Source: Longimicrobiales bacterium
GTDB taxonomy: Bacteria; Gemmatimonadota; Gemmatimonadetes; Longimicrobiales; Gaopeijiaceae
Assembly: GCA_965238005.1 (NCBI GenBank)
Contig: OZ250165.1
Coordinates: forward strand, 704,001 to 768,000
Reading direction: 5' to 3'
Length of the DNA stretch: 64,000 bases
The first letter of the stretch is position 1. Every line of letters starts with the position of its first letter. The position numbers and the translations under genes are program-made. Below, in pieces: positions 1 through 64,000 of this stretch. Under the pieces are notes generated by a model. That model did not search any database. It saw only the letters and a list, made by a program, of their open reading frames with translations, and had not been told where the DNA came from.

Positions 1-1
1 C

Positions 2-148
2 CGCAACCTCAAGATCGGAGAGCCGGTCGAGGTTCCGCCCCGCGATGTGCCGGTCTTCGGACCCTTGAGGCACCTCCTCCGCCGGGTGGACCGAAGCCAC
101 GGCTCGTCCGTCACGGGGGAGCCCTTGGAGGCCGTCGGCAAGCCGTAG
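2..148 (+). CDS. 3' end of an HU/IHF-like DNA-binding protein (partial at window edge, possibly degenerate)
   Basis: Translates RNLKIGEPVEVPPRDVPVFGPLRHLLRRVD..., resembling the HU/IHF arm motif RNPxTGExxxxPxRxVPxF; stop TAG at 146-148. Confidence 0.55.
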   Translation, partial: RNLKIGEPVEVPPRDVPVFGPLRHLLRRVDRSHGSSVTGEPLEAVGKP

Positions 149-188
149 CCCGCCCGCCACGACCGCGTCGCTGGCCGCGGGTGGAAGC

Positions 189-295
189 GCTGGCTCATGC
201 CCCTTAAGGTGCGTAAGCCAGCCTACCCTTTGGGGCCACGCTTCGCGGGTCCCCGGCAGGGGCTGGCGAGGGACTCCGCCCCTTCGATCCCCCCT
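189..295 (-). repeat. Structured non-coding module type 1, copy 1 (inverted relative to the other copies)
   Basis: GCTGGCTCATGC-N10-GCGTAAGCCAGC palindrome followed by the reverse complement of TCGAAGGGGCGGAGTCCCTCGCCAGCCCC; homologous to 4572, 35149 and 51953. Confidence 0.85.
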
Positions 296-442
296 TGAGG
301 CCCGCACTCGGGCGGAGGTCACGGGCGGCTGGCTCGCCCGTTCTTGTGTCCTGGCGGCGCGACCTGATGGCCGGTCGCCCGCACTGGGACCGCCGCCACA
401 CGCGTGTCGCCGGTCGGTCGGGGTGGAACTTCCCAATCAGCG

Positions 443-841
443 TCAGTCGGCGCGGTGAATTGACCTCGCCAGTTTGGCGGGGTAGTCCTCGCGCTTCCCC
501 GTATCGCCAGTCTGAATGACGAAGTCACGCCGGTCGTGATACAGGCGCGCTCGGTTCAGCACGTAGTCCTGCCCGTCGTCGAGGTTGACCGTGTCCCAGT
601 GAGTCATGAGCCAGTACTTGTAGTCGCCGATGAACAGATAGGTGTTCGGCCTGCCGAAGAAAGTGCCGGCGACGCCCTCCCCGGCCCGGAAGCGGGCAAC
701 AACCAGCTCAACCAACTCATGCTGGCCGTCCTTGCGGCTGAGGACGTATTAGTGGGGCCACGTGTCCCGGTAGGTGACGGCTTCCCGCCACGGCGCGCGG
801 TCGATCAACTCAGTGATCTTCAGGTTTTCCAGAATTCTCAC
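443..841 (-). pseudogene. Hypothetical protein with an in-frame stop
   Basis: GTG at 841 after GGAAGGA; reads ...TYRDTWPH*YVLSRK...; TAA at 749-751 interrupts a frame that is otherwise open to 443. Confidence 0.6.
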
Positions 842-914
842 CGTCCTTCCGCTCAGCAAAGCGAGCCTCGCCGGCCTTGCCGCACTGGGACAGCCCTTCT
901 GGTGCCCAGCCGTG

Positions 915-2666
915 CTAATCCGGTTTCTCCGTGCTGGCGGAAACGAGTCGGTGGCGCAGCTTCTTCAGGATACGGGTTCGGCGCGTCTCGTAGAAGTCCA
1001 GGAAACCCGTGAGTTCGGTTGGAACGTCGCCCAGATCGTGCAGGTCGCAGTGATTCCGCCGCCTTTCTTCCTCGGAGTACTGTGCGAGTAACCAGTCGGC
1101 AGGCGGCTTGGCACCCTTGCTCGTATTCGTCGATCCTTCGAGGAGCTGAAGGTTGGCTAGGCGGTTCATCCGATCGCGATACTCGGGGATCTTTTCCTCG
1201 TGGACGCCGGCCTTCTTCAGGCGCGCCGGGGTCATCAGCGCGCGCGGGAAGACATGGTCGATGTGGAAGCGGTTCGTGGCTACGTCGACGAAATCGTACA
1301 GGAGGAACAGGAGGCTGTAGGCCCTTCCATCGTACGCGGCGTCGGCCAAGTCCTGGAGTTCCTCGCCGTCGAAGGTCAGGCTCTTGCGGAGCGCATGCAT
1401 CGCCGCCTCGATCGCGCGAGCCGGGAAGCCGTCATGGCAGGAACTCTCCCGGATCCCCTTGCGGATCGCCACCAGCAGGTTATCGGCGGCGCTGCTCCAG
1501 ATCCCGTGTTTGAGCAGCGAGCGAATCAACCAGTCACGAATCGCCTCGCGGTCCTTGGCGCCTAACGACGACTGACGGTGATGGAGGAAGTAGGCGATCG
1601 GCAACAGGGCGTTTGCCGATGTCAGGCTCTGTCCAGAGTAGCCGAACGAGGATGCGAGCTCCACCGTTTCTGTGATCGTGCTTCTGATGCGATCCCATTG
1701 ATCCTGCAGGGTGCCGATCTTCGATCTTCTGAAGTTCTCGACCTTGAATCGGATGCTCTTGCTGTCGCCGAGCATCAGGCAGGCCTTGAGCACGAAGTCG
1801 TGGTTGAATGAGAAGCCCCTGCCGATGTTGTTGATCTCGTCAACTAGAGCGTGGATCTCCTGCCGCGCGTCGACCTTATCCCATTGGGCCACCGCCATGC
1901 TGAGGAGCATGTCCGAGTAGGAGAGCGGGGTGCCGCCGCTGTTGGTACGAACGAAGATGTTGAGAACCCGTTCCGGGTTCTGGTTCGCCTCTTCGTAGGC
2001 CGAGACGATGCCGTCGCTGTGAACGACGCGGTGAAGCTGGTTGAGCGTCTTCTGAGGCTCGCGTGTATCCGCGAGCCGTAGGTCATGGACGACGTCGATC
2101 AGGTCCGCGGCATCCTCAACGTCGAGGATGCCTCCCACGCGGTACCAGTGTTCGTGGGCGTTCCGGCGGTTCCGGTCTCCGGCCTCCTTCTCCGGGAGAA
2201 GGCTGAACTTGTACGAGAGTTCCTCTTCGTCCTCCATCCGGGGCGCGAGGAGATCGAGGTAGAGCCGTCGTTCCGGAAAGGCGTGTGGGTTGTTCCACCA
2301 CAGGCGGGGAAGTTTCCATCTACCGCTGCCGTGGAGCCCGACATTCAGCGCCGTGAGGCGTTGTTGTCCGTCGAGCACCGCCTTCAAGCCGGGCACGGTG
2401 GCAGGCGCACCGTGGACGGGATTGTGGGGCTTCCGTTGATCGTAGTTCGTGATGAACTGGTAGAAGCTGTAATTCTTGGCAGTTTCAGGATCGACTCGCC
2501 AGAACAGGAAGGATCCGATCGGATAGCCGCGCATGAGGCTGTCGAAGAGCCGCTCGATCTGCTGCGGCTGCCACACCAACTCCCGTTGAATGGCCGGAAG
2601 CAGGTAACGGTTGTTGTGAATGTGGTCGATCGCCTCCTTGATCGTGATCGGCGTCTGAAATGCCAT
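915..2666 (-). CDS. GmrSD-like type IV restriction protein (DUF262 plus HNH/DUF1524)
   Basis: PAIQRELVW, LDGQQRLTAL and FVRTNSGG motifs; C-terminal HIDHVFP...NLQLL...N; GGAGG RBS. Confidence 0.9.
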   Translation of the reverse strand: MAFQTPITIKEAIDHIHNNRYLLPAIQRELVWQPQQIERLFDSLMRGYPIGSFLFWRVDPETAKNYSFYQFITNYDQRKPHNPVHGAPATVPGLKAVLDGQQRLTALNVGLHGSGRWKLPRLWWNNPHAFPERRLYLDLLAPRMEDEEELSYKFSLLPEKEAGDRNRRNAHEHWYRVGGILDVEDAADLIDVVHDLRLADTREPQKTLNQLHRVVHSDGIVSAYEEANQNPERVLNIFVRTNSGGTPLSYSDMLLSMAVAQWDKVDARQEIHALVDEINNIGRGFSFNHDFVLKACLMLGDSKSIRFKVENFRRSKIGTLQDQWDRIRSTITETVELASSFGYSGQSLTSANALLPIAYFLHHRQSSLGAKDREAIRDWLIRSLLKHGIWSSAADNLLVAIRKGIRESSCHDGFPARAIEAAMHALRKSLTFDGEELQDLADAAYDGRAYSLLFLLYDFVDVATNRFHIDHVFPRALMTPARLKKAGVHEEKIPEYRDRMNRLANLQLLEGSTNTSKGAKPPADWLLAQYSEEERRRNHCDLHDLGDVPTELTGFLDFYETRRTRILKKLRHRLVSASTEKPD

Positions 2667-2686
2667 GGTTCCGCCCTCCTAAGGGT

Positions 2687-3058
2687 TTAGGGGCAAGACG
2701 TGTGTGAACGTTGTGGGCAGGTCCCATTCGCTGCCGTAGGAGGAGTCGCGCGGCAGTTGTGTCGCTTCTCAACCCACCTCTGAGCGCGATCCGAAGTTGC
2801 CGGAAATGTCGCGGGCATAGAAATCCGCGCCGCCGTTCTACCGGAACGTGGCATTCGGAATCCTCGCACAACCCACGCCACACCTAGACCAGCTGCATAA
2901 ACGATCAGCCCAAAGATTACCCAACCAAACGCTGTATAGCTGGCAGCAGTGGGGTCCTCATTCAACCACACCAACCACACAAGGGGAACGCCCCCGAGCA
3001 CGCCCAATAGAATCCACAATCTCTGCCAGCCGTTCATACCGCCGTTCTCCTTGTCCAT
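2687..3058 (-). CDS. Hypothetical membrane protein
   Basis: Two hydrophobic segments in the N-terminal 65 aa; the C-terminus looks like read-through. Confidence 0.45.
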   Translation of the reverse strand: MDKENGGMNGWQRLWILLGVLGGVPLVWLVWLNEDPTAASYTAFGWVIFGLIVYAAGLGVAWVVRGFRMPRSGRTAARISMPATFPATSDRAQRWVEKRHNCRATPPTAANGTCPQRSHTSCP

Positions 3059-3324
3059 CCCCCCCTTCCACGGGCCTCAACGGACTCCGCGTAAGGGGGA
3101 TCGGGGGAGCTAGAGCACTCCGGCTCGCTCGGAGCCTCCAAGGGCCCCGCCTCGCTCGCTCCAGGGCCTCCCGTGTCCTAAAAAAAACTCTCCGGGAAAA
3201 ATCCCAGAGAAGGCGTATCCGACAGAACCGTACAACCCTCGCGGTCCTTCCACAGGTGCGCCCCAGCGTTTGCCCCCCTATCCCCTCCAGGGCCTCACGC
3301 ACGGCCTCGGGGTCCAACCCCGGC

Positions 3325-3577
3325 TCAACAGTAGCCCTCGTTCACCCGCAGGTACTCCAGGATGAACAGGTCCAGGTCCTCGGACAAGGCCTGCATGATG
3401 AAGCCCGCATCACCGCCGTGTTGGCCTAAGGTCTCGCCCCTCTCCCACGTAGTGGCCCCTCGCTCCAGTCCGCTCAGGTAGTAGTCGTAGGCCAGCTTCG
3501 CGAAGCTCCTGGCCCGTGAGCGGCGCGGCGAGAGCTAGACTCGCCAAAGCGAGCCGGTAGCCCGGATTCCGGCTCAT
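3325..3577 (-). pseudogene. Secreted hypothetical protein, internally deleted or frameshifted
   Basis: Signal-peptide-like MSRNPGYRLALASLALAAPLTGQE, then in another frame ...GQHGGDAGFIMQALSEDLDLFILEYLRVNEGYC*. Confidence 0.5.
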
Positions 3578-3755
3578 GCCTGCCTCCGTTGCCGGGCCTG
3601 CGGCTTGCCTCCAGGGGCCATCCTCTCCCGTTAGAGAGACGTGGAGCACCCGTTACGCGAACTTTTACCGACCGCTGGTGGCGCGGCTGCGTCGGTCAGG
3701 AAGCGGCTGAGAAGTGGGCTTGACACCTAGAGCCCAGTTCACTCTTCTGCACAAC

Positions 3756-4217
3756 ATGAAGACCTCACCGTGGCTGATCGTGACCGTCGCGGCCGTCCTC
3801 GCTGGATGCGGTGACCTGGGAAGTCCCGTTGCGCCGTTCCCGATATACCCGCAAGTCGCAGGCATATACACCGGCCCCGCGACGATCACCGCCCACACAA
3901 CGGGGTTGACACTCACAGGGTTCGGGCGGGCCATTGTCTTTCAGTCCCGCAACGAGGTTACGATCCACGGATCGTTTACGTTCGGGGGGGTGGAATCTGT
4001 GCGGCCAGCCGCCACTGGAACGATCAACGAAACCGGGTTCTTTACGCTCATCGCGAGCGGGGCCGTGCCTGGTCCTCCCACAGTGTCGGGCCAATGTGGG
4101 ATCCTCACGCTCACCAGCCAATCCCTCCACTTCGCGGGACACACCCTTACCTTTCAGGAGGGCCACCAGACCACGTTTTGCGGGCCCGTGGCCCTGGTAG
4201 CCACCCTTACCCGCTAG
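3756..4217 (+). CDS. Putative lipoprotein
   Basis: MKTSPWLIVTVAAVLAGC lipobox, followed by a Thr/Gly-rich, beta-strand-like mature part. Confidence 0.7.
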   Translation: MKTSPWLIVTVAAVLAGCGDLGSPVAPFPIYPQVAGIYTGPATITAHTTGLTLTGFGRAIVFQSRNEVTIHGSFTFGGVESVRPAATGTINETGFFTLIASGAVPGPPTVSGQCGILTLTSQSLHFAGHTLTFQEGHQTTFCGPVALVATLTR

Positions 4218-4235
4218 TAACCAGCTCAGGCTGCA

Positions 4236-4375
4236 TCACGAGCCCCCTAGCTCGCATCCTAATACCGCCTTGCGCGCCTCCAGAAGCCCCACGACCTCTT
4301 CCAGCGTCCACATTGTGGTCGGCTTACTCCTGCGGCCATAGCCGGGGTCGTGTGGATGCCGCCACGGGCCTTCGT
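4236..4375 (-). pseudogene. C-terminal remnant of an IS1-family-like transposase
   Basis: KARGGIHTTPAMAAGV (frameshift) MWTLEEVVGLL matches the C-terminus KEAGGIKTTPAKAAGLTDRVWKIEELL of the 41218-42066 transposase. Confidence 0.7.
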
Positions 4376-4571
4376 AAGCGTCTGATGCTTCCGGTGGAAG
4401 TCGTAGTCCCCGTTCCGGGCTCGGGACAGTGATAGCGCGACGTACGCACAGGTACAAGCGGGAGTCTTCTGGAGCCGGCGACGGTGACGGTGCGGCGATC
4501 AGGCATCGGGACGCACCGGAGGAAGGGGGGCGGAGCCCCCGACTGCGCGCTCCGGCGAAGCGTGGTTTTTC

Positions 4572-4666
4572 GGGGGATCGAAGGGGGGCGGAGCCACCCC
4601 TCGCCAGCCCCTTTGTGGGTACAAGGGGTATGCTGGCTCTTGACCCTTAAGGGGTCATGAGCCAGC
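4572..4666 (+). repeat. Structured non-coding module type 1, copy 2
   Basis: TCGAAGGGG..CCCCTCGCCAGCCCC, hairpin CCTTTGTGGGTACAAGGG, then 13-9-13 palindrome GCTGGCTCTTGAC-CCTTAAGGG-GTCATGAGCCAGC (4632-4666). Confidence 0.9.
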
Positions 4667-4724
4667 CGTGGATCGGCCTCGGATCGGGCCTCAATGGATC
4701 GCCCCCCGGCGGCTGGGAACCGGC

Positions 4725-5885
4725 CTACGCGTGTCGACGCTCGCCAGCCAGGTAGCCCGCCCACTGCTCCATCAGGATGCGGCGGCGCTCGAACAGGTCG
4801 GAGCGGGCGTAGGCGGCCTCCACCCTGTTGCGGACCGCGTGGGCCAGCGCCGCCTCCATGACCGCGTGCGGCGCGTCGGTGCGCTCCGCCGTCCAGTCCC
4901 GGAAGCTGGACCGGAAGCCGTGCGGCACGGCCGCGATCCCGAGCGCCTTGAGCAGGCCCGCGAACTCGAAGCTCGGCAGCACCAGCCCCCGCGCGGACGG
5001 GAACACCCACTCCGAACGAGGCGCGTGCGCCTTCGCCTCGGCCAGGATCTCCCGCGCCCGCGCCGACAGCGGCACCCGGTGCTCCCGCCGGCTCTTCATC
5101 CGCTCCGCCGGGATCGTCCACACTCCGCCCTCCAGGTCGACCTCCTCCCAGCGAGCCCCACGCACCTCGCCCGACCGGCAGGCCGTCAGCACCAGAAACT
5201 CGAAGCCCAGCTGCACCGTCACCCTTGCCTCGGATCGCTGGATCGCGTCAATCGCCCCGGCCACTTCCCGGTAGGGCAGCGCCTTGTAGTGCTTCTGGAC
5301 GCGCGGAGGCCTCGGCAGCGCGGCGCCGATCGCATCGCCCGCGGGGTTGTCCACGCGGTAGCCCTGCGCGATCGCCCACCGCATCACCGTCGAAATCCGC
5401 TGACGGACCCGCTTGGCCGTCTGGTGCTTCCCGTTCCAGACCGGAAGCAGCACCCCCATGACGTCGGCGGACGCGATCCGGTCCACCCGCTTCCCCCCGA
5501 TCCCGGGAAACGCATAGGTGCGCAGCGTCGCCATCCACTGGCCCGCGTGCCTGTCGGTCCAGGTCGGACGGTGCATGGCGAAGACCTTGGCCGCCGCCCG
5601 CTCGAACGTCGGCACTGAACTGTGCCGCTTCGTCCTCGGATCGCCGCCCGCGCGGGCCACCTTGCGGTTGGCCAGCGCCGTGTCCCGCGCCTCGGCCAGC
5701 GTCACGAGGCGGACCGAACCGAGCCCCAACTCCCTGCGCTTGCCGTGAATGAACAGCCGCTGGCTCCACTGCTTGTAGCCGGACGGCTTGACCCGTAGCA
5801 CGAGGCCGTGCTCGTCCCAATACAGCCCCGGTTCCCGGACGCTCCGCACGAAGGCGGCAGTGAGTTTCTTGGCGTGTCTGCCCAT
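4725..5885 (-). CDS. P4-type tyrosine integrase (int1) with arm-binding domain
   Basis: N-terminal KLTAAFV..GLxLRV..RRELGLG; catalytic motifs RSGEVR, HGFRSSFRDW, LAH, AAY all intact. Confidence 0.95.
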   Translation of the reverse strand: MGRHAKKLTAAFVRSVREPGLYWDEHGLVLRVKPSGYKQWSQRLFIHGKRRELGLGSVRLVTLAEARDTALANRKVARAGGDPRTKRHSSVPTFERAAAKVFAMHRPTWTDRHAGQWMATLRTYAFPGIGGKRVDRIASADVMGVLLPVWNGKHQTAKRVRQRISTVMRWAIAQGYRVDNPAGDAIGAALPRPPRVQKHYKALPYREVAGAIDAIQRSEARVTVQLGFEFLVLTACRSGEVRGARWEEVDLEGGVWTIPAERMKSRREHRVPLSARAREILAEAKAHAPRSEWVFPSARGLVLPSFEFAGLLKALGIAAVPHGFRSSFRDWTAERTDAPHAVMEAALAHAVRNRVEAAYARSDLFERRRILMEQWAGYLAGERRHA

Positions 5886-6045
5886 CTGGTCACCCTTTTG
5901 CGATCACCCCGTGGATCACCCTTTAGGTCTTGGAATATAGCGGCCTTCCTGAGATGGCAATATAACATAAGTATATCCCCTACAACAACTTCACTTGTCT
6001 TATGGGACTTCCTGGAACCTAGATGGACAGTGCGTAGAAGGAGTA
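5886..6045. other. att-like end of the int1 element
   Basis: Three TCACCC direct repeats (5890, 5904, 5916), an AT-rich stretch, then an abrupt join to virD4 coding sequence at ~6041. Confidence 0.7.
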
Positions 6046-6577
6046 CCAGGCGTTCGCGACCGTCGGCCAGGACGATCCCTCGGGCGACGAGAAGGCGTTC
6101 GCGCTCACGCGGCAGTGCCGCTGCGTCCCGATCGTCGCCACGCAGTCGATCTCCTCGCTCCGCTCCGTGCTGCCCGGAGGCGAGGCCTGGCGCACGCTCC
6201 TCCAGACGCTCCGCACCCGGATCTTCCTGTCGCTGTCCGACGAGTCGTCGGCCCGGATCGCGTCCGAGATGTGCGGCAGCGTCATGAAGACGCAGCCCTC
6301 CTACACGTTCACCGAGACCACGGGCAGGCCCGAGTTCTCGCTCTTGTCCGGGCGAGCCGGCGGGGGCCGCGGCACGATCGGCGCGAGCAAGTCGTTCCGG
6401 CAGCAGAGGGAGCCCGTGTTCACGCCGCGCGAGTTCGCGCTGTTGGCCAACTACCAGGCGATCTGTCTGCCCTACGACGGCACGAAGTCGCTCCCTGCCC
6501 GGCGCGTCTACCTGAAACCCCACTACCTGCCGAGGGACGTGGGCTACTGGCGGCTCCGCGAGGAGGGCCGGATATGA
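6041..6577 (+). pseudogene. virD4: 3' fragment of type IV coupling protein (VirD4/TraD-like)
   Basis: EYQAFATVGQDDPSGDEKAFALTRQCRCVPIVATQSISSL (Walker B remnant plus ATQS motif); no start; overlaps the virB11 start. Confidence 0.8.
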
Positions 6578-7581
6578 AGCGCGCAAGCGGGATCGCGCAC
6601 CTGAAGCCGTTCCTTCCGGGCCTGGAGACGCTCCTCGAGGACCCGGAGGTCTCCGAGATCATGATCAACGGACCCGGCAACGTCTGGATCGAGCGAGGCG
6701 GCCGACTCGAGCCCCACGAGGCGCCGGGACTCACCGCCGCCTGGCTCCACCGCGCCGCGATCCACATCGCGCGGCCGCTCGGCCTCGATCCCGCCGCCAG
6801 ACCCATCCTCGATGCCCGTCTCGATGACGGCTCAAGGGTCGCCATCTGCACGCCGCCCGCGAGTCCCGAGGTCGCCATCACCATACGCCGGTTCGGGGGC
6901 CGCGCGTTCTCGGCTCAGGACCTGGTGCGCATGGGCTCGCTGCCGGAGACGGTCCTCGGGGCCGCCCGGTCGGCCCTCTTGGCCCGCAGGAACATCCTGG
7001 TCTCCGGAGGCACGGGCTCGGGCAAGACGACGCTCCTCAACGCGCTGATCGAGTTGCTGCCCGAAGACGAGCGGATCGTCGCCATCGAGGACACGCTCGA
7101 ACTCAGGATCGAGCGCGCCAACTGCCTCCGCTTCGAGGCCGGCGCTGTCGGCACCGAGACCCCCGTCTCGATCCGCGACCTGGTGCGGCACGCGCTGCGC
7201 CACCGGCCCGACCACATCGTCGTCGGCGAGGTCAGGGGCGGCGAGGCCGCCGATCTGCTCCAGGCGCTCAAGACCGGCCACGGCGGCTCGCTCACCACCG
7301 TCCACGCGAACAACGCCCGCTCCGCGCTCTCGCGCCTCGCGAGCTGCGCCATGCAGGCCGAAGGCGCGCTTCCCTGGGAGGTCACCTGCCGGGGCGTCGT
7401 GGACGGGATCGCACTTGTGCTGCACACGGCCCGGCAACGGGGCAGGCGGTTCGTCGAGGAGGCGCTCGAAGTGCGCGGCTACGACGCGGCCAAGGGCCGC
7501 TGGATCGCCGAACCGATCCGGAGCGGGGCCGACGAAGCCCCGCAAGAACAGCACCCACACACCAAGGAGGTGAACCCATGA
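6574..7581 (+). CDS. virB11: VirB11/CpaF-like secretion ATPase
   Basis: EIMING, GGTGSGKTT, IEDTLEL, LRHRPDHIVVGEVRG, TGHGGSLTTVHA. Confidence 0.9.
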   Translation: MKRASGIAHLKPFLPGLETLLEDPEVSEIMINGPGNVWIERGGRLEPHEAPGLTAAWLHRAAIHIARPLGLDPAARPILDARLDDGSRVAICTPPASPEVAITIRRFGGRAFSAQDLVRMGSLPETVLGAARSALLARRNILVSGGTGSGKTTLLNALIELLPEDERIVAIEDTLELRIERANCLRFEAGAVGTETPVSIRDLVRHALRHRPDHIVVGEVRGGEAADLLQALKTGHGGSLTTVHANNARSALSRLASCAMQAEGALPWEVTCRGVVDGIALVLHTARQRGRRFVEEALEVRGYDAAKGRWIAEPIRSGADEAPQEQHPHTKEVNP

Positions 7582-7778
7582 AAGGCGACGAGAACATCGT
7601 TCGCGTCGAGACGCTCGATGACTTCGACCGGGAACTCGCGCGCGATGGAGGCGAGGCCCTCGAGGTGCCGGCCTCGCTGGCCGAAGAGTACGGCCTCTTC
7701 TCCGAGGACGTGGGCAGCGAGGACGAGATCCGCGACGCCGGAGAGGATCCGCACGGCCCCGAGGAGGAAGAGCTATGA
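7578..7778 (+). CDS. Small, highly acidic protein (66 aa)
   Basis: AGGAGG RBS; ATGA overlaps with both neighbours; 24 D/E versus 5 K/R. Confidence 0.75.
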   Translation: MKGDENIVRVETLDDFDRELARDGGEALEVPASLAEEYGLFSEDVGSEDEIRDAGEDPHGPEEEEL

Positions 7779-8803
7779 AACACGACGAATACCACCGCCA
7801 GTTCGCCGAGGGGATCATCGAGCAGATCCGCCAGGGCACCGCGCCGTGGCAGAAGCCCTGGGGGCCGGGCGAGCGCGTGCTCCCCTCCAACGTCGATACG
7901 GGCCGCTCCTACAGGGGCGGGAACAGCCTCCATCTCGCCGCCGTGGCCCAGGAGCGCGGCTACGGCGACGTGCGCTGGGGCACCTACCGCCAGATCCAGG
8001 CCCGGGACGGACAGGTCCGCAAGGGCGAGCAGGGCACTCGCATCCTCTCGTTCCAGGACCACCGGAAGATCGCCGTCACCGACGAGCGCGGTCGGCCCAA
8101 GAGGGACAACGAAGGCAAGCGCGTCTACCGCCACGAGCGCCTGCCCACGCCCGTCGTCCGGCAGTACACCGTCTTCAACGCCGAGCAGGCCGACGGGCTG
8201 CCCGCGCGGCCCGCGCCCGCTGCCGAGCCGCTCTGGAAGGCCCACCAGCAGGCCGAACGCGTCCTCGAGGACAGCGGGGTGCCCGTCCGTCACGTGGCGG
8301 GCGACCGGGCGTTCTACAACCTGAACCGCGACGAGATCGTGCTCCCCGAGCGTGGACAGTTCCCCTCCGCGAACCACTACTACCAGACCGCGCTGCACGA
8401 GCTGGGGCACAGCACCGGCCACCCGGAGCGCATGAACCGCGAGACGCTCACCCAAGGGATCTCTGAAGGGTTCGGGTCGCCGGCCTACGCGAAGGAGGAG
8501 CTACGCGCCGAAATCAGTGCCATGATGACGGGCGAGCGCGTGGGCGTCGGCCATGACCCGAGCCGGGGCGCCGCGTACGTCGAGGGCTGGATCGCCGCAC
8601 TCGAGGAGGACCCCCGCGAGATCCGCCGCGCCGCCGCCGACTCGCAGAAGATCTCCGACTTCGTGCTCTCGCGGCACCGCGAGCGCGAGGCCGTGCGCGA
8701 ACCCGCGGCCGTGGCCGCGACCCGCGCGCCCGCGCCGGGGCAGATCGTCCATCCCGTGCCGCCGCTCCCCGTGCCGCAGCGGACCTTCGGACCGCGCCGC
8801 TGA
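7775..8803 (+). CDS. ardC: ArdC-like antirestriction protein (ssDNA-binding plus zincin-like domain)
   Basis: APWQKPW..YRGGN..WGTYRQ..GQVRKGE..YTVFN; LHELGHSTGH..YAKEELRAE. Confidence 0.9.
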   Translation: MKHDEYHRQFAEGIIEQIRQGTAPWQKPWGPGERVLPSNVDTGRSYRGGNSLHLAAVAQERGYGDVRWGTYRQIQARDGQVRKGEQGTRILSFQDHRKIAVTDERGRPKRDNEGKRVYRHERLPTPVVRQYTVFNAEQADGLPARPAPAAEPLWKAHQQAERVLEDSGVPVRHVAGDRAFYNLNRDEIVLPERGQFPSANHYYQTALHELGHSTGHPERMNRETLTQGISEGFGSPAYAKEELRAEISAMMTGERVGVGHDPSRGAAYVEGWIAALEEDPREIRRAAADSQKISDFVLSRHREREAVREPAAVAATRAPAPGQIVHPVPPLPVPQRTFGPRR

Positions 8804-8809
8804 CGGTCG

Positions 8810-9712
8810 GTGAGGAGCCAGAAGATGTTCGACCGCACGGTCGAACCGGACCCGCGGACCGCCGCGCCACCCAGCCGCAATCGCTACCGCATGCGGGACG
8901 GCCACCGCCGAGAATACGCCGCGAGCCGGGACCGCGGGTCCACCTCCTTCCCCGAACGGTGCGCGCGCGGGCTCGCCGACATCGGCGTCTACGGCGCCGT
9001 CTCGTACCGCGATCTCGCCGAGACCCGCTTCGGGGGCCATCCCTACACCACCCGGCGGGCCGTGAACGCCTGGATACGGGACGGGCTCGTCACCGAGACC
9101 ACGGCCACCGGACCCAAGGGCAACCCGTTCAAGGTCCTGACGCTCACCCGCAGCGGCGTGGCCGAAGCTCGGAAGCGGGCCGCCGAACGGGGAATGGATC
9201 CCAGCCAGGAAATCCGGTTCGCACGCACCCGGCCTGCGCAAGCCGCGCACGACACCGCCGTCTACCGCGCCTGCATGAAGGAGAAACAGCGCCTGCTCGA
9301 CCGGGGCGCAGCAGTGCGGCGCATCCGGCTCGACACCGAACTCAAGAGCGCCGTCGCGCGCGGGAGCGAGGCGGCGCGGCTGAAGGACGGCAAGCGGGCC
9401 GCCGATGCCGAACGGCACCGCACCGCCAGCGAACTCGGACTCCCGGTCGACGACGAAGGGCACGTGCTCTACCCGGACGCCCAGATCGAGTACACCGACG
9501 CCGAGGGGCGAACTGGACGCGTCAACATCGAGGTCGCGTCCGGCAACTACCGCGAAGGGGCCATCAAGGCGAAAGCGGCGGCCGGGTTCGCGCTCCACGC
9601 CAACGGACCGGCCGCGGCGCGGCTGCTGCGCACGCTCAGCCTGGGCGGCGGCGGCGACCGCTCCTCGCTGCGGGGACCCGCCGACCGCGATCCGGCCGCA
9701 GTCGAACTCTGA
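8810..9712 (+). CDS. Putative relaxase of the replication-relaxation (Replic_Relax / MOBC-like) type
   Basis: wHTH-like N-terminal half; AHDTAVY; YPDAQIEY...VNIEVASGNY PD-(D/E)xK-like core; located in a conjugation operon; no HUH relaxase seen elsewhere. Confidence 0.6.
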   Translation: MRSQKMFDRTVEPDPRTAAPPSRNRYRMRDGHRREYAASRDRGSTSFPERCARGLADIGVYGAVSYRDLAETRFGGHPYTTRRAVNAWIRDGLVTETTATGPKGNPFKVLTLTRSGVAEARKRAAERGMDPSQEIRFARTRPAQAAHDTAVYRACMKEKQRLLDRGAAVRRIRLDTELKSAVARGSEAARLKDGKRAADAERHRTASELGLPVDDEGHVLYPDAQIEYTDAEGRTGRVNIEVASGNYREGAIKAKAAAGFALHANGPAAARLLRTLSLGGGGDRSSLRGPADRDPAAVEL

Positions 9713-9730
9713 CTACGGGAGAAGCCCGCC

Positions 9731-10045
9731 ATGCAACCCTGGAAAATCAGCGCCGGCCTCACCGCCGCCATCGCGGGGTCTGCCGTGCTGCTCGCCGGGC
9801 CGCGCCTCGAATACCTCGCGCCGTATTGGCCGCTCCTCCTCGCCGAACACGGCGTCTTGCTCGCCCTGCACCTGGCGCTCGCACTCGCAGCCGTTGCGGC
9901 CGCCATCTACGCCGTCGCACGCGCCGCCGGGCTCGCCGACCTCGGCCGGCGCGTCGATCTCGCCGAGCGCTCCGTTCGGCGCGGCGAGGGGGACCCGGCC
10001 CTCACCGACGCGCTCCGCAGAGACGCCGAGGGCGACTGGGAATGA
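9731..10045 (+). CDS. Small membrane protein
   Basis: GGAGA RBS; two hydrophobic segments; ATGA overlap with the next gene. Confidence 0.7.
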   Translation: MQPWKISAGLTAAIAGSAVLLAGPRLEYLAPYWPLLLAEHGVLLALHLALALAAVAAAIYAVARAAGLADLGRRVDLAERSVRRGEGDPALTDALRRDAEGDWE

Positions 10046-10488
10046 ACGCGGAGACCGGGCGGGCGGCGGGCCGGCGAGATCGACCCAAACGTGCGCGCAC
10101 ACCTCGCGGCGCGTCCGTCGAGACCCTGCCAGTCACCTGGCGGACGCAGGCCAAGGCGCTCCGCCGGTACGGGGGCGAAGCTCCGGCCGTCGCGATCGAA
10201 AGCTGCGCGGCCGAGCTCGAGGCCACGCTCAGGGAGAGGGACGAGACCACCTTCTCGCTGACGGAGGCAGCCAGGGAGAGCGGCTACTCCGCTGACCATC
10301 TCGGCCGCCTCGTGCGCGACGGCAGGATCCCCAACGCCGGAAGGCCCGGCGCGCCCAGGATCGCCCGCTCGCACCTGCCACGGAAGACCCAGGCGCCAGC
10401 CACACCGCTACTGGTGGAAAAGCATCGCCGAGGCGAAGTTTCCAACGCGCAGATCGTGCAGTCCATCATCGAGAGAGGAATCGAATGA
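10042..10488 (+). CDS. Excisionase-like HTH protein
   Basis: FSLTEAARESGYSADHLGRLVRDGRIP (HTH_17/Xis-like); directly upstream of and overlapping the integrase. Confidence 0.7.
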   Translation: MNAETGRAAGRRDRPKRARTPRGASVETLPVTWRTQAKALRRYGGEAPAVAIESCAAELEATLRERDETTFSLTEAARESGYSADHLGRLVRDGRIPNAGRPGAPRIARSHLPRKTQAPATPLLVEKHRRGEVSNAQIVQSIIERGIE

Positions 10489-11648
10489 TGGCACGCACGA
10501 AACCTATCCGGCGCTCCTACGGCGCCGGCGAATGGGGCCGGAACCGGGTACGGGTCTTTCCCGATCCCAAGACCGGCGTGTTCCAGATCGAGTGGCGCGA
10601 GAACGGGCGCAGGCTCACAAGGTCGCTGAAGCACCGCGACTGGAGACGGGCGAAGCGGCAGGCGGACGAGTTCGCCGCTGGCTACCTCGGGCCGGAGCTC
10701 CACCGCAAGGCCGAAGCCGAGCCCGAGCCGCTCACCCTGGAGACGCTTTTTGACATCTACGGTGAAGAGGTGACGCCCACCAAGCGTGGGCGGTCGCGGC
10801 TGCACGACAGGGCCGCGATGAGGATGTTCCTCGGGTGCTTCGGCAGGGACCGGAAGCCCGCAACGCTCTCCCAGCGCGACTGGGACCGGTTCATCCGGGA
10901 GCGGCGCGCGGGCAGGGTCGGACCGAGCGGCAAACCCGTGTCCGACCGGATGATCGAACGGGACCTGAAGTTCCTGCTCGCGGTCCTCAACTGGGCCGTG
11001 AAGTCGAGGGACGAGCGGGGCGAACTGCTCCTCGGCTCGAACCCGCTCAAGGGCCTGAAGACGCCCACGGAGAAGAACCCGACACGGGTGATGCTTACCG
11101 AGGAAGAATACCGGGTCCTGCTCCACGTGTCTCTGGAGATGGACTGGCGCTTTCACGTTGCTCTGGTCCTCGCACACGAGACAGGACACCGCATCGGCGC
11201 CATCCGTCAGCTTCGATGGTCGGACATCGACCTTGAATGCGGAGTGGTGCGGTGGCGCGCAGAGCACGACAAGTCGGGCTACGAGCACCGGACGCCGGTC
11301 ACCGCCGAGGCGCTCGCCGCCTTGGAGGAGGCGCGAAAGAGGAATCCCGGTATCGGGGACGCGCCCGTGCTGCCCTCGCCTTGGGATCGCTCGAGGTGCG
11401 TGAGCTGTTCCTGGACGCAGCGCTGGTGGGAGAAGGCCGTAGCGCTCGCAGGGCTGGAATCCAAGCGTGGCCGCGGCTGGCACTCCCTAAGGCGGAAGTT
11501 CGCCTCCGACCTCATGGACCAGCCGCTCAAAGTGCTCTGCGAACTCGGCGGTTGGAAGGAGGCCAAGACGGTGCTGCACTGCTACCAGCGGGCCGATGAG
11601 GCACAGCTCAGGAAGGCTCTGGAGAGCCGTCGCAGAGTTCGCGCCTGA
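10485..11648 (+). CDS. Tyrosine integrase of the ICE
   Basis: ETGHRIGAI, HSLRR, LGGW and LHCY catalytic pattern. Confidence 0.9.
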   Translation: MMARTKPIRRSYGAGEWGRNRVRVFPDPKTGVFQIEWRENGRRLTRSLKHRDWRRAKRQADEFAAGYLGPELHRKAEAEPEPLTLETLFDIYGEEVTPTKRGRSRLHDRAAMRMFLGCFGRDRKPATLSQRDWDRFIRERRAGRVGPSGKPVSDRMIERDLKFLLAVLNWAVKSRDERGELLLGSNPLKGLKTPTEKNPTRVMLTEEEYRVLLHVSLEMDWRFHVALVLAHETGHRIGAIRQLRWSDIDLECGVVRWRAEHDKSGYEHRTPVTAEALAALEEARKRNPGIGDAPVLPSPWDRSRCVSCSWTQRWWEKAVALAGLESKRGRGWHSLRRKFASDLMDQPLKVLCELGGWKEAKTVLHCYQRADEAQLRKALESRRRVRA

Positions 11649-11652
11649 GACC

Positions 11653-11730
11653 AATCAGCGGGAATCAATCGGCGGGAATCCGGTCCGGTATGCCCGTAAG
11701 TTCAATTACCCCAAGCAGATGTGAACCTGT
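11653..11730. other. ICE att end with arm-type tandem repeat
   Basis: AATCAGCGGGAATC-AATCGGCGGGAATC (11653-11680), then a junction into the truncated int2. Confidence 0.65.
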
Positions 11731-12532
11731 CGGCTTCTGCCCACTCGGCCCCCCGCACCTCACCCCATCGTGCCGCCGTCAGCACCAGGAACTCGAACGC
11801 CAGCCGGACGGCCAGCGGCACCGTTGATGCCCGCGCGGTCTGGATGGCCGCGGCCACCTCTCGATGCGGCAGCGCCCGCATGTGCTGCACGACGTCACGC
11901 TGGGGACCCAGGACCGGCCCGATCCGGTCGCACGGGTTGTCGATCCGGAACTCCATCGCCACCGCCCACTCCAACACCGCGCGGATGCGCTGCCGCAACC
12001 GCCGGGCGGTGTCCGCCTTCGTGTGCCAGATGGGAGCGAGGATCTCCAGCACGTCGGCGCTAGTGACCTCCGAGACCGGCATCTTCCCGATGCGCGGAAA
12101 GGCGTACCGCTCGAAGGTCAAGATCCAGTCGCGGCCGTGCGCCCGATTTCGCCAGCCGGCTTGCTTCTGTTCCACCACACGCGCGGTGGCTTCGGCGAAG
12201 CTCGGTACGCCCTGCCTACGACGCTTCTCGGCAAGCGGGTCGCCGCCCTCGCGGGCCAGCTTACGGTTGGCCAGCGCCTTTTCCCGGGCCTCGGCGAGGG
12301 AGACCAGCGCAACGCTGCCGAGCCCGAGCTCGCGGCGCCGACCCCGGATGACCAGGCGCTGAATCCAGCTTCGGGTTCCGCTCGGCTGGACGAAGAGGTA
12401 CAACCCGTTGCCGTCCGCGTGTCTTCCAGGCGGGGCAGTGCGCACGAAGGCGGCCGACAGGGCCTTGTCGGGATGGCGGCCCTTGGGCTTGGTTTTCCGG
12501 GGCGGAGTGGCCTTGTTCGTTCCAGTAATCAT
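11702..12532 (-). pseudogene. P4-type tyrosine integrase (int2), 3' truncated
   Basis: Arm-binding and core domains present to RWGEVRGAEW; HxxR and catalytic Tyr missing. Confidence 0.9.
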
Positions 12533-12685
12533 CCCCGCATAATATAGGGGATGGAGGCGGATATCAATGGATGTTGTGATCGGAGTGCGTTGCTAGTCGA
12601 TGCTCGTAACTTACTGTTATCACAGTCATTTATGGACTTAACTGGACGATACTGCACACCGTTCCAGATAGTCTGCCCATTCCTG
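12533..12685. other. att-like end of the int2 element
   Basis: AT-rich with IHF-like TAACTTACTGTTA; abuts truncated IS3 orfB at ~12683. Confidence 0.55.
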
Positions 12686-13098
12686 GGTCGTGCGTGGCTG
12701 CCCGAGCACCCGGCACGCTCTCCTCTCCGACGCCCCGAGCTGCTGACGTACACGCACCACACAACGTCGTCGGCGCTCGGGGCTCAGAAGTTTCCCTTGG
12801 CCGCTTCCTCCAGGATCAGCTTGTCCAGTGTCAAGTCCGACCCGGATCGCTTCAGGCGCCCGTTCTCGCGCTCGAGCTCCTTCAGGCGCCGTGCCTGGCT
12901 CACCTTCATCCCGCCGAGCTCCCGGCTGATCAGCTTCACGGATTTGCCGCGGGCCAGACCCACCTCTGCCTCCCGCAGTGCAGTGATGATCTGCTCCGGA
13001 GTGTGTCGCTTCCTTCCCATCCTGACCTCCTCGCTGAAAAGCTTCAGGCCAGGTCGATCCTAACATTGCACCTGGTCTCGTTTCAGCGGGTCAGGTCA
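12683..13098 (-). mobile_element. IS3-family remnant (IRL, internally deleted orfA, start of orfB)
   Basis: IR TGACCTGACC..GAAACGAGACCAGG ends at 13098; orfA MGRKRHTPEQII..LKELERENGRLK; GGGAAAC frameshift window; orfB LLSPERRRRCV..SERRACRVLG cut at ~12683. Confidence 0.85.
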
Positions 13099-13393
13099 CT
13101 ATAGTTTTGGGGGCTTTTCAATCCTGAACGGCGCGCGGCACGGCGTCAGGCGCGCTCCTACTTCCGTTCGCAACGCCCGCACCTGAAGCTTACTGAAATG
13201 CGGCCCCGAGCAACCGAACCCGATCGTTGGGTCTTTGCCGCCTTTCATTATGACCCGGAGCACCCCGTTAAGCCCACGCCCTACAGTCTGATCGCCGTCA
13301 CCCGAAACACCCTGGAGGTCTCCTTCATCGAATTGTCACCGGATTCCCCTTATTGGTACGGTGCGCGCAGATAGCCCATGTGGCCTTGCCCCT

Positions 13394-14771
13394 GAGCTAG
13401 GATCAAAGGGTGTGTAAAAAGAGAGGCGACGTACCTTTGCGCTGAGATTTAAACCAGCGAGTCCGGGTGACAGCCCGGGGAAAGGAACGTCGCCTCATGA
13501 GGAAGGATATCGCGGGACCCGAGACCGAGTCCACCATGCCGCTGTGGGAGGGCCTGGAGGGAGTGGTCCGTGAGAAGGCCCGGGAGTTCATCCAACAGAT
13601 CTTGGAGGAGGAAGTCACCGAGCTCCTCGGCCGTGAGAAGTCAGAGCGGAAGGCAGCCGTGGATGCGGCGCCTGGCTACCGCAACGGGTACGGCAAGGCG
13701 CGGCGGCTGTCGATGAGTTCGGGCACGATCACGGTGCGACGCCCCCGGGTACGGGGTCTGGAGGAACGCTTCGAGAGTCGGGTGTTGCCGCTGTTTGCGA
13801 GACGGACGAAGGAGGTAGGGGAGTTGATACCGGAGCTGTACCTACACGGGTTGGCCGAGGGGGATTTCGAGCTGGCGCTCAGGGGCCTACTCGGTGAGGG
13901 GGCGCCGCTGTCGAAGGCTTCGATCCGCAGGCTCAGGGCCGTGTGGTCGAGTGAGTTCGAGATGTGGGCGAAGCGGTCCTTGGCGGACCGTGAGGTTGTC
14001 TATGTATGGGCGGCCGGGATCTACGTGAAGGCGGGCCTGGAGCGAGACAAAGCGGCGCTGCTGGTGGTGATGGGAGCCATGCGCGACGGGACGAAAGAGG
14101 TTCTGGCCGTCACATCAGGCTACCGGGAGTCAACGGACTCGTGGGCGGAGGTCTTTCGGGGTCTCAAGGCTCGAGGCCTCGCAGCGCCGAAGCTACTGAT
14201 GGCCGACGGTAACGCGGCGATCTGGGGCGCGGCGAGGACGGTGTGGCCTGAGGCCGGCGAGCAGCGGTGCTGGAATCACAAGATGAGGAACATCCTGGAT
14301 CGGCTTCCGCAGCGCGGGCAGTCAGAGGCCAAGGAACTGCTGCGCACAGTCGTCTACGCCTCGACACGGGCCGCGGCGCTCAAAGCTCGTCAGGCGTTCG
14401 GCAAGCGTTATGGGCCGTGGTACCCGAAAGCTGTGACGGTGCTCGAGGATGACTGGGACCGCATGGTCACGTTCTACGACTTCCCCGAAGCCCACTGGAA
14501 GCATCTACGGACGACGAATGTGGTGGAAAGCCCGTTCGCTTCGGTACGGCTCCGCACGTCGGCAGCAAAACGATTTAAGCGCGTCGACAGGTGCTACCGC
14601 CCTCATCTGGAAGCTCCTGACGGTGGCGGAGAAACGCTTCAGAAGGCTTGACGCTCCAAACCTGCTCAAGGACGTGTTTGAAGAAAGGAAGTTCAGGGAC
14701 GGTAAGCCCGTCTCAGCTCATCAGCGCAAAGCAGCCGCCTGAAACGTTTACACACCTATTGACCCGACCTC
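13394..14771 (+). mobile_element. IS256-family element, probably inactive
   Basis: Imperfect TIRs GAGCTAGGATCAAAGGGTGTGTAAA / TTTACACACCTATTGACCCGACCTC; no TSD seen. Confidence 0.85.
13497..14742 (+). pseudogene. IS256-family transposase with a catalytic D->A change and a late frameshift
   Basis: YRNGY, MADG, QRCWNHK, LRTTNVVES; VWAAGIY where D is expected; +1 frameshift near 14590. Confidence 0.85.
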
Positions 14772-14825
14772 AAACCCGGGACAGTTTCATGTATCCGCAC
14801 TTCCGTTTCCTAGCAAGGAGGAACA

Positions 14826-15143
14826 ATGGCACTCGTGGGGAAGTACGCTTTTCTCGTTGGACTGGTGATCGCGGTGGCCGGAGGCTTAGGCTTTGAACAA
14901 GCGTGGTTTGGCTGGGTACTCGCCGTGCTCGGCCTGGTCGTTGGATTCTTGAATATCAGCGACAAGGAGAGTCAGACCTTCCTCTTAGCGGCGATCGCGC
15001 TGATCGTAGCGACCAGCGCTGTCGGAGCGATCCCCTACATCGGGGAGGGGATGACCCGGATCATCGCGAACCTCGTGCTCTTCCTGGGGGGCGCGGTCTT
15101 GGTCGTCGCGGTGAAGAGTCTGTTCGCGGTCGCGAGAGACTGA
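14826..15143 (+). CDS. Small multi-pass membrane protein
   Basis: AAGGAGG RBS; four hydrophobic segments. Confidence 0.8.
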   Translation: MALVGKYAFLVGLVIAVAGGLGFEQAWFGWVLAVLGLVVGFLNISDKESQTFLLAAIALIVATSAVGAIPYIGEGMTRIIANLVLFLGGAVLVVAVKSLFAVARD

Positions 15144-15240
15144 AGTCACTCTGCCGCAGGCACATTTGGCCTCCTGGGTTCGTGGCTGAGCCAGGTGCCG
15201 TCTTGCGACCACGTGGAAACACGGAGGTAGGCGATGGTTT

Positions 15241-16482
15241 TCACGGATGTGTCCACGACAAGGCGCAATCCTGTCTATTTACGACCGTGAGCGCTGCGTT
15301 CACGGATTCGAGAACGTTGGTCGTCTTCAGCGAACGGCCAACCAGCGGGAACACGCCGAGTCGATGCAGGGTCAACGTCTCCTCGAACCCTTCGTCCAGG
15401 CTCGCAACCGCCGACTGGTTGAGCGCGGCCAGCTCAGCCCGCATCGCTTTCAGGTCCCGCTTCGCCTCCGCGTAGGTGGGCCGCTCGTAGGCTCGCTGCA
15501 GACGTCCACGCCAGGCCTTCTGCTCGGTGCGTGGCAGGTACGAGACCACATTCTCTCGCTTGTGCCATTGGCAGCGCTGGATAAGCACCTGGCCCCGGAA
15601 CACCGTCGTCACTGCCGACTTCAGCCCCTTGGCGCCGTCGATCACGACCAGCGCTCCGGCCGACAGATCGAGTCCCCGATCCTTCAGGGAGCGCAGAAAG
15701 CTCGTGATCACCCGGGCGTTCTCCGTTTCCGTCTGCACGAATCCCGCAAACACCTTGTCTCCCCCCATCGTCACGGCTAACGCGACGACGATTTCGTCAT
15801 TGGCAAACGTCTTGCCGTCCAGGAAGAGCGCCACGACGTCGAGCTCTGTAAGCTCACGTTCCTGAAACGCCTTCAGCTGCCTGGCGGTCGCCTTCTTGAA
15901 CTCCCGCGACACCGTCGACTTCGACAGCCCGATCGCCCCCGGCACTGCCTCCACCGCGGCCTCGTAGTCACGACACGAGATCCCAAGCAGGACCTTGCGG
16001 AACAACCCCTCGTCCACCTCGCCCGCCGCCCAGTGCAAGCGCTCGTACGACTCCAGACGCGCCTCTCCCTCCAGACCTCGCACCCGAGGGACCCGGACCG
16101 GATGACGCTGCCCGCCCAGGCGTACCGAGCCCGGGTTGCTCCCATGCCGGTAGATCACTTCTCCTTCTCCCTTGCGGGCGTGCCTCGGACCCGCCAACCG
16201 CTCGACCTCTTCGTCCAGCACCCGCCCCACCTCCGCCAGCCCAAGCGGTATCAATTCCTGGATCAATTCCACCCGCATCTCGGTCCTCAGCGCCTCGATC
16301 GCTTCCCAGTCCAGTTCACTCGGCGCACCCATCCTTCGGTCCTTCTTGCCTCGACGTACAAGCTGTGGCACTCTCTCCATTGGTGGCCTCCTTCCTCTCA
16401 TGGTTCGGTGTTGTGTTCCTCACACCCACCTTACCCGAGGTCGGAGGTCACTTCAAATTCCAACTAAACTTAGGACACCCTC
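15241..16482 (-). mobile_element. IS256-family element, 3' truncated (transposase ORF 15241-16401)
   Basis: FLDGK, VVIDGAKGL, QRCQWHK, LKTTNVLES; end sequence GAGGGTGTCCTAAGTTTAGTTGGAA at 16482; homology stops at ~15290. Confidence 0.85.
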
Positions 16483-16699
16483 CGAGGCCTTGGCTCCATT
16501 GGACACGAAAATCCGACCCTCCACTTCACACCCTTGCGGCGTGCTATGGGTGAGCATCACTGCGCGAATCGGGACGCCGCGCGATCCAAACCATCCGATG
16601 GAACGAGTACTCGGGTCACGATGAGGATGTGCGGAGTCCCCGCCATTGTAGAAGGTGTCCGGTTCCGGGGCGAGTCGGGCCGGCGAGAGCAGCGAGGAC

Positions 16700-17500
16700 T
16701 CAATACTGCGACTCGGCGGGTCTCTTCTCGCCGGCCGACACGGTGAGCGCCAACCGGTTCTCACGGGGAGGAAGCGCGCAGGTGGAGAAAGCCGTAAAGA
16801 CGCACGGGGGGTTGTAGGCGCGATTGAAGTCGATCGTCGTCCAGCCGTCCTCGTCGGCAAGCGGCGCGCCCAGATACCGACCTCCCTGATATGTGGACGA
16901 CGTGGCGGTCGAGTCCCACATCAGGATGAAGTACCGAGAGGCGTTCGCGCCGGCCACGGCAACCAAGCGATGCTCCTGACCGTTCCTCCGGAAGACCAAT
17001 TCCCCTGGCGTCTCGTACTCGATCGTCCCGTTGGTTACGTCCCAGAGCGGCAGAGGCCGGGGCGCGGGGTAGGGCTCGAAGCGGGCCTTGACGCGCCACG
17101 CAGGGTCGATGGAAAAGTACTCGGGGAGCTCGAAAGACTCTCGCTTCCGATGATCCTCGTCCCAGGTGCGGAGCCACAGCCGATCGGTGCCCGGCTCTCC
17201 ATAGATTCGCATTCCCAACGAGCCCCGCTTGAGGGTGGTGGTGGCGTCTGTCCGGTCGCTGTTGAGAGCCATCTTCTCGGTCACGGGAGCCACTTTCTCT
17301 TCCTCATCCTCTGCCGCTTCCACCACGTACTGGAGCTCGCGGGAGTGAGGCTCGAGCCTAATCTGCTGGCCGGACCGGTGGAGCGTTCCGGCCAGGGGCG
17401 GCGAGTCCTCTGGCGGCAGGACGATCGGCAAACTTGGATCGGAGCCGAACGGCGTGGCTCCTTGAGGCAGCTCCCACAGGCCGTTCCACGCGACTCCCGC
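16700..17500 (-). pseudogene. DUF1684-family protein, probably 5' truncated
   Basis: TYQGGRYL..IDFNRAYNPPCVFT..TCALPPRENRL..AGEK; frame extends upstream (GLWELPQGATPFGSDP) with no clear start. Confidence 0.75.
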
Positions 17501-17696
17501 GTAAGGGCGTATCTTCTCAGCGTCCAGAAGGAGCGACGGCTACGGACCGATCCGAGCGGCTAGCCGGGAGGCGCCGCAGGGGCTATATGAAGCGCTCCTA
17601 GCGTCAATGATCCGAGACGGTGCCGGAACGGAGCCGACTGAGCTGCCGCAGGCCGCGGGCTGGCGAAACGCAACTCAGAATTCTTGGAGAGAGCGA

Positions 17697-18479
17697 ATGT
17701 CAGACAACCAGATTGTGACGACCGCAACCCTCGCAATCGCCTTCCTCGCAGCGGTGCCCGCCTCTGCACAGATCGAAGTCGGTACGGAGGTAGCACTGAA
17801 CAGCCAGTACGTCTGGAGGGGACTGAACATCACGAGCCCGTTCGTAATCCAGCCGCGTCTTTGGGCCTCGCGGGGAACGTCCCAAGGGACCTTCACGGCC
17901 GGCGTTTGGGGCAACGTTGAAGTATCCGATCCGGGATCCGACGACCTCACGTTGCGTGGCGAGGCCGGCCTTGGCCAGGTCGACTACTTCGGAGAGTATA
18001 CCCAGGGGTTCGGAAGCCTCGACGTAACCATCGGCGTCAACTTCCAAACGTTCCAGGGTTTCCCAGGGGCCAGCAATGCCAACTCGCCCGAGCTCTACGG
18101 CAGCATCGGAGCCTCCCTCCCGCTCTCGCCCTCGCTCGTGGTCTATCACGATGTCGGGGAGGTGAAAGGTGCCTACATCGAAGCCAGCGTCGGCCACTCG
18201 GTCGCCATCTTCGACTTCGGCGCCGCCGCCGGTTTCAGCGCGGGCCAGGAGGCCAATGCAACTGCCCCGGAAGAGTTGGCCTATTTCGCGGAGAGCGGCC
18301 TGACCCACTTCGACCTCTCCGCCTCCACGAGCTTCACCGCGGGGACGCTCTCGATCGCGCCCGGGATTCACTACCAGATCAGCCAGGACGCCAACACCAA
18401 GCGCACGGCGCAGACGAGATCCGCTCGCACGCACATCTGGTTCGGCGCGACTGTCAGCTGGTCGGAACTCATCGACTGA
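17697..18479 (+). CDS. Outer-membrane beta-barrel protein (TorF/Gcw_chp-like)
   Basis: Signal peptide ..AVPASA-Q; SQYVWRGL..VIQP motif; alternating beta strands. Confidence 0.75.
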   Translation: MSDNQIVTTATLAIAFLAAVPASAQIEVGTEVALNSQYVWRGLNITSPFVIQPRLWASRGTSQGTFTAGVWGNVEVSDPGSDDLTLRGEAGLGQVDYFGEYTQGFGSLDVTIGVNFQTFQGFPGASNANSPELYGSIGASLPLSPSLVVYHDVGEVKGAYIEASVGHSVAIFDFGAAAGFSAGQEANATAPEELAYFAESGLTHFDLSASTSFTAGTLSIAPGIHYQISQDANTKRTAQTRSARTHIWFGATVSWSELID

Positions 18480-18510
18480 CCCGCGGCGATCCTAGAGACG
18501 CCGTGAGGGA

Positions 18511-18537
18511 GGGGGCGCCTGCGGGCCGGGCGCCCCC
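18511..18537. terminator. GC-rich hairpin between convergent genes
   Basis: GGGGGCGCC-N9-GGCGCCCCC; no strong U tract. Confidence 0.45.
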
Positions 18538-18591
18538 CCTGACTCGTTCTCGGAAGCCGGCGCCCAGTGCCGGTTTCCCACTACCACCGCA

Positions 18592-20435
18592 TCACCCTCC
18601 TTGGTACGAGCAGTAGGACGCCACCATATCGAGCCAGCCAGCTCCGAGCGGCAGCCCGCGCGGGCCGCTAGCCTTCCAGGCCCGGCCGGCCGCGCTCAAG
18701 CCCCAAACGCCCACCCCGGAGCCACCCAGGAAGTCCATCGCCCCTATCCCGATGGGAGCCCCCGGCGGCGCGTCCGGCGCCGACTGGACGCCGTAGGGCT
18801 CGACCGGCCGCTCTAGGAAGCGGCTGATGTCGAGCGCGAGCAGCCGCTCGCTCGCGAGCGGCGCGTCGAACGGGGCGTCGATGTGGGTCAACGCCGTGCT
18901 CTGCTCCGCGAAGAGCCTCCCGGCGCCTTCCAGGTAGGCCGTCGCAATGGCTCTCACCTGGGGCATCGCCGCCCCGTCCGCCAGCGCCATCAACCGGTCA
19001 ATCGCCACCCGGCGCACGGCCCGACGGATTTCGGCCTCATAGGGTGGATCGCCCTCATCGGCCCCCGTCGCCGCCAGGGTCCCCGCGATTACTTCCTCGA
19101 GGCCGGGGAGCGCCGGGTCGAGAGCGTGCTGCTCGACGAGCCGCGCAGCCCTCGCGGGCTCCAGCAGCTCGGAGATCGTGTGGTCGGACGCGACCACGGC
19201 CGGGGAGATCGCGTCGAACATGACGCCGGTGTAGCGGGGGAACAGCTCTCGGGTGCGGCCGTAACCCGACGGCCGGGGAGGCAAGGAAGCGAGCACGGTC
19301 CTGGGCACTGCGAGCGCCGACGGGGCCAGCGTCGCCAGCAGGGCCTGGATGGCCGCCCGCTGGTCCGTGGCCGACACGGGCTCCACCGGGGTGCGGCCGT
19401 CCCCTCGGAAGGCGTAGATGTAGTGCATGCCGCCCACCGAGGACGCCGTCGAGGTCACCTGATAGCGGTGATGCATGTAGAGGGGGACCAAGACTTCCTC
19501 CATGGTGGCCATCGGCATGCCGTTCTTGATGGCCCGCTCGCCGAAGCGGTCCAGGGCGAAGCGGCGGATCCCCATCACGGCGTCGAGGTCGGCGCTGGGG
19601 TTCATGCCGTTGGCCCACTGATCCACTCGGGCGTGCGCCGATTGATCCTGATTCGACAGGTAGTGGATGTCCTCGGCCCAGGCGTCGTCCAGGGTCCTCT
19701 TGAGCGCCGGCGGCGCCTCGGACTCGTCCGCGTAGACCGAATACCCGTAGGCAGTCGCCACCCGGTCCCACTCGCCGATCTCCGCTTCGTAGACGTCCGA
19801 GTAGTCGAGACGCCCGTCCTCGAGGGTCACGAGGGGGTGCGGGTAGTCCATCACCGAGATCCGACCCTTCTCGCTGTTGTAGTAGTTGTGCCCGAGGCCC
19901 AGGGTGTGACCCACCTCGTGAGCGCTGAGCTGGCGGATGCGGGCCAGGGCCCATTCGGCGAGCTCGGGCGGCGTCTCGTCGCCGTCCTCGTAGGGAGACA
20001 GCAGGCCCTCGGCGATCATGTAGTCCTGGCGGATGCGGAGCGACCCGAGCGTCACCCGACCCTTAAGGATCTCTCCGGTGCGGGGGTCTGTGACGGATCC
20101 GCCCGAGCTCCAGCCGCGGGTCGATCGGTGCACCCAGTTGATCACGTTGTAGCGCACGTCGTGTGAGCTGATCCCAGGAGGCCGAAGCTCCACCCGGAAG
20201 CCTCCTCGGAAGCCCGCCTCCTGGTAGGCCTGCTCCCACCACCGAGCGCCGTCGAGGAGCGCGGACCGGATGGGCTCCGGCGTCCCGGGGTCGAGGTAGT
20301 AGACGATGGGCTCGACGGGCTCGCTCACCGCCGCCGACGGATCGCGCTTCTCCAGACGGTGCCGGCGGATGAAGCGCTTCGTCATGGGCTCACCCAGCGG
20401 AGCCCAATAGTCGGAGAACGTCATCCTGCCGAAGC
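18592..20435 (-). pseudogene. Zinc-dependent metalloprotease (EcxA/DUF4953-like), 5' truncated
   Basis: HEVGHTLGLGHN, SVMDYP, EPIVYYLDPGTP; no signal peptide or N-terminal domain; cut at ~20435. Confidence 0.85.
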
Positions 20436-20550
20436 GTGTGCGGAAGGATGTGAGTCACGGCAAGAATCACCAAGAGATTTATAAGTTGTTATGATACAAC
20501 GAGATGCATATGTTATGCCATTTGTCATTCCCTCTTCATACCCAGTTTTT
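20436..20550. other. att-like end bordering the defence cargo
   Basis: AT-rich; TCATTCCC/TCATACCC repeats (20525, 20536); abuts the truncated protease. Confidence 0.5.
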
Positions 20551-21103
20551 CAAACTGGATTCCCCGCGACGCTGGCGGACCTTCGTGGACTCGCGGACGG
20601 GATGGATCGAACTGATCGACGCACCTCGCCGACAACGGTCGGGAGCCCCAACGAGAACAGTACCCACCCCCTGCGCTCAGGCCACCACGCGGTAGATTCG
20701 GCGCTCGGGATCGCCACAGAGAGAACAGCGATCACTTCTGCGACGAGGGTCTCAATTCCGACGGCCTGCGTGTGCCCTGCGTCCGGTTGATCGCAAGCGC
20801 GCAACCGCCTTATTGTGTTCCACCTCCACCTCGCATCCAAGTCTCGCATTTCCGAAGCCGACGGGAGATCGCCAGTGAGCCGATTCAAGGACGCCGAGCC
20901 CATCTTGGCGGCAGCCGAACGCTGGAAGCGGCGGTGCCTCTTGGACGAGAAGTCGCTGTTCACTGGGCGGTCCATGTGGACTCACGAGGGCTTTGACGAA
21001 CTGCGCAGACGGTATGTGGAGAGCATCGAAGACGGTTTACCCGCAACCTCGTTTCTGGGTGAACTTGAGCGCACGGTCAAGTCCGGATCGCCAAATGCCA
21101 GCT

Positions 21104-22781
21104 GAGGCCGTGTGAAAACTCACCATGATTGAACGGGGAGCGAGCACCTAGGGCGGTGAGCTTGACATTTTGCTGGGAGGGGCGGGAAAGTAGTCGGGTG
21201 GGGCGTTGCGGACCTGACAGGGCCGTCTGGAAGCGCCCCGAAGGGCGAAAAACGGCGCTGAGGACCCCCTCTACGCGAGGGCGTCCAGCAGCTGCGGGAC
21301 CTCGACGATGTTGAGGACCCGCTTCAGGTTGTAGGCAAGCACGGTCAGGCTGAACTCGCCGCGGACCTTCCGCATGCCTTTGAGCAGAAAGTACCCCTGG
21401 TCCATCCCGCGCTTCATCGTGCCAAACGGATGCTCCACTAGCGCTTTGCGCTGCGCGAAGCGCGCCTGCTCCCGCTGGAGCCGTTGCGCCATCTCCTCCA
21501 TCAGGTGCTCGTCCGCCCACCGTGTGATCTTCCGCCCGTCTTTGTTGCGCGTACAGCGGGGCCTGAGTGGACACCGCTTACAGGCGGTGGTCCGATAGTT
21601 CTTGATGGTGCGCCCGAGCTCGACGGTGGTGGTGCGGTAGGTGAGCGTCTTCCCCGCAGGACAGCGATAGAGGTCCCGAGTCCGGTCGTAGACGAAGTCA
21701 TCTTTGGTGAAGAGCCCGCGCTTGGCATTGGCCGAGGTGATCGGTCGGGGCACCAGCGGCGTGAGGCCCGCCTCCACACACGTCTTGATCTCGGCGCCGT
21801 GGTAGTAGCCCCGGTCGGCCACCACCACCGGCGTCACGTTCCCCAGTACCTCCTGGGCCGCCATGGCCATCGGACTGAGCTGATTCTGGTCGGCGGCGGC
21901 GTTGGTGACCGTCTCGGCCACAATCAACTTGTGCTTGGCGTCGACCGCGGTCTGGACGTTGTAGCAGATCTCGATGCGGCCCCCGCTCATCATCGGCCGA
22001 CTGTCGGCATCGGTGAGTGAGAGCGCGCTCTCCCCACTCGCCGCCAGCTCTTGCTGGAGATCCTCGTAGCGCTCCCGGCGCTGCTTAAGCGCCGCAATCT
22101 TCTCGCGCAGGGCGTCGGCGCTCGGCCGCTCGGTGCCCGCCTCCGCCTCGTCCTGGCGCTCCAAGTCTCGCAGATAGCGCGCGATCGTGCGCTCGATGTC
22201 CCGTTGTAGCTTGGCCAAGCGGGCCGCGGTGTAGCTCCGATCCCGGGCATTGACCGCCCGGAACTTGCTCCCATCGATGGCGAGCAACTCGCCGCCAAAG
22301 AGGTCCAGCCGCTTGCACAAGAGAATGAACTCGCGGCATACGCCCTTCAGCGCCTGCGGGTGATCCCGGCGGAAGTCAGCGATGGTCTTGAAGTCGGGTC
22401 GCAGTCCTCGCACCAACCACATCAGCTCGATGTTGCGATGCGTCTCCTGCTCCAGCCGCCGGCTGGAGCGAATGCGGTGCAGGTAGCCGTATAGGTACAA
22501 TCGCAGGAGATCACCGGGATCGTAGCCCGGGCGGCCCGTATCTGCAGGCACCGATCGCTGAAAACTGAGCGTGCCGAGATCGAGCTGCGCCACGAAGGCG
22601 TCGAGGAAGCGCACTGGGTTGTCAGCGGTGACGTAGTCGTCGAGGACCTCAGGGAGGAGCACCACTTGGGTGCGATCCCTGCCGGCGATATAGGCCATGG
22701 GCGAAGCTCCGAGCAAGGGGAGCACTGGCCAAAACACGGGACGTATAATATATGGCACGTCAGGAGTTTTCACACAGGCTC
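21104..22781 (-). mobile_element. IS1182-family element
   Basis: TIRs GAGGCCGTGTGAAAACTC / GAGTTTTCACACAGGCTC; 4-bp TSD AGCT at 21100-21103 and 22782-22785. Confidence 0.92.
21271..22698 (-). CDS. IS1182-family transposase
   Basis: GRPGYDP, SSRRLE, PDFKTIADFR, IDGSK, TDADSR, ADRGY, VEHPFGTMK. Confidence 0.93.
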   Translation of the reverse strand: MAYIAGRDRTQVVLLPEVLDDYVTADNPVRFLDAFVAQLDLGTLSFQRSVPADTGRPGYDPGDLLRLYLYGYLHRIRSSRRLEQETHRNIELMWLVRGLRPDFKTIADFRRDHPQALKGVCREFILLCKRLDLFGGELLAIDGSKFRAVNARDRSYTAARLAKLQRDIERTIARYLRDLERQDEAEAGTERPSADALREKIAALKQRRERYEDLQQELAASGESALSLTDADSRPMMSGGRIEICYNVQTAVDAKHKLIVAETVTNAAADQNQLSPMAMAAQEVLGNVTPVVVADRGYYHGAEIKTCVEAGLTPLVPRPITSANAKRGLFTKDDFVYDRTRDLYRCPAGKTLTYRTTTVELGRTIKNYRTTACKRCPLRPRCTRNKDGRKITRWADEHLMEEMAQRLQREQARFAQRKALVEHPFGTMKRGMDQGYFLLKGMRKVRGEFSLTVLAYNLKRVLNIVEVPQLLDALA

Positions 22782-24451
22782 AGCTGCCTTTGGGCCGAAA
22801 TGACATGGGTGTACCTGTTGATCCACCGCCCGGGATCTATGCGAGCGGCCAAGAAGCGAGCCCGGATAGGCGAGATCTGGAATTGGTCGGGGCGAGACTT
22901 ACCGGGAGACCACGACCTGTTGAACGACGCCGTGCTCGGAGCGGGCGTCGCCCACCCGGGTCCCGCCTACAGCGTACATGCATGGAAAGAATTCCGCTTC
23001 TTCGCGACCGCCATGCTCCGATGGTTCTCGCTGGAGATTGACGAGCGTGCATCCCTCCTTGACCGTCCATGGAGATTCGCGAAATGGCTGGACGACACCA
23101 AGTACGCTCAGAACCGCATGTTCCGCCACATCGTTCTATTCCTGCTTTTCCCGGACGAGTTCGAGCCCATCTCGACGAGCGGTCACAAGATGCAGATCGT
23201 AGACCGCCTACACCAAGGCGAGCGTGTTGACGCTTCCAACTTGGTCGCACTCGATCGGGCCATACTCGCAATCCGAAAACGCCTAGAAGACCTGTATCCG
23301 GGCGAGGAACTACACCCCTACGGCTCCCCATTCAAAGATCTCTGGCAAGGCCCAGTGACCCCCAAGCCCCAGAAGAGGGGCGAGACAGTCCATGCGGAGA
23401 TAACCAAACGCCACCAGCTCAACCAGATCCTCTACGGCCCCCCCGGCACCGGCAAGACCTATCGCGCGACCGCCTGTGCCATGGCCATCGTCAAGGGGAT
23501 CGAGGCGGACGAAGTCACTGAGGAACACCGCACCGAATTCCGCAATCTCCGCTTCGATCCCACAAACGAGACGGGCCAGATCGCTATGGTCACCTTCCAC
23601 CAGAACTTTTCCTACGAGGACTTCGTGGAAGGCATCCGGCCCAGGCTCGCCGAGGGCGGCGACATCGGCTACGAGCTCCGGCCCGGCATTTTCAGGAGGA
23701 TCGTGGATGTGGCACTGGCCGATCCTGACCGCCCCTACGTCCTCATCATCGACGAGATCAACCGGGGCAACATCCCCAAAGATCCTCGGCGAGCTCATCA
23801 CGCTGATCGAACCGTCCCGGCGCATCGGCCAAGAAGACGAGACGACTGTCACGTTGCCCTATTCCGGCGACAGCTTCGGAGTTCCGGGCAACCTGCACAT
23901 CATCGGTACCATGAACACTGCCGACCGCTCCATTCTTCCTCTCGACACCGCGCTACGGCGCAGGTTCGACCATGTGGAGATGTTGCCCGACCCGGATCAT
24001 CCGCTCATCGCGGATAGCGTCGCCGGAATCGACCTCAGCAAGATGCTCAAAGCCATCAACGCACGTATCTCGCTGCTCTTGGATCGTGAACGCCAGATCG
24101 GCCACATCTACCTCTTCAACGTAACCGACATCGAGTCGCTGGCCGCCAAGTTCCGGACGGCCATCCTCCCCCTCTTGGCGGAATACTTCTACGACGACTG
24201 GTCGAAGATCGGGCATGTGCTGGGCGGCGCGCCTTTCGTCATCGAGAAGCCGCACGGCGAGCACGTGTCTGGCCTAGAGGACAAGGGCTTGCTGGATCTG
24301 GACACCGCGATCCACGAGGTGCTTCCTGCGACGGCGGAGGAGTGGCGGGATCCAGTCCAGTACCGGCGCATATACGAAGAGGGCGCTTCGGTCGGTGGCG
24401 ACCAGCGGGAGGACGAGAGTCCCGACATTGGCGACGGTCAGTCTTGAACCG

Positions 24452-25732
24452 ATGTCAGGTGTCTTAACCATTCGGGAGTACGAACAGTTCCGCATCGGTC
24501 ACGGACTCGACAAGCGCGATCTGGAGGATCTGAAGGCCTTCGCCTACGACAACGCACGTGCGGTTCAGGAACACGGATACCGCCCGGTCCTTCATTTTGG
24601 CCGGAGCGGTAGGCTCCACGCGAGCAACTACGTTGGCACGATCACCACGAAGCGCGGCTCACTCGTCGAGATCCTGCCCAAGATCGACCTTGGCGGGGCC
24701 GAGTACGCAGACCACGATCAGACTCGCGAGGCATTCCTCACGATGCTGCGAACCTACCGCGGGCTGAGGAGGGCCGCGAACCTCCCTCCCGGGGCCATCC
24801 AGACGCTACGGCGCTTCCCCATGCTCGAGGTCTTTGTCCGACTCTTCCTAGAGAACGTCAGCGTACTGGTTCGAGGCGGCCTCGGCCGACGGTACGTGGC
24901 GACCCAGGAGAATCTGCCCTTTCTGCGCGGCCGCATCGCCTTCCGGGATCACCTGCGCGAGAACCAGACCGACCGTTCGCGCTTCTACGTCGAACACGAC
25001 GAGTTGAGCCCCAACCGCCCCGCCAACCGGCTCATCCGCACCACTCTCGACAGGCTCAGGCCCATCGTGCGCAACGAGCGCAACCGGCGGCTACTTGCGG
25101 ACCTTGAGCCGGTGTTCGGCGCGGTGCCGGCGACGCGAGACCCGCGCGCGGACTGGCGCAGCCACGGCATAGATCGCTCCATGCGGCACTACGGCCGGGT
25201 CATGCCGTGGGTCGAACTCTTCCTCTTCAACCGGGGGCTCGCGACCTGGTCCGGTCGGCATGTCAATCAGTCGCTGCTCTTCCCCATGGAGGAAGTGTAC
25301 GAGGACTTCGTGACCGACAGCTTTCGCCGCGACCAAGCCGAGTTCCAGGTGGTCGCCCGAGCGCCCCGGAAGCACATGGCCTCAATCGGCGGCAAGCACG
25401 TCTTCGCGACGAAGCCGGACATTTCACTCCGCAAGCCACCCAACACCATCCGGTTCATCCTCGACGCCAAGTGGAAGCACATCGGCAAGCGAGGATCCGA
25501 CCCGATCCACGACATTGCCAGCCCCGACCTGTATCAGCTCTACGCCTACGGCAAGCGGTACGAGTGCCGGGCCGTGGCTCTGGTCTACCCGCAGAGCGGA
25601 GACTTCACCAGTCCATTCACCGCTCGGTTCTTCGATGGCCTGAAGATCGTCTGCCTGCCATTCGACGTTGCCTCGCCCGAGAGCTCCCGGAGGAGTGTGC
25701 GGCTTGCTCTACGGACGCTGGCGACGAACTGA
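24452..25732 (+). CDS. mcrC: McrC-family nuclease subunit
   Basis: NYVG..EILPKI, FPMEEVYEDFV, KPDI..LDAKWK, DLYQLYAY; directly after mcrB. Confidence 0.9.
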   Translation: MSGVLTIREYEQFRIGHGLDKRDLEDLKAFAYDNARAVQEHGYRPVLHFGRSGRLHASNYVGTITTKRGSLVEILPKIDLGGAEYADHDQTREAFLTMLRTYRGLRRAANLPPGAIQTLRRFPMLEVFVRLFLENVSVLVRGGLGRRYVATQENLPFLRGRIAFRDHLRENQTDRSRFYVEHDELSPNRPANRLIRTTLDRLRPIVRNERNRRLLADLEPVFGAVPATRDPRADWRSHGIDRSMRHYGRVMPWVELFLFNRGLATWSGRHVNQSLLFPMEEVYEDFVTDSFRRDQAEFQVVARAPRKHMASIGGKHVFATKPDISLRKPPNTIRFILDAKWKHIGKRGSDPIHDIASPDLYQLYAYGKRYECRAVALVYPQSGDFTSPFTARFFDGLKIVCLPFDVASPESSRRSVRLALRTLATN

Positions 25733-25859
25733 TCCAAGCGAAGCATCCTCCACGGCCGGGGATTTGGCCAATGGCGAGGCACTGCAGGACATCGACCGAT
25801 TCGCGGGGCGCACGGTCGGAGTCCATCGGAACCGTCATCTGCGCGACTGGACTAACGGG

Positions 25860-27766
25860 GGGGCTCGGGATTGGCGGGACGCGGAATACGAAAAGGGCGA
25901 GACGCAGAGCTTCTACAACGATTTCTTCGAGGTGTTCGATGTCCGCCGCCGATCCGTGGCACGCTACGAGGAGCATGTCGCCAAGCTCGACAACCGGTCT
26001 GGCTTCATCGACCTGTTCTGGCCGGGCGTCCTGATCGTCGAGCAGAAGAGCGCCGGGCGCGATTTGGCAAAGGCGTACGGACAGGCCGGGGAGTATTTCG
26101 ACGCGCTCCCTGAGCGCGACCGCCCGCGCTACATCCTGGTGAGCGACTTCCAGACCTTCGAGCTTCACGATCTGGACGACCGGGAGACCGTCTCTTTCTC
26201 CCTTGCGGAGTTGCCCGGCCACGTCGAGGCGTTCGGCTTCATACTCGGCGTGCAGCGCCGCACGTTTCGCGATCAGGACCCCGTCAACATCCAAGCGGCC
26301 GAGCTTGTCGGCCAGCTTCATGATGCCCTCGACGCCGCAGGCTACCGAGGCCACGATCTGGAGCGCTTTCTGGTGCGGATCGTGTTCTGCCTGTTCGCCG
26401 ACGACACCGGCATCTTCGAGCCGCGCGACATCTTCTTCGATTTTCTCGATGGCCGCACCGCCAAGGACGGATCGGACACCGGATCGTGGCTGGAACACCT
26501 GTTCCAGGTCCTCGACACACGAGAGGAAGGGCGCTATGCGACGCTCGACGAGGATTTGGCGCGCTTTCCTTACGTCAATGGCCGGTTGTTCGAGGAGCCG
26601 CTACGCATCCCGGCCTTCAACGCGGCGATGCGGAAGGCGTTGCTGGAGGTCTGCCGGTTCGACTGGTCCAACATCTCGCCCGCCATCTTCGGCGCGCTGT
26701 TCCAGTCGGTCATGGATCCGGCGGAGCGACGCAAGCAGGGCGCGCACTACACGACCGAGAAGAACATCCTGAAGGTGATCGAGCCGCTATTCCTAGACGA
26801 CCTTCGCGCCGAGTTCGAGCGCCTGAGAAGCCGCAAGTACAGCCGCCGCCGCGCCGATCTGCGCCGGTTTCAGGAGAAGCTCGGCCGGATGGCCCTCTTC
26901 GATCCCGCGTGCGGGTGCGGGAACTTCCTCATCATCGCATATCGCGAGTTGCGGGAAATGGAGATCGAGGTTCTGAAGGAGCTTCACCGGAAGGGCGACC
27001 GGCGGCGGAACCGGCGGCGGAGCCGTACATGCGGCCCTACATCGGCGCCCGCGAGTACCTGCAAGGCGGCGGCAGGTGGATCCTCGCTCTGCACGATGCC
27101 CCGCCCAATGTCTTGGCGGGGATGCCAGCCGTACGGGATCGGATCGCAGCGGTGCGTTCCTACCGCGAGGCCAGCCGGAGCGCGCCGACGCGGAAGCTGG
27201 CCGAGACTCCGACGCTGTATCATGTCAACGTCATCCCCACCGCCCCCTTCCTCGTCGTCCCCGAGGTCAGTTCGGAAAGGCGCGAGTACGTACCTATCGG
27301 CTGGCTGGAGCCTCCGGTGATTCCGAGCAATCTCGTTCGCATTCTGCAGAACGCCACGCTGACAGACTTCGCGCTCCTGACCTCGGCCATGCACATGGCG
27401 TGGCTACGCCACATCGGAGGACGGCTCAAGAGCGACTACCGCTACTCCATCGGCTTGGTCTACAACACCTTCCCGACCCCGCCCACTGACGCCAACACGC
27501 CCAGGCTCAAATCTCTGGCGCAGGCCGTCCTCGACGGCCGCGCAGCCTGTCCCGACGCCACCCTGGCGGACCTCTACGACCCGGATCTGATGCCGCCGGT
27601 CCTCCGTCGCGCCCACCAGGCGCTCGACCGCAGCGTGGACCGGCTCTATCGCCGGAAGGGCTTCGCCTCGGAACGCGAACGCGCGGAACATCTGTTCATG
27701 CTCTATGAGAAGATGCAAACGCCGCTCACAGCAGGAATGAAGGGCAGGCGACGCCGAAGGCGGTGA
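25860..27766 (+). pseudogene. MmeI-like (type IIL) restriction-methylase, 5' truncated and internally deleted
   Basis: FIDLFWPG..EQKS, GAHYT, FDPACGCGNFL; NPPF region missing; jumps at ~27000 to the TRD (VSSERREYVPIG, RLKSDYRYS..YNTFP). Confidence 0.88.
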
Positions 27767-27810
27767 CCCGCTACCGACCGCCCAGCAGACCACGGCGGAT
27801 CGGTCTCCAA

Positions 27811-28641
27811 CTATGTGTGGGGATCCTCGATCGGAGGGAGAATCCGAAAGATGTAGTCCGTCAAGATCAGCATGTTCATGCTGTGCTTGTGAGTCGAATA
27901 GGCCACCAGTCCATGCACGGCAGCGTGACGGTTCGGGGTTGGATCCCGCTCGAACCTTCCCCGTTCGTCCTCGCTTACCTGCTCGTACGCGTGCAATACA
28001 AGGCGATCGAACAGGACCCAATCGTATCGTTCTCTGGACCTAAGGTCCGCCGGATCTCGCGATCCGATTAGCTTTTCGAGCATCTTCTTGGAACCGCCGC
28101 GTCCGGCACCGATCATGCGCTCGATTTCGGGAAACAACACGCGGCAGGTGCACCGGTATAACCCAGCCTCGTGGGCCAAGAGGGCCTCACGGAACGTTGC
28201 CCTCGCTTCATCGTCGATGTGATAGTCCGCGAGACGTGAGTTCATGTCGTCACGAATCTCAATCCACCTGGAGCGGTAGTCGTCGGCCAAACGGCTGTCC
28301 AGGAGAAAAAGATCGTCTCCGCACTCTTCTACAAGGCGGTAGCGTGCAGAATGATGCGGAAGCCATCCAGCCTCAAGCGATGCGTCCGTGGTTCGTGTCC
28401 ACTCGCCGAACTCCTCCAGAAAGGGCTGAATCCGCTCCGTGGCCTCAGCCGCCGCTTCAGCGGTTCGGTTCCATTCCTCCAGAAAAGGGGCTACGGCGGC
28501 GGACCATTCATTCAGTGTCTCCAAGGCAGGACCGAGCGAACGCTTCATTTGCCGGATTGCTTCCGAAATCTGCGGGGCGGCCGGTGACAGAGCTTGCCAA
28601 GCGGCCTGGATTGCGGCGATGTCGTCCTTGGAAACGGTCAT
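27811..28641 (-). CDS. Hypothetical protein with HEPN-like RxxxxH motif
   Basis: Helical protein; C-terminal PNRHAAVHG; located in defence cargo. Confidence 0.6.
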   Translation of the reverse strand: MTVSKDDIAAIQAAWQALSPAAPQISEAIRQMKRSLGPALETLNEWSAAVAPFLEEWNRTAEAAAEATERIQPFLEEFGEWTRTTDASLEAGWLPHHSARYRLVEECGDDLFLLDSRLADDYRSRWIEIRDDMNSRLADYHIDDEARATFREALLAHEAGLYRCTCRVLFPEIERMIGAGRGGSKKMLEKLIGSRDPADLRSRERYDWVLFDRLVLHAYEQVSEDERGRFERDPTPNRHAAVHGLVAYSTHKHSMNMLILTDYIFRILPPIEDPHT

Positions 28642-29133
28642 GGTGAGTTTTCCACCAATTGCTGGGGGGTAAGGGAAATGGCGCTGCGAGGGTCAATCGA
28701 GTCCCCGCCGATGTCCTGTAAGGTAGCCATAGGTTCCACCACCGCGACCGAGGCCGGCTAGCGTAGTCCCCTGCCGACTGCTCCGGCATGTAGAGGGGAA
28801 CACGCTTGATCGACCGCCTCGACCGGTGTCGTGACCGGGCGTATTGCCCGCCAGCCGCCGCCCACTTCACGAACCGGGACTGAGGCCCTCCTCGGGAGGC
28901 GATGGAGGTGCCATCGGCGGAAGCCGATCGGCATCCGGGACTACGCTGGAACCCTCGGGACATCTAGTCGCGTGCTCCATTTGACAGCGCACAGATCTGG
29001 CTACTGGATTGAACTGGCCGGGAGATGATTGGAGTTCCGACTCGGGTGTCGCAACGTTTTGGGGCACGCCATTGAGAACGTGAGGAGCCGTCATGCGACA
29101 CCGAAACGCCGTTGGGGACTGGGAGCTGCCGCG

Positions 29134-30078
29134 ATGATTGCCCATCTCTGCGGACGCGAACGGGCGCTGGAGGCTTTCGGCTGGAAGGGACGCCGGGCGG
29201 AATGGATCGCCCTGGCCTGCCTCCACGGCAGCGGCGTCTTCACCCGGTTGCAATGGAGGAGCTTCATGCGCTGCCACCCCGAGAAGGTGCGCCGCGCCGT
29301 CCGCAAGCTCGTCGCGCAGGGCGTGGCCGTCGAGGAGCACCCGCCCGGGATCGACGGTATCGGCCGGGTGTGCCGGATCCACGGACGCAAGATCTACCGG
29401 GCGCTCGGTGCCGGGGATCACCCCCGACGGCGGATCACCTCCCGCGAAGTACTCATACGGCGCCTGCTCGCGCTCGACTACGTGCTCGAACATCCCCACC
29501 TGCCGTGGCTGCCGACCGAGCCCGAGAAGGTCGCCGCCTTCGAGGCGCTCGGGATCGAGCGCCGGTTCCTTCCCCAACGGGTCTATCAGGGCGCGCTCGG
29601 CAACCTTCGGCGCTTCTTCCCGCTCGGGCTGCCCGTCGCGCTGGACGCCGAGCGCGCCGTCTTCGTCTACGCCGAGCCGGGCCACGGGACCACGACGGCG
29701 CTCCATTCCTGGGGCGCGGCGCACCGCGAACTCTGGAAGGCGCTTTGGGATCGCGGCCGCAAGATCGAAGTGGTGGCGGTCGTCCGGACATGGAAGGAGT
29801 CGAGCCGGGCGGGGACGGTGCTCGCCAACTGGGCGCGGGATCCCCGCCCCTCCGAAATGGACGAGGAGACGAGCCGTGACCTCGCCCGGATCGAGCAGGC
29901 CATCCTGAAGGGCGATGTCCGGGTCCTCGACGAGTACGGCGGCTTGCAGGCCGCCATGAGGCGCAGCGTCGCCCTTGAGAAGCGGGCGCGGAGGCGGGCG
30001 GGGCGAGGGTTGATGGATCGAGCCGTCACATGGAGGACGGATCGGCCCGCGGGGGCGCGATTCAGTTGGGAAACCTAA
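29134..30078 (+). CDS. MIAHL-family protein (intact paralogue of the split ICE gene)
   Basis: MIAHLCGRERALEAFGWKGRRAEWIALACLH..RRLLALDYVLEHP..WLPTEPEKV..FPLGLPVALD; colinear with 53887-53408 plus 37902-37462. Confidence 0.85.
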   Translation: MIAHLCGRERALEAFGWKGRRAEWIALACLHGSGVFTRLQWRSFMRCHPEKVRRAVRKLVAQGVAVEEHPPGIDGIGRVCRIHGRKIYRALGAGDHPRRRITSREVLIRRLLALDYVLEHPHLPWLPTEPEKVAAFEALGIERRFLPQRVYQGALGNLRRFFPLGLPVALDAERAVFVYAEPGHGTTTALHSWGAAHRELWKALWDRGRKIEVVAVVRTWKESSRAGTVLANWARDPRPSEMDEETSRDLARIEQAILKGDVRVLDEYGGLQAAMRRSVALEKRARRRAGRGLMDRAVTWRTDRPAGARFSWET

Positions 30079-30243
30079 GGCTCTTATGCCGTACTGGAGG
30101 TGTGCATGCGACACGGGGGGTCGATGCACATTTTGGCGCTCCGGTGATTCACACCCGCTGGCCTGCTTATCCACTGGCGCGGCAAGGCCTTGTGGCCTCG
30201 CCGCACGGTCGGCCGTGGCACAGTAGCCACTTGGGCTGTGGAG

Positions 30244-30333
30244 GGGAGCGACCCCCCAGGCCGAGGGCCTGCTACGGGCGCGGGGCCAGGTGTGTTTTCA
30301 CACGCTGGCCCCCGCCCTCCGGGGGTCGCTCCC
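30244..30333 (+). repeat. Structured non-coding module type 2, copy A
   Basis: GGGAGCGACCCC...GGGGTCGCTCCC 12-bp inverted repeat enclosing CCGAGGGCCTGCTACGGG. Confidence 0.85.
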
Positions 30334-30520
30334 AGTCCATGGATCCCTTGGCGGGAAGGCCGTCCAGCGCCGCTGTGAGCGGCGTATCAACGGACCGATC
30401 CGGCTTCCGGGTCTCGGCTCTCGTCGGCCAGGTACGCGGCTCAGTCGAAGGGCAGGCTGTTCATGGTGCCGAGGCATGGGGCCTGATCGCGCTCCACGCC
30501 GTTCGACGAACGCGAGGTAG

Positions 30521-31576
30521 CTAAGGCCCTTCGGGCTCGTCGGACACCGGGTCATCGTGCTTGCGCCAAGCATCCTCCACGTCCCGTACAAAGTCAATTA
30601 GACGCGCTCTGCCGTTGTGCCACGATCCCTCGTCAAGGCGGCAATACCACTGATTCGGAGCGCGACGCGTCGCAGGTGCGTTCGGCGGCTTCTCAGCTTC
30701 GAACGGAATTGCATCCTTCAGCTTCTCGAAACGCTCATGACAAAGGTCGACAGCCGCAGGATAGAAAGTGATCCGTATCTTCCCGGGTTCGTCGATTGTA
30801 ACGGAATGCGACCCGCGGACACGCACGTCGTCGGGCAGGGTGATCGTCCGGTGCAGGTGGGTAATGCCGGATTTCGTATAGTATGTCCGGACACTGTAGT
30901 CCAACGACACTTTCGCATCCTGCCACACCTTCGCCACTCCGTGCTCGCCGGCCTTCCGATTCAAGTCGCGAGCGCCTGGGCGGTTGGCGGATGACGTATG
31001 GGGATCGTCCGAAGTCCGTACCTGCCTGGCCAACAGCATGCCATCGCCGTGAACGTAGCCATGGAAAGTCAAGAGCCTGATGTCGATGCCCCTATCCGCC
31101 AGATAAGCGACCATTCGGTGGGCGCTTATATCGATCCCGAGGCCGACCAGTACCATCCTGACGGGCTTGATGGAATTTCCCCGCTGGCTTCCGTACCATT
31201 CCTCAAAGTCTGCAATCTCTTTGATCCCATCCTTGCCGGATCGCTCGGCCAAGATGGTTGCGAGTTCCGAATCCGACAGGGCCTCCAAGTAGGTGCAGTA
31301 GTCCAGTATCTGTGCCACGGCATCCCTCGTGAGCTTCTCGCGCTTGAGCTCGAAGACTACCAGCCGACCGTCCTCATCAATGCCCAGTAGGTCAACGTAT
31401 CCGGTCTCGACCGGAACCTGTCTGCCAACCAGCGTGAGTCCGCGCATCAGCATGTCGGGGTTCGCCACCAGAACGGCTTCCAGCATCTCTTCCGTCTCAA
31501 CCCGCTCGGTGAGGCCGAGCTTGGTTCCGGCCCGGGATGCCCGGTCGATTTCCCAGATCCCGATGCCAGTCTTCAT
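30521..31576 (-). CDS. NucS/DUF91-like PD-(D/E)xK endonuclease with an unknown C-terminal domain
   Basis: TEEMLE, GRQVPVETGYVDLLGIDEDGRLVVFELKR..AVAQILDY. Confidence 0.8.
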   Translation of the reverse strand: MKTGIGIWEIDRASRAGTKLGLTERVETEEMLEAVLVANPDMLMRGLTLVGRQVPVETGYVDLLGIDEDGRLVVFELKREKLTRDAVAQILDYCTYLEALSDSELATILAERSGKDGIKEIADFEEWYGSQRGNSIKPVRMVLVGLGIDISAHRMVAYLADRGIDIRLLTFHGYVHGDGMLLARQVRTSDDPHTSSANRPGARDLNRKAGEHGVAKVWQDAKVSLDYSVRTYYTKSGITHLHRTITLPDDVRVRGSHSVTIDEPGKIRITFYPAAVDLCHERFEKLKDAIPFEAEKPPNAPATRRAPNQWYCRLDEGSWHNGRARLIDFVRDVEDAWRKHDDPVSDEPEGP

Positions 31577-31784
31577 ACGATCCTCTCGAACATGTCCCAC
31601 AGCCCACCACTCCCGCGGCGCTGAATCCTCGCATGGAGACCGGGATCTCATCAAGGCCTTCCGTGACCTGACCCCCCGAAACGAGACCAGGTGCAATGTT
31701 ACGTGATTATATACTTGACGTAGAAAACGCATAGATATTCATGCCGTTATGGCGTACAAGACCATGCACCCGAGATGAGTAGTT

Positions 31785-32045
31785 ATGCATGGGGCTTGTG
31801 GGCATGGAATCGCGGGCGCTAGCGTGGGAACATGGGAAGGCCGAAAGTGCATCGTCATTGCGCTATGCGAGATTGCAATTGCTGTCATCGGATATGGGGT
31901 CAGCATGATGTTCCCGGACGCCCCCCCCTTGGATATGGTTCGCGATCGGCAGCGTTGCGTTGCTAACAGCAATCGTTGTATGGAATTGGCCTTCCCTTAC
32001 GGTACGCCCCCGGACCCGTGGTCCTGCCCCAATCAAGATGGCTGA
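31785..32045 (+). CDS. Small hypothetical membrane protein
   Basis: ORF with one hydrophobic segment; start uncertain. Confidence 0.3.
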   Translation: MHGACGHGIAGASVGTWEGRKCIVIALCEIAIAVIGYGVSMMFPDAPPLDMVRDRQRCVANSNRCMELAFPYGTPPDPWSCPNQDG

Positions 32046-32384
32046 GGCGCTTTACAAAATCCGGAAGCACCAGTTCGACACATGGGATGAAGCCCAAGAA
32101 GGAGCCGGACGACCCCGATTTCGATCAGTGGTTGCTCGACTACATCGAGAAGGAAAGCGAGTGAGTTCGGGGGCTGTTCGTCTTTCCGGGGCGGCTGGGC
32201 GCATCGTATGATGCCTTCACGCCAAACGCCAGGTCCGTCGTCTTTGACGTCGGGTCACCCGCTGAATACAACACCCTCGCCTTGGGAAATAGGCGGGACC
32301 CTACATAGACGGACCGGGTGTTTGGCGACTGTCTCGGCGATCAAGGAAAGCCGGGGCGAACCCCACCACGAAGGGACTCGCCCG

Positions 32385-33386
32385 ATGCGCCGCCACCTAT
32401 CCGTTGTACTCGTTGCTCTGCTGATCGTCGCTTGCGTAGGCGAGACCGGACCCACCGGTCCCCAAGGTTCCCGAGGAACCGCTGGGCTGGACGGTCGGGA
32501 CGGGCAAGACGGCCGGCCGGGACCCGCAGGCCCTGCTGGCGAGCCGCTCAACTGGGCAGACGTGCTGGAAGAGCACCGCGTCAACGAGGCTACGTATGTC
32601 CTTCTGTACTCGTACACACACCGTGACGGGAAAAGATATTACTACATGTTCTGCACCGGCTTCGCCGCCTACTACACAAGCGTGGTCTGGACGAACGCGC
32701 ACTGCGTTGACGCCGCCCTCGAGCGCGCCCGGGAACTGCGGGGCGCCGACCCGCACTTCTTCATCGTTCGGGCCGAAACCCCCATCGGCGGCGACCAAAC
32801 CTACGCCATCGATCTGGACCAGTATTGGAAGCATCCCGACTACGACAACACGGCCCGCTCCGAGGACGTTGGACTGCTGGACATCGATGGGGTTTTGCCC
32901 ACCCTTCTGGACCTTCTGCCCAGGCGGTTCACCGACAATCTCAGCGTCGGCCAGCCCATAGGTACGTTGGGATTCCCAGGAGAACTGAATGCCACAGGAG
33001 GGGCGGGCAGGATGACGACCCCCACCTTCAAGAACGGCGTCGTCAGCGCCCTCAGGCTGATTGACTCGGGGGAGGGCCCGCATGTGGAGATCCAGTACAA
33101 CTTCGATACCTCGGGGGGCACAAGCGGGAGCCCGGTGTTCGACCACGACGGCTGGCTCGTCGCCGTTAACCATGCAACCATTGCCAACGGCAAGGCCCTG
33201 AACTTCGGCATCCACATCGATGCGGTATGGGATTACATCGACATCCTGGAAGCCGGGAGGACCGCCACCGCCCAGATGATACTCGACGCCCCTGTACTAC
33301 GAACCTACCCGCACGACACCTACCCGCACGACACCTACCGGCCGTTCCCAGAGAACTGGAACGGTGAGACGATCACCCCAGACTGA
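32385..33386 (+). CDS. Lipoprotein with collagen-like repeat and trypsin-like serine protease domain
   Basis: Lipobox LIVAC; Gly-X-Y run GETGPTGPQGSRG..GPAGPAGE; TNAHCV, DVGLL and GGTSGSP catalytic triad. Confidence 0.88.
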   Translation: MRRHLSVVLVALLIVACVGETGPTGPQGSRGTAGLDGRDGQDGRPGPAGPAGEPLNWADVLEEHRVNEATYVLLYSYTHRDGKRYYYMFCTGFAAYYTSVVWTNAHCVDAALERARELRGADPHFFIVRAETPIGGDQTYAIDLDQYWKHPDYDNTARSEDVGLLDIDGVLPTLLDLLPRRFTDNLSVGQPIGTLGFPGELNATGGAGRMTTPTFKNGVVSALRLIDSGEGPHVEIQYNFDTSGGTSGSPVFDHDGWLVAVNHATIANGKALNFGIHIDAVWDYIDILEAGRTATAQMILDAPVLRTYPHDTYPHDTYRPFPENWNGETITPD

Positions 33387-33614
33387 GGCTCTAACCTTTA
33401 CACATGATTATACAGCCCGGAACAGCCTACATATCGAGCTACATATTGTTGAGCAGATAATGCATAGCTATACGGATTCTGCGAGAGGTATATATAATCA
33501 CAATGTTAGGATCGACCTGGTCTCGTTTCAGAGGGTCAGGTCAGCTTGTGCTGGAACAGCTCCTTGAATTTTTCAAGGAACTCGTCCGTCGTGTACGGCT
33601 CCGGCTGTTCCGTG

Positions 33615-33854
33615 TCACTCATTGGTCACCTCGTCAGGAATGATTTCCGCCCAGGTGCGGTCACGGAGTAGATAGACCATCTCAACCAGGAAAGTAGCGT
33701 CGGGCTCTCTGTCACGGCCTTTAGCATAGCTCTTCACGAACTTCTCCACTAACCCTTTCTTACTCATAAATCCGTCTTCATAAGTCACTGTCCCGTCAGC
33801 ATGGAGTATGGCATAGCCCATCACTTCCCACATATGACTGAACTGTATTCTCAT
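33615..33854 (-). CDS. Hypothetical protein (AT-richer than its surroundings)
   Basis: 79-aa ORF; overlaps a downstream ORF that is cut by the IS3 IR. Confidence 0.45.
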   Translation of the reverse strand: MRIQFSHMWEVMGYAILHADGTVTYEDGFMSKKGLVEKFVKSYAKGRDREPDATFLVEMVYLLRDRTWAEIIPDEVTNE

Positions 33855-34353
33855 ATCAGTAACGTGTATGAGTTAGGCCAACGCGTACAACACGCGGCTA
33901 CGCCAGTCATTCCGACGCTACACACCCCCCGGCCGCCGCTCCGGAGACAGGCCGCCCCGTCATCGGCCAGCCCCCGGCGGCGGCGCTACGGGCGGGCGTC
34001 CACGGTGGATCATCACGTGGCCCGCCGGCTGGCTCTGTGCAGGCGCAGGCTGTCGGTCGCCGTGCCGCCCTCGGCCACCGTCAGGCTCCTCGGCGCCACG
34101 GTTACGCTGGCTGGGGGCGTGCCGTCATCGCCAGTGATGGTTGATCGTCGCCAGTGGAAATGGTCCGGGCGCTGACCCCGGCTGGCAGCCTGTTCGTACT
34201 AGGGTGACAGGGAAGTCTCGTCCAATGCCTCACCTACAGCTCCCTGGGGCTTCCCAAGGCTGTTGACGTCCACCGCGATACGGTTCGGACGTGAACATGC
34301 TGAGCTGTGCGCCTGGAGCGCAGCCCGTTGTCCGCGTCGGCTCTATCTGGAGG

Positions 34354-34845
34354 CTAGCCAGTCTCTTGCTTATTCCAGTACTCCGCTGCGAATTGCAGCG
34401 TTCGAAGGAGCGGGAGCCCCTGTGGAATTGCCGCGCGGCCGACCTTTCGGTGCTGGATACCCGCCCGGATGTCCTCCATGAAATCTCGAATAAAGACCAC
34501 CCGACCCCCAGCAATACGTTCTCGCGACTTGCCGCCGCCGTAAACGAACAGCGCGATCTGATCGATGTGCTTGGGAATCGCCATCCCTGGAAACAACCCA
34601 GGAATGTACTTGCGGCCCGCCTCAAATTTCTTCAAGTACCGAGCCTCCCGCTTTTTCCAGCTGTCCGAGTCAAGGGATGGTTCGATCTGGACTAACGAGC
34701 GTTGCTCGGGCTGGAACCCGACAACGTCAAGCTCGCACTCGTGGCCTCCATTGGGTCGCTTGCCAACCTTCACGTTCCGACGGATGAAGTACCCGCGGAG
34801 TTCGTACCATTCGGCGACCAACGATTCAAGGTGATTCCCCGTCAC
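34354..34845 (-). CDS. Stand-alone PD-(D/E)xK restriction-like nuclease
   Basis: NHLESLVAEWYELRGY..ELDVVGF..VQIEPS; AAGGA RBS. Confidence 0.7.
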   Translation of the reverse strand: MTGNHLESLVAEWYELRGYFIRRNVKVGKRPNGGHECELDVVGFQPEQRSLVQIEPSLDSDSWKKREARYLKKFEAGRKYIPGLFPGMAIPKHIDQIALFVYGGGKSRERIAGGRVVFIRDFMEDIRAGIQHRKVGRAAIPQGLPLLRTLQFAAEYWNKQETG

Positions 34846-35148
34846 GTGTATGTCCTTGTCTTACTACCTCTAGTAGCCTTCGAACGGACCGCTCACCCGG
34901 GATTACCTTTTGGCCGTCCCGGTCGGCACCGTTATACCTCAAGCGACCCTCCGCGTGGGCCGGATGTGTTCGTGGCCCCTGCTTCAAGCTCCCGACACCG
35001 TCTGCGGGGTTCACAGCGCGGTCGAACTGACCGGGCTGGCTCCGGCGCGGCGGCAGGGGTTTCGAAGGGGAAGCGCAACGCCCCCTCGCCAGCCCAATGT
35101 ACGGACATTGTCCGTTGTTCAGCCAGCCGCGCCGGAGTGCGGACCTCC

Positions 35149-35256
35149 GGGGGGTCGAAGGGGGCACAGCCCCCCGCCAAGCCCCTGCCGGGGACCCGCG
35201 AAGCGTGGCCCCAAGGGGTAGGCTGGCTCATGACAGGTAACGGGTGATGAGCCAGC
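35149..35256 (+). repeat. Structured non-coding module type 1, copy 3 (partial extra copy at ~35060)
   Basis: GCGAAGC-loop hairpin variant; GCTGGCTCATGAC-AGGTAACGG-GTGATGAGCCAGC (35222-35256). Confidence 0.9.
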
Positions 35257-35259
35257 GCC

Positions 35260-36444
35260 TCAGCGGATCGGTTCGGCCTCCGGGTCTCGACGCTTGCCAG
35301 CGAGATACGCGGCCCAAGCCTGCATGACCTCGCGCCTCCGGTCCAGCAGGTCCGAGCGGGCGTAGGCGGCCTCGGCCTGACTGCGGACCTTGTGTGCAAG
35401 CGCCGCCTCCGCCACCTCGCGCGCCACGCCCGTCTCCGAGCACCAGTCGCGGAACGAGGACCTCATCCCGTGGGACGTTCCTGCGATGCCGAGACGCCGG
35501 AGCAACTTGCTGAACATCGAGGCGTGGATCCCTCCTCCCTTCGCGCCCCGGAACACGATCCCGCCGCCGCCGTGGAGCTTCCGGGCTTCCTCGAGGATCT
35601 CCAAGGCCCGCCCCGACAGGGGAACCCGGTGCTCGCGCTTCGCCTTCATGCGGTCGGCGGGAATGGTCCAGACATCGTGCTCGACCTCGTCGCACGCCGC
35701 GCCCCGGACCTCGTTCGAGCGTGTCGCGGTCAGGACCATGAACTCGAGCGCCAGCCGGACACCGGCATGGGACTCCGAGTCGCGGACCATGGCCAGAGCC
35801 TCCGCCACCTCGCCGTGCGGGAGCGCCTTGTGATGCCGGATGGCGTTGCCGTTGCGCGGCAGCGCGGCGGCGATGGCGTCCCCCGCCGGGTTGTCCGGCC
35901 GGTAGCCCTTCGCGACGGCCCACTTCATCACCGCGCCGATCCGCTGGTGCACGGCCCTCGCGGTCGCGGGCTTGCTCGACCAGATGGGCTTGAGGATGGC
36001 GAGCACGTCGGCCGTCGCGACCTCGCTCACGCGCTTCCGGCCGATGCGCGGATGGGCGTAGTCCCGCAGCGTCTGCAGCCACTGCCCGGCCATGCGGGAT
36101 GGGTTCTTCCAGGTCGGCGAGTGGATCGCGATCACCTTCTCGACGGCCGCCTCGAAGGTGGGAACCCCCGCGTCTCTCGGGTCGTGGCCCCAATGGACCG
36201 CCCGCCTGTTCTCCAGCGCCTTCTCTCTCGCCTCCCTGAGCGTCACGACCGGGTACGAGCCCAGTCCGAGATTGGTCGGCTTCCCTCCCACTCGAATGCG
36301 CTGGCCCCAGGACTTGGAGACGCGCCCGGACTTCATCCGGTGGACGCGGAGGTACAGGCCGAGCCCGCCGAGCCCGCCGTCGCCGTAGCGTCCGGGCGTC
36401 TTCACTCGCGCCACGAAGGCGGCCGTAAGGGGTCGTTTGCGCAT
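35260..36444 (-). CDS. P4-type tyrosine integrase (int3)
   Basis: RSNEVR, HGMRSSFRDW, LAH, AAY; ~45 differences over 394 aa from int4 by hand count. Confidence 0.95.
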   Translation of the reverse strand: MRKRPLTAAFVARVKTPGRYGDGGLGGLGLYLRVHRMKSGRVSKSWGQRIRVGGKPTNLGLGSYPVVTLREAREKALENRRAVHWGHDPRDAGVPTFEAAVEKVIAIHSPTWKNPSRMAGQWLQTLRDYAHPRIGRKRVSEVATADVLAILKPIWSSKPATARAVHQRIGAVMKWAVAKGYRPDNPAGDAIAAALPRNGNAIRHHKALPHGEVAEALAMVRDSESHAGVRLALEFMVLTATRSNEVRGAACDEVEHDVWTIPADRMKAKREHRVPLSGRALEILEEARKLHGGGGIVFRGAKGGGIHASMFSKLLRRLGIAGTSHGMRSSFRDWCSETGVAREVAEAALAHKVRSQAEAAYARSDLLDRRREVMQAWAAYLAGKRRDPEAEPIR

Positions 36445-36637
36445 GTGGTTAATCCTACCTGTGTATCATATATCGACGGATACACCATGGTACAATACGG
36501 TACGTACCGGCACAAGAGGGAGCCTGTAAACACGGCTAGGATATGCCATATCACATTGTAATAACACGCTTTACGGAATACTATGGGACCGCAGGGGACG
36601 ATGTTCGCGATCATACTGCCGTACTTGTGGCAAAAGT
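36445..36637. other. att end of the int3 element
   Basis: Homologous to 53229-53420; core ACTT-GTGGCAA-AAGT at 36623-36637. Confidence 0.8.
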
Positions 36638-37163
36638 CGCCCTTGACCTCGAGCACCAGGGCACTGGCCCGGCGCCCGGCGCGGTCGGCTTGCCACGAGA
36701 GGAGCTGCTGGGCGAACGGGTACATGCAGGCGGTGGTCTTGCCGGTGCCGACGGCGCCGACGACGAGGACGCCGGTGTAGAGCCCTGTCTCGGGAATGAC
36801 GAGCCAGGAGGGCCGCTCGCTCTCTCGCGGGACGACGGGATGGTGCAGCTCGCCGATCACGAGCGAGGGTGCGTCGTCCTCGGGCGAGGCGGGCCAGGCG
36901 GGGAGCCCGCCCCGGCCGCCGCCCCTTGCGGGCGGCTGAAGCCACACCCTCCAGACCGAGAGGCACACGCTCCCGGCGAGGACGACGACGATGGCCGGGG
37001 CCGCGTAGTACCAGACGCGGATCACGGTGTGAAGGCCCGGATCGTGGTAGGCGATGAGGTCCAGCACGGGGTTGCCGCCCATGCCGGGGAACGGCGCCCG
37101 GAAAGCGTGGCCGGCGGCCGCTCCCAGAGCGGTGCCGATGATGGCGAGCGTAGCCGGCCTCAT
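36624..37163 (-). pseudogene. virD4: 5' fragment of type IV coupling protein
   Basis: N-terminal TM segments, Walker A GAVGTGKT, LVLEVKGDFC; cut at the int3 core. Confidence 0.85.
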
Positions 37164-37198
37164 CGGTCCAACACCCTTCCTGGAAGGATCGATGGCTC

Positions 37199-37286
37199 GG
37201 GAGCGACCCCAGGAGGGCGGGGGCAGGTGCGCAAACACACCTGGTCCCGAACCCGTACCAGGCCCTCGGACTGGGGGGTCGCTCCC
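37199..37286 (-). repeat. Structured non-coding module type 2, copy B
   Basis: Same 12-bp IR and inner motif as 30244, between the MIAHL gene and virD4. Confidence 0.85.
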
Positions 37287-37461
37287 GTCCCGGTCAGTGC
37301 TGCCCGTGCGGCGCTGACCGACCCGGCCGCGTAGGCGTAAGACGTTGCCGTGTCGTGGCCTACACCGCAGCAGCGGCGCGCATCGCCGGAGGGCCAAAGT
37401 GCGCATCGGCCCCCCGCGTCGTTTGCGCACTCCAGTGCGGCCATGAGACGCGCGCCGGTCG

Positions 37462-37915
37462 TCACCGGTAGCGCGCTCCCGCGAGGCGCACCGTTTGCCA
37501 GGCGACGCCGCGGTGAATCGCCCCGCGGCCTGCCTGCCGGCGGGCCTGCTTCTCCAGCGCCACGCTGCGTTTCAGGGCGGCTTGCAGGCCTCCGAACTCC
37601 TCGAGGATCTGGATCGCGCCCTGAAGGATCGCCCGCTCGATCCGGGCAAGTTCCTCACGGATCCCGGCGTCGGACTCGCCGGGGCCGGACGCCTCAGCCC
37701 AGCCGCTCATCACGGCCAGGGCCCGGTCCATCTCCCGCGAAGTGCGGGCGACGGCGACGACCTCGACGGACCGGCCTTGGTTTTCGAGCGCGTGCCAGAG
37801 CCCGCGGTGCGCCGCTCCCCAGGAACGGAGCGCGGTCGAGGTGTCGTGTCCGGGATCGACGTAGACGAACACTGCACGGCCCGAGTCCAGTGCGACCGGC
37901 AGCTTGAGCGGGAAG
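37462..37915 (-). pseudogene. 3' half of the split MIAHL-family ICE gene
   Basis: FPLKLPVALDSGRAVFVYVDPGH..WGAAHRGLW..GGLQAALKRSVALEK. Confidence 0.9.
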
Positions 37916-38191
37916 CAGGGATCAATCTTCGCAAGTCCCGATGGGACAACGACTTGGCAGTACCTTGCGAGAGACGTGTATCACTGGGTGTGTGCGAAGA
38001 TCGTAAATCGTGTTACCCGTTGGGTTTAGGACAGAAACCCACGGACCACGGACCCACGGATGGGCGGCCTCGAGCGCAACAAACACGAGTCCAAGAAGCA
38101 GAGGGCCGGGAGAGGCCCCGTGGGGAAGACGGCGGTCGGCCCGAGGGCCTGGTACGGGCGCGGGGCCGTGCGCGTCTCCCTAAAGGCAGCC

Positions 38192-38204
38192 TAACTTATT
38201 GATA
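38192..38204 (-). promoter_or_regulatory. IHF binding site
   Basis: TATCAATAAGTTA matches the consensus WATCAANNNNTTR exactly. Confidence 0.6.
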
Positions 38205-38539
38205 TAGATGCATATTAGGATCTTCGCCATTTGATGATGCCCCCATAGCCCTGATGCGGTCCGTCGGGGCGAGCCGTGCCGTTGCCTCGCCGTGCCGGCC
38301 AATTGTCGTGTCAAGAGAACCGGAGGCCGGACCGGTGCGCAACGTGAGCCAGGCCGGAGTCACGGCCACGCCAGATCAGATCGAGATCCCGACCGACCGG
38401 TAGTCGCGCCCTATCTCCAGAGTGACGCCGCCCCCAGGGTCCCGGCCAACCGGCTCCCGAGGGCCAGCGCGTAGGCGAGTTTGGCATCGAGGCGGGTCCA
38501 CTCGCCAGCCTCGGACTCACGGACTCCAGGAAACCTGAT

Positions 38540-39015
38540 TCTACTGCCAGTCACGCTGGAGGCCGAGCGAGCCGTCTTCGTCAACGTCGACCCGGAGCAT
38601 CCGGCACAGTTGCTTCTCCTCGAGCTGCTTGCCAATCCATTGGAAAACACGAACGGACCGGTTTCCTCCACGGCACGTGTGCCGTGTCGAGAACCTCCAT
38701 GGTGCGGCCGCACAGTGGGACCCGGTGCTCGCGGTTCGCCTTCGTCTGCGAAGCCGGTCCACACGGTCCACACACCCTCGTTCCGATCGATCTCGTTCCA
38801 CTCCGCTCCAGGAATCTCGTCGCCGTCGGCACCAGGAACTCGAGTCCGCAATGGACCAACGTGCCCAAGGAGCAGGAGGGAGCGGAGAAAGCCGCCGGTC
38901 CGATGGCGGAGACGACCGCTCCTCGGTAGACCCGCGAGGGCAGGTACCGGCGCTCGATGCCGGGAGCCTCGAATGCGGCAACCTCCTCCGGTTCGGTCGG
39001 GAGCCACGGCAGCCG
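38540..39015. pseudogene. Scrambled remnants of a MIAHL-family gene and a P4-type integrase
   Basis: Plus strand LPVTLEAERAVFVNVDPEH (38540-38600); minus strand LEFLVPTATR..KANREHRVPL (38610-38850); minus strand LPWLPTEPEEVAAFEA..LPSRVYRGA (38905-39015). Confidence 0.75.
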
Positions 39016-39041
39016 TTAGCACCTACAAACTATTGGATCTC

Positions 39042-40901
39042 TCAGCTCACCGTGGAGATGCGCGTGCTTTCTGAAGTTGTCGAGTTGTAAGTGGCCGAGA
39101 GGCCCGCAACATGTACGACTGGTTTTCCCATTGCCTTCTCGATTAGGCAACTCAGTCGCCGTCGTCTGTCTTCGAGAAAGTCGTTGAACGCATCCGCCCG
39201 GAGGAGTTCCGGCGAGAGGGCGTGGCTCGCAAGCAGATCATTCATCGCAACGTCGTCCAGTGCCACCTGCTTCTCTGCTTGGATTCTCGGCAGGTATCGG
39301 GAGGGGGCGTCGCCACCAATCTTACGATTGGCCTTGTAGGAAATCTGCGTCTTGTTGAGGATGCTATCGTATTGACCTTGGTCAATGTCCTGCTGATCCG
39401 CGCACCATTTCTTGGGGAAGATGTGGTGGATATCCAATGCGATTTCGTTCGCATCTAGCTCCTTGATAGTGGCCTTCCAGAACCAATCTTTGGAGCCTTC
39501 CCGCAGAACTAGCACATTAATGCCTTTGTAAGCTGCGCTCAGGCGTGTGCGCAGGGTGTCGAAACGCTCCGGTTGGAAATTGGCGTCGCGCACCGTGCGC
39601 GGAAGTGCGTCCTCATCGTCGAACCAGGCGAGCAGTTCATCGTAGTCGTTAGCCATGCGGGTCTCCACTGCACCGCCATAGAGTTCTCCCAGCACTCCAG
39701 ACCAGAACCAGCGCGCTAGCTTGTCGTAGATCCGCGGCTCAAGCCAGCGGTCGCCCAAGCGCGTGAGCACCGCTGCCAACGGAATGACTTGGGTGCTGTA
39801 GGGCAGCTCACGCCGGTGGTAGAAGCACTCTTTTTGCAAGAACCGGGCGGCATTTAAAAACCCCGCCTCCAGCATGTCGGCCCATCGTTTCCAAGCGTCC
39901 AGTGGTAGCCTAAGGACGTCGGCACGCTTGCCGCTGACCGGACGCACCTGCTTCCCGGTCTTACCGGCCCGTAAGTCTGCCTTTCTCAACTCGTGCGTAT
40001 GCAGCAGACTGATTCCTTGGAGGAACTCCGTGGCCTGAATGCCACTGAGGAGAACGTGGCCCTCCAGTCGTTTCTTCCGTGACTCAGCCTTGCGCGCCCT
40101 GGAGCCGAACCAGTCGTCCCTCAGGTTATAGCCCTCCGCTGCGTAGCTAGCGGTGACCAGTTCGAATACGGTAAGCGGCTCCCCACCGGTATTGACCTTC
40201 TCGAAGACCAAGCAGACCGCTTCCTTGGTGGTCTCTTTCTCCAACTGGATTACCGGGATTTGATAGTTGCGGAAAGGCTTAAGAACTTGGTTCCGAAACG
40301 CCATGTAGATGCCAAGCTTATCCGGCACCACCTCGTACAACGTCGTCTCCCAATCGTCGGAGTCCATTATCTGACTGCAGGGGAAATAGAACTCCCGGCA
40401 TTCCAGCTCGGTCGTGGCCAGATCTAGCTTCACATCGCGGCCGAAGTTGGTGCGCAGTTGCCTATTCTCATCGACAGCTATCACCGCCTCGTCGAGCGCG
40501 TGAGGGGTATCCACAGCTTTCCTGATATCGAAGTAGTAGTGGCGCTTTATCCTTGTGCCCTTGGCAGTCCTAGTGCGTACCGGCTCGTCAAGTGAGATGG
40601 CTTGGGTCAGGGTCGTGAGACGCTGCTGTCCATCAAGGATCAGTCTTTCCGGCGCCCGGTCCTTAGGTATCCTGTCCTCCAATCCTTCCACCGGACGGGT
40701 CTGGAAGCGAATCTCGCCACCGGCTTTGAGCAGCATTACCGCGCCTATCGGGAACGATCGACCAATGCTGACGAGCAGATCGCGAATGTGGTCGTCGTCC
40801 CAGACCCAGCCACGCTGGAAGTCTGGCAACTGGATCTTTCCTTCCTTGATTTCTCCCAGAAGTTGGTTTAGCGAAGCTTTGGTGCTGTCGAAGGTCGTCA
40901 T
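39042..40901 (-). CDS. GmrSD-like type IV restriction protein (DUF262 plus HNH)
   Basis: LPDFQRGWVW, LDGQQRLTT, FEKVNTGG, DIHHIFP..N..N. Confidence 0.9.
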   Translation of the reverse strand: MTTFDSTKASLNQLLGEIKEGKIQLPDFQRGWVWDDDHIRDLLVSIGRSFPIGAVMLLKAGGEIRFQTRPVEGLEDRIPKDRAPERLILDGQQRLTTLTQAISLDEPVRTRTAKGTRIKRHYYFDIRKAVDTPHALDEAVIAVDENRQLRTNFGRDVKLDLATTELECREFYFPCSQIMDSDDWETTLYEVVPDKLGIYMAFRNQVLKPFRNYQIPVIQLEKETTKEAVCLVFEKVNTGGEPLTVFELVTASYAAEGYNLRDDWFGSRARKAESRKKRLEGHVLLSGIQATEFLQGISLLHTHELRKADLRAGKTGKQVRPVSGKRADVLRLPLDAWKRWADMLEAGFLNAARFLQKECFYHRRELPYSTQVIPLAAVLTRLGDRWLEPRIYDKLARWFWSGVLGELYGGAVETRMANDYDELLAWFDDEDALPRTVRDANFQPERFDTLRTRLSAAYKGINVLVLREGSKDWFWKATIKELDANEIALDIHHIFPKKWCADQQDIDQGQYDSILNKTQISYKANRKIGGDAPSRYLPRIQAEKQVALDDVAMNDLLASHALSPELLRADAFNDFLEDRRRRLSCLIEKAMGKPVVHVAGLSATYNSTTSESTRISTVS

Positions 40902-41217
40902 GCTGACATGTCCGTCTCGTCGAGTCTCTCGGTTGGCCAAGCGGAACGCGGTCGGTCGGGATTACCGATTCGGTCCGCGCGTGGATATGACTCCCGAATC
41001 TTGAACACTCCACCATTGTGAAGGTGACCTCCGGGAGCGGGTACTCGTGTGGTGAGCTTCCCAAGGCGCCGGTGGTCGACTCCGGACGGGATGCGATCCC
41101 CAACGAATCGTAACAGGGATCAGGACCGGAAGGGAGCCTTGGCGGTCCCACACCTGACGCCGCCCGCTGTAGCAACAATTGATACAGGTATTGCCGTAGG
41201 TAGTGGGTCAGTTTCAA

Positions 41218-42066
41218 TCAAACGAAATTCGGGGGCAGTAATTCCTCAATCTTCCAGACCCGATCCGTCAGACCGGCAGCCTTGGCCGGGGTCGTTTTGA
41301 TCCCACCCGCCTCCTTGGTCAGCGTCGTGTGTGCCTTGCAGAAATTATAGTACATGAAGTGAAGCGCCACGGCATACTGGTGGAACTCGACCGTCTTGCT
41401 GAAGGCATTCGTCAGGCGGGTGAACCGGCGGGAGTGCATCCGCAGCGTGAGGTTCGATCGCTCGACATGCGACGTGCAAGTGTCATTCAGGGCGGGGTTA
41501 CCCATAACGCGCTTCTTCTCGGACCCGAGGCATACGGGCGGGCTGTACCGGCGCTGATCTTCGGAGCTTTGGCCGTAGGCCTTCACCACCGTTCCGTAGT
41601 CTGCCCCACCCCACCCAAACGCTCGCTCTACGGCTCGCGGATAGACCCCGTGACCGTCAGTGGAGAGGTGGACTCGGCTCACTAGGCGGTCGGCCAGATC
41701 CTGCATGAACGGCAAGCCGGTCGCAGCTCCCCTGCATCCGACGCGGTAGGCGATCAAGAGCTTTGTGTCCCGGCAGAGCGCTGTCCACGTCCACACGTCT
41801 CCGCGACCCTGGCCCCTTTCTTCCTTTGGGATGTTGCGCTCTTTCGCCCCACAGAACGACCAGATTTCATCGCACTGTACGCGCTCGGACTCCACACCCC
41901 TTACGAGAGCGTCGTGCTGCTCCATGCAATACGCGCCCACGTTCTTGAGCAACCGAGAAACGGTATTCTTGGAAGTGCCGGTAAGGCGTGCGGTGGCCCG
42001 GATCGAATTGCCCTCGACCAGTGCTTTGAGGATCATGGCCCGCTTTTCGTCGCTCAGTTTGTTCAT
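41218..42066 (-). CDS. IS1-family-like DDE transposase
   Basis: HTH EGNSIRATARL; QCDEIWSF, STDG, TSHVERSNLTLR, RRFTRLTNAFSK. Confidence 0.9.
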   Translation of the reverse strand: MNKLSDEKRAMILKALVEGNSIRATARLTGTSKNTVSRLLKNVGAYCMEQHDALVRGVESERVQCDEIWSFCGAKERNIPKEERGQGRGDVWTWTALCRDTKLLIAYRVGCRGAATGLPFMQDLADRLVSRVHLSTDGHGVYPRAVERAFGWGGADYGTVVKAYGQSSEDQRRYSPPVCLGSEKKRVMGNPALNDTCTSHVERSNLTLRMHSRRFTRLTNAFSKTVEFHQYAVALHFMYYNFCKAHTTLTKEAGGIKTTPAKAAGLTDRVWKIEELLPPNFV

Positions 42067-42159
42067 CGGTAGCCCCTTTTGCTACCCCAATATATGCTTG
42101 ACCGCTCAAGTAGTCAAGCAATATAGTGGCTCACTTCTAGGTTCTGAGGTTACTATAGA

Positions 42160-42933
42160 ATGATGGATAACACCCTGACCCTGACCCTGGCCCTTGACGG
42201 GCAAGTAACCCTTGATGATTTCGCAAGGGCTATCAGCCGTTTTCACGGCATAGTTGTGGCATTATCTAGGGATATCCCCGGCACCGAAACGATTACCTGG
42301 GAAGTGTCAGACCTTCAGGTCGGAAGTGCTATTGCCGACGTGACGGGACATGGGCCAAGCTCCGATGTTGAGCTGGTTGTTCGAGAATACGAACGGCTGG
42401 GCGAGGAATTGGAAAGGCGCGGACCACTCAACTTCTCTCCCGCCGTCCAAGCGGAAGCAAGGGGCTTAGTGGAGCTCATTAACGGTCGCATTGAAGCTAT
42501 TCGCATGGAGACAGCGCACCAGGATCATTTAATCGGAGGCGGCGAACTACCCGAAGTCGGAGTACCTGAGGTTCTAGAGTTCCCACGTTCGGCCCTTGGG
42601 GCGATCCAGGGCACCATAGAGACCCTATCTCGCCGAGGGGGGCTGAAGTTCACCCTTTACGACTTGATGCACAAGCGAGCGATTTCCTGCCACCTCCCAC
42701 CGGGAAGCGAGGGCGTGATGAGGGACGCCTGGGGAAAGAATGCAACCGTACATGGTATCGTGCGGAGAGACCCTGCGACGGGGCGACCAACCTCCATCCG
42801 CGAAGTCTCCAAGGTGGAAACCGTTCCCGAAAGCGGGCCAGGAGATTGGCGACTGGCCGAGGGTGCCGCAGTTCGTCGCCCGGGCGACGAACTGTCCCCC
42901 GAAGATGCGATTCGGCTGATCCGGGATGCCTGA
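42160..42933 (+). CDS. Uncharacterised partner of the PIN toxin (putative large antitoxin)
   Basis: 257-aa ORF overlapping the PIN gene by 8 nt; beta-rich C-terminal half; tail LSPEDAIRLIRDA. Confidence 0.7.
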   Translation: MMDNTLTLTLALDGQVTLDDFARAISRFHGIVVALSRDIPGTETITWEVSDLQVGSAIADVTGHGPSSDVELVVREYERLGEELERRGPLNFSPAVQAEARGLVELINGRIEAIRMETAHQDHLIGGGELPEVGVPEVLEFPRSALGAIQGTIETLSRRGGLKFTLYDLMHKRAISCHLPPGSEGVMRDAWGKNATVHGIVRRDPATGRPTSIREVSKVETVPESGPGDWRLAEGAAVRRPGDELSPEDAIRLIRDA

Positions 42934-43402
42934 CAGCCCACAACGCATCTACTGGGATGCGTGTGTCTTCCTGTCGTTTATTGAGGGACACCCCGACCGC
43001 TCTAAGGCGATTCGGACTTGGCTAGAAAAGGCGGAAAAGGGGAAGGTCGTGATCGTGACTTCCACCCTTTCAATTGTGGAAGTCGCATTTGGCAAGCAGG
43101 AAAAAGATCGAGGCGCGCTGATCCCGGAGGAGGAAGCCAAGATCAACCACCTTTGGACGCCTGAATCGCCCGTGGCGCTGGCTGAGTTTCACACAAGCAT
43201 AGCGCTTGAGGCCCGACGTTTGATGCGGGATGCGATGGCCTCGGAAATTGGGCTGAAACCGGCAGATGCGATCCACCTGGCGACGTGCCGAAACTTGGGA
43301 ATTGATGAATTTCATACCTACGACGGGAAGCTTGGCGGGGCCGCTGGAATTTCCCAACTCACGATTACCGAGCCCTCTCTTGAGCAGGGAGAGTTATTCT
43401 AG
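42926..43402 (+). CDS. PIN-domain (VapC-like) ribonuclease
   Basis: IYWDACVF, TSTLSIVEV, KPADAIHLAT, TYD. Confidence 0.88.
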   Translation: MPDSPQRIYWDACVFLSFIEGHPDRSKAIRTWLEKAEKGKVVIVTSTLSIVEVAFGKQEKDRGALIPEEEAKINHLWTPESPVALAEFHTSIALEARRLMRDAMASEIGLKPADAIHLATCRNLGIDEFHTYDGKLGGAAGISQLTITEPSLEQGELF

Positions 43403-43653
43403 CCCTGCTTCTCTTTGCTCCACCTAGCCCTGGCTGCTTTCTGGGCGATCTCCCGCTTCCGCTCTGGCGAAAGCGCCTCGGCCCTCGCCTTACCACCCTT
43501 GAGGCCCCCGAGACGCCCCAGCGCGACCGCAGCGGGATTCTTCGCGGGTATTGTCTCGGGTTCATCTTCGGCGGTAGCTTGCTGGACTACATCGAATGCG
43601 ATGACGTTGGGGTCGTCTTCGTCGGGTCTTTTCTTGCTTGAGCGCTTGGGCAT
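43399..43653 (-). CDS. Small basic KGG-motif protein
   Basis: KNPAAVALGRLGGLKGGKARAEALSPERKREIAQKAARARW. Confidence 0.8.
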   Translation of the reverse strand: MPKRSSKKRPDEDDPNVIAFDVVQQATAEDEPETIPAKNPAAVALGRLGGLKGGKARAEALSPERKREIAQKAARARWSKEKQG

Positions 43654-43759
43654 ACCTGAAAGCTAGCGCGTAGGGGCCACCCGGTGTCAACCCCTTCGAC
43701 CCCCTCTCGGATTTCAAACTGACCCACTACCTTGCCGTACGCCATCTTGACACATGGCT

Positions 43760-44045
43760 ATTGCCGTCCGATCATCCACGGCTCGTCGTTCCAGGCGTTG
43801 AAGATCGGCCTGCCGCTGCCGGTCGCCCTCTCCAGCGCACGGCGGTTCGCTCCGCCCCGGATGGAGTTGGTCGCGACCAGGCCGACCCGCTTCGCGGCCG
43901 CCTGAGTCCGCTCTGGATATCGCCGCACACTTCCTTGAGCAACCGGACATCCCCCTGGAGAATGGCCTACTCGATCCGGGCGATCTCCAGCTGACCTCCG
44001 CGTCGAACTCCGAAGGGCGGGTTCTCGAGCCCAGTTGTCAAGCAT
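43760..44045 (-). pseudogene. Fused remnants of a MIAHL-family gene (43920-44045) and a restriction-methylase (43760-43905)
   Basis: DNA similarity to 29820-29940; AKRVGLVATNSIRGGANRRAL..AWNDEPW is typical of MmeI-like methylases. Confidence 0.65.
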
Positions 44046-44173
44046 CGTCCGTTGCCGATGCCGGGAGCGATGTCTTCACGGGACGGCACGCGTGGCGATT
44101 GTCTCGCAGTGAGGTATGCCGCAAGCGAGCGCGGGACATCGATGCCACGGCACGACCGAACAGTAGCGAGCCG

Positions 44174-47100
44174 CTACTGCGGCTTTCCACCGCCCAGGAT
44201 GTCATCCACATCGCGATCCCTCGCGCCAAGCACATCACGAAAACGAAGCCTCAGTTGCGCTGTGAGGCGCTTAAGACCAAGAGACTCGAGCACTGCCCGG
44301 AGATGGTCATCGGAGCCAGATTCGAACCCCTCATCTTGCGACAGCTGGCGTGCCATGAGCTGAAGCTCGCTCTGCGGAATCTCATTGAAGGTGCGGGGGC
44401 CACGCTCGCGAAGCACGGTTGCAGGCGTACCCGTGATGCGCACGATCGAGTAGACGAGGCCCCCGGTGCCGGACTCGTCCTCCTTGGCGACTCGACCTTT
44501 TCGAATGGCGTGCTGGAGCGCCCTGTTCATGGATCGCTTGAGTTCGCCACCCATTCGGGCGATGCCAATGCCACGCAGGTAGAGGTTGTAGGATCGCTTG
44601 GCTAGCATCGGACCCTCTGTATCGATGATGCGGCAAAGCCCTTCGGCAACCTGGGCGGGTGTGGAGTGCCGCGGGTCCGGGCCAGCTGGTCCCTCGAATG
44701 CGACGTAGGGTACCGCTCTAATTGGGACAGGCGTGACCGGGTCACGGTTTGTAGGCAGCGGCCGGTTCTCGGGATAGGAGGTCGGTTCCGGTTCCTCCTG
44801 GGGCTCGTCCATAGCCTCGGGGGCAGCCGGCTTCGGGTCAGTGCCGTGCGTGGGCGTTGGCGAGGCTTCGTCAGGGGAACGTGTAACCGTAGGTACCACC
44901 TCGATCAACTCAGGGGATGGCGGCTGACCATCCGAAGGCTTATCGAGATCGGCTTCCGTTCGCCTCTCCGGGCCTCTCGACTTCGGTCGCGGCGGGGCTG
45001 CGGCTGAGTCATCGATGCCGCCGGGCCGGATGCCGAGGCGATCGAGTTCTGCCCACACGGGCTCCATGGCCTTTTCGCGATCCCGGTAGAAGTCGCTACC
45101 CCGAATTCGGGCGAACTGCCAGCCCGCCCGCTCGAGATCGCGTTGACGCGCCACATCCTGCTCGTAGCGATCGGGGCCATGCCACTCGTCGCCATCACAC
45201 TCTACCGCCAGTCGCCCTTGCATGCCCTCGACGACCAGGTCGATCCGGTAGCGGTGATTCGCCGGGTCGCCCACACACACCTGAGTTCTCACGTGAAATC
45301 CGCGCTCGGTGACGCGCTGGTAGACATGCCGTTCGAACTTTGAGTCGAATCGCTGCTCTTCCGGATCGGTCCTCTTCCGCCCGGGATCGAGCATGTAGCT
45401 GAGGAGCGAATGACGCATGCACTTGTCGCTGAGCAAATCGAGCTCGGCCGTATGGAAGAGCCAGAGCTGGTCTTGGGCGCGGCTGACCGCAACGTTGAAA
45501 CGCTGTCGGGCCGCCTCGTTTGCGAGCACACCGATCCGGTGCTCTCCTGGAGCCGCGACCAAGCTCAGGAAGATCACGTTGCGCTCGTCGCCCTGGAACG
45601 CATAGGCATCGCCGCAAATGAGCCGCCGCTCCACAACCACCTCGGGATCGAGCGCCTGGAGAAGCATGTTCTCGATCAGCTTTGCCTGCGCCTCGCCCTG
45701 GAGACTGATCGCGCCCATGGTCTTGCCGGCGTAACGCGGGTCGTCTATGCAAGCGCAAATCTGCTCGACGATTGCCTCCGCTTCCGGCGGGTTCTGGGCG
45801 TGGTCGGCCTTTCCCCTGCGATATCCGTCAGGCACGTGCCGACGTACGAGTGGTTGAAGCCGACTGGCGGGGTAGGCACGCAGTGGATCGAGGGGCGTAC
45901 CGTTACTGGCGTAACAAAGGTCATTCGAGAACTGGATGATCTCGGGCATGCACCGAAAGTGCTCGCGTAGCACGATGTTCTGATTAAACCGGATCTTCGC
46001 GTTACCGTAGACGCTACTCTGCGGGTAGAGCGCGACCTTGTGCGGGACACCATCCAGAAAGTGCTGTTGCAGGGCAGCGACATCGGCATCGGGAATGCCC
46101 ACGCCCGCGGGGCTGATCTGCTGATCATCACCGACGACGATGATCTTCTTGGAGATATAGAAGAGAAACAGGCTCTCGATACCCAGCTGGCTGGCCTCAT
46201 CGACGATAACAAGGTCGTAGAGACCCGGCGAAGGGTCGATCATTTCGGCCACAAGATACCGCGGCATGATCCAAATCGGGATCGCCTTGCGGCAGTCATC
46301 CATGTAGTTGCGTGCCTCCCGCCTAAGACGTGCTATCCTTGCAGATTTCCCTGTGGCCTTGCCCATCGCGCGCACCGCCTCGCGCCAGCCTTTGAGCGCA
46401 TTGCGTTCGCGCGGGGAGAGGCGCTTGAAGAAGTCCTTCCAGGCCCGGAGGGAAGCAGCTTTTGCGACGCGTCCGCTCTTCGAAACCTCTGCCTCGTGAC
46501 GCCTTCGCCAGAGCTCCTGCTGGTAGTTGAAGTCGGACCGCTTCTTGAGCCAGCCGTCAGCCCACGCCCAGCGCCAGGCCTCCTCCCAATGGGAGAGCCG
46601 ATCATCCCAGACCGGCTCGTTGAGGCTTGCCTCGACTTCCTCCACCAAGCTAGGTGCAGCCAGCCTGATCGCGGTCTCGATTCGAGCGCGTTCCGACTGG
46701 GCCACCCGCGCCCGTTCGATCGCAACTACATGCTCGTGACATTGGCTGTAGGCTGTCACGTCTCGCGCGGCTATCGCCTCGAGGAGCGAGTCCACGACAG
46801 GGTGGACGTCATGCAGCCCGCGAAGTCGCGCCAGGGGCTGGCCGCATGCTGCGACTTGCCGTTCTGCCTCGTCCAGCTCCTCGTCGATGCCCGCGCCGAC
46901 GATGAGATCGACCCACCGCAGCGCTTCTCCATCGAGCCAGTTGGGCGTCGGGACCGGGGGGGACTTGCCGGACATGTTCTGGGCAGCGTGGGTACACGCG
47001 TCGCCGTATTCGAGTACATCCGCGAGGGCTGACACCTGCGGTTTCAGATCGAGGAGGCAGAATCTCCGGTCGGCCAGGGTATCAGTGACTCCTATGTCCT

Positions 47101-49462
47101 TCCAGAGGCTCACAAGATCTGCAAACGCGAACTCGAGGTCGAGATCATCGTATACCAAGTCCAGCTTCTGGACGTTGTCGGCGGGTTGTCCGTCGACCAG
47201 AACATCTTTCTTAAGATAGGTTCGTCCCTTGAGTGCTTTTGGCGTGACCAATCCAAGTAACTTCCACTTGCCACCGGCCTGGAGATGTTTGGCCGCGGCC
47301 GCCGCATCCGACCGCACTTTCCGAGGATCGAGCCCTTCGGGGCGGGTCACGACTCGATTGCCGAGACTACGCAACAGAGGCTCAATCTGCTCGATGCGCT
47401 GCCTGCTGAGCTTGAGCAGCGCACGCCACTTTGCGGTGCGACCTACGACCACCTCTCGAAGCGCTGTGCCCAACCACTCAGCCTCAACACCATGGAGAGC
47501 GCGCCGTCGCTCCTCGATGCTCCTGAGATCGTCGGCTAGATTATTTCTCTCGTCGGTCGACAAAGCGCGAATCGGCGAGAAGGCTGGGTGCGGTCGGAGC
47601 GCGTCCACCTGCTCGGTGCTGCGCGTTCGTGCTGTAGCCTCTTTCGAGACGATGCCCCCGAAGTCCGCCGGAGCAGTGAGAGTGGCACTGTCCGGGATCT
47701 GGAGTGTCGAGGCCGCGACCTCCTCGTCCGAGTACCGCCTGCGAATCTCCAGCCATCTGGCTGCCTCGGCATTCGAGATCGTCGGATGATTCGTCGCATC
47801 CCGTGCCAACCGGAGCCACCCAAAGATCTCGCGCTCGGCGGCGACCCGGGCTGCGATATTCGAGGCCGTGCCTTCGTATGTGCCATCGAGCAGCGGATGT
47901 GAGAGCGTCTCGTATTCGCGCAGGCTTCGGATCTCCGAGTCGATCCTGGCGAGACGCCTCCGGGCCTCGTCGATCTCACGATCGATCTCGACGATCCTGT
48001 CATCATATGAGCCCGGGGAGTATGAGGCTTGCCGGTTTGTGATTCCCTGCACGGCGGTGTTAAGCTCCGCGAATGCGTCTCCGCCGTGCCCAAGCAAGCT
48101 GACGCACAAGGGTTGGATTTCCTTAGGGAGCATGCGCTTGAGAACCTGGAGGGCGCGCCCCGTCTCCGCCGTGATGAGTACTCGCTTCCCCGTGGCGAGC
48201 AGGTGGCACATGAGGTTCGCGATGGTGTGGCTCTTGCCGGTGCCGGGTGGACCCTGAACCAGCACTCCTTGATTGCAGTCGATCGCATCGACGATACGCC
48301 GCTGCTCGCGGTTGGCCGGCAACGGGAAATAGGCCTCTGACGGTGACGGCGTGCTCCCACTATGCGTTCCATCGTGGCCATGGTGCCCCGAAGGCTTCCC
48401 ACCTCCATCTCCCCAGTCGTCATCAGTCAGCTCGCCCCAGCCGCGGGGCACTTCGCCTTCTTCGTCCTCAAGGTTCTGGATCAGTTTCTCGTAGATGCGG
48501 ACCATGCCAGTCTGGAGGCGTTTGCGAAGGATCAGTGCCGGCGCGAAGCTCATGACTGGGTCATTTCCAGTTGACGGCTTGGCGCTGAGTCCCTCGGACC
48601 AGACCGTGTCGGGGCTTAGTGCCCCCGCCCAGGTCTTGAGCGGAGCATGGATGAGCGACTTGTCCCAGATCGCGTCACCCACCTCCTCAAGCTGCGCTTC
48701 GACCACGTCATAGTTTGATCGATCAGGTCGGAGTTCGGCCTCGAGCATGTCGTCTTCGACACGCAGGTTCGCCCCTTCACCGGGGGCGCCTACGCGAATG
48801 ACGCCCCTGCCTGGGTCAAAGGTCAACTCGACCTGCCCGACCACCGCGTGCCGGCGAATCGGAATCGACTTATTACCGCTCTTAGCTCGCCAGTCCATCA
48901 GGCCTAGCCCGAGGACGACCTCGACGATCTCGCTCTGCTTTTGCAACTGCGAATAAAGACTGAAGAGCTTCGCATAGATGTTCTGCACCGCCTCGCGACG
49001 GCGATGGTCGGCTGCCCAGGCTTCCCACTTCGGCCGGAAGGCCCGATACGCCTCGACGACTTCGGGGTAGTCCTCCAGTGGTCGCTCGACGAGCGGCGGT
49101 GTCTCGCCCTCCTCCAGATCGAGTTCGGTATCTTCCTCGAGGATGCTCGGGCGCAGTGGCGTAATACTCGGAGTAGCCCTGCGGAGGACCTCTGCGTCGA
49201 CCCATTTCGCGATCATGTCGGGTGGCTCTGGCGGCCTCTCGAACTCCTGCTTGCGGACCTCGAGCCAGGGCTCTTCCAGATCGTAGTCGTCGGTCCAGGC
49301 ACCACTGTGGCAGTCCGCGTCTTGCGGCATCTCGTCGAACCAGAGCACAGAATCGTACTTGGCTACATCGCGAACGGTCGTACTGCGAAGACCAACGAAC
49401 TCTTTCAAGTACCGCGCGAGTCGCAGCGCGGGACTCTCGATGTTGTTACTGTCCGTGCTCAA
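44174..49462 (-). CDS. Large SF1 (DNA2/UPF1-like) helicase fused to a Vsr/DUF559-like nuclease and a wHTH-like tail
   Basis: QGPPGTGKSHTIAN, IVDEASQ, VGDDQQ, LREHFRC, FQGDER, RFNVAVSRA; FDSKFE..YRIDLVV..AVECDG..H..D..RQRDLE..GW; TTG start at 49462 inferred. Confidence 0.88.
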   Translation of the reverse strand: MSTDSNNIESPALRLARYLKEFVGLRSTTVRDVAKYDSVLWFDEMPQDADCHSGAWTDDYDLEEPWLEVRKQEFERPPEPPDMIAKWVDAEVLRRATPSITPLRPSILEEDTELDLEEGETPPLVERPLEDYPEVVEAYRAFRPKWEAWAADHRRREAVQNIYAKLFSLYSQLQKQSEIVEVVLGLGLMDWRAKSGNKSIPIRRHAVVGQVELTFDPGRGVIRVGAPGEGANLRVEDDMLEAELRPDRSNYDVVEAQLEEVGDAIWDKSLIHAPLKTWAGALSPDTVWSEGLSAKPSTGNDPVMSFAPALILRKRLQTGMVRIYEKLIQNLEDEEGEVPRGWGELTDDDWGDGGGKPSGHHGHDGTHSGSTPSPSEAYFPLPANREQRRIVDAIDCNQGVLVQGPPGTGKSHTIANLMCHLLATGKRVLITAETGRALQVLKRMLPKEIQPLCVSLLGHGGDAFAELNTAVQGITNRQASYSPGSYDDRIVEIDREIDEARRRLARIDSEIRSLREYETLSHPLLDGTYEGTASNIAARVAAEREIFGWLRLARDATNHPTISNAEAARWLEIRRRYSDEEVAASTLQIPDSATLTAPADFGGIVSKEATARTRSTEQVDALRPHPAFSPIRALSTDERNNLADDLRSIEERRRALHGVEAEWLGTALREVVVGRTAKWRALLKLSRQRIEQIEPLLRSLGNRVVTRPEGLDPRKVRSDAAAAAKHLQAGGKWKLLGLVTPKALKGRTYLKKDVLVDGQPADNVQKLDLVYDDLDLEFAFADLVSLWKDIGVTDTLADRRFCLLDLKPQVSALADVLEYGDACTHAAQNMSGKSPPVPTPNWLDGEALRWVDLIVGAGIDEELDEAERQVAACGQPLARLRGLHDVHPVVDSLLEAIAARDVTAYSQCHEHVVAIERARVAQSERARIETAIRLAAPSLVEEVEASLNEPVWDDRLSHWEEAWRWAWADGWLKKRSDFNYQQELWRRRHEAEVSKSGRVAKAASLRAWKDFFKRLSPRERNALKGWREAVRAMGKATGKSARIARLRREARNYMDDCRKAIPIWIMPRYLVAEMIDPSPGLYDLVIVDEASQLGIESLFLFYISKKIIVVGDDQQISPAGVGIPDADVAALQQHFLDGVPHKVALYPQSSVYGNAKIRFNQNIVLREHFRCMPEIIQFSNDLCYASNGTPLDPLRAYPASRLQPLVRRHVPDGYRRGKADHAQNPPEAEAIVEQICACIDDPRYAGKTMGAISLQGEAQAKLIENMLLQALDPEVVVERRLICGDAYAFQGDERNVIFLSLVAAPGEHRIGVLANEAARQRFNVAVSRAQDQLWLFHTAELDLLSDKCMRHSLLSYMLDPGRKRTDPEEQRFDSKFERHVYQRVTERGFHVRTQVCVGDPANHRYRIDLVVEGMQGRLAVECDGDEWHGPDRYEQDVARQRDLERAGWQFARIRGSDFYRDREKAMEPVWAELDRLGIRPGGIDDSAAAPPRPKSRGPERRTEADLDKPSDGQPPSPELIEVVPTVTRSPDEASPTPTHGTDPKPAAPEAMDEPQEEPEPTSYPENRPLPTNRDPVTPVPIRAVPYVAFEGPAGPDPRHSTPAQVAEGLCRIIDTEGPMLAKRSYNLYLRGIGIARMGGELKRSMNRALQHAIRKGRVAKEDESGTGGLVYSIVRITGTPATVLRERGPRTFNEIPQSELQLMARQLSQDEGFESGSDDHLRAVLESLGLKRLTAQLRLRFRDVLGARDRDVDDILGGGKPQ

Positions 49463-49844
49463 GCTGCGGCTCCGTAGACCTGATGCTGATGGATCTAGCT
49501 CTAGTGGTAGTGAGTGTCCCCGCCCATCCCGGTTTCGCTCTGCAGCTGAACCACCATAGCGTGAAGGGGCGGAGAGCTCATCTGAGGGTACGGTGGAACT
49601 GGAGGCCGGGGTACCATCTATCGATGGCCGAACACATTCCGTGCCAGATTCTGACCAAAATCTAATACACTTGACTGGAGGAGGCATCGGGGGGGCTCGC
49701 GACTTGGCTGATCTCCCGTTGGAGCGTGGGGCCGGGGCTGGAATCCGACCAAAGGCAGCCAGCGGCAGCGCTGATGCCGACAGGGGTTGGTGCCGCGCGC
49801 GCGAGTAACCGCTCTTGGGACGTCGTCTGGTTGGCCCATCGGTA

Positions 49845-49941
49845 CACCGACCTGTTCGGGCGCCGACACCGGGCCATGGACGACCGGGCAGCCTACTTGG
49901 CCGGTGAGCGTCGAGACCCGGAGGCCGGTCCGGTTCGTTGA
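49845..49941 (+). pseudogene. C-terminal remnant of a P4-type integrase
   Basis: TDLFGRRHRAMDDRAAYLAGERRDPEAGPVR* resembles the int3/int4 tails. Confidence 0.75.
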
Positions 49942-50783
49942 TCCGCCGCGCTCCCGGCGGCGTTCGCCGTTATTCGGTCACTCAGTTCGTCGAGGAACCC
50001 GGACAGGGTCAGGCCGAATGCACCAGCGAACCTGGTCGCCGCATCGACAGTCAGGCGCACTTCCTTTTTCTCCAATCGCCGCACATGCCTCTCTGATAGC
50101 CCCGGAATCTCTGTCTGCTTCAGCCGCCGATCATTTCTCATGTCAAGTAGGACCAGTGACATTTTCTCCATCTGGTACCGGCGAATTTCCACATCAGCCA
50201 GATACATGGGATCCACGGCCTGTAGCATCTGAGACGCACCCATATGTACATTCTGGTCAGGCCAATACAAATAGGAACCGGCCGAATCAATCACGAACTG
50301 GCTGAGCACTGCTGGCTCAAACCCTCTTACTTTCGGCAGTTGACTGATCGGAAACTTCCGTGCGCTCATGTCTCCAAGGACGGCAACGAGAGACTCCTCA
50401 ATGACATATGCGTCGAGGATGCCCTCCCACGGAGCCGGTCTCGTAAGCGCGATGACCAGACGTTTCACAACCGAAGGATCCCGGCACACTTGCAGCCGCT
50501 GATCCGGCTTATGAAGTCGAAGTGTCGAGGCGAGTCGAAGTATCGCCTGCTCCGGCACGTCTAAGACAACCAGGTAGCGTGTCTCCGTATCCACCCACTT
50601 CGGCAACCTGACTCGCTCCGGACCCATTAGCTCACTTGCTTGAGCCACGACCAGGCTCTGCTCTGTTCCAGTGTGGGGCGTCGTAGATAGCTGTCTCGCC
50701 AGAGAGCGAAACTCGGCGTCGGGCAAGCAATCTTCCACCGTCCCGCAAAAGGCAATGTGGCTGAATGGATTTGCGTCACTCAT
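49893..50783 (-). CDS. Extended DUF2442-like plus XRE-HTH protein (putative antitoxin/regulator)
   Basis: ILDAYV..LVAVLGD..FPISQLP..GSYLYWPD; LKQTEIPGLSERHVRRLE; ATGA coupling to the DUF4160 gene. Confidence 0.7.
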   Translation of the reverse strand: MSDANPFSHIAFCGTVEDCLPDAEFRSLARQLSTTPHTGTEQSLVVAQASELMGPERVRLPKWVDTETRYLVVLDVPEQAILRLASTLRLHKPDQRLQVCRDPSVVKRLVIALTRPAPWEGILDAYVIEESLVAVLGDMSARKFPISQLPKVRGFEPAVLSQFVIDSAGSYLYWPDQNVHMGASQMLQAVDPMYLADVEIRRYQMEKMSLVLLDMRNDRRLKQTEIPGLSERHVRRLEKKEVRLTVDAATRFAGAFGLTLSGFLDELSDRITANAAGSAADQRTGPASGSRRSPAK

Positions 50784-51037
50784 TCGCTCTGACTCCGCTC
50801 CCATTCTGCGAACAATTCCGCGCGGTGCGCAGCGGCCAGCTCCAAGATTTCCCTCACCTTGCTCGTGGAAACGTGTCTCACTTCAAACTTCACGTCATAC
50901 TGCGGAGGCTCCTGTAGGAAGTACACACGAATCTCCCACGCGTCCACGACTCCTGCGTGAAAGTGCGGCGGTCCGTGGTCACCAGTATGAAACCAAAATC
51001 GACACCCAGTTAGTTCAAACGCCTGAAGCAGCCCCAA
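50780..51037 (-). CDS. DUF4160-family protein (putative toxin)
   Basis: GCRFWFHTGDHGPPHFHA..ELFAEW. Confidence 0.8.
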   Translation of the reverse strand: MGLLQAFELTGCRFWFHTGDHGPPHFHAGVVDAWEIRVYFLQEPPQYDVKFEVRHVSTSKVREILELAAAHRAELFAEWERSQSE

Positions 51038-51065
51038 GAGCTACCTCCAGGTGAACGCGACAGCT

Positions 51066-51293
51066 TCACCCTTCCGGTGGGTAGGAATCGCGGCCATATG
51101 TGTTCTTCTCCCGAATTTTCCCATCACGTCCATGGATCAACAGCTCAGACCGTTGATTCTTCGCGATGGAGCGCGCCTTCTTGATGGCTTCCTGTTGCGT
51201 GTCAAATACTTTTGTTGCTTTCCGACTACCTGCACCCTTGACGGCCCATCCATCCTTGGCTGGGACAACGTGCTGGTTACGCTTCTTGGCCAT
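51066..51293 (-). CDS. DUF2188-family protein
   Basis: QHVVP..GWAVKG..TQQEAI..AR..IHGRDGKIRE..YG.D.YPP. Confidence 0.9.
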   Translation of the reverse strand: MAKKRNQHVVPAKDGWAVKGAGSRKATKVFDTQQEAIKKARSIAKNQRSELLIHGRDGKIREKNTYGRDSYPPEG

Positions 51294-51709
51294 GTGGTCT
51301 CCCTCCTCTACGCCTTATGCCGGACACGCAAATAGAGTAACCGCTATATTATGTCCGATCAAGGCATCAGAGGGCCTGCTGGGTCACCATCGTGCGGACC
51401 TCCGCACGTGTCTCACAGTGGAAAGTCGCTCTTGCAGCCTCATTCAAGACTGCTACCTCGGTTCGCAGCTCGTGTCGGCCAGAAACTCTGGCCACTGCTC
51501 GCCTGCTTCGCCATGTAGCGCCTCGACCCAGCTCCCCGGAGGGTGGTCTTGAAGGCCGACCGAGGAAGGTCCATGCCGATCAGGAGGCGCACTTCAGACA
51601 CTGAGGCGCATGTGCACCGGAGGGCTGTTTCCGGATGTGGTTGGTGTGACTTAAGTTACGGGATACCAGCACGAGCGGCCGGCCGTCTCTGATGGTCTCG
51701 GGGCAAAAC

Positions 51710-51801
51710 GGGAGCGACCCCCGATCTCGGCATGCCTCGATCGGCATCGGGGAGGGACGGCATGTGCACGCCATGCCACCCTCCCCGACGGGGTCGCTCC
51801 C
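51710..51801 (+). repeat. Structured non-coding module type 2, copy C
   Basis: GGGAGCGACCCC...GGGGTCGCTCCC; the next ~70 nt resemble 30334-30404. Confidence 0.8.
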
Positions 51802-51952
51802 GATCCATCAGTCCCTTACGGGAAGGCCACCGAGCGCCGCTGAGAGCGCGGCGGATCAACGGGCCGATCCGGCGATCAGCCGTCAGCGCACCGGCAGGGG
51901 GGCGGGGGGCGAGCCCCCGCCCGCGAGCTCCGCCGCAGTGCGGGCGTCCTTC

Positions 51953-52040
51953 GGGATCGAAGGGGCGGAGCCCCTCGCCAGCCCCTTTGTGGGTACAAAG
52001 GGTATGCTGGCTCATGACAGGTAACGGGTCATGAGCCAGC
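51953..52040 (+). repeat. Structured non-coding module type 1, copy 4
   Basis: GGGGCGGAGCCCC, CCCTTTGTGGGTACAAAGGG, and perfect GCTGGCTCATGAC-N9-GTCATGAGCCAGC (52006-52040). Confidence 0.9.
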
Positions 52041-52043
52041 GCC

Positions 52044-53228
52044 TCAGCGGACCGGTTTGGCCTCCGGTTCTCGACGCTCGCCGACGAGATACGCGCCCCA
52101 AGCCTCCATGACCTCGCGCCTCCGGTCTAGCAGGTCGGAACGGGCGTAGGCGGCCTCGACCTTGTTCTTCACGACATGGGCCAGCGCCGCTTCGGCCACC
52201 TCGCGCGCCACGCCCGTCTCCGAGCACCAGTCGCGGAACGAGGACCTCATCCCGTGGGGCGTTCCCTCGATGGAGAGACACCGGAGCAGGCCGCTGAACA
52301 TCGAGGCGTTGATTCTTCCTCCCTTCGCGCCCCGGAACACGAGCCCGCCGCCGTCGTGGCGCTTCCGGGCTTCCTCAAGGATCTCCAAGGCCCGCCTCGA
52401 CAGGGGAACTCGGTGCTCGCGCTTCGCCTTCATGCGGCTGGCGGGAATGGTCCAGACATCGTGCTCGATCTCATCCCACGTCGCGCCCCGGACCTCGTTC
52501 GAGCGTGTCGCGGTCAGGACCATGAACTCGAGCGCCAGCCGGACACCGGCATGGGATCCCGAGTCGCGGACCTCGGCCAGCGCCGCCGACACCTCGCCAT
52601 GCGGGAGCGCCTTGTGATGTCTGGTGGCGTTGCCGTTGCGCGGCAGCGCGGCGGCGATGGCGTCCCCCGCCGGGTTGTCCGGCCGGTAGCCCTTCGCGAC
52701 GGCCCACTTCATCACCGCGCCGATCCGCTGGTGCACGGCCCTCGCGGTCGCGGGCTTGCTTGACCAGATGGGCTGTAGGATCGCGAGCACGTCGGCCGTC
52801 GCGACCTCGCTCACGCGTTTGCGGCCGATGCGCGGATGGGCGTAGTCCCTCAGCGTCTGCCGCCACTGTCCGGCGATGCAGGAAGGGCTCTTCCAGGTCG
52901 GCGAATGGATCGCGATCACCTTCTCGACGGCCGCCTCGAAGGTGGGAACCCCCACGGCTCTCGGGTCGTGGCCCCAATGGAGCGCGCGCCTGTTCTCAAG
53001 CGCCTTCTCCCTCGCCTCCTTGAGCGTCACGACCGGATACGAGCCCAGTCCGAGATTGGTGGGCTTCCCTCCCGCTCGAACGCGCTGGCCCCAGGACTTG
53101 GAGACGCGCCCGGACTTCATTCGGTGGACGCGGAGGTACAGCCCGAGTCCGCCGCGCCCCCCGTCGCCGTAGCGTCCCGGCGTCGTCACCCGTGCCACGA
53201 AGGCAGCCGTAAGCGGTCGTTTACGCAT
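52044..53228 (-). CDS. P4-type tyrosine integrase (int4)
   Basis: Intact RSNEVR, HGMR, LAH and AAY motifs. Confidence 0.95.
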   Translation of the reverse strand: MRKRPLTAAFVARVTTPGRYGDGGRGGLGLYLRVHRMKSGRVSKSWGQRVRAGGKPTNLGLGSYPVVTLKEAREKALENRRALHWGHDPRAVGVPTFEAAVEKVIAIHSPTWKSPSCIAGQWRQTLRDYAHPRIGRKRVSEVATADVLAILQPIWSSKPATARAVHQRIGAVMKWAVAKGYRPDNPAGDAIAAALPRNGNATRHHKALPHGEVSAALAEVRDSGSHAGVRLALEFMVLTATRSNEVRGATWDEIEHDVWTIPASRMKAKREHRVPLSRRALEILEEARKRHDGGGLVFRGAKGGRINASMFSGLLRCLSIEGTPHGMRSSFRDWCSETGVAREVAEAALAHVVKNKVEAAYARSDLLDRRREVMEAWGAYLVGERREPEAKPVR

Positions 53229-53404
53229 GGAGTGTGTCCTACTTGTGTATCACATTCTGACGGATACACCATGGTACAACACGGTACGACTCGGCACAAG
53301 AGGGAGCCTGCGAACACGGCCAAGACACGCCGTATCATGTTGTAATCAAGTATCTTGTGGAATCCTACGGGACAGCCTGAGACGATGTGCACGATCCTAC
53401 TGCG

Positions 53405-53887
53405 TTACTTGAGCGGGAAGTAACGCCGCGTGTTCCCGGCGGCTCCCCGGTAGAGCCGGCTGGGCAGGTGCCGGCGCTCGATGTCGAGCGCCTCGAACGC
53501 ACGGACTTTCTCTTTCTCGGTCGGGAGCCACGGCAAGCCGGGGTGTTCGAGTACGTAGTCGAGTGAGAGGAGGCGCCGCAGGAGCACTTCCTCCGAACCG
53601 GTCCGGCGGTGGCGGATGTCCTCGGCGCCTAGCGCCCGGTAGATCCTGCGTCCGAAGATCCGGCAGACCTTCCGCCGCTCGAGTGTGTCCTCGGCCGCGA
53701 GCCCCCTCTCGAGCAGGGCCCGGACGAACCGAAGCGCCTGCCAGCGATCGATCCGGAGATAGGCGGAGATCTGGGCGCGGGTGAACACGCCGCTGTGCAG
53801 ACAGGCCAGCGCGATCCACTCGGCCTGGCGTCCCGTCCAACCGAACGGCTCGAGGGCCTGTTCGCGTCCCTGCAGATGCGCGATCAC
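53405..53887 (-). pseudogene. 5' half of the split MIAHL-family ICE gene
   Basis: MIAHLQGREQALEPFGW..RRYFPLK*; stop created by the element end; GTGA overlap with virB8. Confidence 0.9.
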
Positions 53888-54552
53888 CTGGGCGGCTCCG
53901 TGACCAGGACACGGTCGGCCTGGAGGTAGGTGATGAGGATGCCCATCGGGTTGTAGACGACGAGCTCGGAGGGGATCACGGTGAGGAAGTTGAACCGGAG
54001 CGTGATCGACCAGCGCTCCCTCAGGGTCTCCTGCCCCTGCCTGAGGTGGACCAGGTCGAAGTCGGCGGTCGCGCCGTGCGGCGCCTCCGGTGCGGGGTGG
54101 ATGCGGAGCACGACCTGCTCGACCTGGAGCTCGGTGTCGGCGGTGCCAGCCGCCATGGCGGCGACCTCGGCGCCGTCACGCGTGAACGCCGCGTTCGCCA
54201 ACTCGGTCGAGAGGAAGCGGAGGCTACGGGTCCAGTGCTCCTCGACCGTCGCCTGGCGCCTGGAGTAGAAGTCGGAGATGAACCGGTTCAGGAAATACTT
54301 GGTCGTGGGATCGAGCGGATCCGCCTGCGCCGTTGCGGCCTCGTAGGCCACGGCCTCGGCGCGGCCGACCTCGTCGACCCGCACGACGATGGGCCTGGGC
54401 GGCTCGACGGTCGCGACCCGGAGCAGGAGCACGCCGAGCGCGAGGCACGCTCCTCCGAGGATCATCGCCAGCGTCCGGAGCTTCCGGTTCGCCTCGACGG
54501 TCTCACCCCAGATTTCCGCGTACTCGCGGCCGGCATCGTGTTCTCGGTTCAT
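53884..54552 (-). CDS. virB8: VirB8/TrbF-like protein
   Basis: Single TM segment, PIVVRVDEVG, YNPMGILIT; GAAGGAG RBS. Confidence 0.85.
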   Translation of the reverse strand: MNREHDAGREYAEIWGETVEANRKLRTLAMILGGACLALGVLLLRVATVEPPRPIVVRVDEVGRAEAVAYEAATAQADPLDPTTKYFLNRFISDFYSRRQATVEEHWTRSLRFLSTELANAAFTRDGAEVAAMAAGTADTELQVEQVVLRIHPAPEAPHGATADFDLVHLRQGQETLRERWSITLRFNFLTVIPSELVVYNPMGILITYLQADRVLVTEPPR

Positions 54553-54563
54553 GGATGTCTCCT

Positions 54564-55574
54564 TCAGCCTCCGGGGATTGGGGGGCGGGCGGGGTTCGCG
54601 GCAGCGCTGAGGCGTCCGCCTCCGCGCATCACGAGCGCCATCATGCCCGACCCGACGGACCCGGACCCGGAGACGAGCATCGCGGCGAGCTCGCCCACCT
54701 TCATGCCGGCCATCAGGCCGGAGACGACGAGCGGGAGCAGGACGACGACCCAGAGCCCGAGCTCGGCCGGGTCGGAGGAGCCGGTGCCCATCAAGGCGCC
54801 GGTATAGGTGGTGACGTAGCCCATGCCCACGCCCATGAACACGCGGAGGATGGCTCCGGCCACGACGCCGTAGAGCGTGTAGACCATGAGCGTGCGGAAC
54901 CATCCCCAGAACAGGAACGCGAGCGGCTCGAACAGCAGCCAGGGGATGAACACCGGACCGAGCAGGATCACGATCGCGAGCGCCACCTGCGCCCAGATCA
55001 CCTGCGCGTAGGTGAGGCAGAAGAGCGCGACCAGGCCGAGCACGAGCGGCGCGCCCATCATCAGCGCGACGAGGGACGAGAAGAACACGCTCACTCCCTC
55101 GGTCACGAGGGTCATCAGGCTCCCGCCGGACCATGCCGCGCCGAGCCGTGCGGCGAACGCCTGCACGAGCGCGGTCATCTCCGTGTAGCCGACGGACACG
55201 ACATCGGAGATGAACAGGTTCTGGAGCCAGATCCCTCCGGCCGCCACCATGGCCGGGAACGTGAAGCCCACGCCCGGGATCGGGACGCTGTAGTAGTGGA
55301 GCAGCGTCCGGGGAATCGCGATCCCGAGCACGACCCGCACGAGCGCCCACGGTTCGAGCGTGCCTCTGTAGGCGATCTTGAGCCCGCTCCATGCGACGAC
55401 GATCGCCGCCAGACCGCCCCACAGCTGGTGGCCGAGCGTGAGCACGTCGGGCGCGGCGCCGCCGACCACGGTGTCGAGCACAACGTCCAGGAACCCCTTG
55501 AAGTCCTGGAGCTGATCCGCCGGGATCTGGGCCGGGACGTTCGGATCGATCGACTGCGGTGGGACGAGCTGCAT
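54564..55574 (-). CDS. virB6: VirB6/TrbL-like polytopic membrane protein
   Basis: Multiple TM segments; ILLGPVFIP..FWGW. Confidence 0.85.
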   Translation of the reverse strand: MQLVPPQSIDPNVPAQIPADQLQDFKGFLDVVLDTVVGGAAPDVLTLGHQLWGGLAAIVVAWSGLKIAYRGTLEPWALVRVVLGIAIPRTLLHYYSVPIPGVGFTFPAMVAAGGIWLQNLFISDVVSVGYTEMTALVQAFAARLGAAWSGGSLMTLVTEGVSVFFSSLVALMMGAPLVLGLVALFCLTYAQVIWAQVALAIVILLGPVFIPWLLFEPLAFLFWGWFRTLMVYTLYGVVAGAILRVFMGVGMGYVTTYTGALMGTGSSDPAELGLWVVVLLPLVVSGLMAGMKVGELAAMLVSGSGSVGSGMMALVMRGGGRLSAAANPARPPIPGG

Positions 55575-55592
55575 GACAGTCGCTCCCGGGGC

Positions 55593-56522
55593 CTAAACTT
55601 GGCCGCCCATGTAGAACGACGGGATCTTGAAGAGGAGCCCTTCACGGAGCCGGTCGCGGTTCTGGAACGCGGCCGTGCGCATCGCATCCGCCATCGCGTT
55701 CGTACGGAGGCGCGCGTCCCTCCACTCGGCGAGCCGCTCGAGCCGGTCGATCTCGGCCTGCTGCATCCGGTTCGCCTGCTCGACCGCCTGATAGGCGAGC
55801 ACCTGCGCCACGGCGGCGTTGATCCGGCCCTGCGTCAGCGCGGCAGCCACTTGCGCCTGCTGGAGCGCCGTGGCTGACAGATTGCCGTTCGCGGTCAGGT
55901 CGTCGAACGAGTCCTGCGCGCTCTCGACGGTCGAGGCGAGCGAGGCCGCGGCGTCCATCATCGCGTAGTCGAGCACGCGCTGGCGGTCGGCGGTCTCGCG
56001 GGCCTGGCGGTAGTCCTCAACCGCGCGCGACGACGCCTCGGCCGGGTGGTTGCGGAACAGCCCCAAGATGTCCGCCTCGCTCACCTGGTCGGCCACGCCC
56101 TGCGCGCTCCGCCAGACATCGGTGAACGAGTCGCCGCTCCCCATGCCCCGGACCGCGTCGACCAGCTCTCCGGCTGCGCCGGTGAACTCGGAGCCCCAGT
56201 CGAGGCCGTCGCCGACGAGGCCGATGGATCCGGCCGCCAGCTCCGAGAACGGTTCGATCAGCGCGTCGACCTCGCCCCGCGCGACGTCCTTCATGTAGTC
56301 GAGCTGCTCCTCGAGCTCGGTGAGCTGGCGAGTCATCGTCCGCATCTGGCGGATCTGGTTCGCGATCTGGGTCGCTTGGTTCACGATCATCTGGGCCCGC
56401 TGGATCACGCCGCCGATGTCGAAGAAGGCGTTGGCCGGCCCAGCGCTCGCGAGCATCAGGATGGAGACCAAGAGGACGGTGGTAAGGCTGCGGTGACGCA
56501 TGATGAGCTCCTTTGGTGTCAT
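55593..56522 (-). CDS. TrbJ/VirB5-like secreted helical protein
   Basis: Signal peptide; NQATQIANQIRQM; Q/A-rich; upstream of virB6. Confidence 0.65.
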   Translation of the reverse strand: MTPKELIMRHRSLTTVLLVSILMLASAGPANAFFDIGGVIQRAQMIVNQATQIANQIRQMRTMTRQLTELEEQLDYMKDVARGEVDALIEPFSELAAGSIGLVGDGLDWGSEFTGAAGELVDAVRGMGSGDSFTDVWRSAQGVADQVSEADILGLFRNHPAEASSRAVEDYRQARETADRQRVLDYAMMDAAASLASTVESAQDSFDDLTANGNLSATALQQAQVAAALTQGRINAAVAQVLAYQAVEQANRMQQAEIDRLERLAEWRDARLRTNAMADAMRTAAFQNRDRLREGLLFKIPSFYMGGQV

Positions 56523-57793
56523 TGCCGTGTCCCGGCCCTCGGGACCAGGACATCGGACGTGAACCAGATGCGCAGGCGATGGCCGGCGCGGATCGTGATC
56601 GTGGGAAGCCGGTTCAGGAACCGGTCGAGAACCGAGGTCGCGCTCTGGCCGAGTCCCTGGCCGACGCCCGCCCTGAGGCCGAACGGCGAACCGCCGGCCA
56701 GGGCGAGTCCGCTTACGACACCGACGGCTCCGGCCGCAGCGAACGTGCTGAAGTAGTGGCGATCGACCTGGTCCTGAAGGGCGCCCTCGCCCGCCTGGTT
56801 CAGGCCCGTGAACTCGAGGTCGATCCAGCTGCCGTCGGGCAGGATCAACCGGTGGAACGCGACGGCCAGCCGACTCTGGTCCCGGTCCTGAACCGCCTGG
56901 GCCATGCCGACGACGCGCGTTCCGCGCGGGATCAGGATCCGCTGGCGGTCGGCCGAATAGAACGGGACCGAGACCATGGCGAGCACCGGTCCCGGGAAAT
57001 CGCCCGTGAGCTGCGTGAGGAGCACCCCTTCGAGGAACGAGCCCTCGTAGATCCGCTCCCAACCCGGCGGGTCGGCAGGCCGGACGCTACGCCCTGGCTC
57101 AGCCGTGCCGGGCGCTCGGAGGGAGGCCTGCGGCCCGGACGCGGGCGCCATCGCAGCGGCGATGCCAGGGGACCCGAGGAGAAGCTGCTCCGCCGCCAGC
57201 TCGCCCTCGAGCGCCCCGAGCGACTGCTCGAAGGATGCGAGCGCCGCTTGGACCGTGTTCTCGAGGAGCGCCACATCCGCGTCGGCCGCATCGCCGGTGC
57301 CGGCTTCGGACGACTCCGCGGTCGCGTTCGGATCCCTGTACGACTGAGCCACGGGAAGGGCACGGAGCGAGCGGGTTCTTCGCTCCAGCTCCTCCAGCCG
57401 AAGCGCCTCCCTAAGCTCCGACTCGGCCGCGCTCACGCCTGGGATCAAGGCTGCGGTGTTCGGCGTCTCCGACTCCGTCTGGAGCCGAGCCATCTCCCCG
57501 GCGGCCGCAGCCTGCCGGCGCTCGAGCTCGGCGCGCGCCCGGGCGGCGGCCTCCAGAGTCTGCCGCTCGGCCTCTTGCCGAATGCGCGCCTGGAGCGACC
57601 TCCCCATCCCGTCGTCGACCGCCTGCGCCTCAGGCAGGGCTACGAGAGTGTCGGCTTCCTGGGGACCCGTCATCGCCCACGAGAAGAGGAGTCCGCCGAC
57701 GAGCACGGCGATCAACACCACGCCGGCCTTCGTGACGATGCCGCCGGGGAGCGCACCTTCCGGCGGCGATACCCACTGCTTCCAGCGGCTCAT
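56519..57793 (-). CDS. virB10: VirB10/TrbI-like protein
   Basis: GSFLEGVL..LIPRGTRVVG..RLILPDG..VDRHY..PTITIRAG. Confidence 0.9.
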   Translation of the reverse strand: MSRWKQWVSPPEGALPGGIVTKAGVVLIAVLVGGLLFSWAMTGPQEADTLVALPEAQAVDDGMGRSLQARIRQEAERQTLEAAARARAELERRQAAAAGEMARLQTESETPNTAALIPGVSAAESELREALRLEELERRTRSLRALPVAQSYRDPNATAESSEAGTGDAADADVALLENTVQAALASFEQSLGALEGELAAEQLLLGSPGIAAAMAPASGPQASLRAPGTAEPGRSVRPADPPGWERIYEGSFLEGVLLTQLTGDFPGPVLAMVSVPFYSADRQRILIPRGTRVVGMAQAVQDRDQSRLAVAFHRLILPDGSWIDLEFTGLNQAGEGALQDQVDRHYFSTFAAAGAVGVVSGLALAGGSPFGLRAGVGQGLGQSATSVLDRFLNRLPTITIRAGHRLRIWFTSDVLVPRAGTRQ

Positions 57794-58668
57794 CTGAGTT
57801 CTTCCCGCGGCGTGAACCGCCAGCTGGCCCGCTTGTCGCCGATCTGGAGCCACCCGTCTCCCAGTACGTGGCGGGCGATGTAGAGGCCCTCCTCCGTCAG
57901 GTCGTAAGCGACGAGCGCCGGTTCGCCGTCCCGGAGCTCATAGAGGGCCGGCGACTCCTGGGCGTGGGACCGGAGGTAGGTGAACTGCCCGTCGTGCCAC
58001 ATCGCTTCGACCAGGAACGGCCGGTCCGCCGCGTCCCCGTCGAGCCGGTACTCGAAGGCGAGACGCTCCGGATAGCCGGCACGGAACTCCTCGATCGCCG
58101 ACTCAGCCTGCGTCCGGGCCTCCAGGATGCCGGCCTCGGCCGCCTCCCGGGCGCTGCGAGCCGCCTCGGCCGCCTCGGCGGCCATCTGCTGATAGGCCGC
58201 GACCTCGCTCCGCGCGACGAACGCGGGACGGCCCGTGCCGCCGCTGGACAGCCCCGTCTTCTCCGCGCGGGACTCGACCCGGACGACCAGATGGGGCGGT
58301 CGCTCGTTCTCCTCGGCGCTCTGCTCGGCCACCAGGAACGAGTAGATGTGCCCCGACTCGCATACGAGCGCGATATTCGTCGCCGCGTCCGGCCGCAGAG
58401 GCTTCAGGAACGCGACGTTCGCGGCGCCGGTCAGGTGCCAGTACTCCGAGTCGCCGACCACGAAATCCAGGATGTTCTCACCGGCGGGGAGCACGATCAC
58501 CGTCGTGTGACGGACCTGGGTGCGGAGCCGATGGATCCGATCCTCCCCCTCCTCCGGGACACTCACGCGGAGAAAGGAGTCGTCGTCCGCCTGCTGGGCG
58601 GTAGCCGCGACAGGGAAGGCAGCCAGGAGAAGGGCGGTTAGAACGAGGGGTGTCATTGGTGGTCGCAT
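57790..58668 (-). CDS. virB9: VirB9/TrbG-like protein
   Basis: Signal peptide; TVIVLPAGE..GDSEYW..FLKP..TN; WHDGQFTY..PALY..LVAY. Confidence 0.88.
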   Translation of the reverse strand: MRPPMTPLVLTALLLAAFPVAATAQQADDDSFLRVSVPEEGEDRIHRLRTQVRHTTVIVLPAGENILDFVVGDSEYWHLTGAANVAFLKPLRPDAATNIALVCESGHIYSFLVAEQSAEENERPPHLVVRVESRAEKTGLSSGGTGRPAFVARSEVAAYQQMAAEAAEAARSAREAAEAGILEARTQAESAIEEFRAGYPERLAFEYRLDGDAADRPFLVEAMWHDGQFTYLRSHAQESPALYELRDGEPALVAYDLTEEGLYIARHVLGDGWLQIGDKRASWRFTPREELR

Positions 58669-58674
58669 GGCGTA

Positions 58675-61119
58675 TCAGCTCCTTGCGTTGGGGGTGGGTG
58701 TGGGATCGTCTCGGCTCGCGAGCACCTCGAGGGCCCGGGCCAGCCCGTGGCGCTCGACGGCGCGGGCCCTCTCCTCGGCGTCCAATGCGGACGAGGTGTA
58801 GAGCCAGTAGCTCTCCGGATCGACCTCGAGCCGGAGCACCGCCGCCCCGTCCGGGCGACGGAGGTAGAGCTCGCGCTTGGGGATCAGGCCCCGGACCCGG
58901 GCCACCTCCGACTCGTTCAGCCGGAAGAGCGCTCCGACCTCGTCGGGGAGCTCCGGGTTCGCGAGGAAGAGTTTCGTCGGGATCGACTCGAGGAGCGCCG
59001 CCGCGCCGGGCGTAGCCGTGACGTCCACCGCGGACTGCGTGGCGAGGACCAGCGCGGCGTTCTTCTTGCGCCACGTCTTCGCCGCCTCGGCCAGGTAGTT
59101 CAGTACGGCCGGGTCCTGCAGGTAGCGCCAGGCCTCGTCGACCACCATCACCTTGAGCCGCGCCGCCTCGGCCGGGTCCTCCACCTCGAGGCGCATCCGC
59201 TCGAGCAGGTAGGAGAGTGCCGCGTCGCAGAGATCCGGATGCTCGACCGCCCCGGCGAGATCGATCACCTGCCAGTCGGCGAACTCGAGGTCCGGTGTCC
59301 CGCCAGCCGGGTTATCGAAGTACGCGCCCCACGCGCCGCCTTGGGTCCAGCGGCTCCAGGCCGGCCACGTCGCGGACGGAAGCGAGGCGGCCAGGACGCT
59401 CAGCGTCCGTCGCTCCGGCTCGAACGCGTAGAGGTCCTCGATCCGGGCCCGGATCTCGCTCGTATCCGCTCCGCTCGCCTCCCAGCCGCCGAGCTTGAGT
59501 AGCCGCAGCACCCAGCCGGTCAGGAACTGGAACGTCCGCGTGCCCGCCGGGAGGGCGAACGGCTGCAGCCGGAGCGTGGGCTCCGCCTCGCCGGGCGAGA
59601 GCTCCAGGTAGCGGCCTCCCAGAAACCGGGTCAGCCAGCGGTAGGAGCCGCCGAGATCCAGAATCAGGACCCGCGGGTCGTACCTGAGAGCCTCGACCAG
59701 CAGGAAGTTCAGTGTGAAGCTCTTGCCCGAGCCGGTCGCGCCGAGCATCAGCGTGTGGCCCACGTCGCCGGCGAACAGATCGTAGTGGTACGCCGTACGC
59801 CACGGCGTCTCCAAGACCGCGAGCGACTCACGGCCAAGGTGTTTGCTCTTAGCCCGGCCCCTGGGCGGCCCGAACAGCGGCGCCAGGCAGGCCGCGACGC
59901 CGGCCGACACGAACACCTTCCGCACCTGCCGCCCACGCGGCTGGGCCGGGAGCCGCGAGAACCAGGCCGGCAGCTGGCCGTAGCCCTCACGGATCACCTT
60001 CGCGTCGTGGGCTGCGAAGAGACGACGCAGGTCGCCGTCCAGCCGCTCGATGCTTCCCAGCTCGCCGTGGAGCGCCACCGTCAGCGTGGCCTCGCCGTAG
60101 CTCACTCCGTCCGCTTCCAGCTCGACCAGCGCCTCGCCCAGCCGGTCCGACTCCGTGGCCGCGGCCGAGTCGACCATCGCGGCGGCCGTGCCCTCCGTCT
60201 CCTGCACGTGCGCCATCATCGAGTAGCGGCGCGCGAAGTAGTGCCGCTGCGCGCCACGGATCCGGCGCCTCGCCGCCTCCACCGCCCAGGGCCGCCACTC
60301 GAGCGACACCGTCATCGCCGCATCCAGGCAGTAGAGCTCCCGGAGCAGGTTCGCGTAGGCTTGGCCGGGCGGGGACAGAAGCGAGTAGAGGATCACGGGC
60401 TCGCCGTCGAGGCGCAGGTGGGAGCGCTCCGCCTCGAGTTCCGAGAGGGCGAGCCGCCAGTTCATCCCGCTTCCCGTCGCGCCGTCCCAGATCATGCCCG
60501 GACGGTTGATCAGCTCGGAGAGAAGCCGCGAGGCTTCGGCGGGCTCGAGCATCTCGATCGGCGTGTGCTCCTCCACGAGCGCACGGCCCGCGTCCACCGT
60601 CGAGCGAAAGCGGGCGGCGGCCGCCTCGATCTCGGAACCGAGGTAGGTCGGCGCGCCCCCTCGGCGGCGCTTCCACCACTGCATGAGCCGGGAGGCGCTT
60701 CCTGTTCTGGGCCCGTCTGCGACCGTGCGTAGACGGGGATCGTGCGACCAGACCAGATAGGCCTCGAGCTGCTGGACGCGGCCCGACAGAAACGCACTCC
60801 GCTTCCGCTGCGACACCGCTACGATGCCGGAGCCCTCGTCGTCCGCGGCCTCGGGCACACTTGGCCGGCGGAGCAGATAGAAGTAGAGGCGCGTGTCGGC
60901 GTCCAAACCCGAGAGCAACCGCTGCCAGCGGCCCAGCACGCGGTCGATCTGCTCGGGCGAACGCCCATCGACCACCGCGGGCTCCAGCCGGCCGGCCGCG
61001 ATCAGCTCGCCCGAGCGGGTCAGGCAGGTGCGTCCGTCCTCGAGCCAGCCCCAGTAGGGCAGCTCCTCCGCCAACGAACCGGCCACCTCGTGGTTCCGGA
61101 GCTCCGCGGAGATCCTCAT
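58675..61119 (-). CDS. virB4: VirB4/TrbE-like ATPase
   Basis: GHTLMLGATGSGKS, LDLGGSY, VDEAWRYL, TWRKKNA..ATQS. Confidence 0.93.
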   Translation of the reverse strand: MRISAELRNHEVAGSLAEELPYWGWLEDGRTCLTRSGELIAAGRLEPAVVDGRSPEQIDRVLGRWQRLLSGLDADTRLYFYLLRRPSVPEAADDEGSGIVAVSQRKRSAFLSGRVQQLEAYLVWSHDPRLRTVADGPRTGSASRLMQWWKRRRGGAPTYLGSEIEAAAARFRSTVDAGRALVEEHTPIEMLEPAEASRLLSELINRPGMIWDGATGSGMNWRLALSELEAERSHLRLDGEPVILYSLLSPPGQAYANLLRELYCLDAAMTVSLEWRPWAVEAARRRIRGAQRHYFARRYSMMAHVQETEGTAAAMVDSAAATESDRLGEALVELEADGVSYGEATLTVALHGELGSIERLDGDLRRLFAAHDAKVIREGYGQLPAWFSRLPAQPRGRQVRKVFVSAGVAACLAPLFGPPRGRAKSKHLGRESLAVLETPWRTAYHYDLFAGDVGHTLMLGATGSGKSFTLNFLLVEALRYDPRVLILDLGGSYRWLTRFLGGRYLELSPGEAEPTLRLQPFALPAGTRTFQFLTGWVLRLLKLGGWEASGADTSEIRARIEDLYAFEPERRTLSVLAASLPSATWPAWSRWTQGGAWGAYFDNPAGGTPDLEFADWQVIDLAGAVEHPDLCDAALSYLLERMRLEVEDPAEAARLKVMVVDEAWRYLQDPAVLNYLAEAAKTWRKKNAALVLATQSAVDVTATPGAAALLESIPTKLFLANPELPDEVGALFRLNESEVARVRGLIPKRELYLRRPDGAAVLRLEVDPESYWLYTSSALDAEERARAVERHGLARALEVLASRDDPTPTPNARS

Positions 61120-61418
61120 CGCCCGCTCCGGATCACGAGATGCCACGGCTCTTCGGCCCACTTGCCCGGGTCGAACCGCGCCGGGTAGCGGGTCCCGGCC
61201 CGGAGCACGCCAAGCATGTCCGGGTCTCTGCGGCCAGCCAGCCATCCGGCCCCGTAGCCCACCGCGAACACCACGCCGCCCGTCACCAGCGAAGCCGTCG
61301 CGTTCCACATCGCGAGCCCGAGCGTGGCGACGAGCAGAAACCCCCTACGCTCCACCCCCAGGATCGTGAGCGGACGGTTCAGCGCCGGATAGCCGGCCCA
61401 GCGCCTCAGACCCCTCAT
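61116..61418 (-). CDS. virB3: VirB3/TrbD-like protein
   Basis: ALNRPLTILGVER, two TM segments, RDP. Confidence 0.85.
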   Translation of the reverse strand: MRGLRRWAGYPALNRPLTILGVERRGFLLVATLGLAMWNATASLVTGGVVFAVGYGAGWLAGRRDPDMLGVLRAGTRYPARFDPGKWAEEPWHLVIRSGR

Positions 61419-61705
61419 CAGAATAGCCACGCCAGGAAGTTGGCCGCGCCCATCGCCATCCCGAGACCGAAGATGATCCCGGCCAGCGTCCGCTTGCTAC
61501 CGCCCTCGCCGAACGCAAACATCAGCCCGCCCACCACGATCGCGATCAGCGAGAGCCCCCTCGCGATCGGGCCCGTGAACTGCGCCTGCAGCTCGTTCAC
61601 CGCCTCCACCCACGGGCTCGTCCCCTGCGCCCACAGCAGCCCGGGGGACAGCAACCACAGCGCGGCCCAGGCCGCCGCTCGTACCGTCCTTATGAAAGGT
61701 TGCAT
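61418..61705 (-). CDS. virB2: VirB2/TrbC-like pilin
   Basis: Signal peptide; SPW..L..FTGPIARGLSLIAIVVGG. Confidence 0.88.
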   Translation of the reverse strand: MQPFIRTVRAAAWAALWLLSPGLLWAQGTSPWVEAVNELQAQFTGPIARGLSLIAIVVGGLMFAFGEGGSKRTLAGIIFGLGMAMGAANFLAWLF

Positions 61706-61740
61706 CGTCTGCTCCTTGGTCTCTCGCTGGGATGCGCCGG

Positions 61741-62232
61741 TCACTCGGCCTCGCCGCGGCTCAACGCGATCTGCTTGCGGATCCACTCGTCCACTTCCTC
61801 CTCGATCCAGCCGACAGCGCGCGCGCCTAGCTGGACGGGTCTGGGGAAGGACCCCTCGGCCAACCGCACATAGATCGTGCTCCGCCCGAGCCCCGTGCGA
61901 GCTTGCACGGCCGGGAGCCGCACGATGCGGATCGGCACCTCCATTTCCTGCACCATGGTTCTCGTCATCGGTCTGCCTCTGCGTTCTCTCGGGGATGAAT
62001 CCCGGAGCCGGTCGCTCCGGGAGGAAACAGGGTCCACACCGGCCTCGTCGAAGCCTTCCATGAACGCCAGGAGCTGATCGACCGTCGCGAGCGTCGGGGA
62101 GCGGCCATGGCGTAGCTCACGCACCAGGTTCGGATCGCCCACCGCCCGTCGGCCGAGCGTCGTCGGTCCCACTCCCGTGCGCTTGAGGAACGCATCCACT
62201 CGCGCCATGAAAAGCCCCTTCAGCGTCTCCAT
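61741..62232 (-). CDS. Cro-like HTH fused to an AlpA-family regulator
   Basis: PTTLGRRAVGDPNLVRELRHGRSPTL; IVRLPAVQARTGLGRSTIY..FPRPVQLGARAVGW. Confidence 0.85.
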   Translation of the reverse strand: METLKGLFMARVDAFLKRTGVGPTTLGRRAVGDPNLVRELRHGRSPTLATVDQLLAFMEGFDEAGVDPVSSRSDRLRDSSPRERRGRPMTRTMVQEMEVPIRIVRLPAVQARTGLGRSTIYVRLAEGSFPRPVQLGARAVGWIEEEVDEWIRKQIALSRGEAE

Positions 62233-62736
62233 GCGAGGGACGGTGAAGGCACTTGCGCAACTACGTCAATCCGTAGGATTTAACCGACGTTCTTAGTAGA
62301 ACTATTGGGATTTAATTAGGAGACCAGCCTGTCCGGCCGCTCCGCCAGCGGGGCGGCGAGCGGGTCCGGGCGAGGCGCTAGAAGCCGGGGAGAGCGTGGA
62401 CCGCGGTCCGGCAAGACGCGACTTGTCAGCAGTACTTGATCCAATGCGGCAGACGCCGGTTCCTGGCCGGCCACTCCCGCACCCTTCGGCAGAGCATCCG
62501 GCTCTCTGCCCGAACGGCTCAGGCAAGACCGGATCCTGCCTCAGTAAGTGCTGCTATATGTCCTGAACGCTGGCAGATGGCGGGTTATGCCGACGGGCTA
62601 CCGTGTGCGGGCCGAGAGCGCCCCGCGCGCTACACCGGGACCGGTGGTACATGAAGAGCGGGAGCAGGCAAGGACCCGTACCGTATGGCCGATTTCGTCT
62701 TCTGTAACGATCTTCCAGTGTCAGACCGAGAAATCT

Positions 62737-63732
62737 ATGGACGACTCATCGCGTCAGGACGAGCAGCTGATGGAGCATTTTCGCCGACTCGGCAACCGTA
62801 TCTCGATATCGATTCCGCCAGACGAGAACTCCTTCACCGGACGGGAGTGCCCACAGCCGGATTGCGAGGGTTACTTCAAGATTGAATTTGGCACTGGTCT
62901 AGAGGGCGGCGGACTCCCGTGCCACTGCCCTTATTGCGGTCACGCAGCTGGGCAAGATCAGTTCTATACCAAGGCGCAACTCGAATACGCTAAGTCTGTC
63001 GGACTGCGAAAGATCACCGCCGCGATTCAGAAGGACCTCAAGAAGCTGGAGTTTGACCACAAACCGAAAGGCCCATTCGGCATAGGCTTGTCGATGAAGG
63101 TCACGCCAGGTCCGCAGCCTCCAATCCGCTACTACAGGGAGACACAGCTCGAAACCGAGGTCCTCTGTACCCACTGTACACTCCGGTACTCGGTATACGG
63201 CGTCTTCGCCTTCTGCCCGGACTGCGGCCAACACAACTCGATCCAAATCCTTGAGAAAAACCTCGCGATGGTGGGCAAGATGTTGAAGATGGTAACGAGG
63301 GAAGATAATAATCTTGCCGAAAAGTTCATTGAGAACGCCTTGGAAGACTGCGTTTCCTCCTTTGACGGGTTCGGGCGTGAGCTATGCCGGGTACACGCGA
63401 ACAAGGCACGGAGTCCAGAGAAGGCGGAAAAGATGAATTTTCAAAATCTGGAGAACGCGAGACAAGGTTTTCTGGATCTGTTCGGGATTGATTTGTCTGC
63501 TGCGGTAGAGTTGGAGGAGTGGAAGACGGCTACCATAGCGTTCCAGAAGCGTCATCTCATCGCACACAAACTGAGTGTTGTGGATCAGGGCTACATAACG
63601 AAGACTGGTGACACCCGTGCCGTCGTGGGGCGGAAGATTGTTATCGATGCTGGCGAAGTGCAGGGCCTCGCTGAAGTCGTTAACACCCTGGCTCTGCACA
63701 TGGCAGCGGTGCTCCAGAAGGCAGATGAATAG
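62737..63732 (+). CDS. Zinc-ribbon plus HEPN-like protein
   Basis: CPxxxC, CPYC, CTHC and CPDC pairs; C-terminal FQKRHLIAH (RxxxxH). Confidence 0.75.
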   Translation: MDDSSRQDEQLMEHFRRLGNRISISIPPDENSFTGRECPQPDCEGYFKIEFGTGLEGGGLPCHCPYCGHAAGQDQFYTKAQLEYAKSVGLRKITAAIQKDLKKLEFDHKPKGPFGIGLSMKVTPGPQPPIRYYRETQLETEVLCTHCTLRYSVYGVFAFCPDCGQHNSIQILEKNLAMVGKMLKMVTREDNNLAEKFIENALEDCVSSFDGFGRELCRVHANKARSPEKAEKMNFQNLENARQGFLDLFGIDLSAAVELEEWKTATIAFQKRHLIAHKLSVVDQGYITKTGDTRAVVGRKIVIDAGEVQGLAEVVNTLALHMAAVLQKADE

Positions 63733-64000
63733 ACGAGATTCGCCGGTAAGGAGAACGGAATCACAGATCACCAACCGATCGATCTCGTATCATAAGCCGA
63801 GACCGACCACCCGCGCGAGGTCATCAAGGCGGCGCTCGTCCATGCCACTCAGAGGGGCGCAATACGGGAGAAATGAGAGTGGCCGCGGCATGCAACATGC
63901 TTACGATTCGCGCTCCAAGATCAACCACATGCTCTGGAACGTCAGCGTGTTCGCAGACAGACGGTAGGCTTGCAGCTCGAACGTTCATCGAACAAGGAGC

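Follow-up and report, generated by a model that had tools for sequence, protein, structure and literature searches.

Classical P4-type genomic islands have the 3' ends of tRNA or tmRNA genes as attB, and among tyrosine-recombinase elements CTnDOT, NBU1 and Tn916 can use several sites, which have a short consensus in common. The closest known case to the locus described here is that of the streptococcal serine-integrase IMEs inside traG, maff2 and snf2 of Tn5252-type ICEs. According to passages of two papers on Firmicutes IMEs (PMC5357655, PMC5704250), such elements insert site-specifically in conserved genes of Tn5252-superfamily ICEs and disrupt them; two different internal sites are used in traG, the gene for the VirD4 coupling protein, an ICE can carry up to three elements, and the integrase family correlates with the target gene. 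The same passages record that 12 of 16 serine-integrase IMEs target ICE genes, with streptococci and clostridia as hosts, and give the authors' proposal that the elements excise when conjugation occurs or reintegrate in an ICE already resident. Some P4-type relatives target protein genes, among them the dusA-specific integrases (PMC4482086). Secondary att sites exist for NBU1 and SGI1 according to a section of PMC5704250, and a passage of PMC5357655 cites prophages and elements that interrupt genes and work as switches.

The window, a 64-kb stretch of a Longimicrobiales genome, contains four P4-type integrase genes (Table 1). The Pfam domains Arm-DNA-bind_3, Phage_int_M and Phage_integrase were all matched above cut-offs in int1, int3 and int4. 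Only the first two were matched in int2, and its missing catalytic domain identifies it as a remnant. The NCBIfam model PRK09692 gave E values of 2e-43 and 6e-32, under its curated cut-off, with int1 among the matches. The motif AAYARSDL with a C-terminal Tyr is present in int1, int3 and int4; a simple HxxR-box pattern gave no match, and the Pfam catalytic domain aligned over positions 3-169 of 172.

Upstream of each integrase lies an arm of lower GC content, 148-179 bp at 47-51% GC, followed by 200 bp at 67-72%. The earlier note on this DNA had described such att-like ends, each abutting a broken gene, and both points stand: the genes are the virD4 3' part, IS3 orfB, the virD4 5' part and geneX, and the junctions it placed at 6041, 12683, 36624 and 53408 agree almost to the base with the mapped cores (about 12680 for int2, 53408-53420 for int4, the others as in Table 1). 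Of the 62 upstream arms, 46 contain RWCCMRTR, a motif defined post hoc; it turned up in one of 60 control segments and, after shuffling, in five of the 62 arms. It is likewise correct that no tRNA or tmRNA gene accompanies the integrases, as ARAGORN found none in the window. In 62 upstream flanks of 2.4 kb from four genomes a tRNA gene was present once, and there was none in the 20 clade A flanks or in the 29 from clade B1; in more distant relatives (46-61% identity) a tRNA lay within 1.5 kb in 5 of 40.

Table 1. Coordinates of the integrases, islands and interrupted genes in the window (positions in nt; att arms are integrase-proximal)
Feature	Position	Strand	Remarks
HU/IHF-like DNA-binding gene, 3' end, int1 island cargo	1..145	+	genome 703753-704145
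int1 island, in-window part	1..6036	-	virD4 halves either side and 9-bp repeat
GmrSD-type nuclease, int1 island cargo	915..2666	-	Pfam GmrSD_N and GmrSD_C; PADLOC HEC-05, E 4e-211
int1, P4-type tyrosine integrase, 386 aa, clade A	4725..5885	-	three Pfam domains, PRK09692
int1 island att arm	5886..6036		151 bp, GC 0.47; conserved in clade A copies to core
int1 core/junction	6037..6049		direct repeat GAGTACCAG = 6041-6049
virD4 (coupling protein) 3' fragment, codons 529-707	6038..6574	+	tblastn against intact 707-aa copy
Remainder of int1-hit ICE	6571..11648	+	virB11, ArdC-like gene, three unnamed genes, own tyrosine recombinase (10485-11648)
int2, truncated P4-type integrase, 276 aa, clade E	11702..12532	-	no catalytic domain
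int2 remnant att arm	12533..12680		148 bp, GC 0.47
IS3-family fragment (left end, orfA, first orfB codons), cut by int2 element	12680..13098	-	HTH_Tnp_1 match
Intact geneX paralogue of another ICE fragment	29029..30078	+	empty-site reference
int3, P4-type integrase, 394 aa, clade B1	35260..36444	-	Pfam, NCBIfam
int3 att arm	36445..36623		179 bp, GC 0.48
virD4 5' fragment, codons 2-215, including Walker A	36603..37247	-	match to virD4
int3 core, reverse complement of CTTTTGCCACAAG	36624..36636		half-sites ACTT/AAGT, spacer ~7 bp
geneX 3' part, ~codons 183-345	37462..37915	-	conserved 349-aa ICE gene of unknown function
int4 island, 15,505 bp	37916..53420	-	13-bp direct repeat CTTGAGCGGGAAG at 37903-37915 and 53408-53420
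Remnant in far end of int4 island	38687..39012	-	integrase gene piece 38687-38844; geneX codons 158-190 at 38914-39012
GmrSD_N-domain protein, int4 island cargo	39042..40940	-	Pfam, PADLOC
PIN-domain protein, int4 island cargo	42926..43402	+	Pfam; ORF before it (42160-42933) unnamed
Helicase-nuclease, 1837 aa, int4 island cargo	44174..49687	-	AAA_11/AAA_12 and REase_MTES_1575; PADLOC PDC-S37, Hhe-like
int4, P4-type integrase, 394 aa	52044..53228	-	88.6% identity to int3
int4 att arm	53229..53407		179 bp, GC 0.51
geneX 5' part ('MIAHL gene' of the earlier note)	53405..53887	-	junction supplies terminal TAA
Upstream part of broken T4SS operon	53884..62232	-	VirB8/TrbF-like, VirB6/TrbL, VirB10, VirB9, VirB4, pilin-like, one unnamed gene

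Probably the P4-type integrases mark the integrase-proximal ends of islands inserted site-specifically in genes of other mobile elements. The whole int1 island spans genome positions 702166-710037 (~7.9 kb), its far end lying 1.8 kb to the left of the window, and is flanked by virD4 codons 255-533 (genome 701317-702165) and 529-707 (710038-710574). The 9-bp direct repeat GAGTACCAG is present at both junctions, and codes for E-Y-Q of the virD4 hhhhDE (Walker-B-like) motif; the i876229 island has the same repeat. The 3' fragment of virD4 matches TraG-D_C (33.7 bits) and TrwB_AAD_bind. An ORF at 5995-7581 was rejected as a single gene: it comprises 3'-terminal virD4 sequence (6038-6574), out of frame, and then virB11 (6571-7581). 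The HU/IHF-like protein of the island has 97.7% identity (tblastn) to its Bac_DNA_binding counterpart in the sister element i2109970, a copy for which the second repeat was not found.

At the int4 island, intact geneX paralogues align uninterrupted across the insertion point; Atlas links geneX itself weakly to Replic_Relax (score 0.84). For the int3 element, neither its far end nor the remaining part of its virD4 was located. The int2 remnant is cut ~55 bp past the stop codon of the ICE recombinase, and IS3 copies that have no integrase align to window positions 12676/12683-13098. The genes found in the target ICEs are those for VirB4, VirB6/TrbL, a VirB8 domain, VirB9, VirB10, VirB11, VirD4, a pilin-like protein and a terminal tyrosine recombinase; no relaxase was recognised in these ICEs. 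One ICE copy adjoins tRNA-Ile, and three intact virD4 copies have GAATACCAG at the position where occupied copies have GAGTACCAG. The region as a whole is a graveyard of ICE fragments.

By tblastn this genome holds 23 integrase paralogues. An ICE gene adjoins 14 of them, at 146-202 bp 5' of the integrase start, and with ICE genes making up 2.08% of the genome this gives a binomial P of 2e-18, or 6e-6 if just six of the events are independent; the preference for conjugation genes that the earlier note proposed is thereby upheld. Many of the copies in this genome lie within duplicated ICE segments and are hence non-independent events. In the congener G001 an ICE reference gene adjoins only 2 of 19 integrases. 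Three genomes of the genus have 17-23 copies each, and 77 of the 314 genomes in the family contain relatives. The insertions fall at no fewer than 10 distinct sites within six or more ICE genes, and in IS3 besides.

The same positions recur in relatives. Among 29 clade B1 loci from 19 assemblies, nine are in virD4 at codons ~208-218, 12 in geneX at codon ~199 and two in the ICE recombinase, and six are without an ICE match; including int3 and int4, the virD4 site accounts for 10/31 and the geneX site for 13/31. In clade A the virD4 hhhhDE site is occupied in nine of the 28 copies examined, the integrase being opposite to virD4 in five (three in this genome, with G328 and G317) and in the same orientation in four (L021, two in G124 and one in G067). 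This site is used in both orientations about a GTAC centre. The decisive case is a relative that carries three loci (L100, L101 and L109) whose integrase DNA is 100% identical over 1133-1150 nt at the same geneX site, and whose geneX flanks are merely 73.6-75.1% identical. Identical integrases at one site in such divergent ICE flanks indicate recent, independent, site-specific insertions.

That we see a few ancient insertions, inherited or copied along with ICEs and carrying integrases that are now immobile, is highly improbable. Such a history would suit the several copies in this genome whose duplicated ICE segments have near-identical flanks (such as int1/i329244 and i840836/i2835687), the graveyard character of the region, the truncation of int2 and the missing excision joint: the short Logan contigs showed no excised form or empty-site read, with no listed joint matching 37903/53420. 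It does not suit the divergent flanks around identical integrases, nor a non-ICE locus where an integrase 98.7% identical to int1 has its junction at the same core position; moreover 22 of the 23 paralogues are open over their full length, with GC3 of 0.81-0.92. We attach hardly any weight to the view that the junctions are assembly chimeras of repeated integrase and ICE sequences. Both integrases and ICE genes are multi-copy, with a summed contig depth tens of times that of the island cargo, and this is a setting where assemblers err; yet the same junction types are found to the base in 19 separately assembled records as well as in G328, G317, G124 and G067, and the split-gene halves and direct repeats join exactly.

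Site-specific insertion is also what the cores suggest. That of clade B1 is ACTT-N7-AAGT and that of clade B2 GTTC-N6-GAAC, both inverted repeats; the target gene is split and direct repeats of 9-13 bp are left at the ends, with a 13-bp overlap in the clade D island (10.0 kb). Integrases 97-98% identical to int3 occur at four or more targets, namely virD4, geneX, an MmeI-type methyltransferase motif and a transposase gene, confirming that near-identical integrases have several targets. The alternative B1 targets all carry an ACTT...AAG(T) core with the same half-sites and spacing, so the specificity is short and evolvable. Enzymes 88-98% identical occur on different cores, and there are occasional secondary-site insertions (i2109970; L088, within a methyltransferase gene). 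A loose form of the B1 core, ACTTY-N7-AAG, has 122 matches in the genome; the core as read therefore does not account for the preference for ICE genes, to which selection or ascertainment may contribute.

The earlier note had gone further, taking the lineage to have lost fixed-site targeting and to form integrase-only satellites that move like a transposon; on such a reading the ICEs would simply be places where insertion is tolerated. Four different flanks for B2 copies 96-98% identical to i2768535 could be explained in this way, as could the multiple targets of the int3-like enzymes and the presence of a tRNA 5' of just 1 of 62 integrases, and the loose core is frequent enough for purifying selection against chromosomal insertions to shape the pattern. 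This account is nevertheless unlikely, since the same nucleotide positions are reused across the 19 assemblies, with short direct repeats and an inverted-repeat core, since 100% identical integrases sit at one nucleotide position in ICE copies of 73-75% identity, and since half-sites and spacing are common to all the alternative targets. Nor are the elements integrase-only: all six that are delimited at both ends, 4.2-15.5 kb in length, hold cargo. The opposite expectation, that homologues would be found at one conserved site, holds in that conserved sites are preferred, but there are a few per lineage and not one. The picture that fits best is of cargo-bearing islands with site-specific integrases.

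One further copy, of ~3.6 kb, is without an identifiable far end. The cargo among the islands includes GmrSD-like HEC-05, type IIG R-M, Uzume, PD-Lambda-4 and PIN. Against PHROGs, 22 ORFs of the islands matched families of unknown function, a transposase and helicase families; no primase, capsid-size, helper-control or like phage-derived genes were found. No excisionase or relaxase was recognised in the island ORFs scanned (Pfam for relaxase), and the transfer route is accordingly one that we infer.

Like the Tn5252-type IMEs, these islands disrupt conserved ICE genes site-specifically; unlike those serine-integrase elements, they have a tyrosine integrase of the P4 type, equipped with an arm-binding domain, their cargo includes defence genes and their host belongs to the Longimicrobiales (Gemmatimonadota). 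Tn5252-type IMEs carry mobilisation or replication modules, whereas among the island ORFs scanned neither a relaxase nor a replication gene was recognised. A three-domain integrase near one end behind an arm, short direct repeats and cargo are features shared with classical P4-type islands, from which the present ones differ in their non-tRNA target and in showing no sign of the element rebuilding the gene that it interrupts. The junction provides the TAA at which geneX stops, and the break in virD4 falls at codon 215 or 529 of 707. Several alternative sites with a common short core, together with the secondary insertions, recall CTnDOT, NBU1 and Tn916, but here few sites dominate (23 of 31 B1 copies in two) and the direct repeats are 9-13 bp. 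As in gene-interrupting switches, a conservative recombinase element interrupts a coding sequence that could be restored by precise excision; in contrast to them, there is no evidence of regulated excision here.

The islands would thus enter the coding sequences of conserved mobile-element genes by conservative site-specific recombination. Their main targets are probably genes of resident ICEs (virD4, virB4, virB11, the VirB8-domain gene, geneX and the ICE recombinase), with IS3 transposase genes as a second class. The integrase gene lies 150-190 bp inside one island end, behind the lower-GC arm, and it is in this arm that the N-terminal arm-binding domain would find its arm-type sites. Conserved ICE coding motifs, such as hhhhDE of the coupling protein, may replace tRNA genes as attachment sites, and could be well suited to this in being ubiquitous, slow to evolve and such as the host cell can spare. 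Insertion would inactivate the ICE unless the island excises, and the islands might spread either inside ICEs for which intact copies provide mobilisation in trans or through excision ahead of transfer. A broader reading joins three propositions, and we advance it tentatively, doubting it somewhat more than we believe it: that diversified islands with P4-type integrases have moved their attachment from tRNA genes to the most highly conserved coding motifs in conjugation-ATPase and other mobile-element genes, as hyperparasites of ICEs; that once integrated they silence the ICE, travel with or through it and deliver anti-phage genes to the host; and that ICEs escape through synonymous core changes, GAATACCAG versus GAGTACCAG.

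Landing in conserved genes of other mobile elements amounts to a second layer of parasitism, and such second-layer parasites can turn conjugative elements off and relocate defence genes. Because the islands break ICE operons, automated callers of ICEs and of defence islands will mis-delimit both. The habit was previously described for serine-integrase IMEs of Firmicutes; here it occurs in a distant phylum and with an integrase class best known for tRNA targeting. With many lineages and sites, these islands offer a natural series for the study of specificity shifts in tyrosine integrases.

The four P4-type integrases of the window, called by Pfam (table), lie in a genome of 4.84 Mb contained in a single contig of 64.8% GC. 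int3 and int4 are 88.6% identical, and int1 shares ~54% identity with each of them. Nearby are pieces of conjugative elements (ICEs), comprising VirB4, VirB9, VirB10, VirB6/TrbL, a VirB8-domain gene, VirB11, the coupling protein and an ArdC-like gene, and the window also holds restriction and defence genes and several IS elements. The possibility that int1 to int4 are the ICEs' own integrases was rejected, since the recombinase at the ICE ends belongs to a different family, which has ~30% identity to int1 and eight full copies; the ICE end within the window carries such a tyrosine recombinase of another type.

Features of the window, sister elements and integrase target sites (window coordinates unless marked genome)
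Feature	Position	Strand	Description
int1	4725-5885	-	P4-type integrase
int2	11702-12532	-	276 aa only, without catalytic domain
int3	35260-36444	-	P4-type integrase
int4	52044-53228	-	P4-type integrase
int1 flank	6038-6574		last 179 codons of virD4; TraG-D_C match
int2 flank	12676-12683 to 13098		IS3 fragment; span from alignment to integrase-free copies
int3 flank	36603-37247	-	first 215 codons of virD4, Walker A included
int4 flank	53405-53887		first half of geneX, a 349-aa ICE gene without known family
Mutator-family (IS256-like) transposases, two	13467-14651, 15241-16401		between or inside islands
DDE_Tnp_1 transposase	21271-22773		between or inside islands
IS1-like transposase	41218-42066		between or inside islands
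MmeI-type type IIG restriction-methyltransferase gene	25668-27766		split, two overlapping ORFs; of the methyltransferase profile (259 positions) just 6-54 remain
int4 island far-end piece	38687-39012		integrase-gene piece and geneX fragment (codons 158-190)
tRNA array	genome 1035994-1037821		17 ARAGORN calls, one with an odd two-base anticodon
tRNA array	genome 4451264-4453598		17 ARAGORN calls
Sister element, 4.2 kb			HU-like gene and Uzume UzuA
Sister element, 6.2 kb			delimited at both ends likewise
Sister element L170, 5.1 kb	genome 2780555-2785643		in virB4 codon ~746; 801-aa protein with five fibronectin type III repeats
Sister element, 10.0 kb			13-bp overlap; type IIG R-M gene and PD-Lambda-4-like gene
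Target virD4	near codon 529		three copies
Target ~25 bp before virD4 ATG	genome 831010-841034, 2751378, 2835877		three copies, clade D
Target virD4	codon 215		one copy
Target virD4	codon 282		one copy
Target virB11	codon 240		one copy
Target virB4	codons 267 and 746
Target VirB8-domain gene			one copy; residue numbers nominal ('virB8' reference out of frame), location inside the gene stands
Target geneX			one copy
Target ICE recombinase			one copy

Upstream of each integrase is a low-GC, att-like end of 148-179 bp (GC 0.47-0.51) that changes abruptly to coding DNA of GC 0.67-0.72. The changes, at 6037-6049, ~12680, 36624-36636 and 53408-53420, are within a few bases of where the earlier note had placed them, and its claim that every end abuts a truncated coding sequence is borne out: the 3' part of virD4 at int1, IS3 at int2, the 5' part of virD4 at int3 and, at int4, a conserved ICE gene here called geneX. 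The int3 and int4 loci align at 87.9% over 1507 bp, and this homology stops exactly at 36627 and 53411. geneX has no match in Pfam (E 0.01), NCBIfam or PADLOC; Atlas gave hypothetical-protein clusters only, with a weak Replic_Relax lead. A 528-aa ORF at 5995-7581 was rejected as a single gene, being the virD4 3' end in another frame running into virB11. Public-read contigs (short Logan contigs of four runs, compared with window 36000-55000) contain joints such as 37098>51937 and 38175>51812, whose short sides are 20-30 letters long; these fall inside integrase or ICE repeats, not at 37903/53420, and give no read-level support either for the junctions or for excision.

The proposal that the integrases form integrase-only satellites did not hold, as int4, int1 and sister elements are two-ended islands with cargo. 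The remaining half of geneX is at 37462-37915, with intact geneX paralogues aligning across the gap, and the 13-bp sequence CTTGAGCGGGAAG is present at both 37903-37915 and 53408-53420; the split gene and the repeat together assign int4 to an island of 15,505 bp. Its cargo comprises a GmrSD_N protein, an IS1-like transposase, a PIN protein and an 1837-aa helicase-nuclease that matches the PADLOC PDC-S37 and Hhe models. The int1 island (7.9 kb, genome 702166-710037), with its far end just left of the window, stands between virD4 codons 255-533 and 529-707, has GAGTACCAG at both junctions, and includes HEC-05, a gene of the GmrSD type (E 4e-211), as well as an HU/IHF-like gene. Other islands of the genome are listed in the table; L170 has its fibronectin-repeat protein in place of a recognised defence gene. 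Among the island genes scanned, none was recognised as a relaxase, an excisionase or a phage-satellite gene. The far end of the int3 element was not found: there is a single genomic occurrence of its core (short junction sequence), CTTGTGGCAAAAG, and none of the virD4 pieces begins near codon 215. int2, a remnant, breaks off beside the end of the neighbouring ICE.

The far-end piece of the int4 island looks to be left over from a former B1-type insertion, or from an imprecise excision that took ICE DNA with it. The ~130-150 bp just 3' of the int3 and int4 stops (35130-35261 and 51907-52045) recur inside the int1 island, at window 184-339, as an inverted copy, 72-83% identical, adjoining the HU-like gene. 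The truncated 3' end of int2 is within ~55 bp of an ICE recombinase stop (11648-11702), and ~2.7 kb left of the window (genome 701296-701320) at most ~20 bp separate an ICE tyrosine recombinase stop from codon ~275 of virD4 in the next ICE. With recombinase stops adjoining a cut virD4 and a cut int2, ICE ends seem to abut the broken genes of other elements too.

A tblastn search gave 23 integrase paralogues in this genome, which a tree places in clades A to E (int1 in A, int3 and int4 in B1, int2 in E) and two outliers. As the earlier note had anticipated, ICE genes are targets: 14 of the 23 abut one, 146-202 bp upstream of the integrase start (table). ICE genes make up 2.08% of the genome, so that 14 ICE junctions are far above chance even allowing for copies duplicated with their ICE; copies inside one genome are not independent events. 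Three further copies, int2 among them, abut one position of IS3 orfB, and one copy adjoins tRNA-Val. The clade D islands part virD4 from its operon and leave the gene itself unbroken. virD4 codon ~282 is the target of a distantly related family of integrases (30% identity to int1), and two other virD4 copies have the matching far-end junction, ...TAGATAGGTTG meeting CACCGGCTC; these observations come from genome 493072, 2736190 and 2750404.

Relatives carry 19 and 17 copies in two congeners and three in another genus. Across these four genomes, a set picked for holding the integrase family, 23 of 62 copies abut an ICE reference gene (14/23 in the source genome, then 2/19, 7/17 and 0/3) and two more are ambiguous. 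The claimed absence of tRNA targeting is upheld, a tRNA lying within 2.4 kb of just one of the 62, and ARAGORN found no tRNA or tmRNA in the 64-kb window. Where there was no ICE match, Pfam matches of the nearest flanking ORF took in IS3 transposase genes, a further integrase of the P4 type, a methyltransferase of the MmeI type, a solute symporter and other genes. Within the family, 77 of 314 genomes, in 12 of 81 genera, have relatives of int1 at E <= 1e-70. At L025 and L078 islands are inserted in other P4-type integrase genes, one removing the first ~35 arm-domain residues and the other lying at the last codons (...RRRRLMADW). Clade B3 and the i857377 group, which are two clades, abut one apparently non-coding sequence ending ...GGCAAGTGCGGCAGATCGTGCAGTCCTGGTTGAAC (L065, genome 853001-860000; L033, L028, L048-L050 and L057); Rfam gave no match at E 0.01 for four loci with this shared target.

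The suggestion that fixed-site targeting has been lost stands only in part: near-identical integrases have several targets, but each lineage has recurrent fixed sites. A survey of clade B1 (29 loci, 19 assemblies) placed nine copies at virD4 codons ~208-218, 12 at geneX codon ~199 and two in the ICE recombinase. Six had no ICE-reference match; one of these had a flank too short to judge, one lay in an MmeI-type methyltransferase, within its motif-I region, and two were at a WIDFYN-coding sequence, presumably a transposase gene. In a relative (L088/L040) such an MmeI-type gene holds, around its motif I, an integrase with 98% identity to int3. With int3 and int4 included, two sites hold 23 of 31 B1 copies. 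All B1 sites read (T/G)ACTTC-N6/7-(C)AAG then TA, with half-sites ACTT/AAGT and a spacer of ~7 bp; the clade B2 core GTTC-N6-GAAC is found at four different flanks. Integrases of clade A at least 96% identical to int1, from two other genera, are at int1's virD4 position, and in a sublineage of 88-89% identity GAGTACCAG is used the other way round, about a palindromic GTAC. Other clade A sublineages are at other sites, leaving 9 of 28 copies at the GAGTACCAG virD4 site.

The strongest single result comes from one assembly in which three integrase copies, 100% identical over 1133-1150 nt, occupy the same geneX position in ICE flanks just 73.6-75.1% identical. This excludes co-inheritance and indicates recent, independent and aimed insertions. 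By contrast, four kinds of target are occupied by integrases with 97-98% identity to int3, and the loose B1 core occurs 122 times in this genome, so that recognition is short, easily shifted between lineages and tolerant of secondary sites. The copy i2109970, 98.7% identical to int1, lies in a glycine/tyrosine-rich gene and has its junction at the same position of the core. An insertion at a secondary site would fit this, although the far end of the copy is missing: no second repeat was found, and homology to the int1 island stops 246 bp before that island's end. The site-specific and the relaxed readings each hold part of the truth.

To the integrase architecture, reduced-GC arm, core, direct repeats, split genes and site recurrence seen here we add a proposed mechanism, in which the arm would carry arm-type sites. 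The motif RWCCMRTR, weak as support because it was derived by eye and post hoc, is present in 46 of 62 arms against one of 60 control segments, and, counted in 20-nt bins, 51 of its 56 occurrences fall between -180 and -121 with respect to the start of the integrase. Clade A elements may bring their own HU/IHF-like bending protein. The target sites would be conserved coding motifs: the virD4 site encodes CDEYQ of an hhhhDE motif that we take to be Walker B and that falls where the TraG-D_C profile begins, and the virB11 site encodes NTGHGGS, which we take to be the His box. Such motifs could offer what tRNA genes do, in that they are present in all ICEs of a type and change slowly. Since insertion truncates the target gene, as in geneX, which terminates at a TAA in the junction, the ICE would be disabled until the island leaves. 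The route of island transfer is one that we infer; with at least eight ICE recombinase copies and three essentially full-length virD4 copies in this genome, broken ICEs could be mobilised in trans. These three intact virD4 copies read GAATACCAG and the occupied copies GAGTACCAG, a synonymous difference, and unoccupied geneX copies are 1-3 positions off the occupied core; both differences are compatible with escape by the ICE.

Among described systems, the closest is that of the integrative elements nested in Tn5252-type ICEs. As presented in two papers (PMC5357655, PMC5704250), these streptococcal and clostridial IMEs insert through serine integrases at fixed internal sites of traG (VirD4), maff2 and snf2, disrupting them, and the authors discuss the same puzzles, that of a passenger which disables its ICE and that of excision when conjugation is induced. 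Site-specific, gene-disrupting insertion is common to both systems, whereas the integrase is a serine enzyme there and a P4-type tyrosine enzyme here. P4-type integrases at protein genes are themselves already known, for example at dusA (PMC4482086). The literature searched, which took in few subscription journals, gave no description of P4-type or other tyrosine integrases targeting virD4, virB4 or virB11 and, with the same incomplete coverage, nothing on integrase islands of this kind in Gemmatimonadota. What is new here is the recombinase class, the phylum and the number of lineages and sites, together with ATPase motifs as targets, defence cargo, and evidence for ongoing, aimed insertion into divergent ICEs.

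Follow-up and report, generated by a model that had tools for sequence, protein, structure and literature searches.

The integrase of lambda recognizes core-type sites with the consensus CAACTT, and the 'saf' site-affinity mutants of lambda are a precedent for the adaptation of attP; the Int protein of Tn916 is heterology-tolerant and makes use of coupling sequences. Four further systems are summarised here from extracts of the cited papers. For the Sa3int staphylococcal phages, it was shown experimentally that attP adapts to alternative attB sites: integration at a look-alike site is followed by the gain of target bases in attP, which increases homology to, and re-use of, the new site (PMC8649754). 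The Int protein of mv4, for which a 7-bp overlap lies between two 7-bp inverted core sites, accepts an overlap of any composition provided that attP equals attB, this identity being mandatory, and its specificity can be reprogrammed via the overlap using synthetic libraries (10.1101/2023.11.06.565760). IntDOT of CTnDOT performs heterology-tolerant recombination with coupling sequences (PMC2817482). Streptococcal integrative mobilizable elements insert in the ICE genes traG (VirD4), maff2 and snf2 (PMC5357655).

Two integrases and the junctions of their islands

The window, i.e. the whole 64-kb stretch of DNA that was analysed, encodes two integrases, int3 and int4, next to two core sites. These mark the attL (integrase-proximal) junctions of two islands that occupy adjacent genes of a type-IV-secretion conjugative element. 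The features are as follows.

35260..36444, minus strand: int3, 394-aa tyrosine integrase (translation; Pfam Arm-DNA-bind_3, Phage_int_M and Phage_integrase above cut-off)
36445..36626, minus strand: P' arm (integrase side) of the int3 island; positions 36461-36468 are TGATACAC, positions 36618-36626 the core half-site GCCGTACTT, and homology with the int4 island extends no further than 36627
36627..36633, no strand: overlap (7 bp) at the int3 junction, plus-strand GTGGCAA, read in the sense of the T4CP gene as TTGCCAC, where it covers codons (F)CH
36634..37166, minus strand: N-terminal fragment (~residues 1-190) of the T4CP (ICE coupling-protein) gene, by tblastn to full-length paralogues; target half-site AAGTCGCCC at 36634-36642, made of codons G-D-F
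37462..37902, minus strand: C-terminal half of tgt4, frame and order as in intact paralogues (e.g. C1:869448-870383)
37903..37915, no strand: attR core, the distal one of two copies of the 13-bp direct repeat CTTGAGCGGGAAG; 7-mer at 37906-37912
37916..38070, minus strand: P arm on the distal side of the int4 island; it ends ...GATCCCTGCTT and has TGATACAC at 37976-37983
38680..39012, minus strand: what is left of an earlier insertion, in which part of tgt4 (38917-39012) is joined to part of an integrase (38680-38856), by tblastn
39042..51293, no strand: cargo of the int4 island (Pfam), comprising GmrSD-like (39042-40940), IS1-like transposase (41218-42066), PIN (42926-43402), an 1837-aa helicase with MTES_1575 nuclease domain (44174-49687), DUF4160 (50780-51037) and DUF2188 (51066-51293)
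52044..53228, minus strand: int4, 394-aa tyrosine integrase (same three Pfam domains above cut-off)
53229..53410, minus strand: P' arm (integrase side) of the int4 island; positions 53245-53252 are TGATACAC, positions 53402-53410 the core half-site GCGTTACTT
53408..53420, no strand: proximal copy of CTTGAGCGGGAAG (attL core), 7-mer at 53411-53417
53421..53887, minus strand: N-terminal half of tgt4, residues 1-about 157; target half-site AAGTAACGC at 53418-53426, made of codons R-R-Y-F
54564..62232, minus strand: conjugation genes of the host ICE (TrbL/VirB6, TrbI/VirB10, CagX/VirB9, VirB4-like ATPase, VirB3, TrbC/VirB2, AlpA; Pfam)

Both integrases match PF13356, PF22022 and PF00589 above cut-off, i.e. 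an arm-binding N-domain, a core-binding domain and a catalytic domain. They align without gaps with 349 of 394 residues identical, exactly the ~45 differences that a sequence-only reading of this DNA had counted by hand, and both frames are intact (394 codons, zero stops). The motifs TATRSNE, MKAKREH, HGMRSSFRDW, ALAH and AAYARS are visible in, and conserved between, the two proteins, and are candidates for the catalytic R-K-H-R-H/W-Y positions.

The core sequences given for the two ends by that reading were found exactly as it had them. Positions 53402-53426 are GCGTTACTT-GAGCGGG-AAGTAACGC, a perfect 9-bp inverted repeat spaced by 7 bp, and positions 36618-36642 are GCCGTACTT-GTGGCAA-AAGTCGCCC, where the complementarity of the arms is 5/9, limited to G and ACTT/AAGT. 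Within the window, TACTT-N7-AAGT occurs at these two sites alone (3 matches, the palindrome being counted twice, vs. 0.05 expected), and 3 matches were attained in none of 100 shuffles. From start codon to core the two stretches align as homologous, again as had been claimed: BLASTN aligned the islands at 87.9% over 1507 bp (35122-36627 vs. 51923-53411), with the homology terminating at the first base of each 7-mer. Each junction is a hybrid, the left arm in window orientation coming from the island and the right arm (AAGT...) from the target. The candidate arm-type site TGATACAC is present in 3 copies in the window (both proximal arms and the distal arm) vs. 0.45 expected, and all 14 proximal arms that were examined contain it. 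A similar core proposed tentatively for int1, GTA-N7-TAC, proved to be wrong, as identity to the native target stops within the proposed 7-mer; the two int1 junctions have a 9-bp repeat, CTGGTACTC, in common.

The integrase int4 heads a 15.5-kb defence island splitting "tgt4", a 311-aa ICE gene with no Pfam or NCBIfam match above cut-off, and the two halves, parted after RRYFPLK, are contiguous in intact paralogues. Another 30 distal junctions, at other loci and in other genomes, share the distal (P) arm at 73-96% conservation. Because the island also encloses the remains of a further tgt4 copy and integrase (38680-39012), two separate events may have produced its ends. Among the cargo ORFs, the Pfam scan revealed no relaxase family. 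The int3 island splits the T4CP gene at codons KGDFCH; an intact paralogue of this gene (L095) carries the Pfam domains TrwB_AAD_bind and TraG-D_C. The same genome holds seven empty tgt4 sites and six empty T4CP sites, the latter with CTGCCAC or CTGTCAT at the overlap position, and about 8-10 copies, complete or partial, of the host ICE genes. The region is rich in remnants, orphan arms and rearrangements, and the 64-kb window contains no tRNA gene.

Arms and overlaps across genomes

A total of 22 attL and 31 attR junctions of the int3/int4-type integrase were collected from 15 genomes, which include kin genomes whose junctions are non-independent events. Throughout, the island arms (…GCTT and AAGTAC…) were constant and the 7 bases between them varied with the target: CTGCCAC in T4CP, CCCGCTC-like in tgt4 and CTACAAC in an IS3-like transposase gene. 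The attL junctions lie in T4CP (10), tgt4 (8), the IS3-like transposase gene (2), an MmeI-like gene (1) and one other; ACTT stands exactly 7 nt ahead of the island arm in 18 of the 22, and the 7-mer is followed by AAG (15/22) or AAA (7/22). At the T4CP target the far flank is native sequence (CAGG, AGCG, GCGG or GACG), not AAG. The attR junctions lie in tgt4 (14), T4CP (11), the IS3-like gene (2), a CACGGCC site (2) and others (2), with CTT immediately preceding the 7-mer in all but one of the 31. Six-base spacers were seen at two attL (L002, L004) and at attR L133, L137 and probably L040. Islands measured 6.3, 8, 9.2, 10.3, 15.5 and 15.9 kb, and in the first four genomes, seven of nine distal arms had no nearby integrase of the int3/int4 type.

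The island ends carry direct repeats of 9-13 bp. In seven of eight attL/attR pairs the two ends have one and the same 7-mer, which is that of the native target; the eighth shows a one-base difference (CCGGTA vs. CCCGGTA). The rare allele CTGCCAT occurs at both ends in G473, as does CTACAAC in G647, these pairs, of 66 kb and 24 kb, respectively, being known from their ends alone. Empty target sites natively bear the 7-mers seen at occupied ones. The overlap thus differs between elements, and each element matches its own target. Target-site duplication, by staggered cuts and repair of the transposase kind instead of a shared overlap, would also yield a repeated 7-mer that is always target sequence. 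We consider it very improbable: no recombinase other than a tyrosine integrase lies at the island ends, where the arms are conserved and the half-sites inverted, and insertion is confined to a few sites having ACTT and similar 7-mers, a restriction for which a duplicating transposase would have no need.

In a tree of 21 integrases, seven that are 95-100% identical to int3 formed a single clade (SH-aLRT 95), and their homes were T4CP (three), the IS3-like transposase gene (two), an MmeI-like methyltransferase gene (one) and tgt4 (one). One genome (G647) holds two islands, with integrases 97.2% and 95.2% identical to int3, in which the half-sites are alike (CCCTGCTT ... AAGTACAGC) and the overlaps are not (CCCGGTA vs. 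CTACAAC). The junctions and this clade bear out the proposal that close integrase paralogues share one CTT-N7-AAG core with differing 7-mers. Restriction of each subtype to one overlap and one target gene, which the sequence-only reading had named as contrary to its view, was not observed, as integrases at least 95% identical occur in four genes.

It might be argued that the islands are immobile relics, their junctions copied with duplicated or horizontally transferred ICEs or spread by flanking homologous recombination, so that they record a few ancient events instead of present site choice. The 8-10 copies of host ICE genes, the many remnants, orphan arms and rearrangements, and the likeness of junctions within one target gene across genomes would all fit; moreover, a distal end of the int3 island was looked for and none was detectable, and int3 itself may be such a relic. 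As a general account, however, this is quite unlikely. Identical arms are found in at least five unrelated genes, for which flanking homology cannot account, the islands differ in size (6.3 to 15.9 kb), allele-specific 7-mers agree at both ends, and both integrase frames are open.

Overlap and the choice of target

The sequence-only reading had the flanks choosing the target and the overlap free to vary. The overlap does vary between elements, but in seven of eight pairs it matches the native target; likewise, the comparison of flank and overlap conservation that it had proposed for attL/attR pairs returned constant arms and a varying 7-mer, but one that follows the target. In its strongest form, this proposal would have the integrase tolerate any overlap, in the manner of the coupling sequences of Tn916 or CTnDOT, with the short CTT/AAG flanks alone choosing targets and promiscuity as the result. 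Such tolerance would accord with four 7-mers in four genes among integrases that share at least 95% identity with int3, with the variation of the tgt4 7-mer among close kin (CCCGCTC, CCCGGTA, CCCGATA, CCCCCTC), and with the one pair with differing ends and the six-base spacers; IntDOT is a precedent for relaxed identity (PMC2817482). We nevertheless regard it as unlikely. With unrelated overlaps, each end would retain the target's version about half the time, whereas seven of eight pairs are alike at both ends, always with native target sequence. In addition, 7-mers at secondary sites resemble the main ones, the far T4CP flank is not AAG, and the six empty T4CP and seven empty tgt4 sites persist beside single int3 and int4 copies.

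The overlap therefore appears to need a match, because seven of eight pairs are identical and native and at three of five rarer target sites the 7-mer differs by no more than one base from a main-target allele (P about 1e-4, for a statistic defined post hoc). It also appears to contribute to target choice itself: the arms are constant and the 7-mers differ (CTGCCAC and CCCGCTC, the two main overlaps, disagree at 4 of 7 positions), and hence the overlap together with the ACTT half-site seems to select the target.

The explanation that we favor, and hold to be likely, is that these are islands of lambda/P4-type heterobivalent tyrosine integrases, with attL in two adjacent ICE genes, that were retargeted by overlap exchange. 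Each junction consists of a target half-site (...RACTT), the 7-bp overlap and an island half-site (AAGTAC...), and the reconstructed attP, ...GATCCCTGCTT-N7-AAGTACGGCAG..., forms an imperfect inverted repeat CTT-N7-AAG. The integrase would bind the half-sites and cleave about 7 bp apart, and exchange would presumably be finished only if the 7 bp of attP and target are identical; an overlap CTGCCAC (int3) would lead to the coupling-protein gene, a CCCGCTC-like one (int4) to tgt4, and CTACAAC to the IS3-like transposase gene. A new overlap could arise through low-frequency integration at a look-alike secondary site, with the target's overlap carried off on excision. Such islands may still be active. 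No assembled contig of public runs joins 53.4 kb back to 37.9 kb as a circle joint, and two pattern scans for attP gave nothing relevant. Retargeting by overlap exchange is a known principle and an ordinary mechanism; the natural series is unusually clear.

More speculatively, and with considerable doubt on our part, the observations could be read jointly as a self-reprogramming integrase (at least 95% identity, fixed arms) that is aimed at an ACTT half-site plus the current 7-mer of attP and rewrites these 7 bases at near-matches. In this bacterial family, such an ability might have driven a radiation to over 20 integrase paralogues in a genome, all of them aimed at conserved conjugation-gene codons of resident ICEs (e.g., the Walker B and KGDFCH codons of the coupling protein), and given nested defence islands that disable or ride on the ICE.

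Comparison with described systems

Our data suggest that in natural genomes a lambda-type integrase can switch its target gene with protein and arms unchanged, the 7-bp overlap of attP alone changing. The four targets of integrases at least 95% identical, several with both ends known, are a ready substrate set that could show to what extent targeting needs no more than an identical overlap and a half-site of 4-5 bp, which bears on programmable integrase tools. Defence-gene islands in this lineage accumulate within conjugation genes of resident ICEs, and should turn ICE transfer off until excision.

The three-domain int3 and int4 resemble lambda/P4-type integrases, with their Arm-DNA-bind_3 (DUF4102) N-terminal domain, and share with that type a core of inverted half-sites spaced by about 7 bp, long flanking arms in which a candidate arm-type repeat recurs, and a crossover region that is directly repeated at the two ends of the island. 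Their half-site, RACTT, is similar to that of lambda, whose core spacing is looser than the CTT-N7-AAG found here. They differ in that the targets are codons in mobile-element protein genes instead of a tRNA gene, and in that no excisionase-like (Xis/AlpA-like) ORF was recognised among the 8 small ORFs adjoining the integrases.

As far as the extracts of the cited papers describe them, target switching by the overlap has been documented mainly in laboratory work, on Sa3int phages and mv4 libraries. The route that we propose for the CTGCCAC / CCCGCTC / CTACAAC series is that of Sa3int; there it was watched in the laboratory by attP amplicon sequencing, whereas here it would be read from natural variants, fixed in 15 genomes, with differences across the whole 7-mer (4/7 positions between the main overlaps). 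A 7-bp overlap with inverted core sites is shared with mv4, whose Int, unlike int3 and int4, is of the Tn916 family, targets a tRNA gene and was reprogrammed synthetically instead of in nature. IntDOT and Tn916 Int are likewise tyrosine recombinases that use many sites with differing sequences between conserved half-sites, yet they leave unlike sequences at the two ends; assignment to the Tn916/CTnDOT type was considered and set aside on account of the seven pairs in eight with identical, native-target 7-mers. With the streptococcal integrative mobilizable elements, the islands share small size, site-specific insertion and disruption of conserved host-ICE conjugation genes, including the coupling-protein gene: T4CP is split after KGDFCH and tgt4 after RRYFPLK, with VirB2, B3, B4, B6, B9 and B10 genes alongside. 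Those elements have mostly serine integrases and belong to Firmicutes; the islands described here have tyrosine integrases, and that of int4 carries restriction-like and toxin-like cargo.

Integrase-proximal junctions within a split conjugative element

The sequence-only reading had described two close integrase paralogues, int3 and int4, that share a CTT-N7-AAG core with different 7-bp overlaps, and both core sequences were found exactly as reported. The int4 core (53402-53426) reads GCGTTACTT-GAGCGGG-AAGTAACGC and forms a perfect 9-bp inverted repeat; the int3 core (36618-36642) reads GCCGTACTT-GTGGCAA-AAGTCGCCC, with arm pairing confined to G and ACTT/AAGT. The features involved are the following:

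35260-36444, minus strand: int3 ORF, adjacent to the core at 36618-36642
52044-53228, minus strand: int4 ORF, adjacent to the core at 53402-53426
53405-53887: residues 1-160 of tgt4, the target of int4
37462-37915: remainder of tgt4, separated from residues 1-160 by 15.5 kb beginning with int4
37903-37915 and 53408-53420: 13-bp direct repeat CTTGAGCGGGAAG flanking the int4 island
from ~37166 down to 36627: remnant of T4CP, the coupling-protein gene targeted by int3 (codons ...VKGDFCH), where the int3 arm takes over

The earlier hand count of 45 differences between the two proteins is exact (349/394 residues identical, ungapped), and Pfam identified Arm-DNA-bind_3, Phage_int_M and Phage_integrase domains in both. 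The homology of the arms was likewise confirmed, with 87.9% DNA identity between the two loci over 1507 bp (35122-36627 versus 51923-53411) that extends as far as position 1 of each 7-mer. Within the window, TACTT-N7-AAGT is confined to the int3 and int4 cores; 0.05 occurrences were expected and the observed count was reached in 0 of 100 shuffles. The core pattern is real and not a product of chance. Both cores are integrase-proximal junctions, since tgt4 and T4CP are split with an island beginning there; in window orientation, each core has its island 9-mer on the left and its target 9-mer on the right. The window is free of tRNA genes.

Rightward of int4, on the minus strand, Pfam identified AlpA, TrbC/VirB2, VirB3, a VirB4-like ATPase, CagX/VirB9, TrbI/VirB10 and TrbL/VirB6; together they make up an integrative conjugative element (ICE) transfer module. 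In ICE paralogues that remain intact at other genomic locations, the module is followed by tgt4 (311 aa), a gene without any family match, and then by T4CP (689 aa), which has TrwB_AAD_bind and TraG-D_C domains above the cut-off; both genes are split in the window. The cargo of the 15.5-kb int4 island comprises a GmrSD-like gene, an IS1-like transposase, a PIN protein, DUF4160 and DUF2188 genes, and an 1837-aa helicase with an MTES_1575 nuclease domain. Near its distal end (38680-39012), a fragment of another tgt4 copy is fused to an integrase fragment, and because of this remnant the ends of the island may stem from two separate events at sites of one type. A 394-aa ORF at 62548-63732 (plus strand), with several CxxC pairs, no Pfam match and a GC3 below that of its neighbours, adjoins the AlpA end of the ICE.

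Targets, overlaps and paired ends

The integrase family is represented by 21 full-length paralogues (48-100% identity) in the 4.8-Mb genome bearing the window (G000) and by 45, 31 and 9 matches in the relatives G001, G002 and G005, respectively. Overall, 11 of 41 relative genomes contained any match, and most other genomes of the bacterial family were without one. Junctions were collected from a search of the relatives, from a phylum sample (10 of 401 genomes at E up to 1e-150; top four candidates scored per genome) and from a family sample searched with arm DNA (13 of 314 genomes; two candidates scored per genome). This yielded at least 22 proximal junctions (attL) of int3/int4 type in 15 genomes; searches with the distal arm yielded 31 distal junctions (attR).

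Ten of the 22 proximal junctions lie in the T4CP gene after KGDFCH, eight in tgt4 after RRYFP(L/V/I)K, two in a transposase gene (HTH_21, rve, rve_3; presumably IS3-like) after IDFYN, one in an MmeI-like methyltransferase gene at the motif GSGNF, and one elsewhere; Pfam was used to check the transposase and MmeI-like assignments. The island side starts with AAGTAC... (15/22) or AAAT... (7/22), and target ACTT is found exactly 7 nt upstream in 18/22, the exceptions being L002 and L004 (6 nt), L072 (ATTT) and L075 (no fit). At the opposite end, the distal arm terminates in ...GATCCC(T/G)GCTT, with CTT directly 5' of the 7-mer in 30 of 31 junctions, and the sequence after the 7-mer belongs to tgt4 (14), T4CP (11), the IS3-like gene (2), a recurrent CACGGCC site (2) or other sequences (2). 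A spacer of six rather than seven bases was observed at L004 and L002 (attL) and at L133, L137 and probably L040 (attR); these may represent one-base overlap deletions, scars of mismatched recombination, later mutations freezing the island, or assembly errors. The CTT-N7-AAG design and the use of different 7-mers by close paralogues were both borne out.

Eight islands could be assigned both ends.

Paired attL and attR junctions (genome; target; island size; attL 7-mer; attR 7-mer)
G000 (int4); tgt4; 15.5 kb; CCCGCTC; CCCGCTC
G001; tgt4; 10.3 kb; CCGGTA; CCCGGTA
G167; T4CP; 9.2 kb; CTGCCAC; CTGCCAC
G367; T4CP; 6.3 kb; CTGCCAC; CTGCCAC
G275; tgt4; 15.9 kb; CCCCCTC; CCCCCTC
G647; tgt4; 8 kb; CCCGGTA; CCCGGTA
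G647; IS3-like gene; 24 kb; CTACAAC; CTACAAC
G473; T4CP; 66 kb; CTGCCAT; CTGCCAT

The target halves were confirmed to be consecutive for the G001, G167, G367 and G275 pairs, and small inverted remnants are present inside the G275 and G001 islands. The unoccupied sites of paralogous ICE copies have the sequence GGCGACTT-CTGCCAC-(CAG/AGC/GCG/GAC)G... in T4CP and CGCTACTT-CCC(G/C/A)(C/G)T(C/T)-AAGCTGCC in tgt4; since these carry such 7-mers, the 7-mer at occupied sites is native target sequence. In T4CP and in the IS3-like gene, the two ends share 9-10 bp, namely (C)TT and the 7-mer; in tgt4, where the far flank happens to be AAG too, they share 13 bp. This extent of identity bounds the putative crossover region to TT plus the 7-mer, which agrees with the parse of the sequence-only reading; the cleavage positions are predicted to lie there, 6-8 bp apart. 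It could be argued that the overlaps need not match, the integrase tolerating heterology. Unmatched overlaps would, however, leave each end with the target version about half the time after replication, and the same native-type 7-mer was found at both ends in 7/8 pairs, which argues against such tolerance.

To relate integrases to their targets, a tree of 21 int3/int4-type integrases was used, leaving out L129 (200 residues only). Clade 1 (SH-aLRT 95) contains seven proteins 95.2-100% identical to int3, with targets in T4CP (3), the MmeI-like gene (1), tgt4 (1) and the IS3-like gene (2). All six members of clade 2 (SH-aLRT 99), which contains int4, are in tgt4, and clade 3 comprises five members in T4CP, one in tgt4 and one elsewhere. 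The two G647 islands have identical half-sites (CCCTGCTT ... AAGTACAGC) and the overlaps CCCGGTA versus CTACAAC. Because clade 1 has several targets and the G647 half-sites are alike while their 7-mers differ, the target is not decided by the protein and the arms; it is the seven bases between the arms that differ and match the target. The earlier proposal that the flanks alone choose the target, a free overlap accounting for the promiscuity, is therefore only partly right: the overlap is variable, but it changes in step with the target and is apparently required.

Unplaced ends and other insertions

The distal end of the int3 island was not found: there is no distal-arm copy left of int3, and the one other exact match to CTTYTGCCAC (7846-7855) is without a distal arm. 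The T4CP C-terminal fragments near the window, at C1:701317-702165 and 710038-710574 (whole-contig coordinates), were considered as partners and rejected, being on the opposite strand and belonging with other insertions. An inverted ICE fragment at ~29134-30312 (plus strand), 5 kb left of int3 and facing it, combines a T4CP leader with a third copy of tgt4; this suggests that a deletion or inversion took away the distal part of the int3 island. The island is probably a relic, truncated to ~6 kb or less.

Searches for distal ends within 20 kb did not locate the other target half for L002, L003, L012, L018, L069 and L070, and a PF20473 search of G005 did not find the C-terminal half of the MmeI-like target. 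Conversely, orphan distal arms are present in G000 (C1:693355-693507 and C1:498882-499040), G001 (C4:450768, C1:389279 and C3:169622), G002 (C3:297561) and G005 (C12:58445), so that 7/9 distal junctions across the four genomes lack a nearby integrase of int3/int4 type. A 53%-identity integrase is located 13 kb from the arm at C1:498.9 kb; its own junction shares just 5 bp with that arm, and from this proximity the distal arm may be common to several integrase subtypes.

The window contains an McrBC-like pair (22752-27400 region; AAA_5 ATPase, 22752-24017; McrBC, 24395-25732) followed by an MmeI-like gene in which the methyltransferase domain does not continue beyond motif I (FDPACGCGNF...). 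This truncated gene (25668-27320) was examined as an island junction and discarded, the break being an internal deletion or frameshift.

The region left of int3 includes the following:

4725-5885: int1 integrase, part of a 7.9-kb island
13467-14651, plus strand: second 394-aa ORF, similar by eye to the next gene, between the int1 and int3 regions
15241-16401, minus strand: Mutator-family transposase gene (Pfam), also between these regions

The int1 island, whose junctions map to C1:702.17 kb and 710.03 kb, interrupts a T4CP gene at its Walker B codons (CDEYQAF) and is antisense to it. The suggestion that its junction also fits, though weakly, GTA-N7-TAC proved wrong: identity to the native gene stops inside the proposed CTCCTTC spacer, and the island is flanked by a 9-bp direct repeat, CTGGTACTC. 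Three identical copies of the int1 integrase exist, the two others at C1:329265 and C1:2109991, one of them in a different flank sharing CTGGTACTCC.

Further integrase and recombinase genes were noted outside the window. At C1:700900-701320 (L097), just to its left, a T4CP fragment that begins near residue 237 directly adjoins an unrelated tyrosine recombinase gene at the 3' end of the latter (...GWHSLRRKFASDLM...LGGWKT...), indicating at least two different insertions in one T4CP copy. The translated upstream flank of paralogue i4 (C1:2733964) is a gene ending ...IVVGEVRGGEAADLLQALNTGHGGSL, which resembles a VirB11/CpaF-type secretion ATPase cut at the conserved His box. In three ICE copies, a further integrase subtype (i10, C1:840815; i9, C1:2751589; i13, C1:2835666) is located immediately upstream of the T4CP start codon, in divergent orientation; it is either the ICE's own integrase or another island type with a site at the gene 5' end.

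Proposed recombination and comparison with known systems

The simplest reading is canonical lambda-type recombination, in which inverted core half-sites (consensus ~RCTT) would flank an overlap of roughly 7 bp. The half-sites observed are G(C/T)(G/T/A)ACTT for the target arm, (T/G)GCTT and TACTT for the island arms, and AGCTT for the far target arm of tgt4. Identity of the overlap between the island site (attP) and the target site (attB) would be required, and TGATACAC, repeated in both arms, may be what the N-terminal arm domain binds. The int4 circle joint is predicted to read ...GATCCCTGCTT-CCCGCTC-AAGTAACGCAG, with the 7-mer present once. No joint from ~53.4 kb to ~37.9 kb was detected on comparing contigs of four public runs with window 36000-55000, and a contig joining 37869 to 53762 (X10; side 25), considered as an empty site, looks like an intact paralogue and not an exact empty site. 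The attP pattern TGATCCCKGCTT-N7-AAGTAC gave 17 matches in genome_contigs, about the chance number by estimate; the sole match inspected, in a Gemmatimonadetes MAG, had neither arm around it, and scans of metagenome_contigs for attP and for the P' arm (the proximal arm) gave 0 matches each. These searches revealed neither an excised circle nor an attP, so that any activity, the points of cleavage and a requirement for identical overlaps are inferred.

Retargeting may occur by rare integration at near-match sites, the target bases then entering attP upon excision. The 7-mers CGGCCAC, CCCGCCC and CTGCCAT, from 3/5 rarer sites, are one mismatch from a main allele (chance 0.021 per site, P ~1e-4, in a test defined after the data were seen), and the IS3-like site, found later, has 5/7 matches and the same GACTT arm. 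Lambda site-affinity mutants provide a precedent for such retargeting. A further one comes from Sa3int phages, whose attP is reported to adapt to alternative attB sites that are later re-used better (PMC8649754), and for mv4 Int the 7-bp overlap is described as having to be identical, its composition being free (10.1101/2023.11.06.565760). Of the features of a heterobivalent tyrosine integrase system, the islands show the three-domain integrase, the inverted core half-sites and, in 7/8 pairs, an identical overlap at both ends; the presence of arm-type sites and of the catalytic residues is probable. They lack the one feature tested for heterology-tolerant conjugative-transposon integrases, unlike coupling sequences at the two ends.

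By title and abstract, none of the literature retrieved on ICEs and integrases in gemmatimonads concerns such elements. Nested ICE/IME structures are reported to be common in Firmicutes. Streptococcal IMEs also have conjugation genes of ICEs as insertion sites, among them the one for the coupling protein, but are described as using mostly serine integrases (PMC5357655). The mechanism considered here is not new; the value of these islands is that they provide a clear natural series.

Follow-up and report, generated by a model that had tools for sequence, protein, structure and literature searches.

An integrative island without transfer genes in a conserved site of an ICE transfer-region gene, at a decayed locus of a Longimicrobiales genome

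An ICE transfer-region gene of a Longimicrobiales bacterium is interrupted by a 15.5-kb site-specific integrative island without transfer genes (37916-53407 plus one core copy). The island lies in a stretch of 64,000 nucleotides (GCA_965238005.1, OZ250165.1:704001-768000) that was analysed as a whole and is called the window here; positions count from its first letter unless given as genome positions. In the best explanation of the whole, to which we assign a probability of about 0.78, an integrative island of a hitcher family occupies a conserved site in a gene that we call X, and the locus itself is decayed. A preliminary description had proposed a satellite whose excision switches transfer. 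Its integrative island in a transfer gene stands, whereas the switch is not supported at this locus, where the coupling-protein gene is cut and the two halves of X differ in lineage.

Gene X encodes an uncharacterised protein in a compact ICE family of Longimicrobiales (Gemmatimonadota) and is split here, at a position between virB8 and the coupling-protein (T4CP) gene. The two halves of X and the ends of the island are as follows.

37462..37902, minus strand: C-half of X (146 codons plus stop), by translation; 91-97% to clade V X of other genomes, 53-56% to clade I
37903..37915: left copy of the 13-bp core (attL crossover region), exact repeat; island-side DNA begins at 37916
37916..38100: conserved left arm with GTGTATCAC at 37976; three copies in the same genome, and 24 places in 12 of 151 genomes of the bacterial family
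52044..53228, minus strand: Int-B, a P4-type tyrosine integrase of 394 aa; Pfam Arm-DNA-bind_3, Phage_int_M and Phage_integrase all above cut-off, PHROG integrase
53229..53407: integrase-side arm (attP arm) with GTGTATCAC at 53245; homologous to arms at 36445-36627 (78%) and in loci L047, L048 and L049
53408..53420: right copy of the 13-bp core (attR crossover region), exact repeat
53405..53887, minus strand: N-half of X (160 codons plus TAA), by translation; 85-87% to clade I X, 71-74% to clade V

The direct repeat that bounds the 15.5 kb, CTTGAGCGGGAAG, is 13 bp long and exact. Three exact copies occur in the 4.84-Mb genome, the third of which, at genome position 693492 on the minus strand, is another junction between an island end and X. 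On the minus strand, 53887..53408 is read as 160 codons ending in ..RRYFPLK, and 37902..37465 as 146 codons starting with LPVALDSG..; the intact 314-aa X paralogue at 29134-30075 reads ..RRFFPLG LPVALD.., and both halves are colinear with it. The length of 306 aa for a rejoined X is the sum of the two lengths, 160 and 146, from pieces translated separately. Directly after the right core, at 53407-53405 on the minus strand, stands a TAA that is island-derived. The repeat, the in-frame halves with their 306 aa and colinearity to the paralogue at 29134, and the TAA just after the core had all been reported in the preliminary description, and each was found again.

The core falls in the most conserved stretch of X (..RRYFPLK LPVAL..), which is otherwise variable, and the window contains no tRNA gene as a target. 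The empty form of the site was found in related conjugative elements, where the flanks seen in the window abut in all five clade V loci (L023-L027) with an overlap of 12-13 bp (13 bp in four loci, 12-13 in L025). L023 has an intact X containing the exact core. The preliminary description had advised looking for the unsplit gene in related ICEs; the site is uninterrupted in five such elements, which supports the earlier view of an integrative element without transfer genes in an ICE transfer gene.

Each island arm holds one copy of GTGTATCAC (37976 and 53245), the only two exact copies in the window, and the sequence is retained in the arms of related islands, in line with the arm-like sites first noticed at both ends. 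Relatives of Int-B at 90-91% adjoin split X genes in two other genomes (G001 and G094). Searches of the island ORFs with Pfam, NCBIfam and PHROGs found no relaxase, T4SS or excisionase family, as expected from the earlier remark that conjugation genes and an obvious excisionase are absent. Having no relaxase family in its ORFs by these searches, the island is not an IME in the strict sense, which calls for a relaxase of the element's own. We infer that Int-B carries out the attP x attB exchange and that the island travels as an ICE hitcher, either carried in cis or mobilised in trans via its own copy of a structured element described below, and the AlpA-like protein of the ICE may provide the missing directionality factor.

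Between its ends the island carries variable cargo that looks like anti-phage defence, the defence labels being domain matches. The features found in this part are listed below.

38544..39012: relic of an older junction, made up of an X C-fragment (plus strand), an integrase fragment (minus strand) and an X N-fragment (minus strand); from repeats D3, D5 and D6, self-BLAST and own-genome matches
39042..40940, minus strand: GmrSD/DUF262-type protein, 632 aa; Pfam GmrSD_N 2.5e-32, with PADLOC matches to PDC-M55C, HEC-05 and the SspE-like N-domain
41199..43731: IS1-family transposon with passenger genes; terminal inverted repeats, 8-bp duplication, DDE_Tnp_IS1 and PIN
41218-42066, minus strand: IS1-family transposase; DDE_Tnp_IS1 (Pfam)
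42926-43402, plus strand: PIN gene, passenger of the IS1-family transposon; Pfam PIN
44174..49687, minus strand: SF1 helicase with MTES_1575/DUF559-type nuclease, 1837 aa; Pfam, PADLOC PDC-S37 3.3e-71 and MkoC
within 49893-50804, minus strand: DUF2442 (weak); Pfam
50780-51037, minus strand: DUF4160; Pfam
51066-51293, minus strand: DUF2188; Pfam, PHROG 3220

The DUF262 N-domain of the first protein scores 113 bits against a cut-off of 33.2, and Pfam gave no match to a C-terminal nuclease domain (DUF1524/HNH) in the same protein. An assignment of the 1837-aa protein to the ProA or Hhe anti-phage helicase-nucleases was considered and rejected, as its scores are far below the NCBIfam equivalog cut-offs (ProA-like 7.7e-69, 232.5 bits against 1500; Hhe-like 133.8 against 2000) and the likeness is in domain make-up only. 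The terminal inverted repeats of the IS1-family transposon (pair I20) are 20 nt long and 95% complementary, the 8-bp duplication TTGCCGTA lies on either side of it, and its other passengers are a 257-aa ORF and an 84-aa ORF. The cargo had been correctly named before (GmrSD, PIN module, helicase-nuclease, the DUF4160/DUF2442 pair and DUF2188). The housing of the PIN module in a transposon had been overlooked, and so had the relic at 38544-39012, whose N-fragment (38913-39015) is 84-87% similar to several clades and hence uninformative on clade.

Islands of this kind recur in other genomes. Eighteen outside junctions of left arms were read: six in the X site, seven at one fixed site of the T4CP gene (..GTGGCAGAAG|) and five elsewhere. 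Independent insertions at the X site are those of L047, L048, L049 and the c693 copy of the same genome. In one genome (G002) two X genes are cut at the same codon by the integrase-side arm, and in another (G001, locus L049) the halves of one X gene stand on either side of a 10.3-kb island. The integrase of that island is 90% identical and both arms are common to the two, while its cargo, which includes a DNA methylase, is unrelated. At the level of sequence comparison, these cases establish an island family with conserved ends and changing cargo that repeatedly targets X and the T4CP gene. The host of the window is a sponge-type Gemmatimonadota, and a limited search of the literature on ICEs and mobile elements of sponge Gemmatimonadota showed no description of these elements among the entries listed.

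The ICE sequences on either side of the island, and the element that island and ICE have in common, are given next.

35122..36627, minus strand: remnant A of a second island, consisting of Int-A (35260-36444) and an arm (36445-36627); 88% DNA identity to 51923-53411
36627..37163, minus strand: T4CP gene (Y), N-terminal 179-181 codons with Walker A, by translation; cut by remnant A
37199..37286, minus strand: structured element at its ICE position between X and the T4CP gene, 179 bp past the X stop and 36 bp before the T4CP start
51710..51801, plus strand: island copy of the ICE structured element (candidate oriT), 246 bp from the integrase stop
53884..62232, minus strand: ICE transfer operon with AlpA-like, TrbC/VirB2, VirB3, VirB4, CagX/VirB9, TrbI/VirB10, TrbL/VirB6 and VirB8 genes (Pfam)

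Of 80 loci, 75 have the structured element downstream of X. In its closing stem the three outer pairs covary (3, 4 and 8 double changes among 39 sequences), and copies of the element are found inside the window island and adjoining two other P4-type integrases. No Rfam family reached the gathering score on 51500-52100; the one match in a permissive search, to mir-702 (E 0.14), is at chance level and far below the cut-off. The element is a possible oriT, and it could likewise be read as a terminator, an RNA element or a piece of the attachment site of another island.

The preliminary description took the two halves as one gene and named halves closer to different paralogues as the observation that would tell against this, and such halves are what we found: the N-half of X is nearest to clade I and the C-half to clade V. 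The best relative of the N-half, P0126, is 95% similar to it, but the C-half of P0126 is only 59% like that of the window. Conversely, the best relatives of the C-half reach 97-98%, and their N-halves are 70-73% like the window N-half. No unsplit X matches both halves among the 225 family proteins compared, the best minimum being 76%. With hybrid flanks, the two core copies need not come from one integration event. The present arrangement could therefore be a composite, in which X was occupied by an island in each of two ICE copies, and the halves were joined when these islands recombined, either homologously or through the integrase (attL of one with attR of the other). We regard such an origin as a credible alternative, if one short of even odds. 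It would account for a C-half close to clade V, whose N-halves resemble that of the window so much less, and for a relic of another junction between X and an integrase inside the island (38544-39012). Recombination partners are at hand in the genome, which holds eight full X copies together with orphan halves and at least 21 near-full-length copies of P4-type integrases, and an orphan junction between a left arm and a C-half lies 48 kb from the island. Against this, some intact X genes are themselves recombinant at this point (L027:870-1799, at the core, and P0133, whose N-half is 87% similar to that of the window and whose C-half is 97% similar to the orphan c693 C-half), so that one insertion into an already hybrid allele could suffice. 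For the right side, the T4SS flank gives no placement, its similarity being the same to every clade. As the lost partner of the window N-half, the orphan C-half at genome position 693505 was considered and rejected, the C-half of P0126 being only 56% like it, although P0133 does combine an N-half at 87% with a 97% match to this orphan.

Whichever way the halves came together, the reading of an integrative island in a conserved X site includes a decayed locus. The T4CP gene, 300 bp downstream of X, is interrupted at about codon 181, and the rest of it does not lie next to the cut; compared with intact copies across the junction, the piece matches residues 2-181 only of a 507-aa copy. The integrase that cuts it, 1.3 kb away from the X site, had been overlooked in the preliminary description. 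Int-A shares 349 of 394 residues (89%) with Int-B, and searches of the same genome and of the left arms in 151 genomes found no left-arm copy nearby that could belong to remnant A. The remaining ICE genes lie at window positions -2607..11701, on the opposite strand and 30-38 kb away, and carry a third island. With halves of X from different lineages, a truncated T4CP gene and the other ICE genes displaced, and with an IS1-family transposon and a relic taken up by the island, the locus is a decayed graveyard of ICE pieces and islands and not a working switch.

These observations bear on the idea of a live regulatory switch, in which precise excision on ICE induction would restore X and tie the release of the island to transfer of the ICE at this locus. 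In its favour, the two halves share one frame of 306 codons, the Int-B ORF is intact with all domains present, and the T4SS operon upstream is kept, with 89-92% similarity overall to related ICEs (87-99% per 150-nt bin). An AlpA-type excisionase/regulator gene heads this operon (Pfam; PHROGs) and could act on a P4-type integrase, and the intact recombinant X of L027:870-1799 implies that rejoined hybrids can persist. For IMEs in traG of Tn5252-type ICEs this hypothesis has already been published (PMC5704250). A switch at this locus is nonetheless highly improbable: since the T4CP gene is cut by a second island that misses its other end, excising the 15.5 kb alone could not restore transfer. 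The displaced ICE genes with their third island, the derivation of the X halves from different clades and the lack of an excisionase in the island speak against it as well. Contigs of 4 sequencing runs, out of 12 runs in 6 studies, were compared over 36300-54600, and none joins 37902 to 53421; as rare excision is invisible in contigs, this counts neither for nor against a switch. The only long joint in them runs from 37869 to 53762 in a single contig of a single run, with just 25 nt on its shorter side; it differs from the precise junction and is compatible with an intact X of a relative.

The state of the genome could also be read as harm done by the islands, which by disabling transfer via X and T4CP would fix the ICE and themselves in the chromosome or favour the host, instead of hitching. 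The two genes hit recurrently serve DNA processing, copies of X and T4CP in the genome are in many cases orphaned or cut, and only three TrbC (T4SS pilin) genes are left beside the eight full X copies; the question of hitchhiker or pirate was likewise raised for Firmicutes elements (PMC5704250). We consider this reading decidedly unlikely, as islands that carry a copy of the ICE structured element fit mobilisation better than sabotage, and the core, being the most conserved DNA of a variable gene, may be just a dependable landing site.

For the X protein itself, Pfam gave no family for the intact paralogue or for either half, apart from a weak TetR_C_33 match below cut-off (E <= 0.01), and NCBIfam gave none for X. 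A profile search of the PDB returned weak, unrelated matches only (best E 0.0036, to a stretch of plastid pTAC3), all 30 of the 30 nearest ESM Atlas clusters lacked a common Pfam family, and Foldseek found no match at E <= 0.001 for either X model (E >= 0.012). The models have a pLDDT of 72-73. They match a wHTH at Z 8.4 (rmsd 3.1, 89 aligned), and in the C-domain SdaI at Z 7.7 (rmsd 3.6, 119 aligned), NucS at 7.0, and PaqCI and BspD6I at 6.7; the best values per domain (Z 7.7-8.4) are borderline, and all lie below the level that excludes chance. X may accordingly be modelled, as a borderline assignment, as a winged-helix N-domain followed by a restriction-endonuclease-like C-domain. There was no sequence match of X to Replic_Relax of Pfam, which we take to be the family model for the MOBC / replication-relaxation type relaxase. 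If the island family behaves as proposed, X would be pointed to as the likely missing DNA-processing protein of these ICEs, and the two attB sites, the conserved arms, the integrase and the covarying 90-nt element would be material for studying how a nested element coordinates its excision with a helper ICE.

A wider scenario, which we think rather doubtful, would join these threads. Relaxase-less, integrase-only defence islands of Gemmatimonadota would land in DNA-processing genes of helper ICEs (a MOBC-like X and two T4CP sites), carry an oriT-like hairpin of the ICE and depend on its AlpA-type protein to excise. On induction of the ICE the island would come free, the transfer genes would be repaired and both elements mobilised; as a side effect, integrase-mediated exchange at the X core would shuffle the variable N- and C-modules of X among ICEs.

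Several known systems resemble the island in part. Phage regulatory switches and the sigK skin and nifD elements interrupt a coding gene at a short core, and precise excision restores its frame; in these cases the rejoined gene is single and of known function, and excision is programmed. The window differs in having halves from different lineages and a pathway that is broken at other points. With P4/CP4-57-type islands the window family shares the integrase architecture (arm-binding, central and catalytic domains), and AlpA-type genes are present in the same genome (Pfam). The classical islands of that type use tRNA or tmRNA genes as targets and keep them intact, whereas the window family truncates protein-coding ICE genes and its island carries no AlpA gene. 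The MGIs of SXT/R391 ICEs presumably have a parts list comparable to that of the window island.

The closest parallel in position comes from Firmicutes, where IMEs lie inside conserved genes (traG/VirD4, Maff2-like, SNF2-like) of Tn5252-superfamily ICEs (Guedon et al. 2017, PMC5704250). They too are small elements at fixed internal sites in ICE transfer-region genes, up to several per ICE and including two coupling-protein gene sites, and ICE induction was proposed to trigger their excision and restore the gene. They use serine recombinases and mostly carry replication or mobilisation genes; the window island, in contrast, has a P4-type tyrosine integrase with arm sites, defence-like cargo, no relaxase and an uncultured Gemmatimonadota host. 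iOriTs, genomic islands with an oriT and without relaxase or pore (Ares-Arroyo et al. 2026, bioRxiv 10.64898/2026.01.13.699239), resemble it in having an integrase, no relaxase, no MPF, defence genes and a short sequence common to the putative helper ICE. The structured element of the window island is by comparison a candidate oriT, predicted from sequence, and the iOriT abstract makes no mention of islands inside helper transfer genes.

Islands in ICE transfer genes whose excision restores transfer have thus been proposed before, for Firmicutes (PMC5704250). New in the present case are the phylum, the tyrosine integrase and the island copy of a covarying structure from between X and T4CP. If the family behaves as we infer, it would extend the nesting of elements in ICE genes to an uncultured phylum and to tyrosine integrases, and would link such nesting to the recently described oriT-only hitchers.

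The island of 15.5 kb is located in a window of 64.5% G+C, at 704001-768000 of a single-contig 4.84-Mb genome; related MAGs are assigned to Longimicrobiales or Gemmatimonadota, several of them sponge-derived. It carries Int-B (52044-53228, minus strand), a complete P4-type integrase, and interrupts gene X, an uncharacterised gene of a conjugative element (ICE) found between virB8 and the coupling-protein (T4CP) gene. The preliminary description had noted a 13-bp direct repeat at the island ends, and this core, CTTGAGCGGGAAG, is present at 37903-37915 and 53408-53420; three exact copies occur in the whole genome, the third at a further junction between an island end and X. The proposed reading frames also held, the N-half having 160 codons (53887 to 53408) to RRYFPLK followed by a TAA from the island and the C-half 146 codons (37902 to 37465) that begin with LPVALD, both colinear with the intact paralogue at 29134-30075. 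The reported cargo (GmrSD, PIN module, helicase-nuclease, DUF4160/DUF2442 pair, DUF2188) and the arm motif at both ends were confirmed. The split gene and its operon are arranged as follows:

37462-37902, minus strand, C-half of X
53405-53887, minus strand, N-half of X
upstream of X, minus strand, T4SS operon with AlpA-like, VirB2, B3, B4, B9, B10, B6 and B8 genes

Related ICEs carry the unsplit site. The window flanks abut in five loci (L023-L027) from two other genomes, overlapping by 13 bp in four of the five and by 12-13 bp in L025, with 94-96% identity on the side of the X C-half and T4CP and 89-92% on the T4SS side. Locus L023 encodes an intact X of 310 aa containing the exact core, and the core falls within the most conserved DNA of X.

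Islands of this family enter ICE genes recurrently. Of 151 genomes in the bacterial family, 12, from 8 of 81 genera, carry the left arm (135-190 bp), which occurs at 24 places in all. Among 18 left-arm junctions examined outside the island's own genome, six are inside X at the core, seven are inside the T4CP gene at ..GTGGCAGAAG|, and five are at other sites, likewise ending in GAAG. In one genome (G001) a single X gene is split by an island of 10.3 kb that lies between its halves. This island encodes an integrase 90% identical to Int-B and has both arms in common with the window island; its cargo, which includes a DNA methylase, is unrelated. In another (G002) the integrase-side arm cuts two X genes at the same codon as in the window, and relatives of Int-B adjoin an X N-half (91%, G094) or are found inside the T4CP gene (87%, G082).

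The window holds a second island remnant and a third island, and the ICE itself is broken. A second integrase, Int-A, which the preliminary description had missed, is identical to Int-B at 349 of 394 positions (89%), and DNA homology between the two regions extends to 36627 and 53411, up to the junctions. The minus strand to the right of 36627 codes for about 181 N-terminal residues of a Walker-A coupling protein, which match only residues 2-181 of a 507-residue query copy (genome position 870688); compared with intact copies, this break is at the same site as the seven T4CP junctions elsewhere. The Int-A island remnant (35122-36627) has an arm homologous to that beside Int-B; its left end is missing, no left arm having been found for it. 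The remaining ICE (window -2607 to 11701, plus strand; 92-95% to the ICE of genome G005) encodes T4CP residues from about 228 to 507, VirB11-like and ArdC-like proteins, two small genes and the ICE's own integrase. A third island, in the stretch that starts some 2.6 kb ahead of the window and runs to 6041, interrupts this remainder near T4CP residue 507. The window locus is a decayed example of the island family, with these further features:

918-2666, third island, GmrSD with both domains
4728-5885, third island, P4-type integrase, 56% to Int-B
6041-11701, plus strand, after the third island, VirB11-like, ArdC-like and ICE's own integrase
35260-36444, Int-A

The island has itself been invaded. 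An IS1-family transposon (41199-43731) has terminal inverted repeats (a 20-nt pair, 95% complementary) and is flanked by an 8-bp duplication of its target, TTGCCGTA. One of its three passenger ORFs is a PIN-domain gene; the transposon brought this gene into the island. The transposon is within an apparent split small ORF (40666-41217 and 43717-44045). A relic of an older junction between X and an integrase is found at 38544-39012.

Elsewhere in the window, 12784-27320 is a series of further mobile-element and defence genes, among which are two Mutator-family transposases, a DDE_Tnp_1 transposase, an AAA protein with McrBC, and an MmeI-type enzyme truncated in its methylase domain near 27320. 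At 30524-33543, a NucS_C-domain protein matching the PADLOC candidate PDC-S11 adjoins a trypsin-like protease with collagen repeat; the protease gene is bracketed by a 29-nt inverted repeat (31664-31692 and 33515-33543, 93%), one arm of which has a 39-nt near-copy at 13061-13099. The genome as a whole has 8 full-length X copies, several orphan halves and 35 P4-type integrase matches, of which 21 are nearly complete. AlpA-type genes number 13, but there are only 3 TrbC pilin genes. These copies are clustered at 0.66-0.89 Mb and 2.71-2.84 Mb, apparently two large zones in which ICE debris has accreted.

The two halves are closest to different X lineages, the outcome that the preliminary description had named as refuting its reading. 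For 27 unsplit X genes taken from five genomes (a single gene is frameshifted), the N-half and C-half trees agree for all but one gene, and place the window N-half as sister of clade I (85-87%) and the C-half within clade V (91-97%). Cross-identities are 53-56% for the C-half against clade I and 71-74% for the N-half against clade V. Within a large protein collection, the closest N-half relative (P0126, 95%) has a C-half of 59%, and the closest C-half relatives (97-98%) have N-halves of 70-73%. No unsplit gene matching both halves was found in 225 proteins, where the best weaker-half value was 76%. Divergence is limited to X, the virB8 DNA beside it being 87-97% identical to all clades. Insertion is not disproved by this mismatch, since X genes that are both intact and recombinant exist. 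One of them (L027:870-1799, genome G005) joins a clade V N-half (95-97%) to a clade IV C-half (97%) and switches between them over some 20 nt spanning the core, a hint that X modules are shuffled by exchange at this attachment core; another (P0133) joins an N-half 87% identical to that of the window to another C type. Two histories would account for the halves: the island entered an allele that was already hybrid, or two sites that were each occupied recombined.

Relatives of X number more than 3000, none named and none with a Pfam domain. Structure models (pLDDT 72-73) liken the N-domain to winged-helix regulators (Z 8.4, rmsd 3.1, 89 residues), a Z at which a chance match is possible. For the C-domain, most of the best full-length matches are to nucleases of restriction type (SdaI, Z 7.7; NucS, 7.0; PaqCI and BspD6I, 6.7), in a range where chance is possible, and Foldseek gave no match to the X models at E <= 0.001. 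Since no classical relaxase was found in the ICE core, X may be considered a candidate MOBC-like DNA-processing protein.

The ICE and the island have in common a structured element of about 90 nt with closing sequences GGGAGCGACCCC...GGGGTCGCTCCC, present in 75 of 80 loci at 176-190 bp past the X stop and, where T4CP is present, 35-36 bp ahead of its start. Across 39 sequences, double compensatory changes number 3, 4 and 8 at the three outermost pairs of the 11-bp closing stem, against 0, 0 and 1 broken. Three copies are in the window:

30244-30333, structured element
37199-37286, structured element
51710-51801, structured element of the island, 246 bp away from the stop of Int-B

A copy is also present 197-247 bp away from each of two further P4-type integrases in the genome. 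In 29134-30447, the intact X paralogue is an orphan, with neither T4SS before nor coupling-protein gene after it; what follows it is the structured element and 60 nt left over from the 3' end of an integrase (30382-30443). The element matches no Rfam family at gathering score. On one reading it may be an oriT; on others it would be a terminator, an RNA element or a piece of the attachment site of another island.

Guedon et al. (2017, PMC5704250) describe IMEs that occupy fixed sites in ICEs of the Tn5252 type, within traG and further genes, and relay a proposal that IMEs excise upon ICE induction, which restores the conjugation module. Ares-Arroyo et al. (2026, bioRxiv 10.64898/2026.01.13.699239) describe oriT-only islands and abundant defence genes near oriT. 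The present island family would combine both pictures, IMEs in ICE genes and oriT-only islands, in a new phylum and with a tyrosine integrase.
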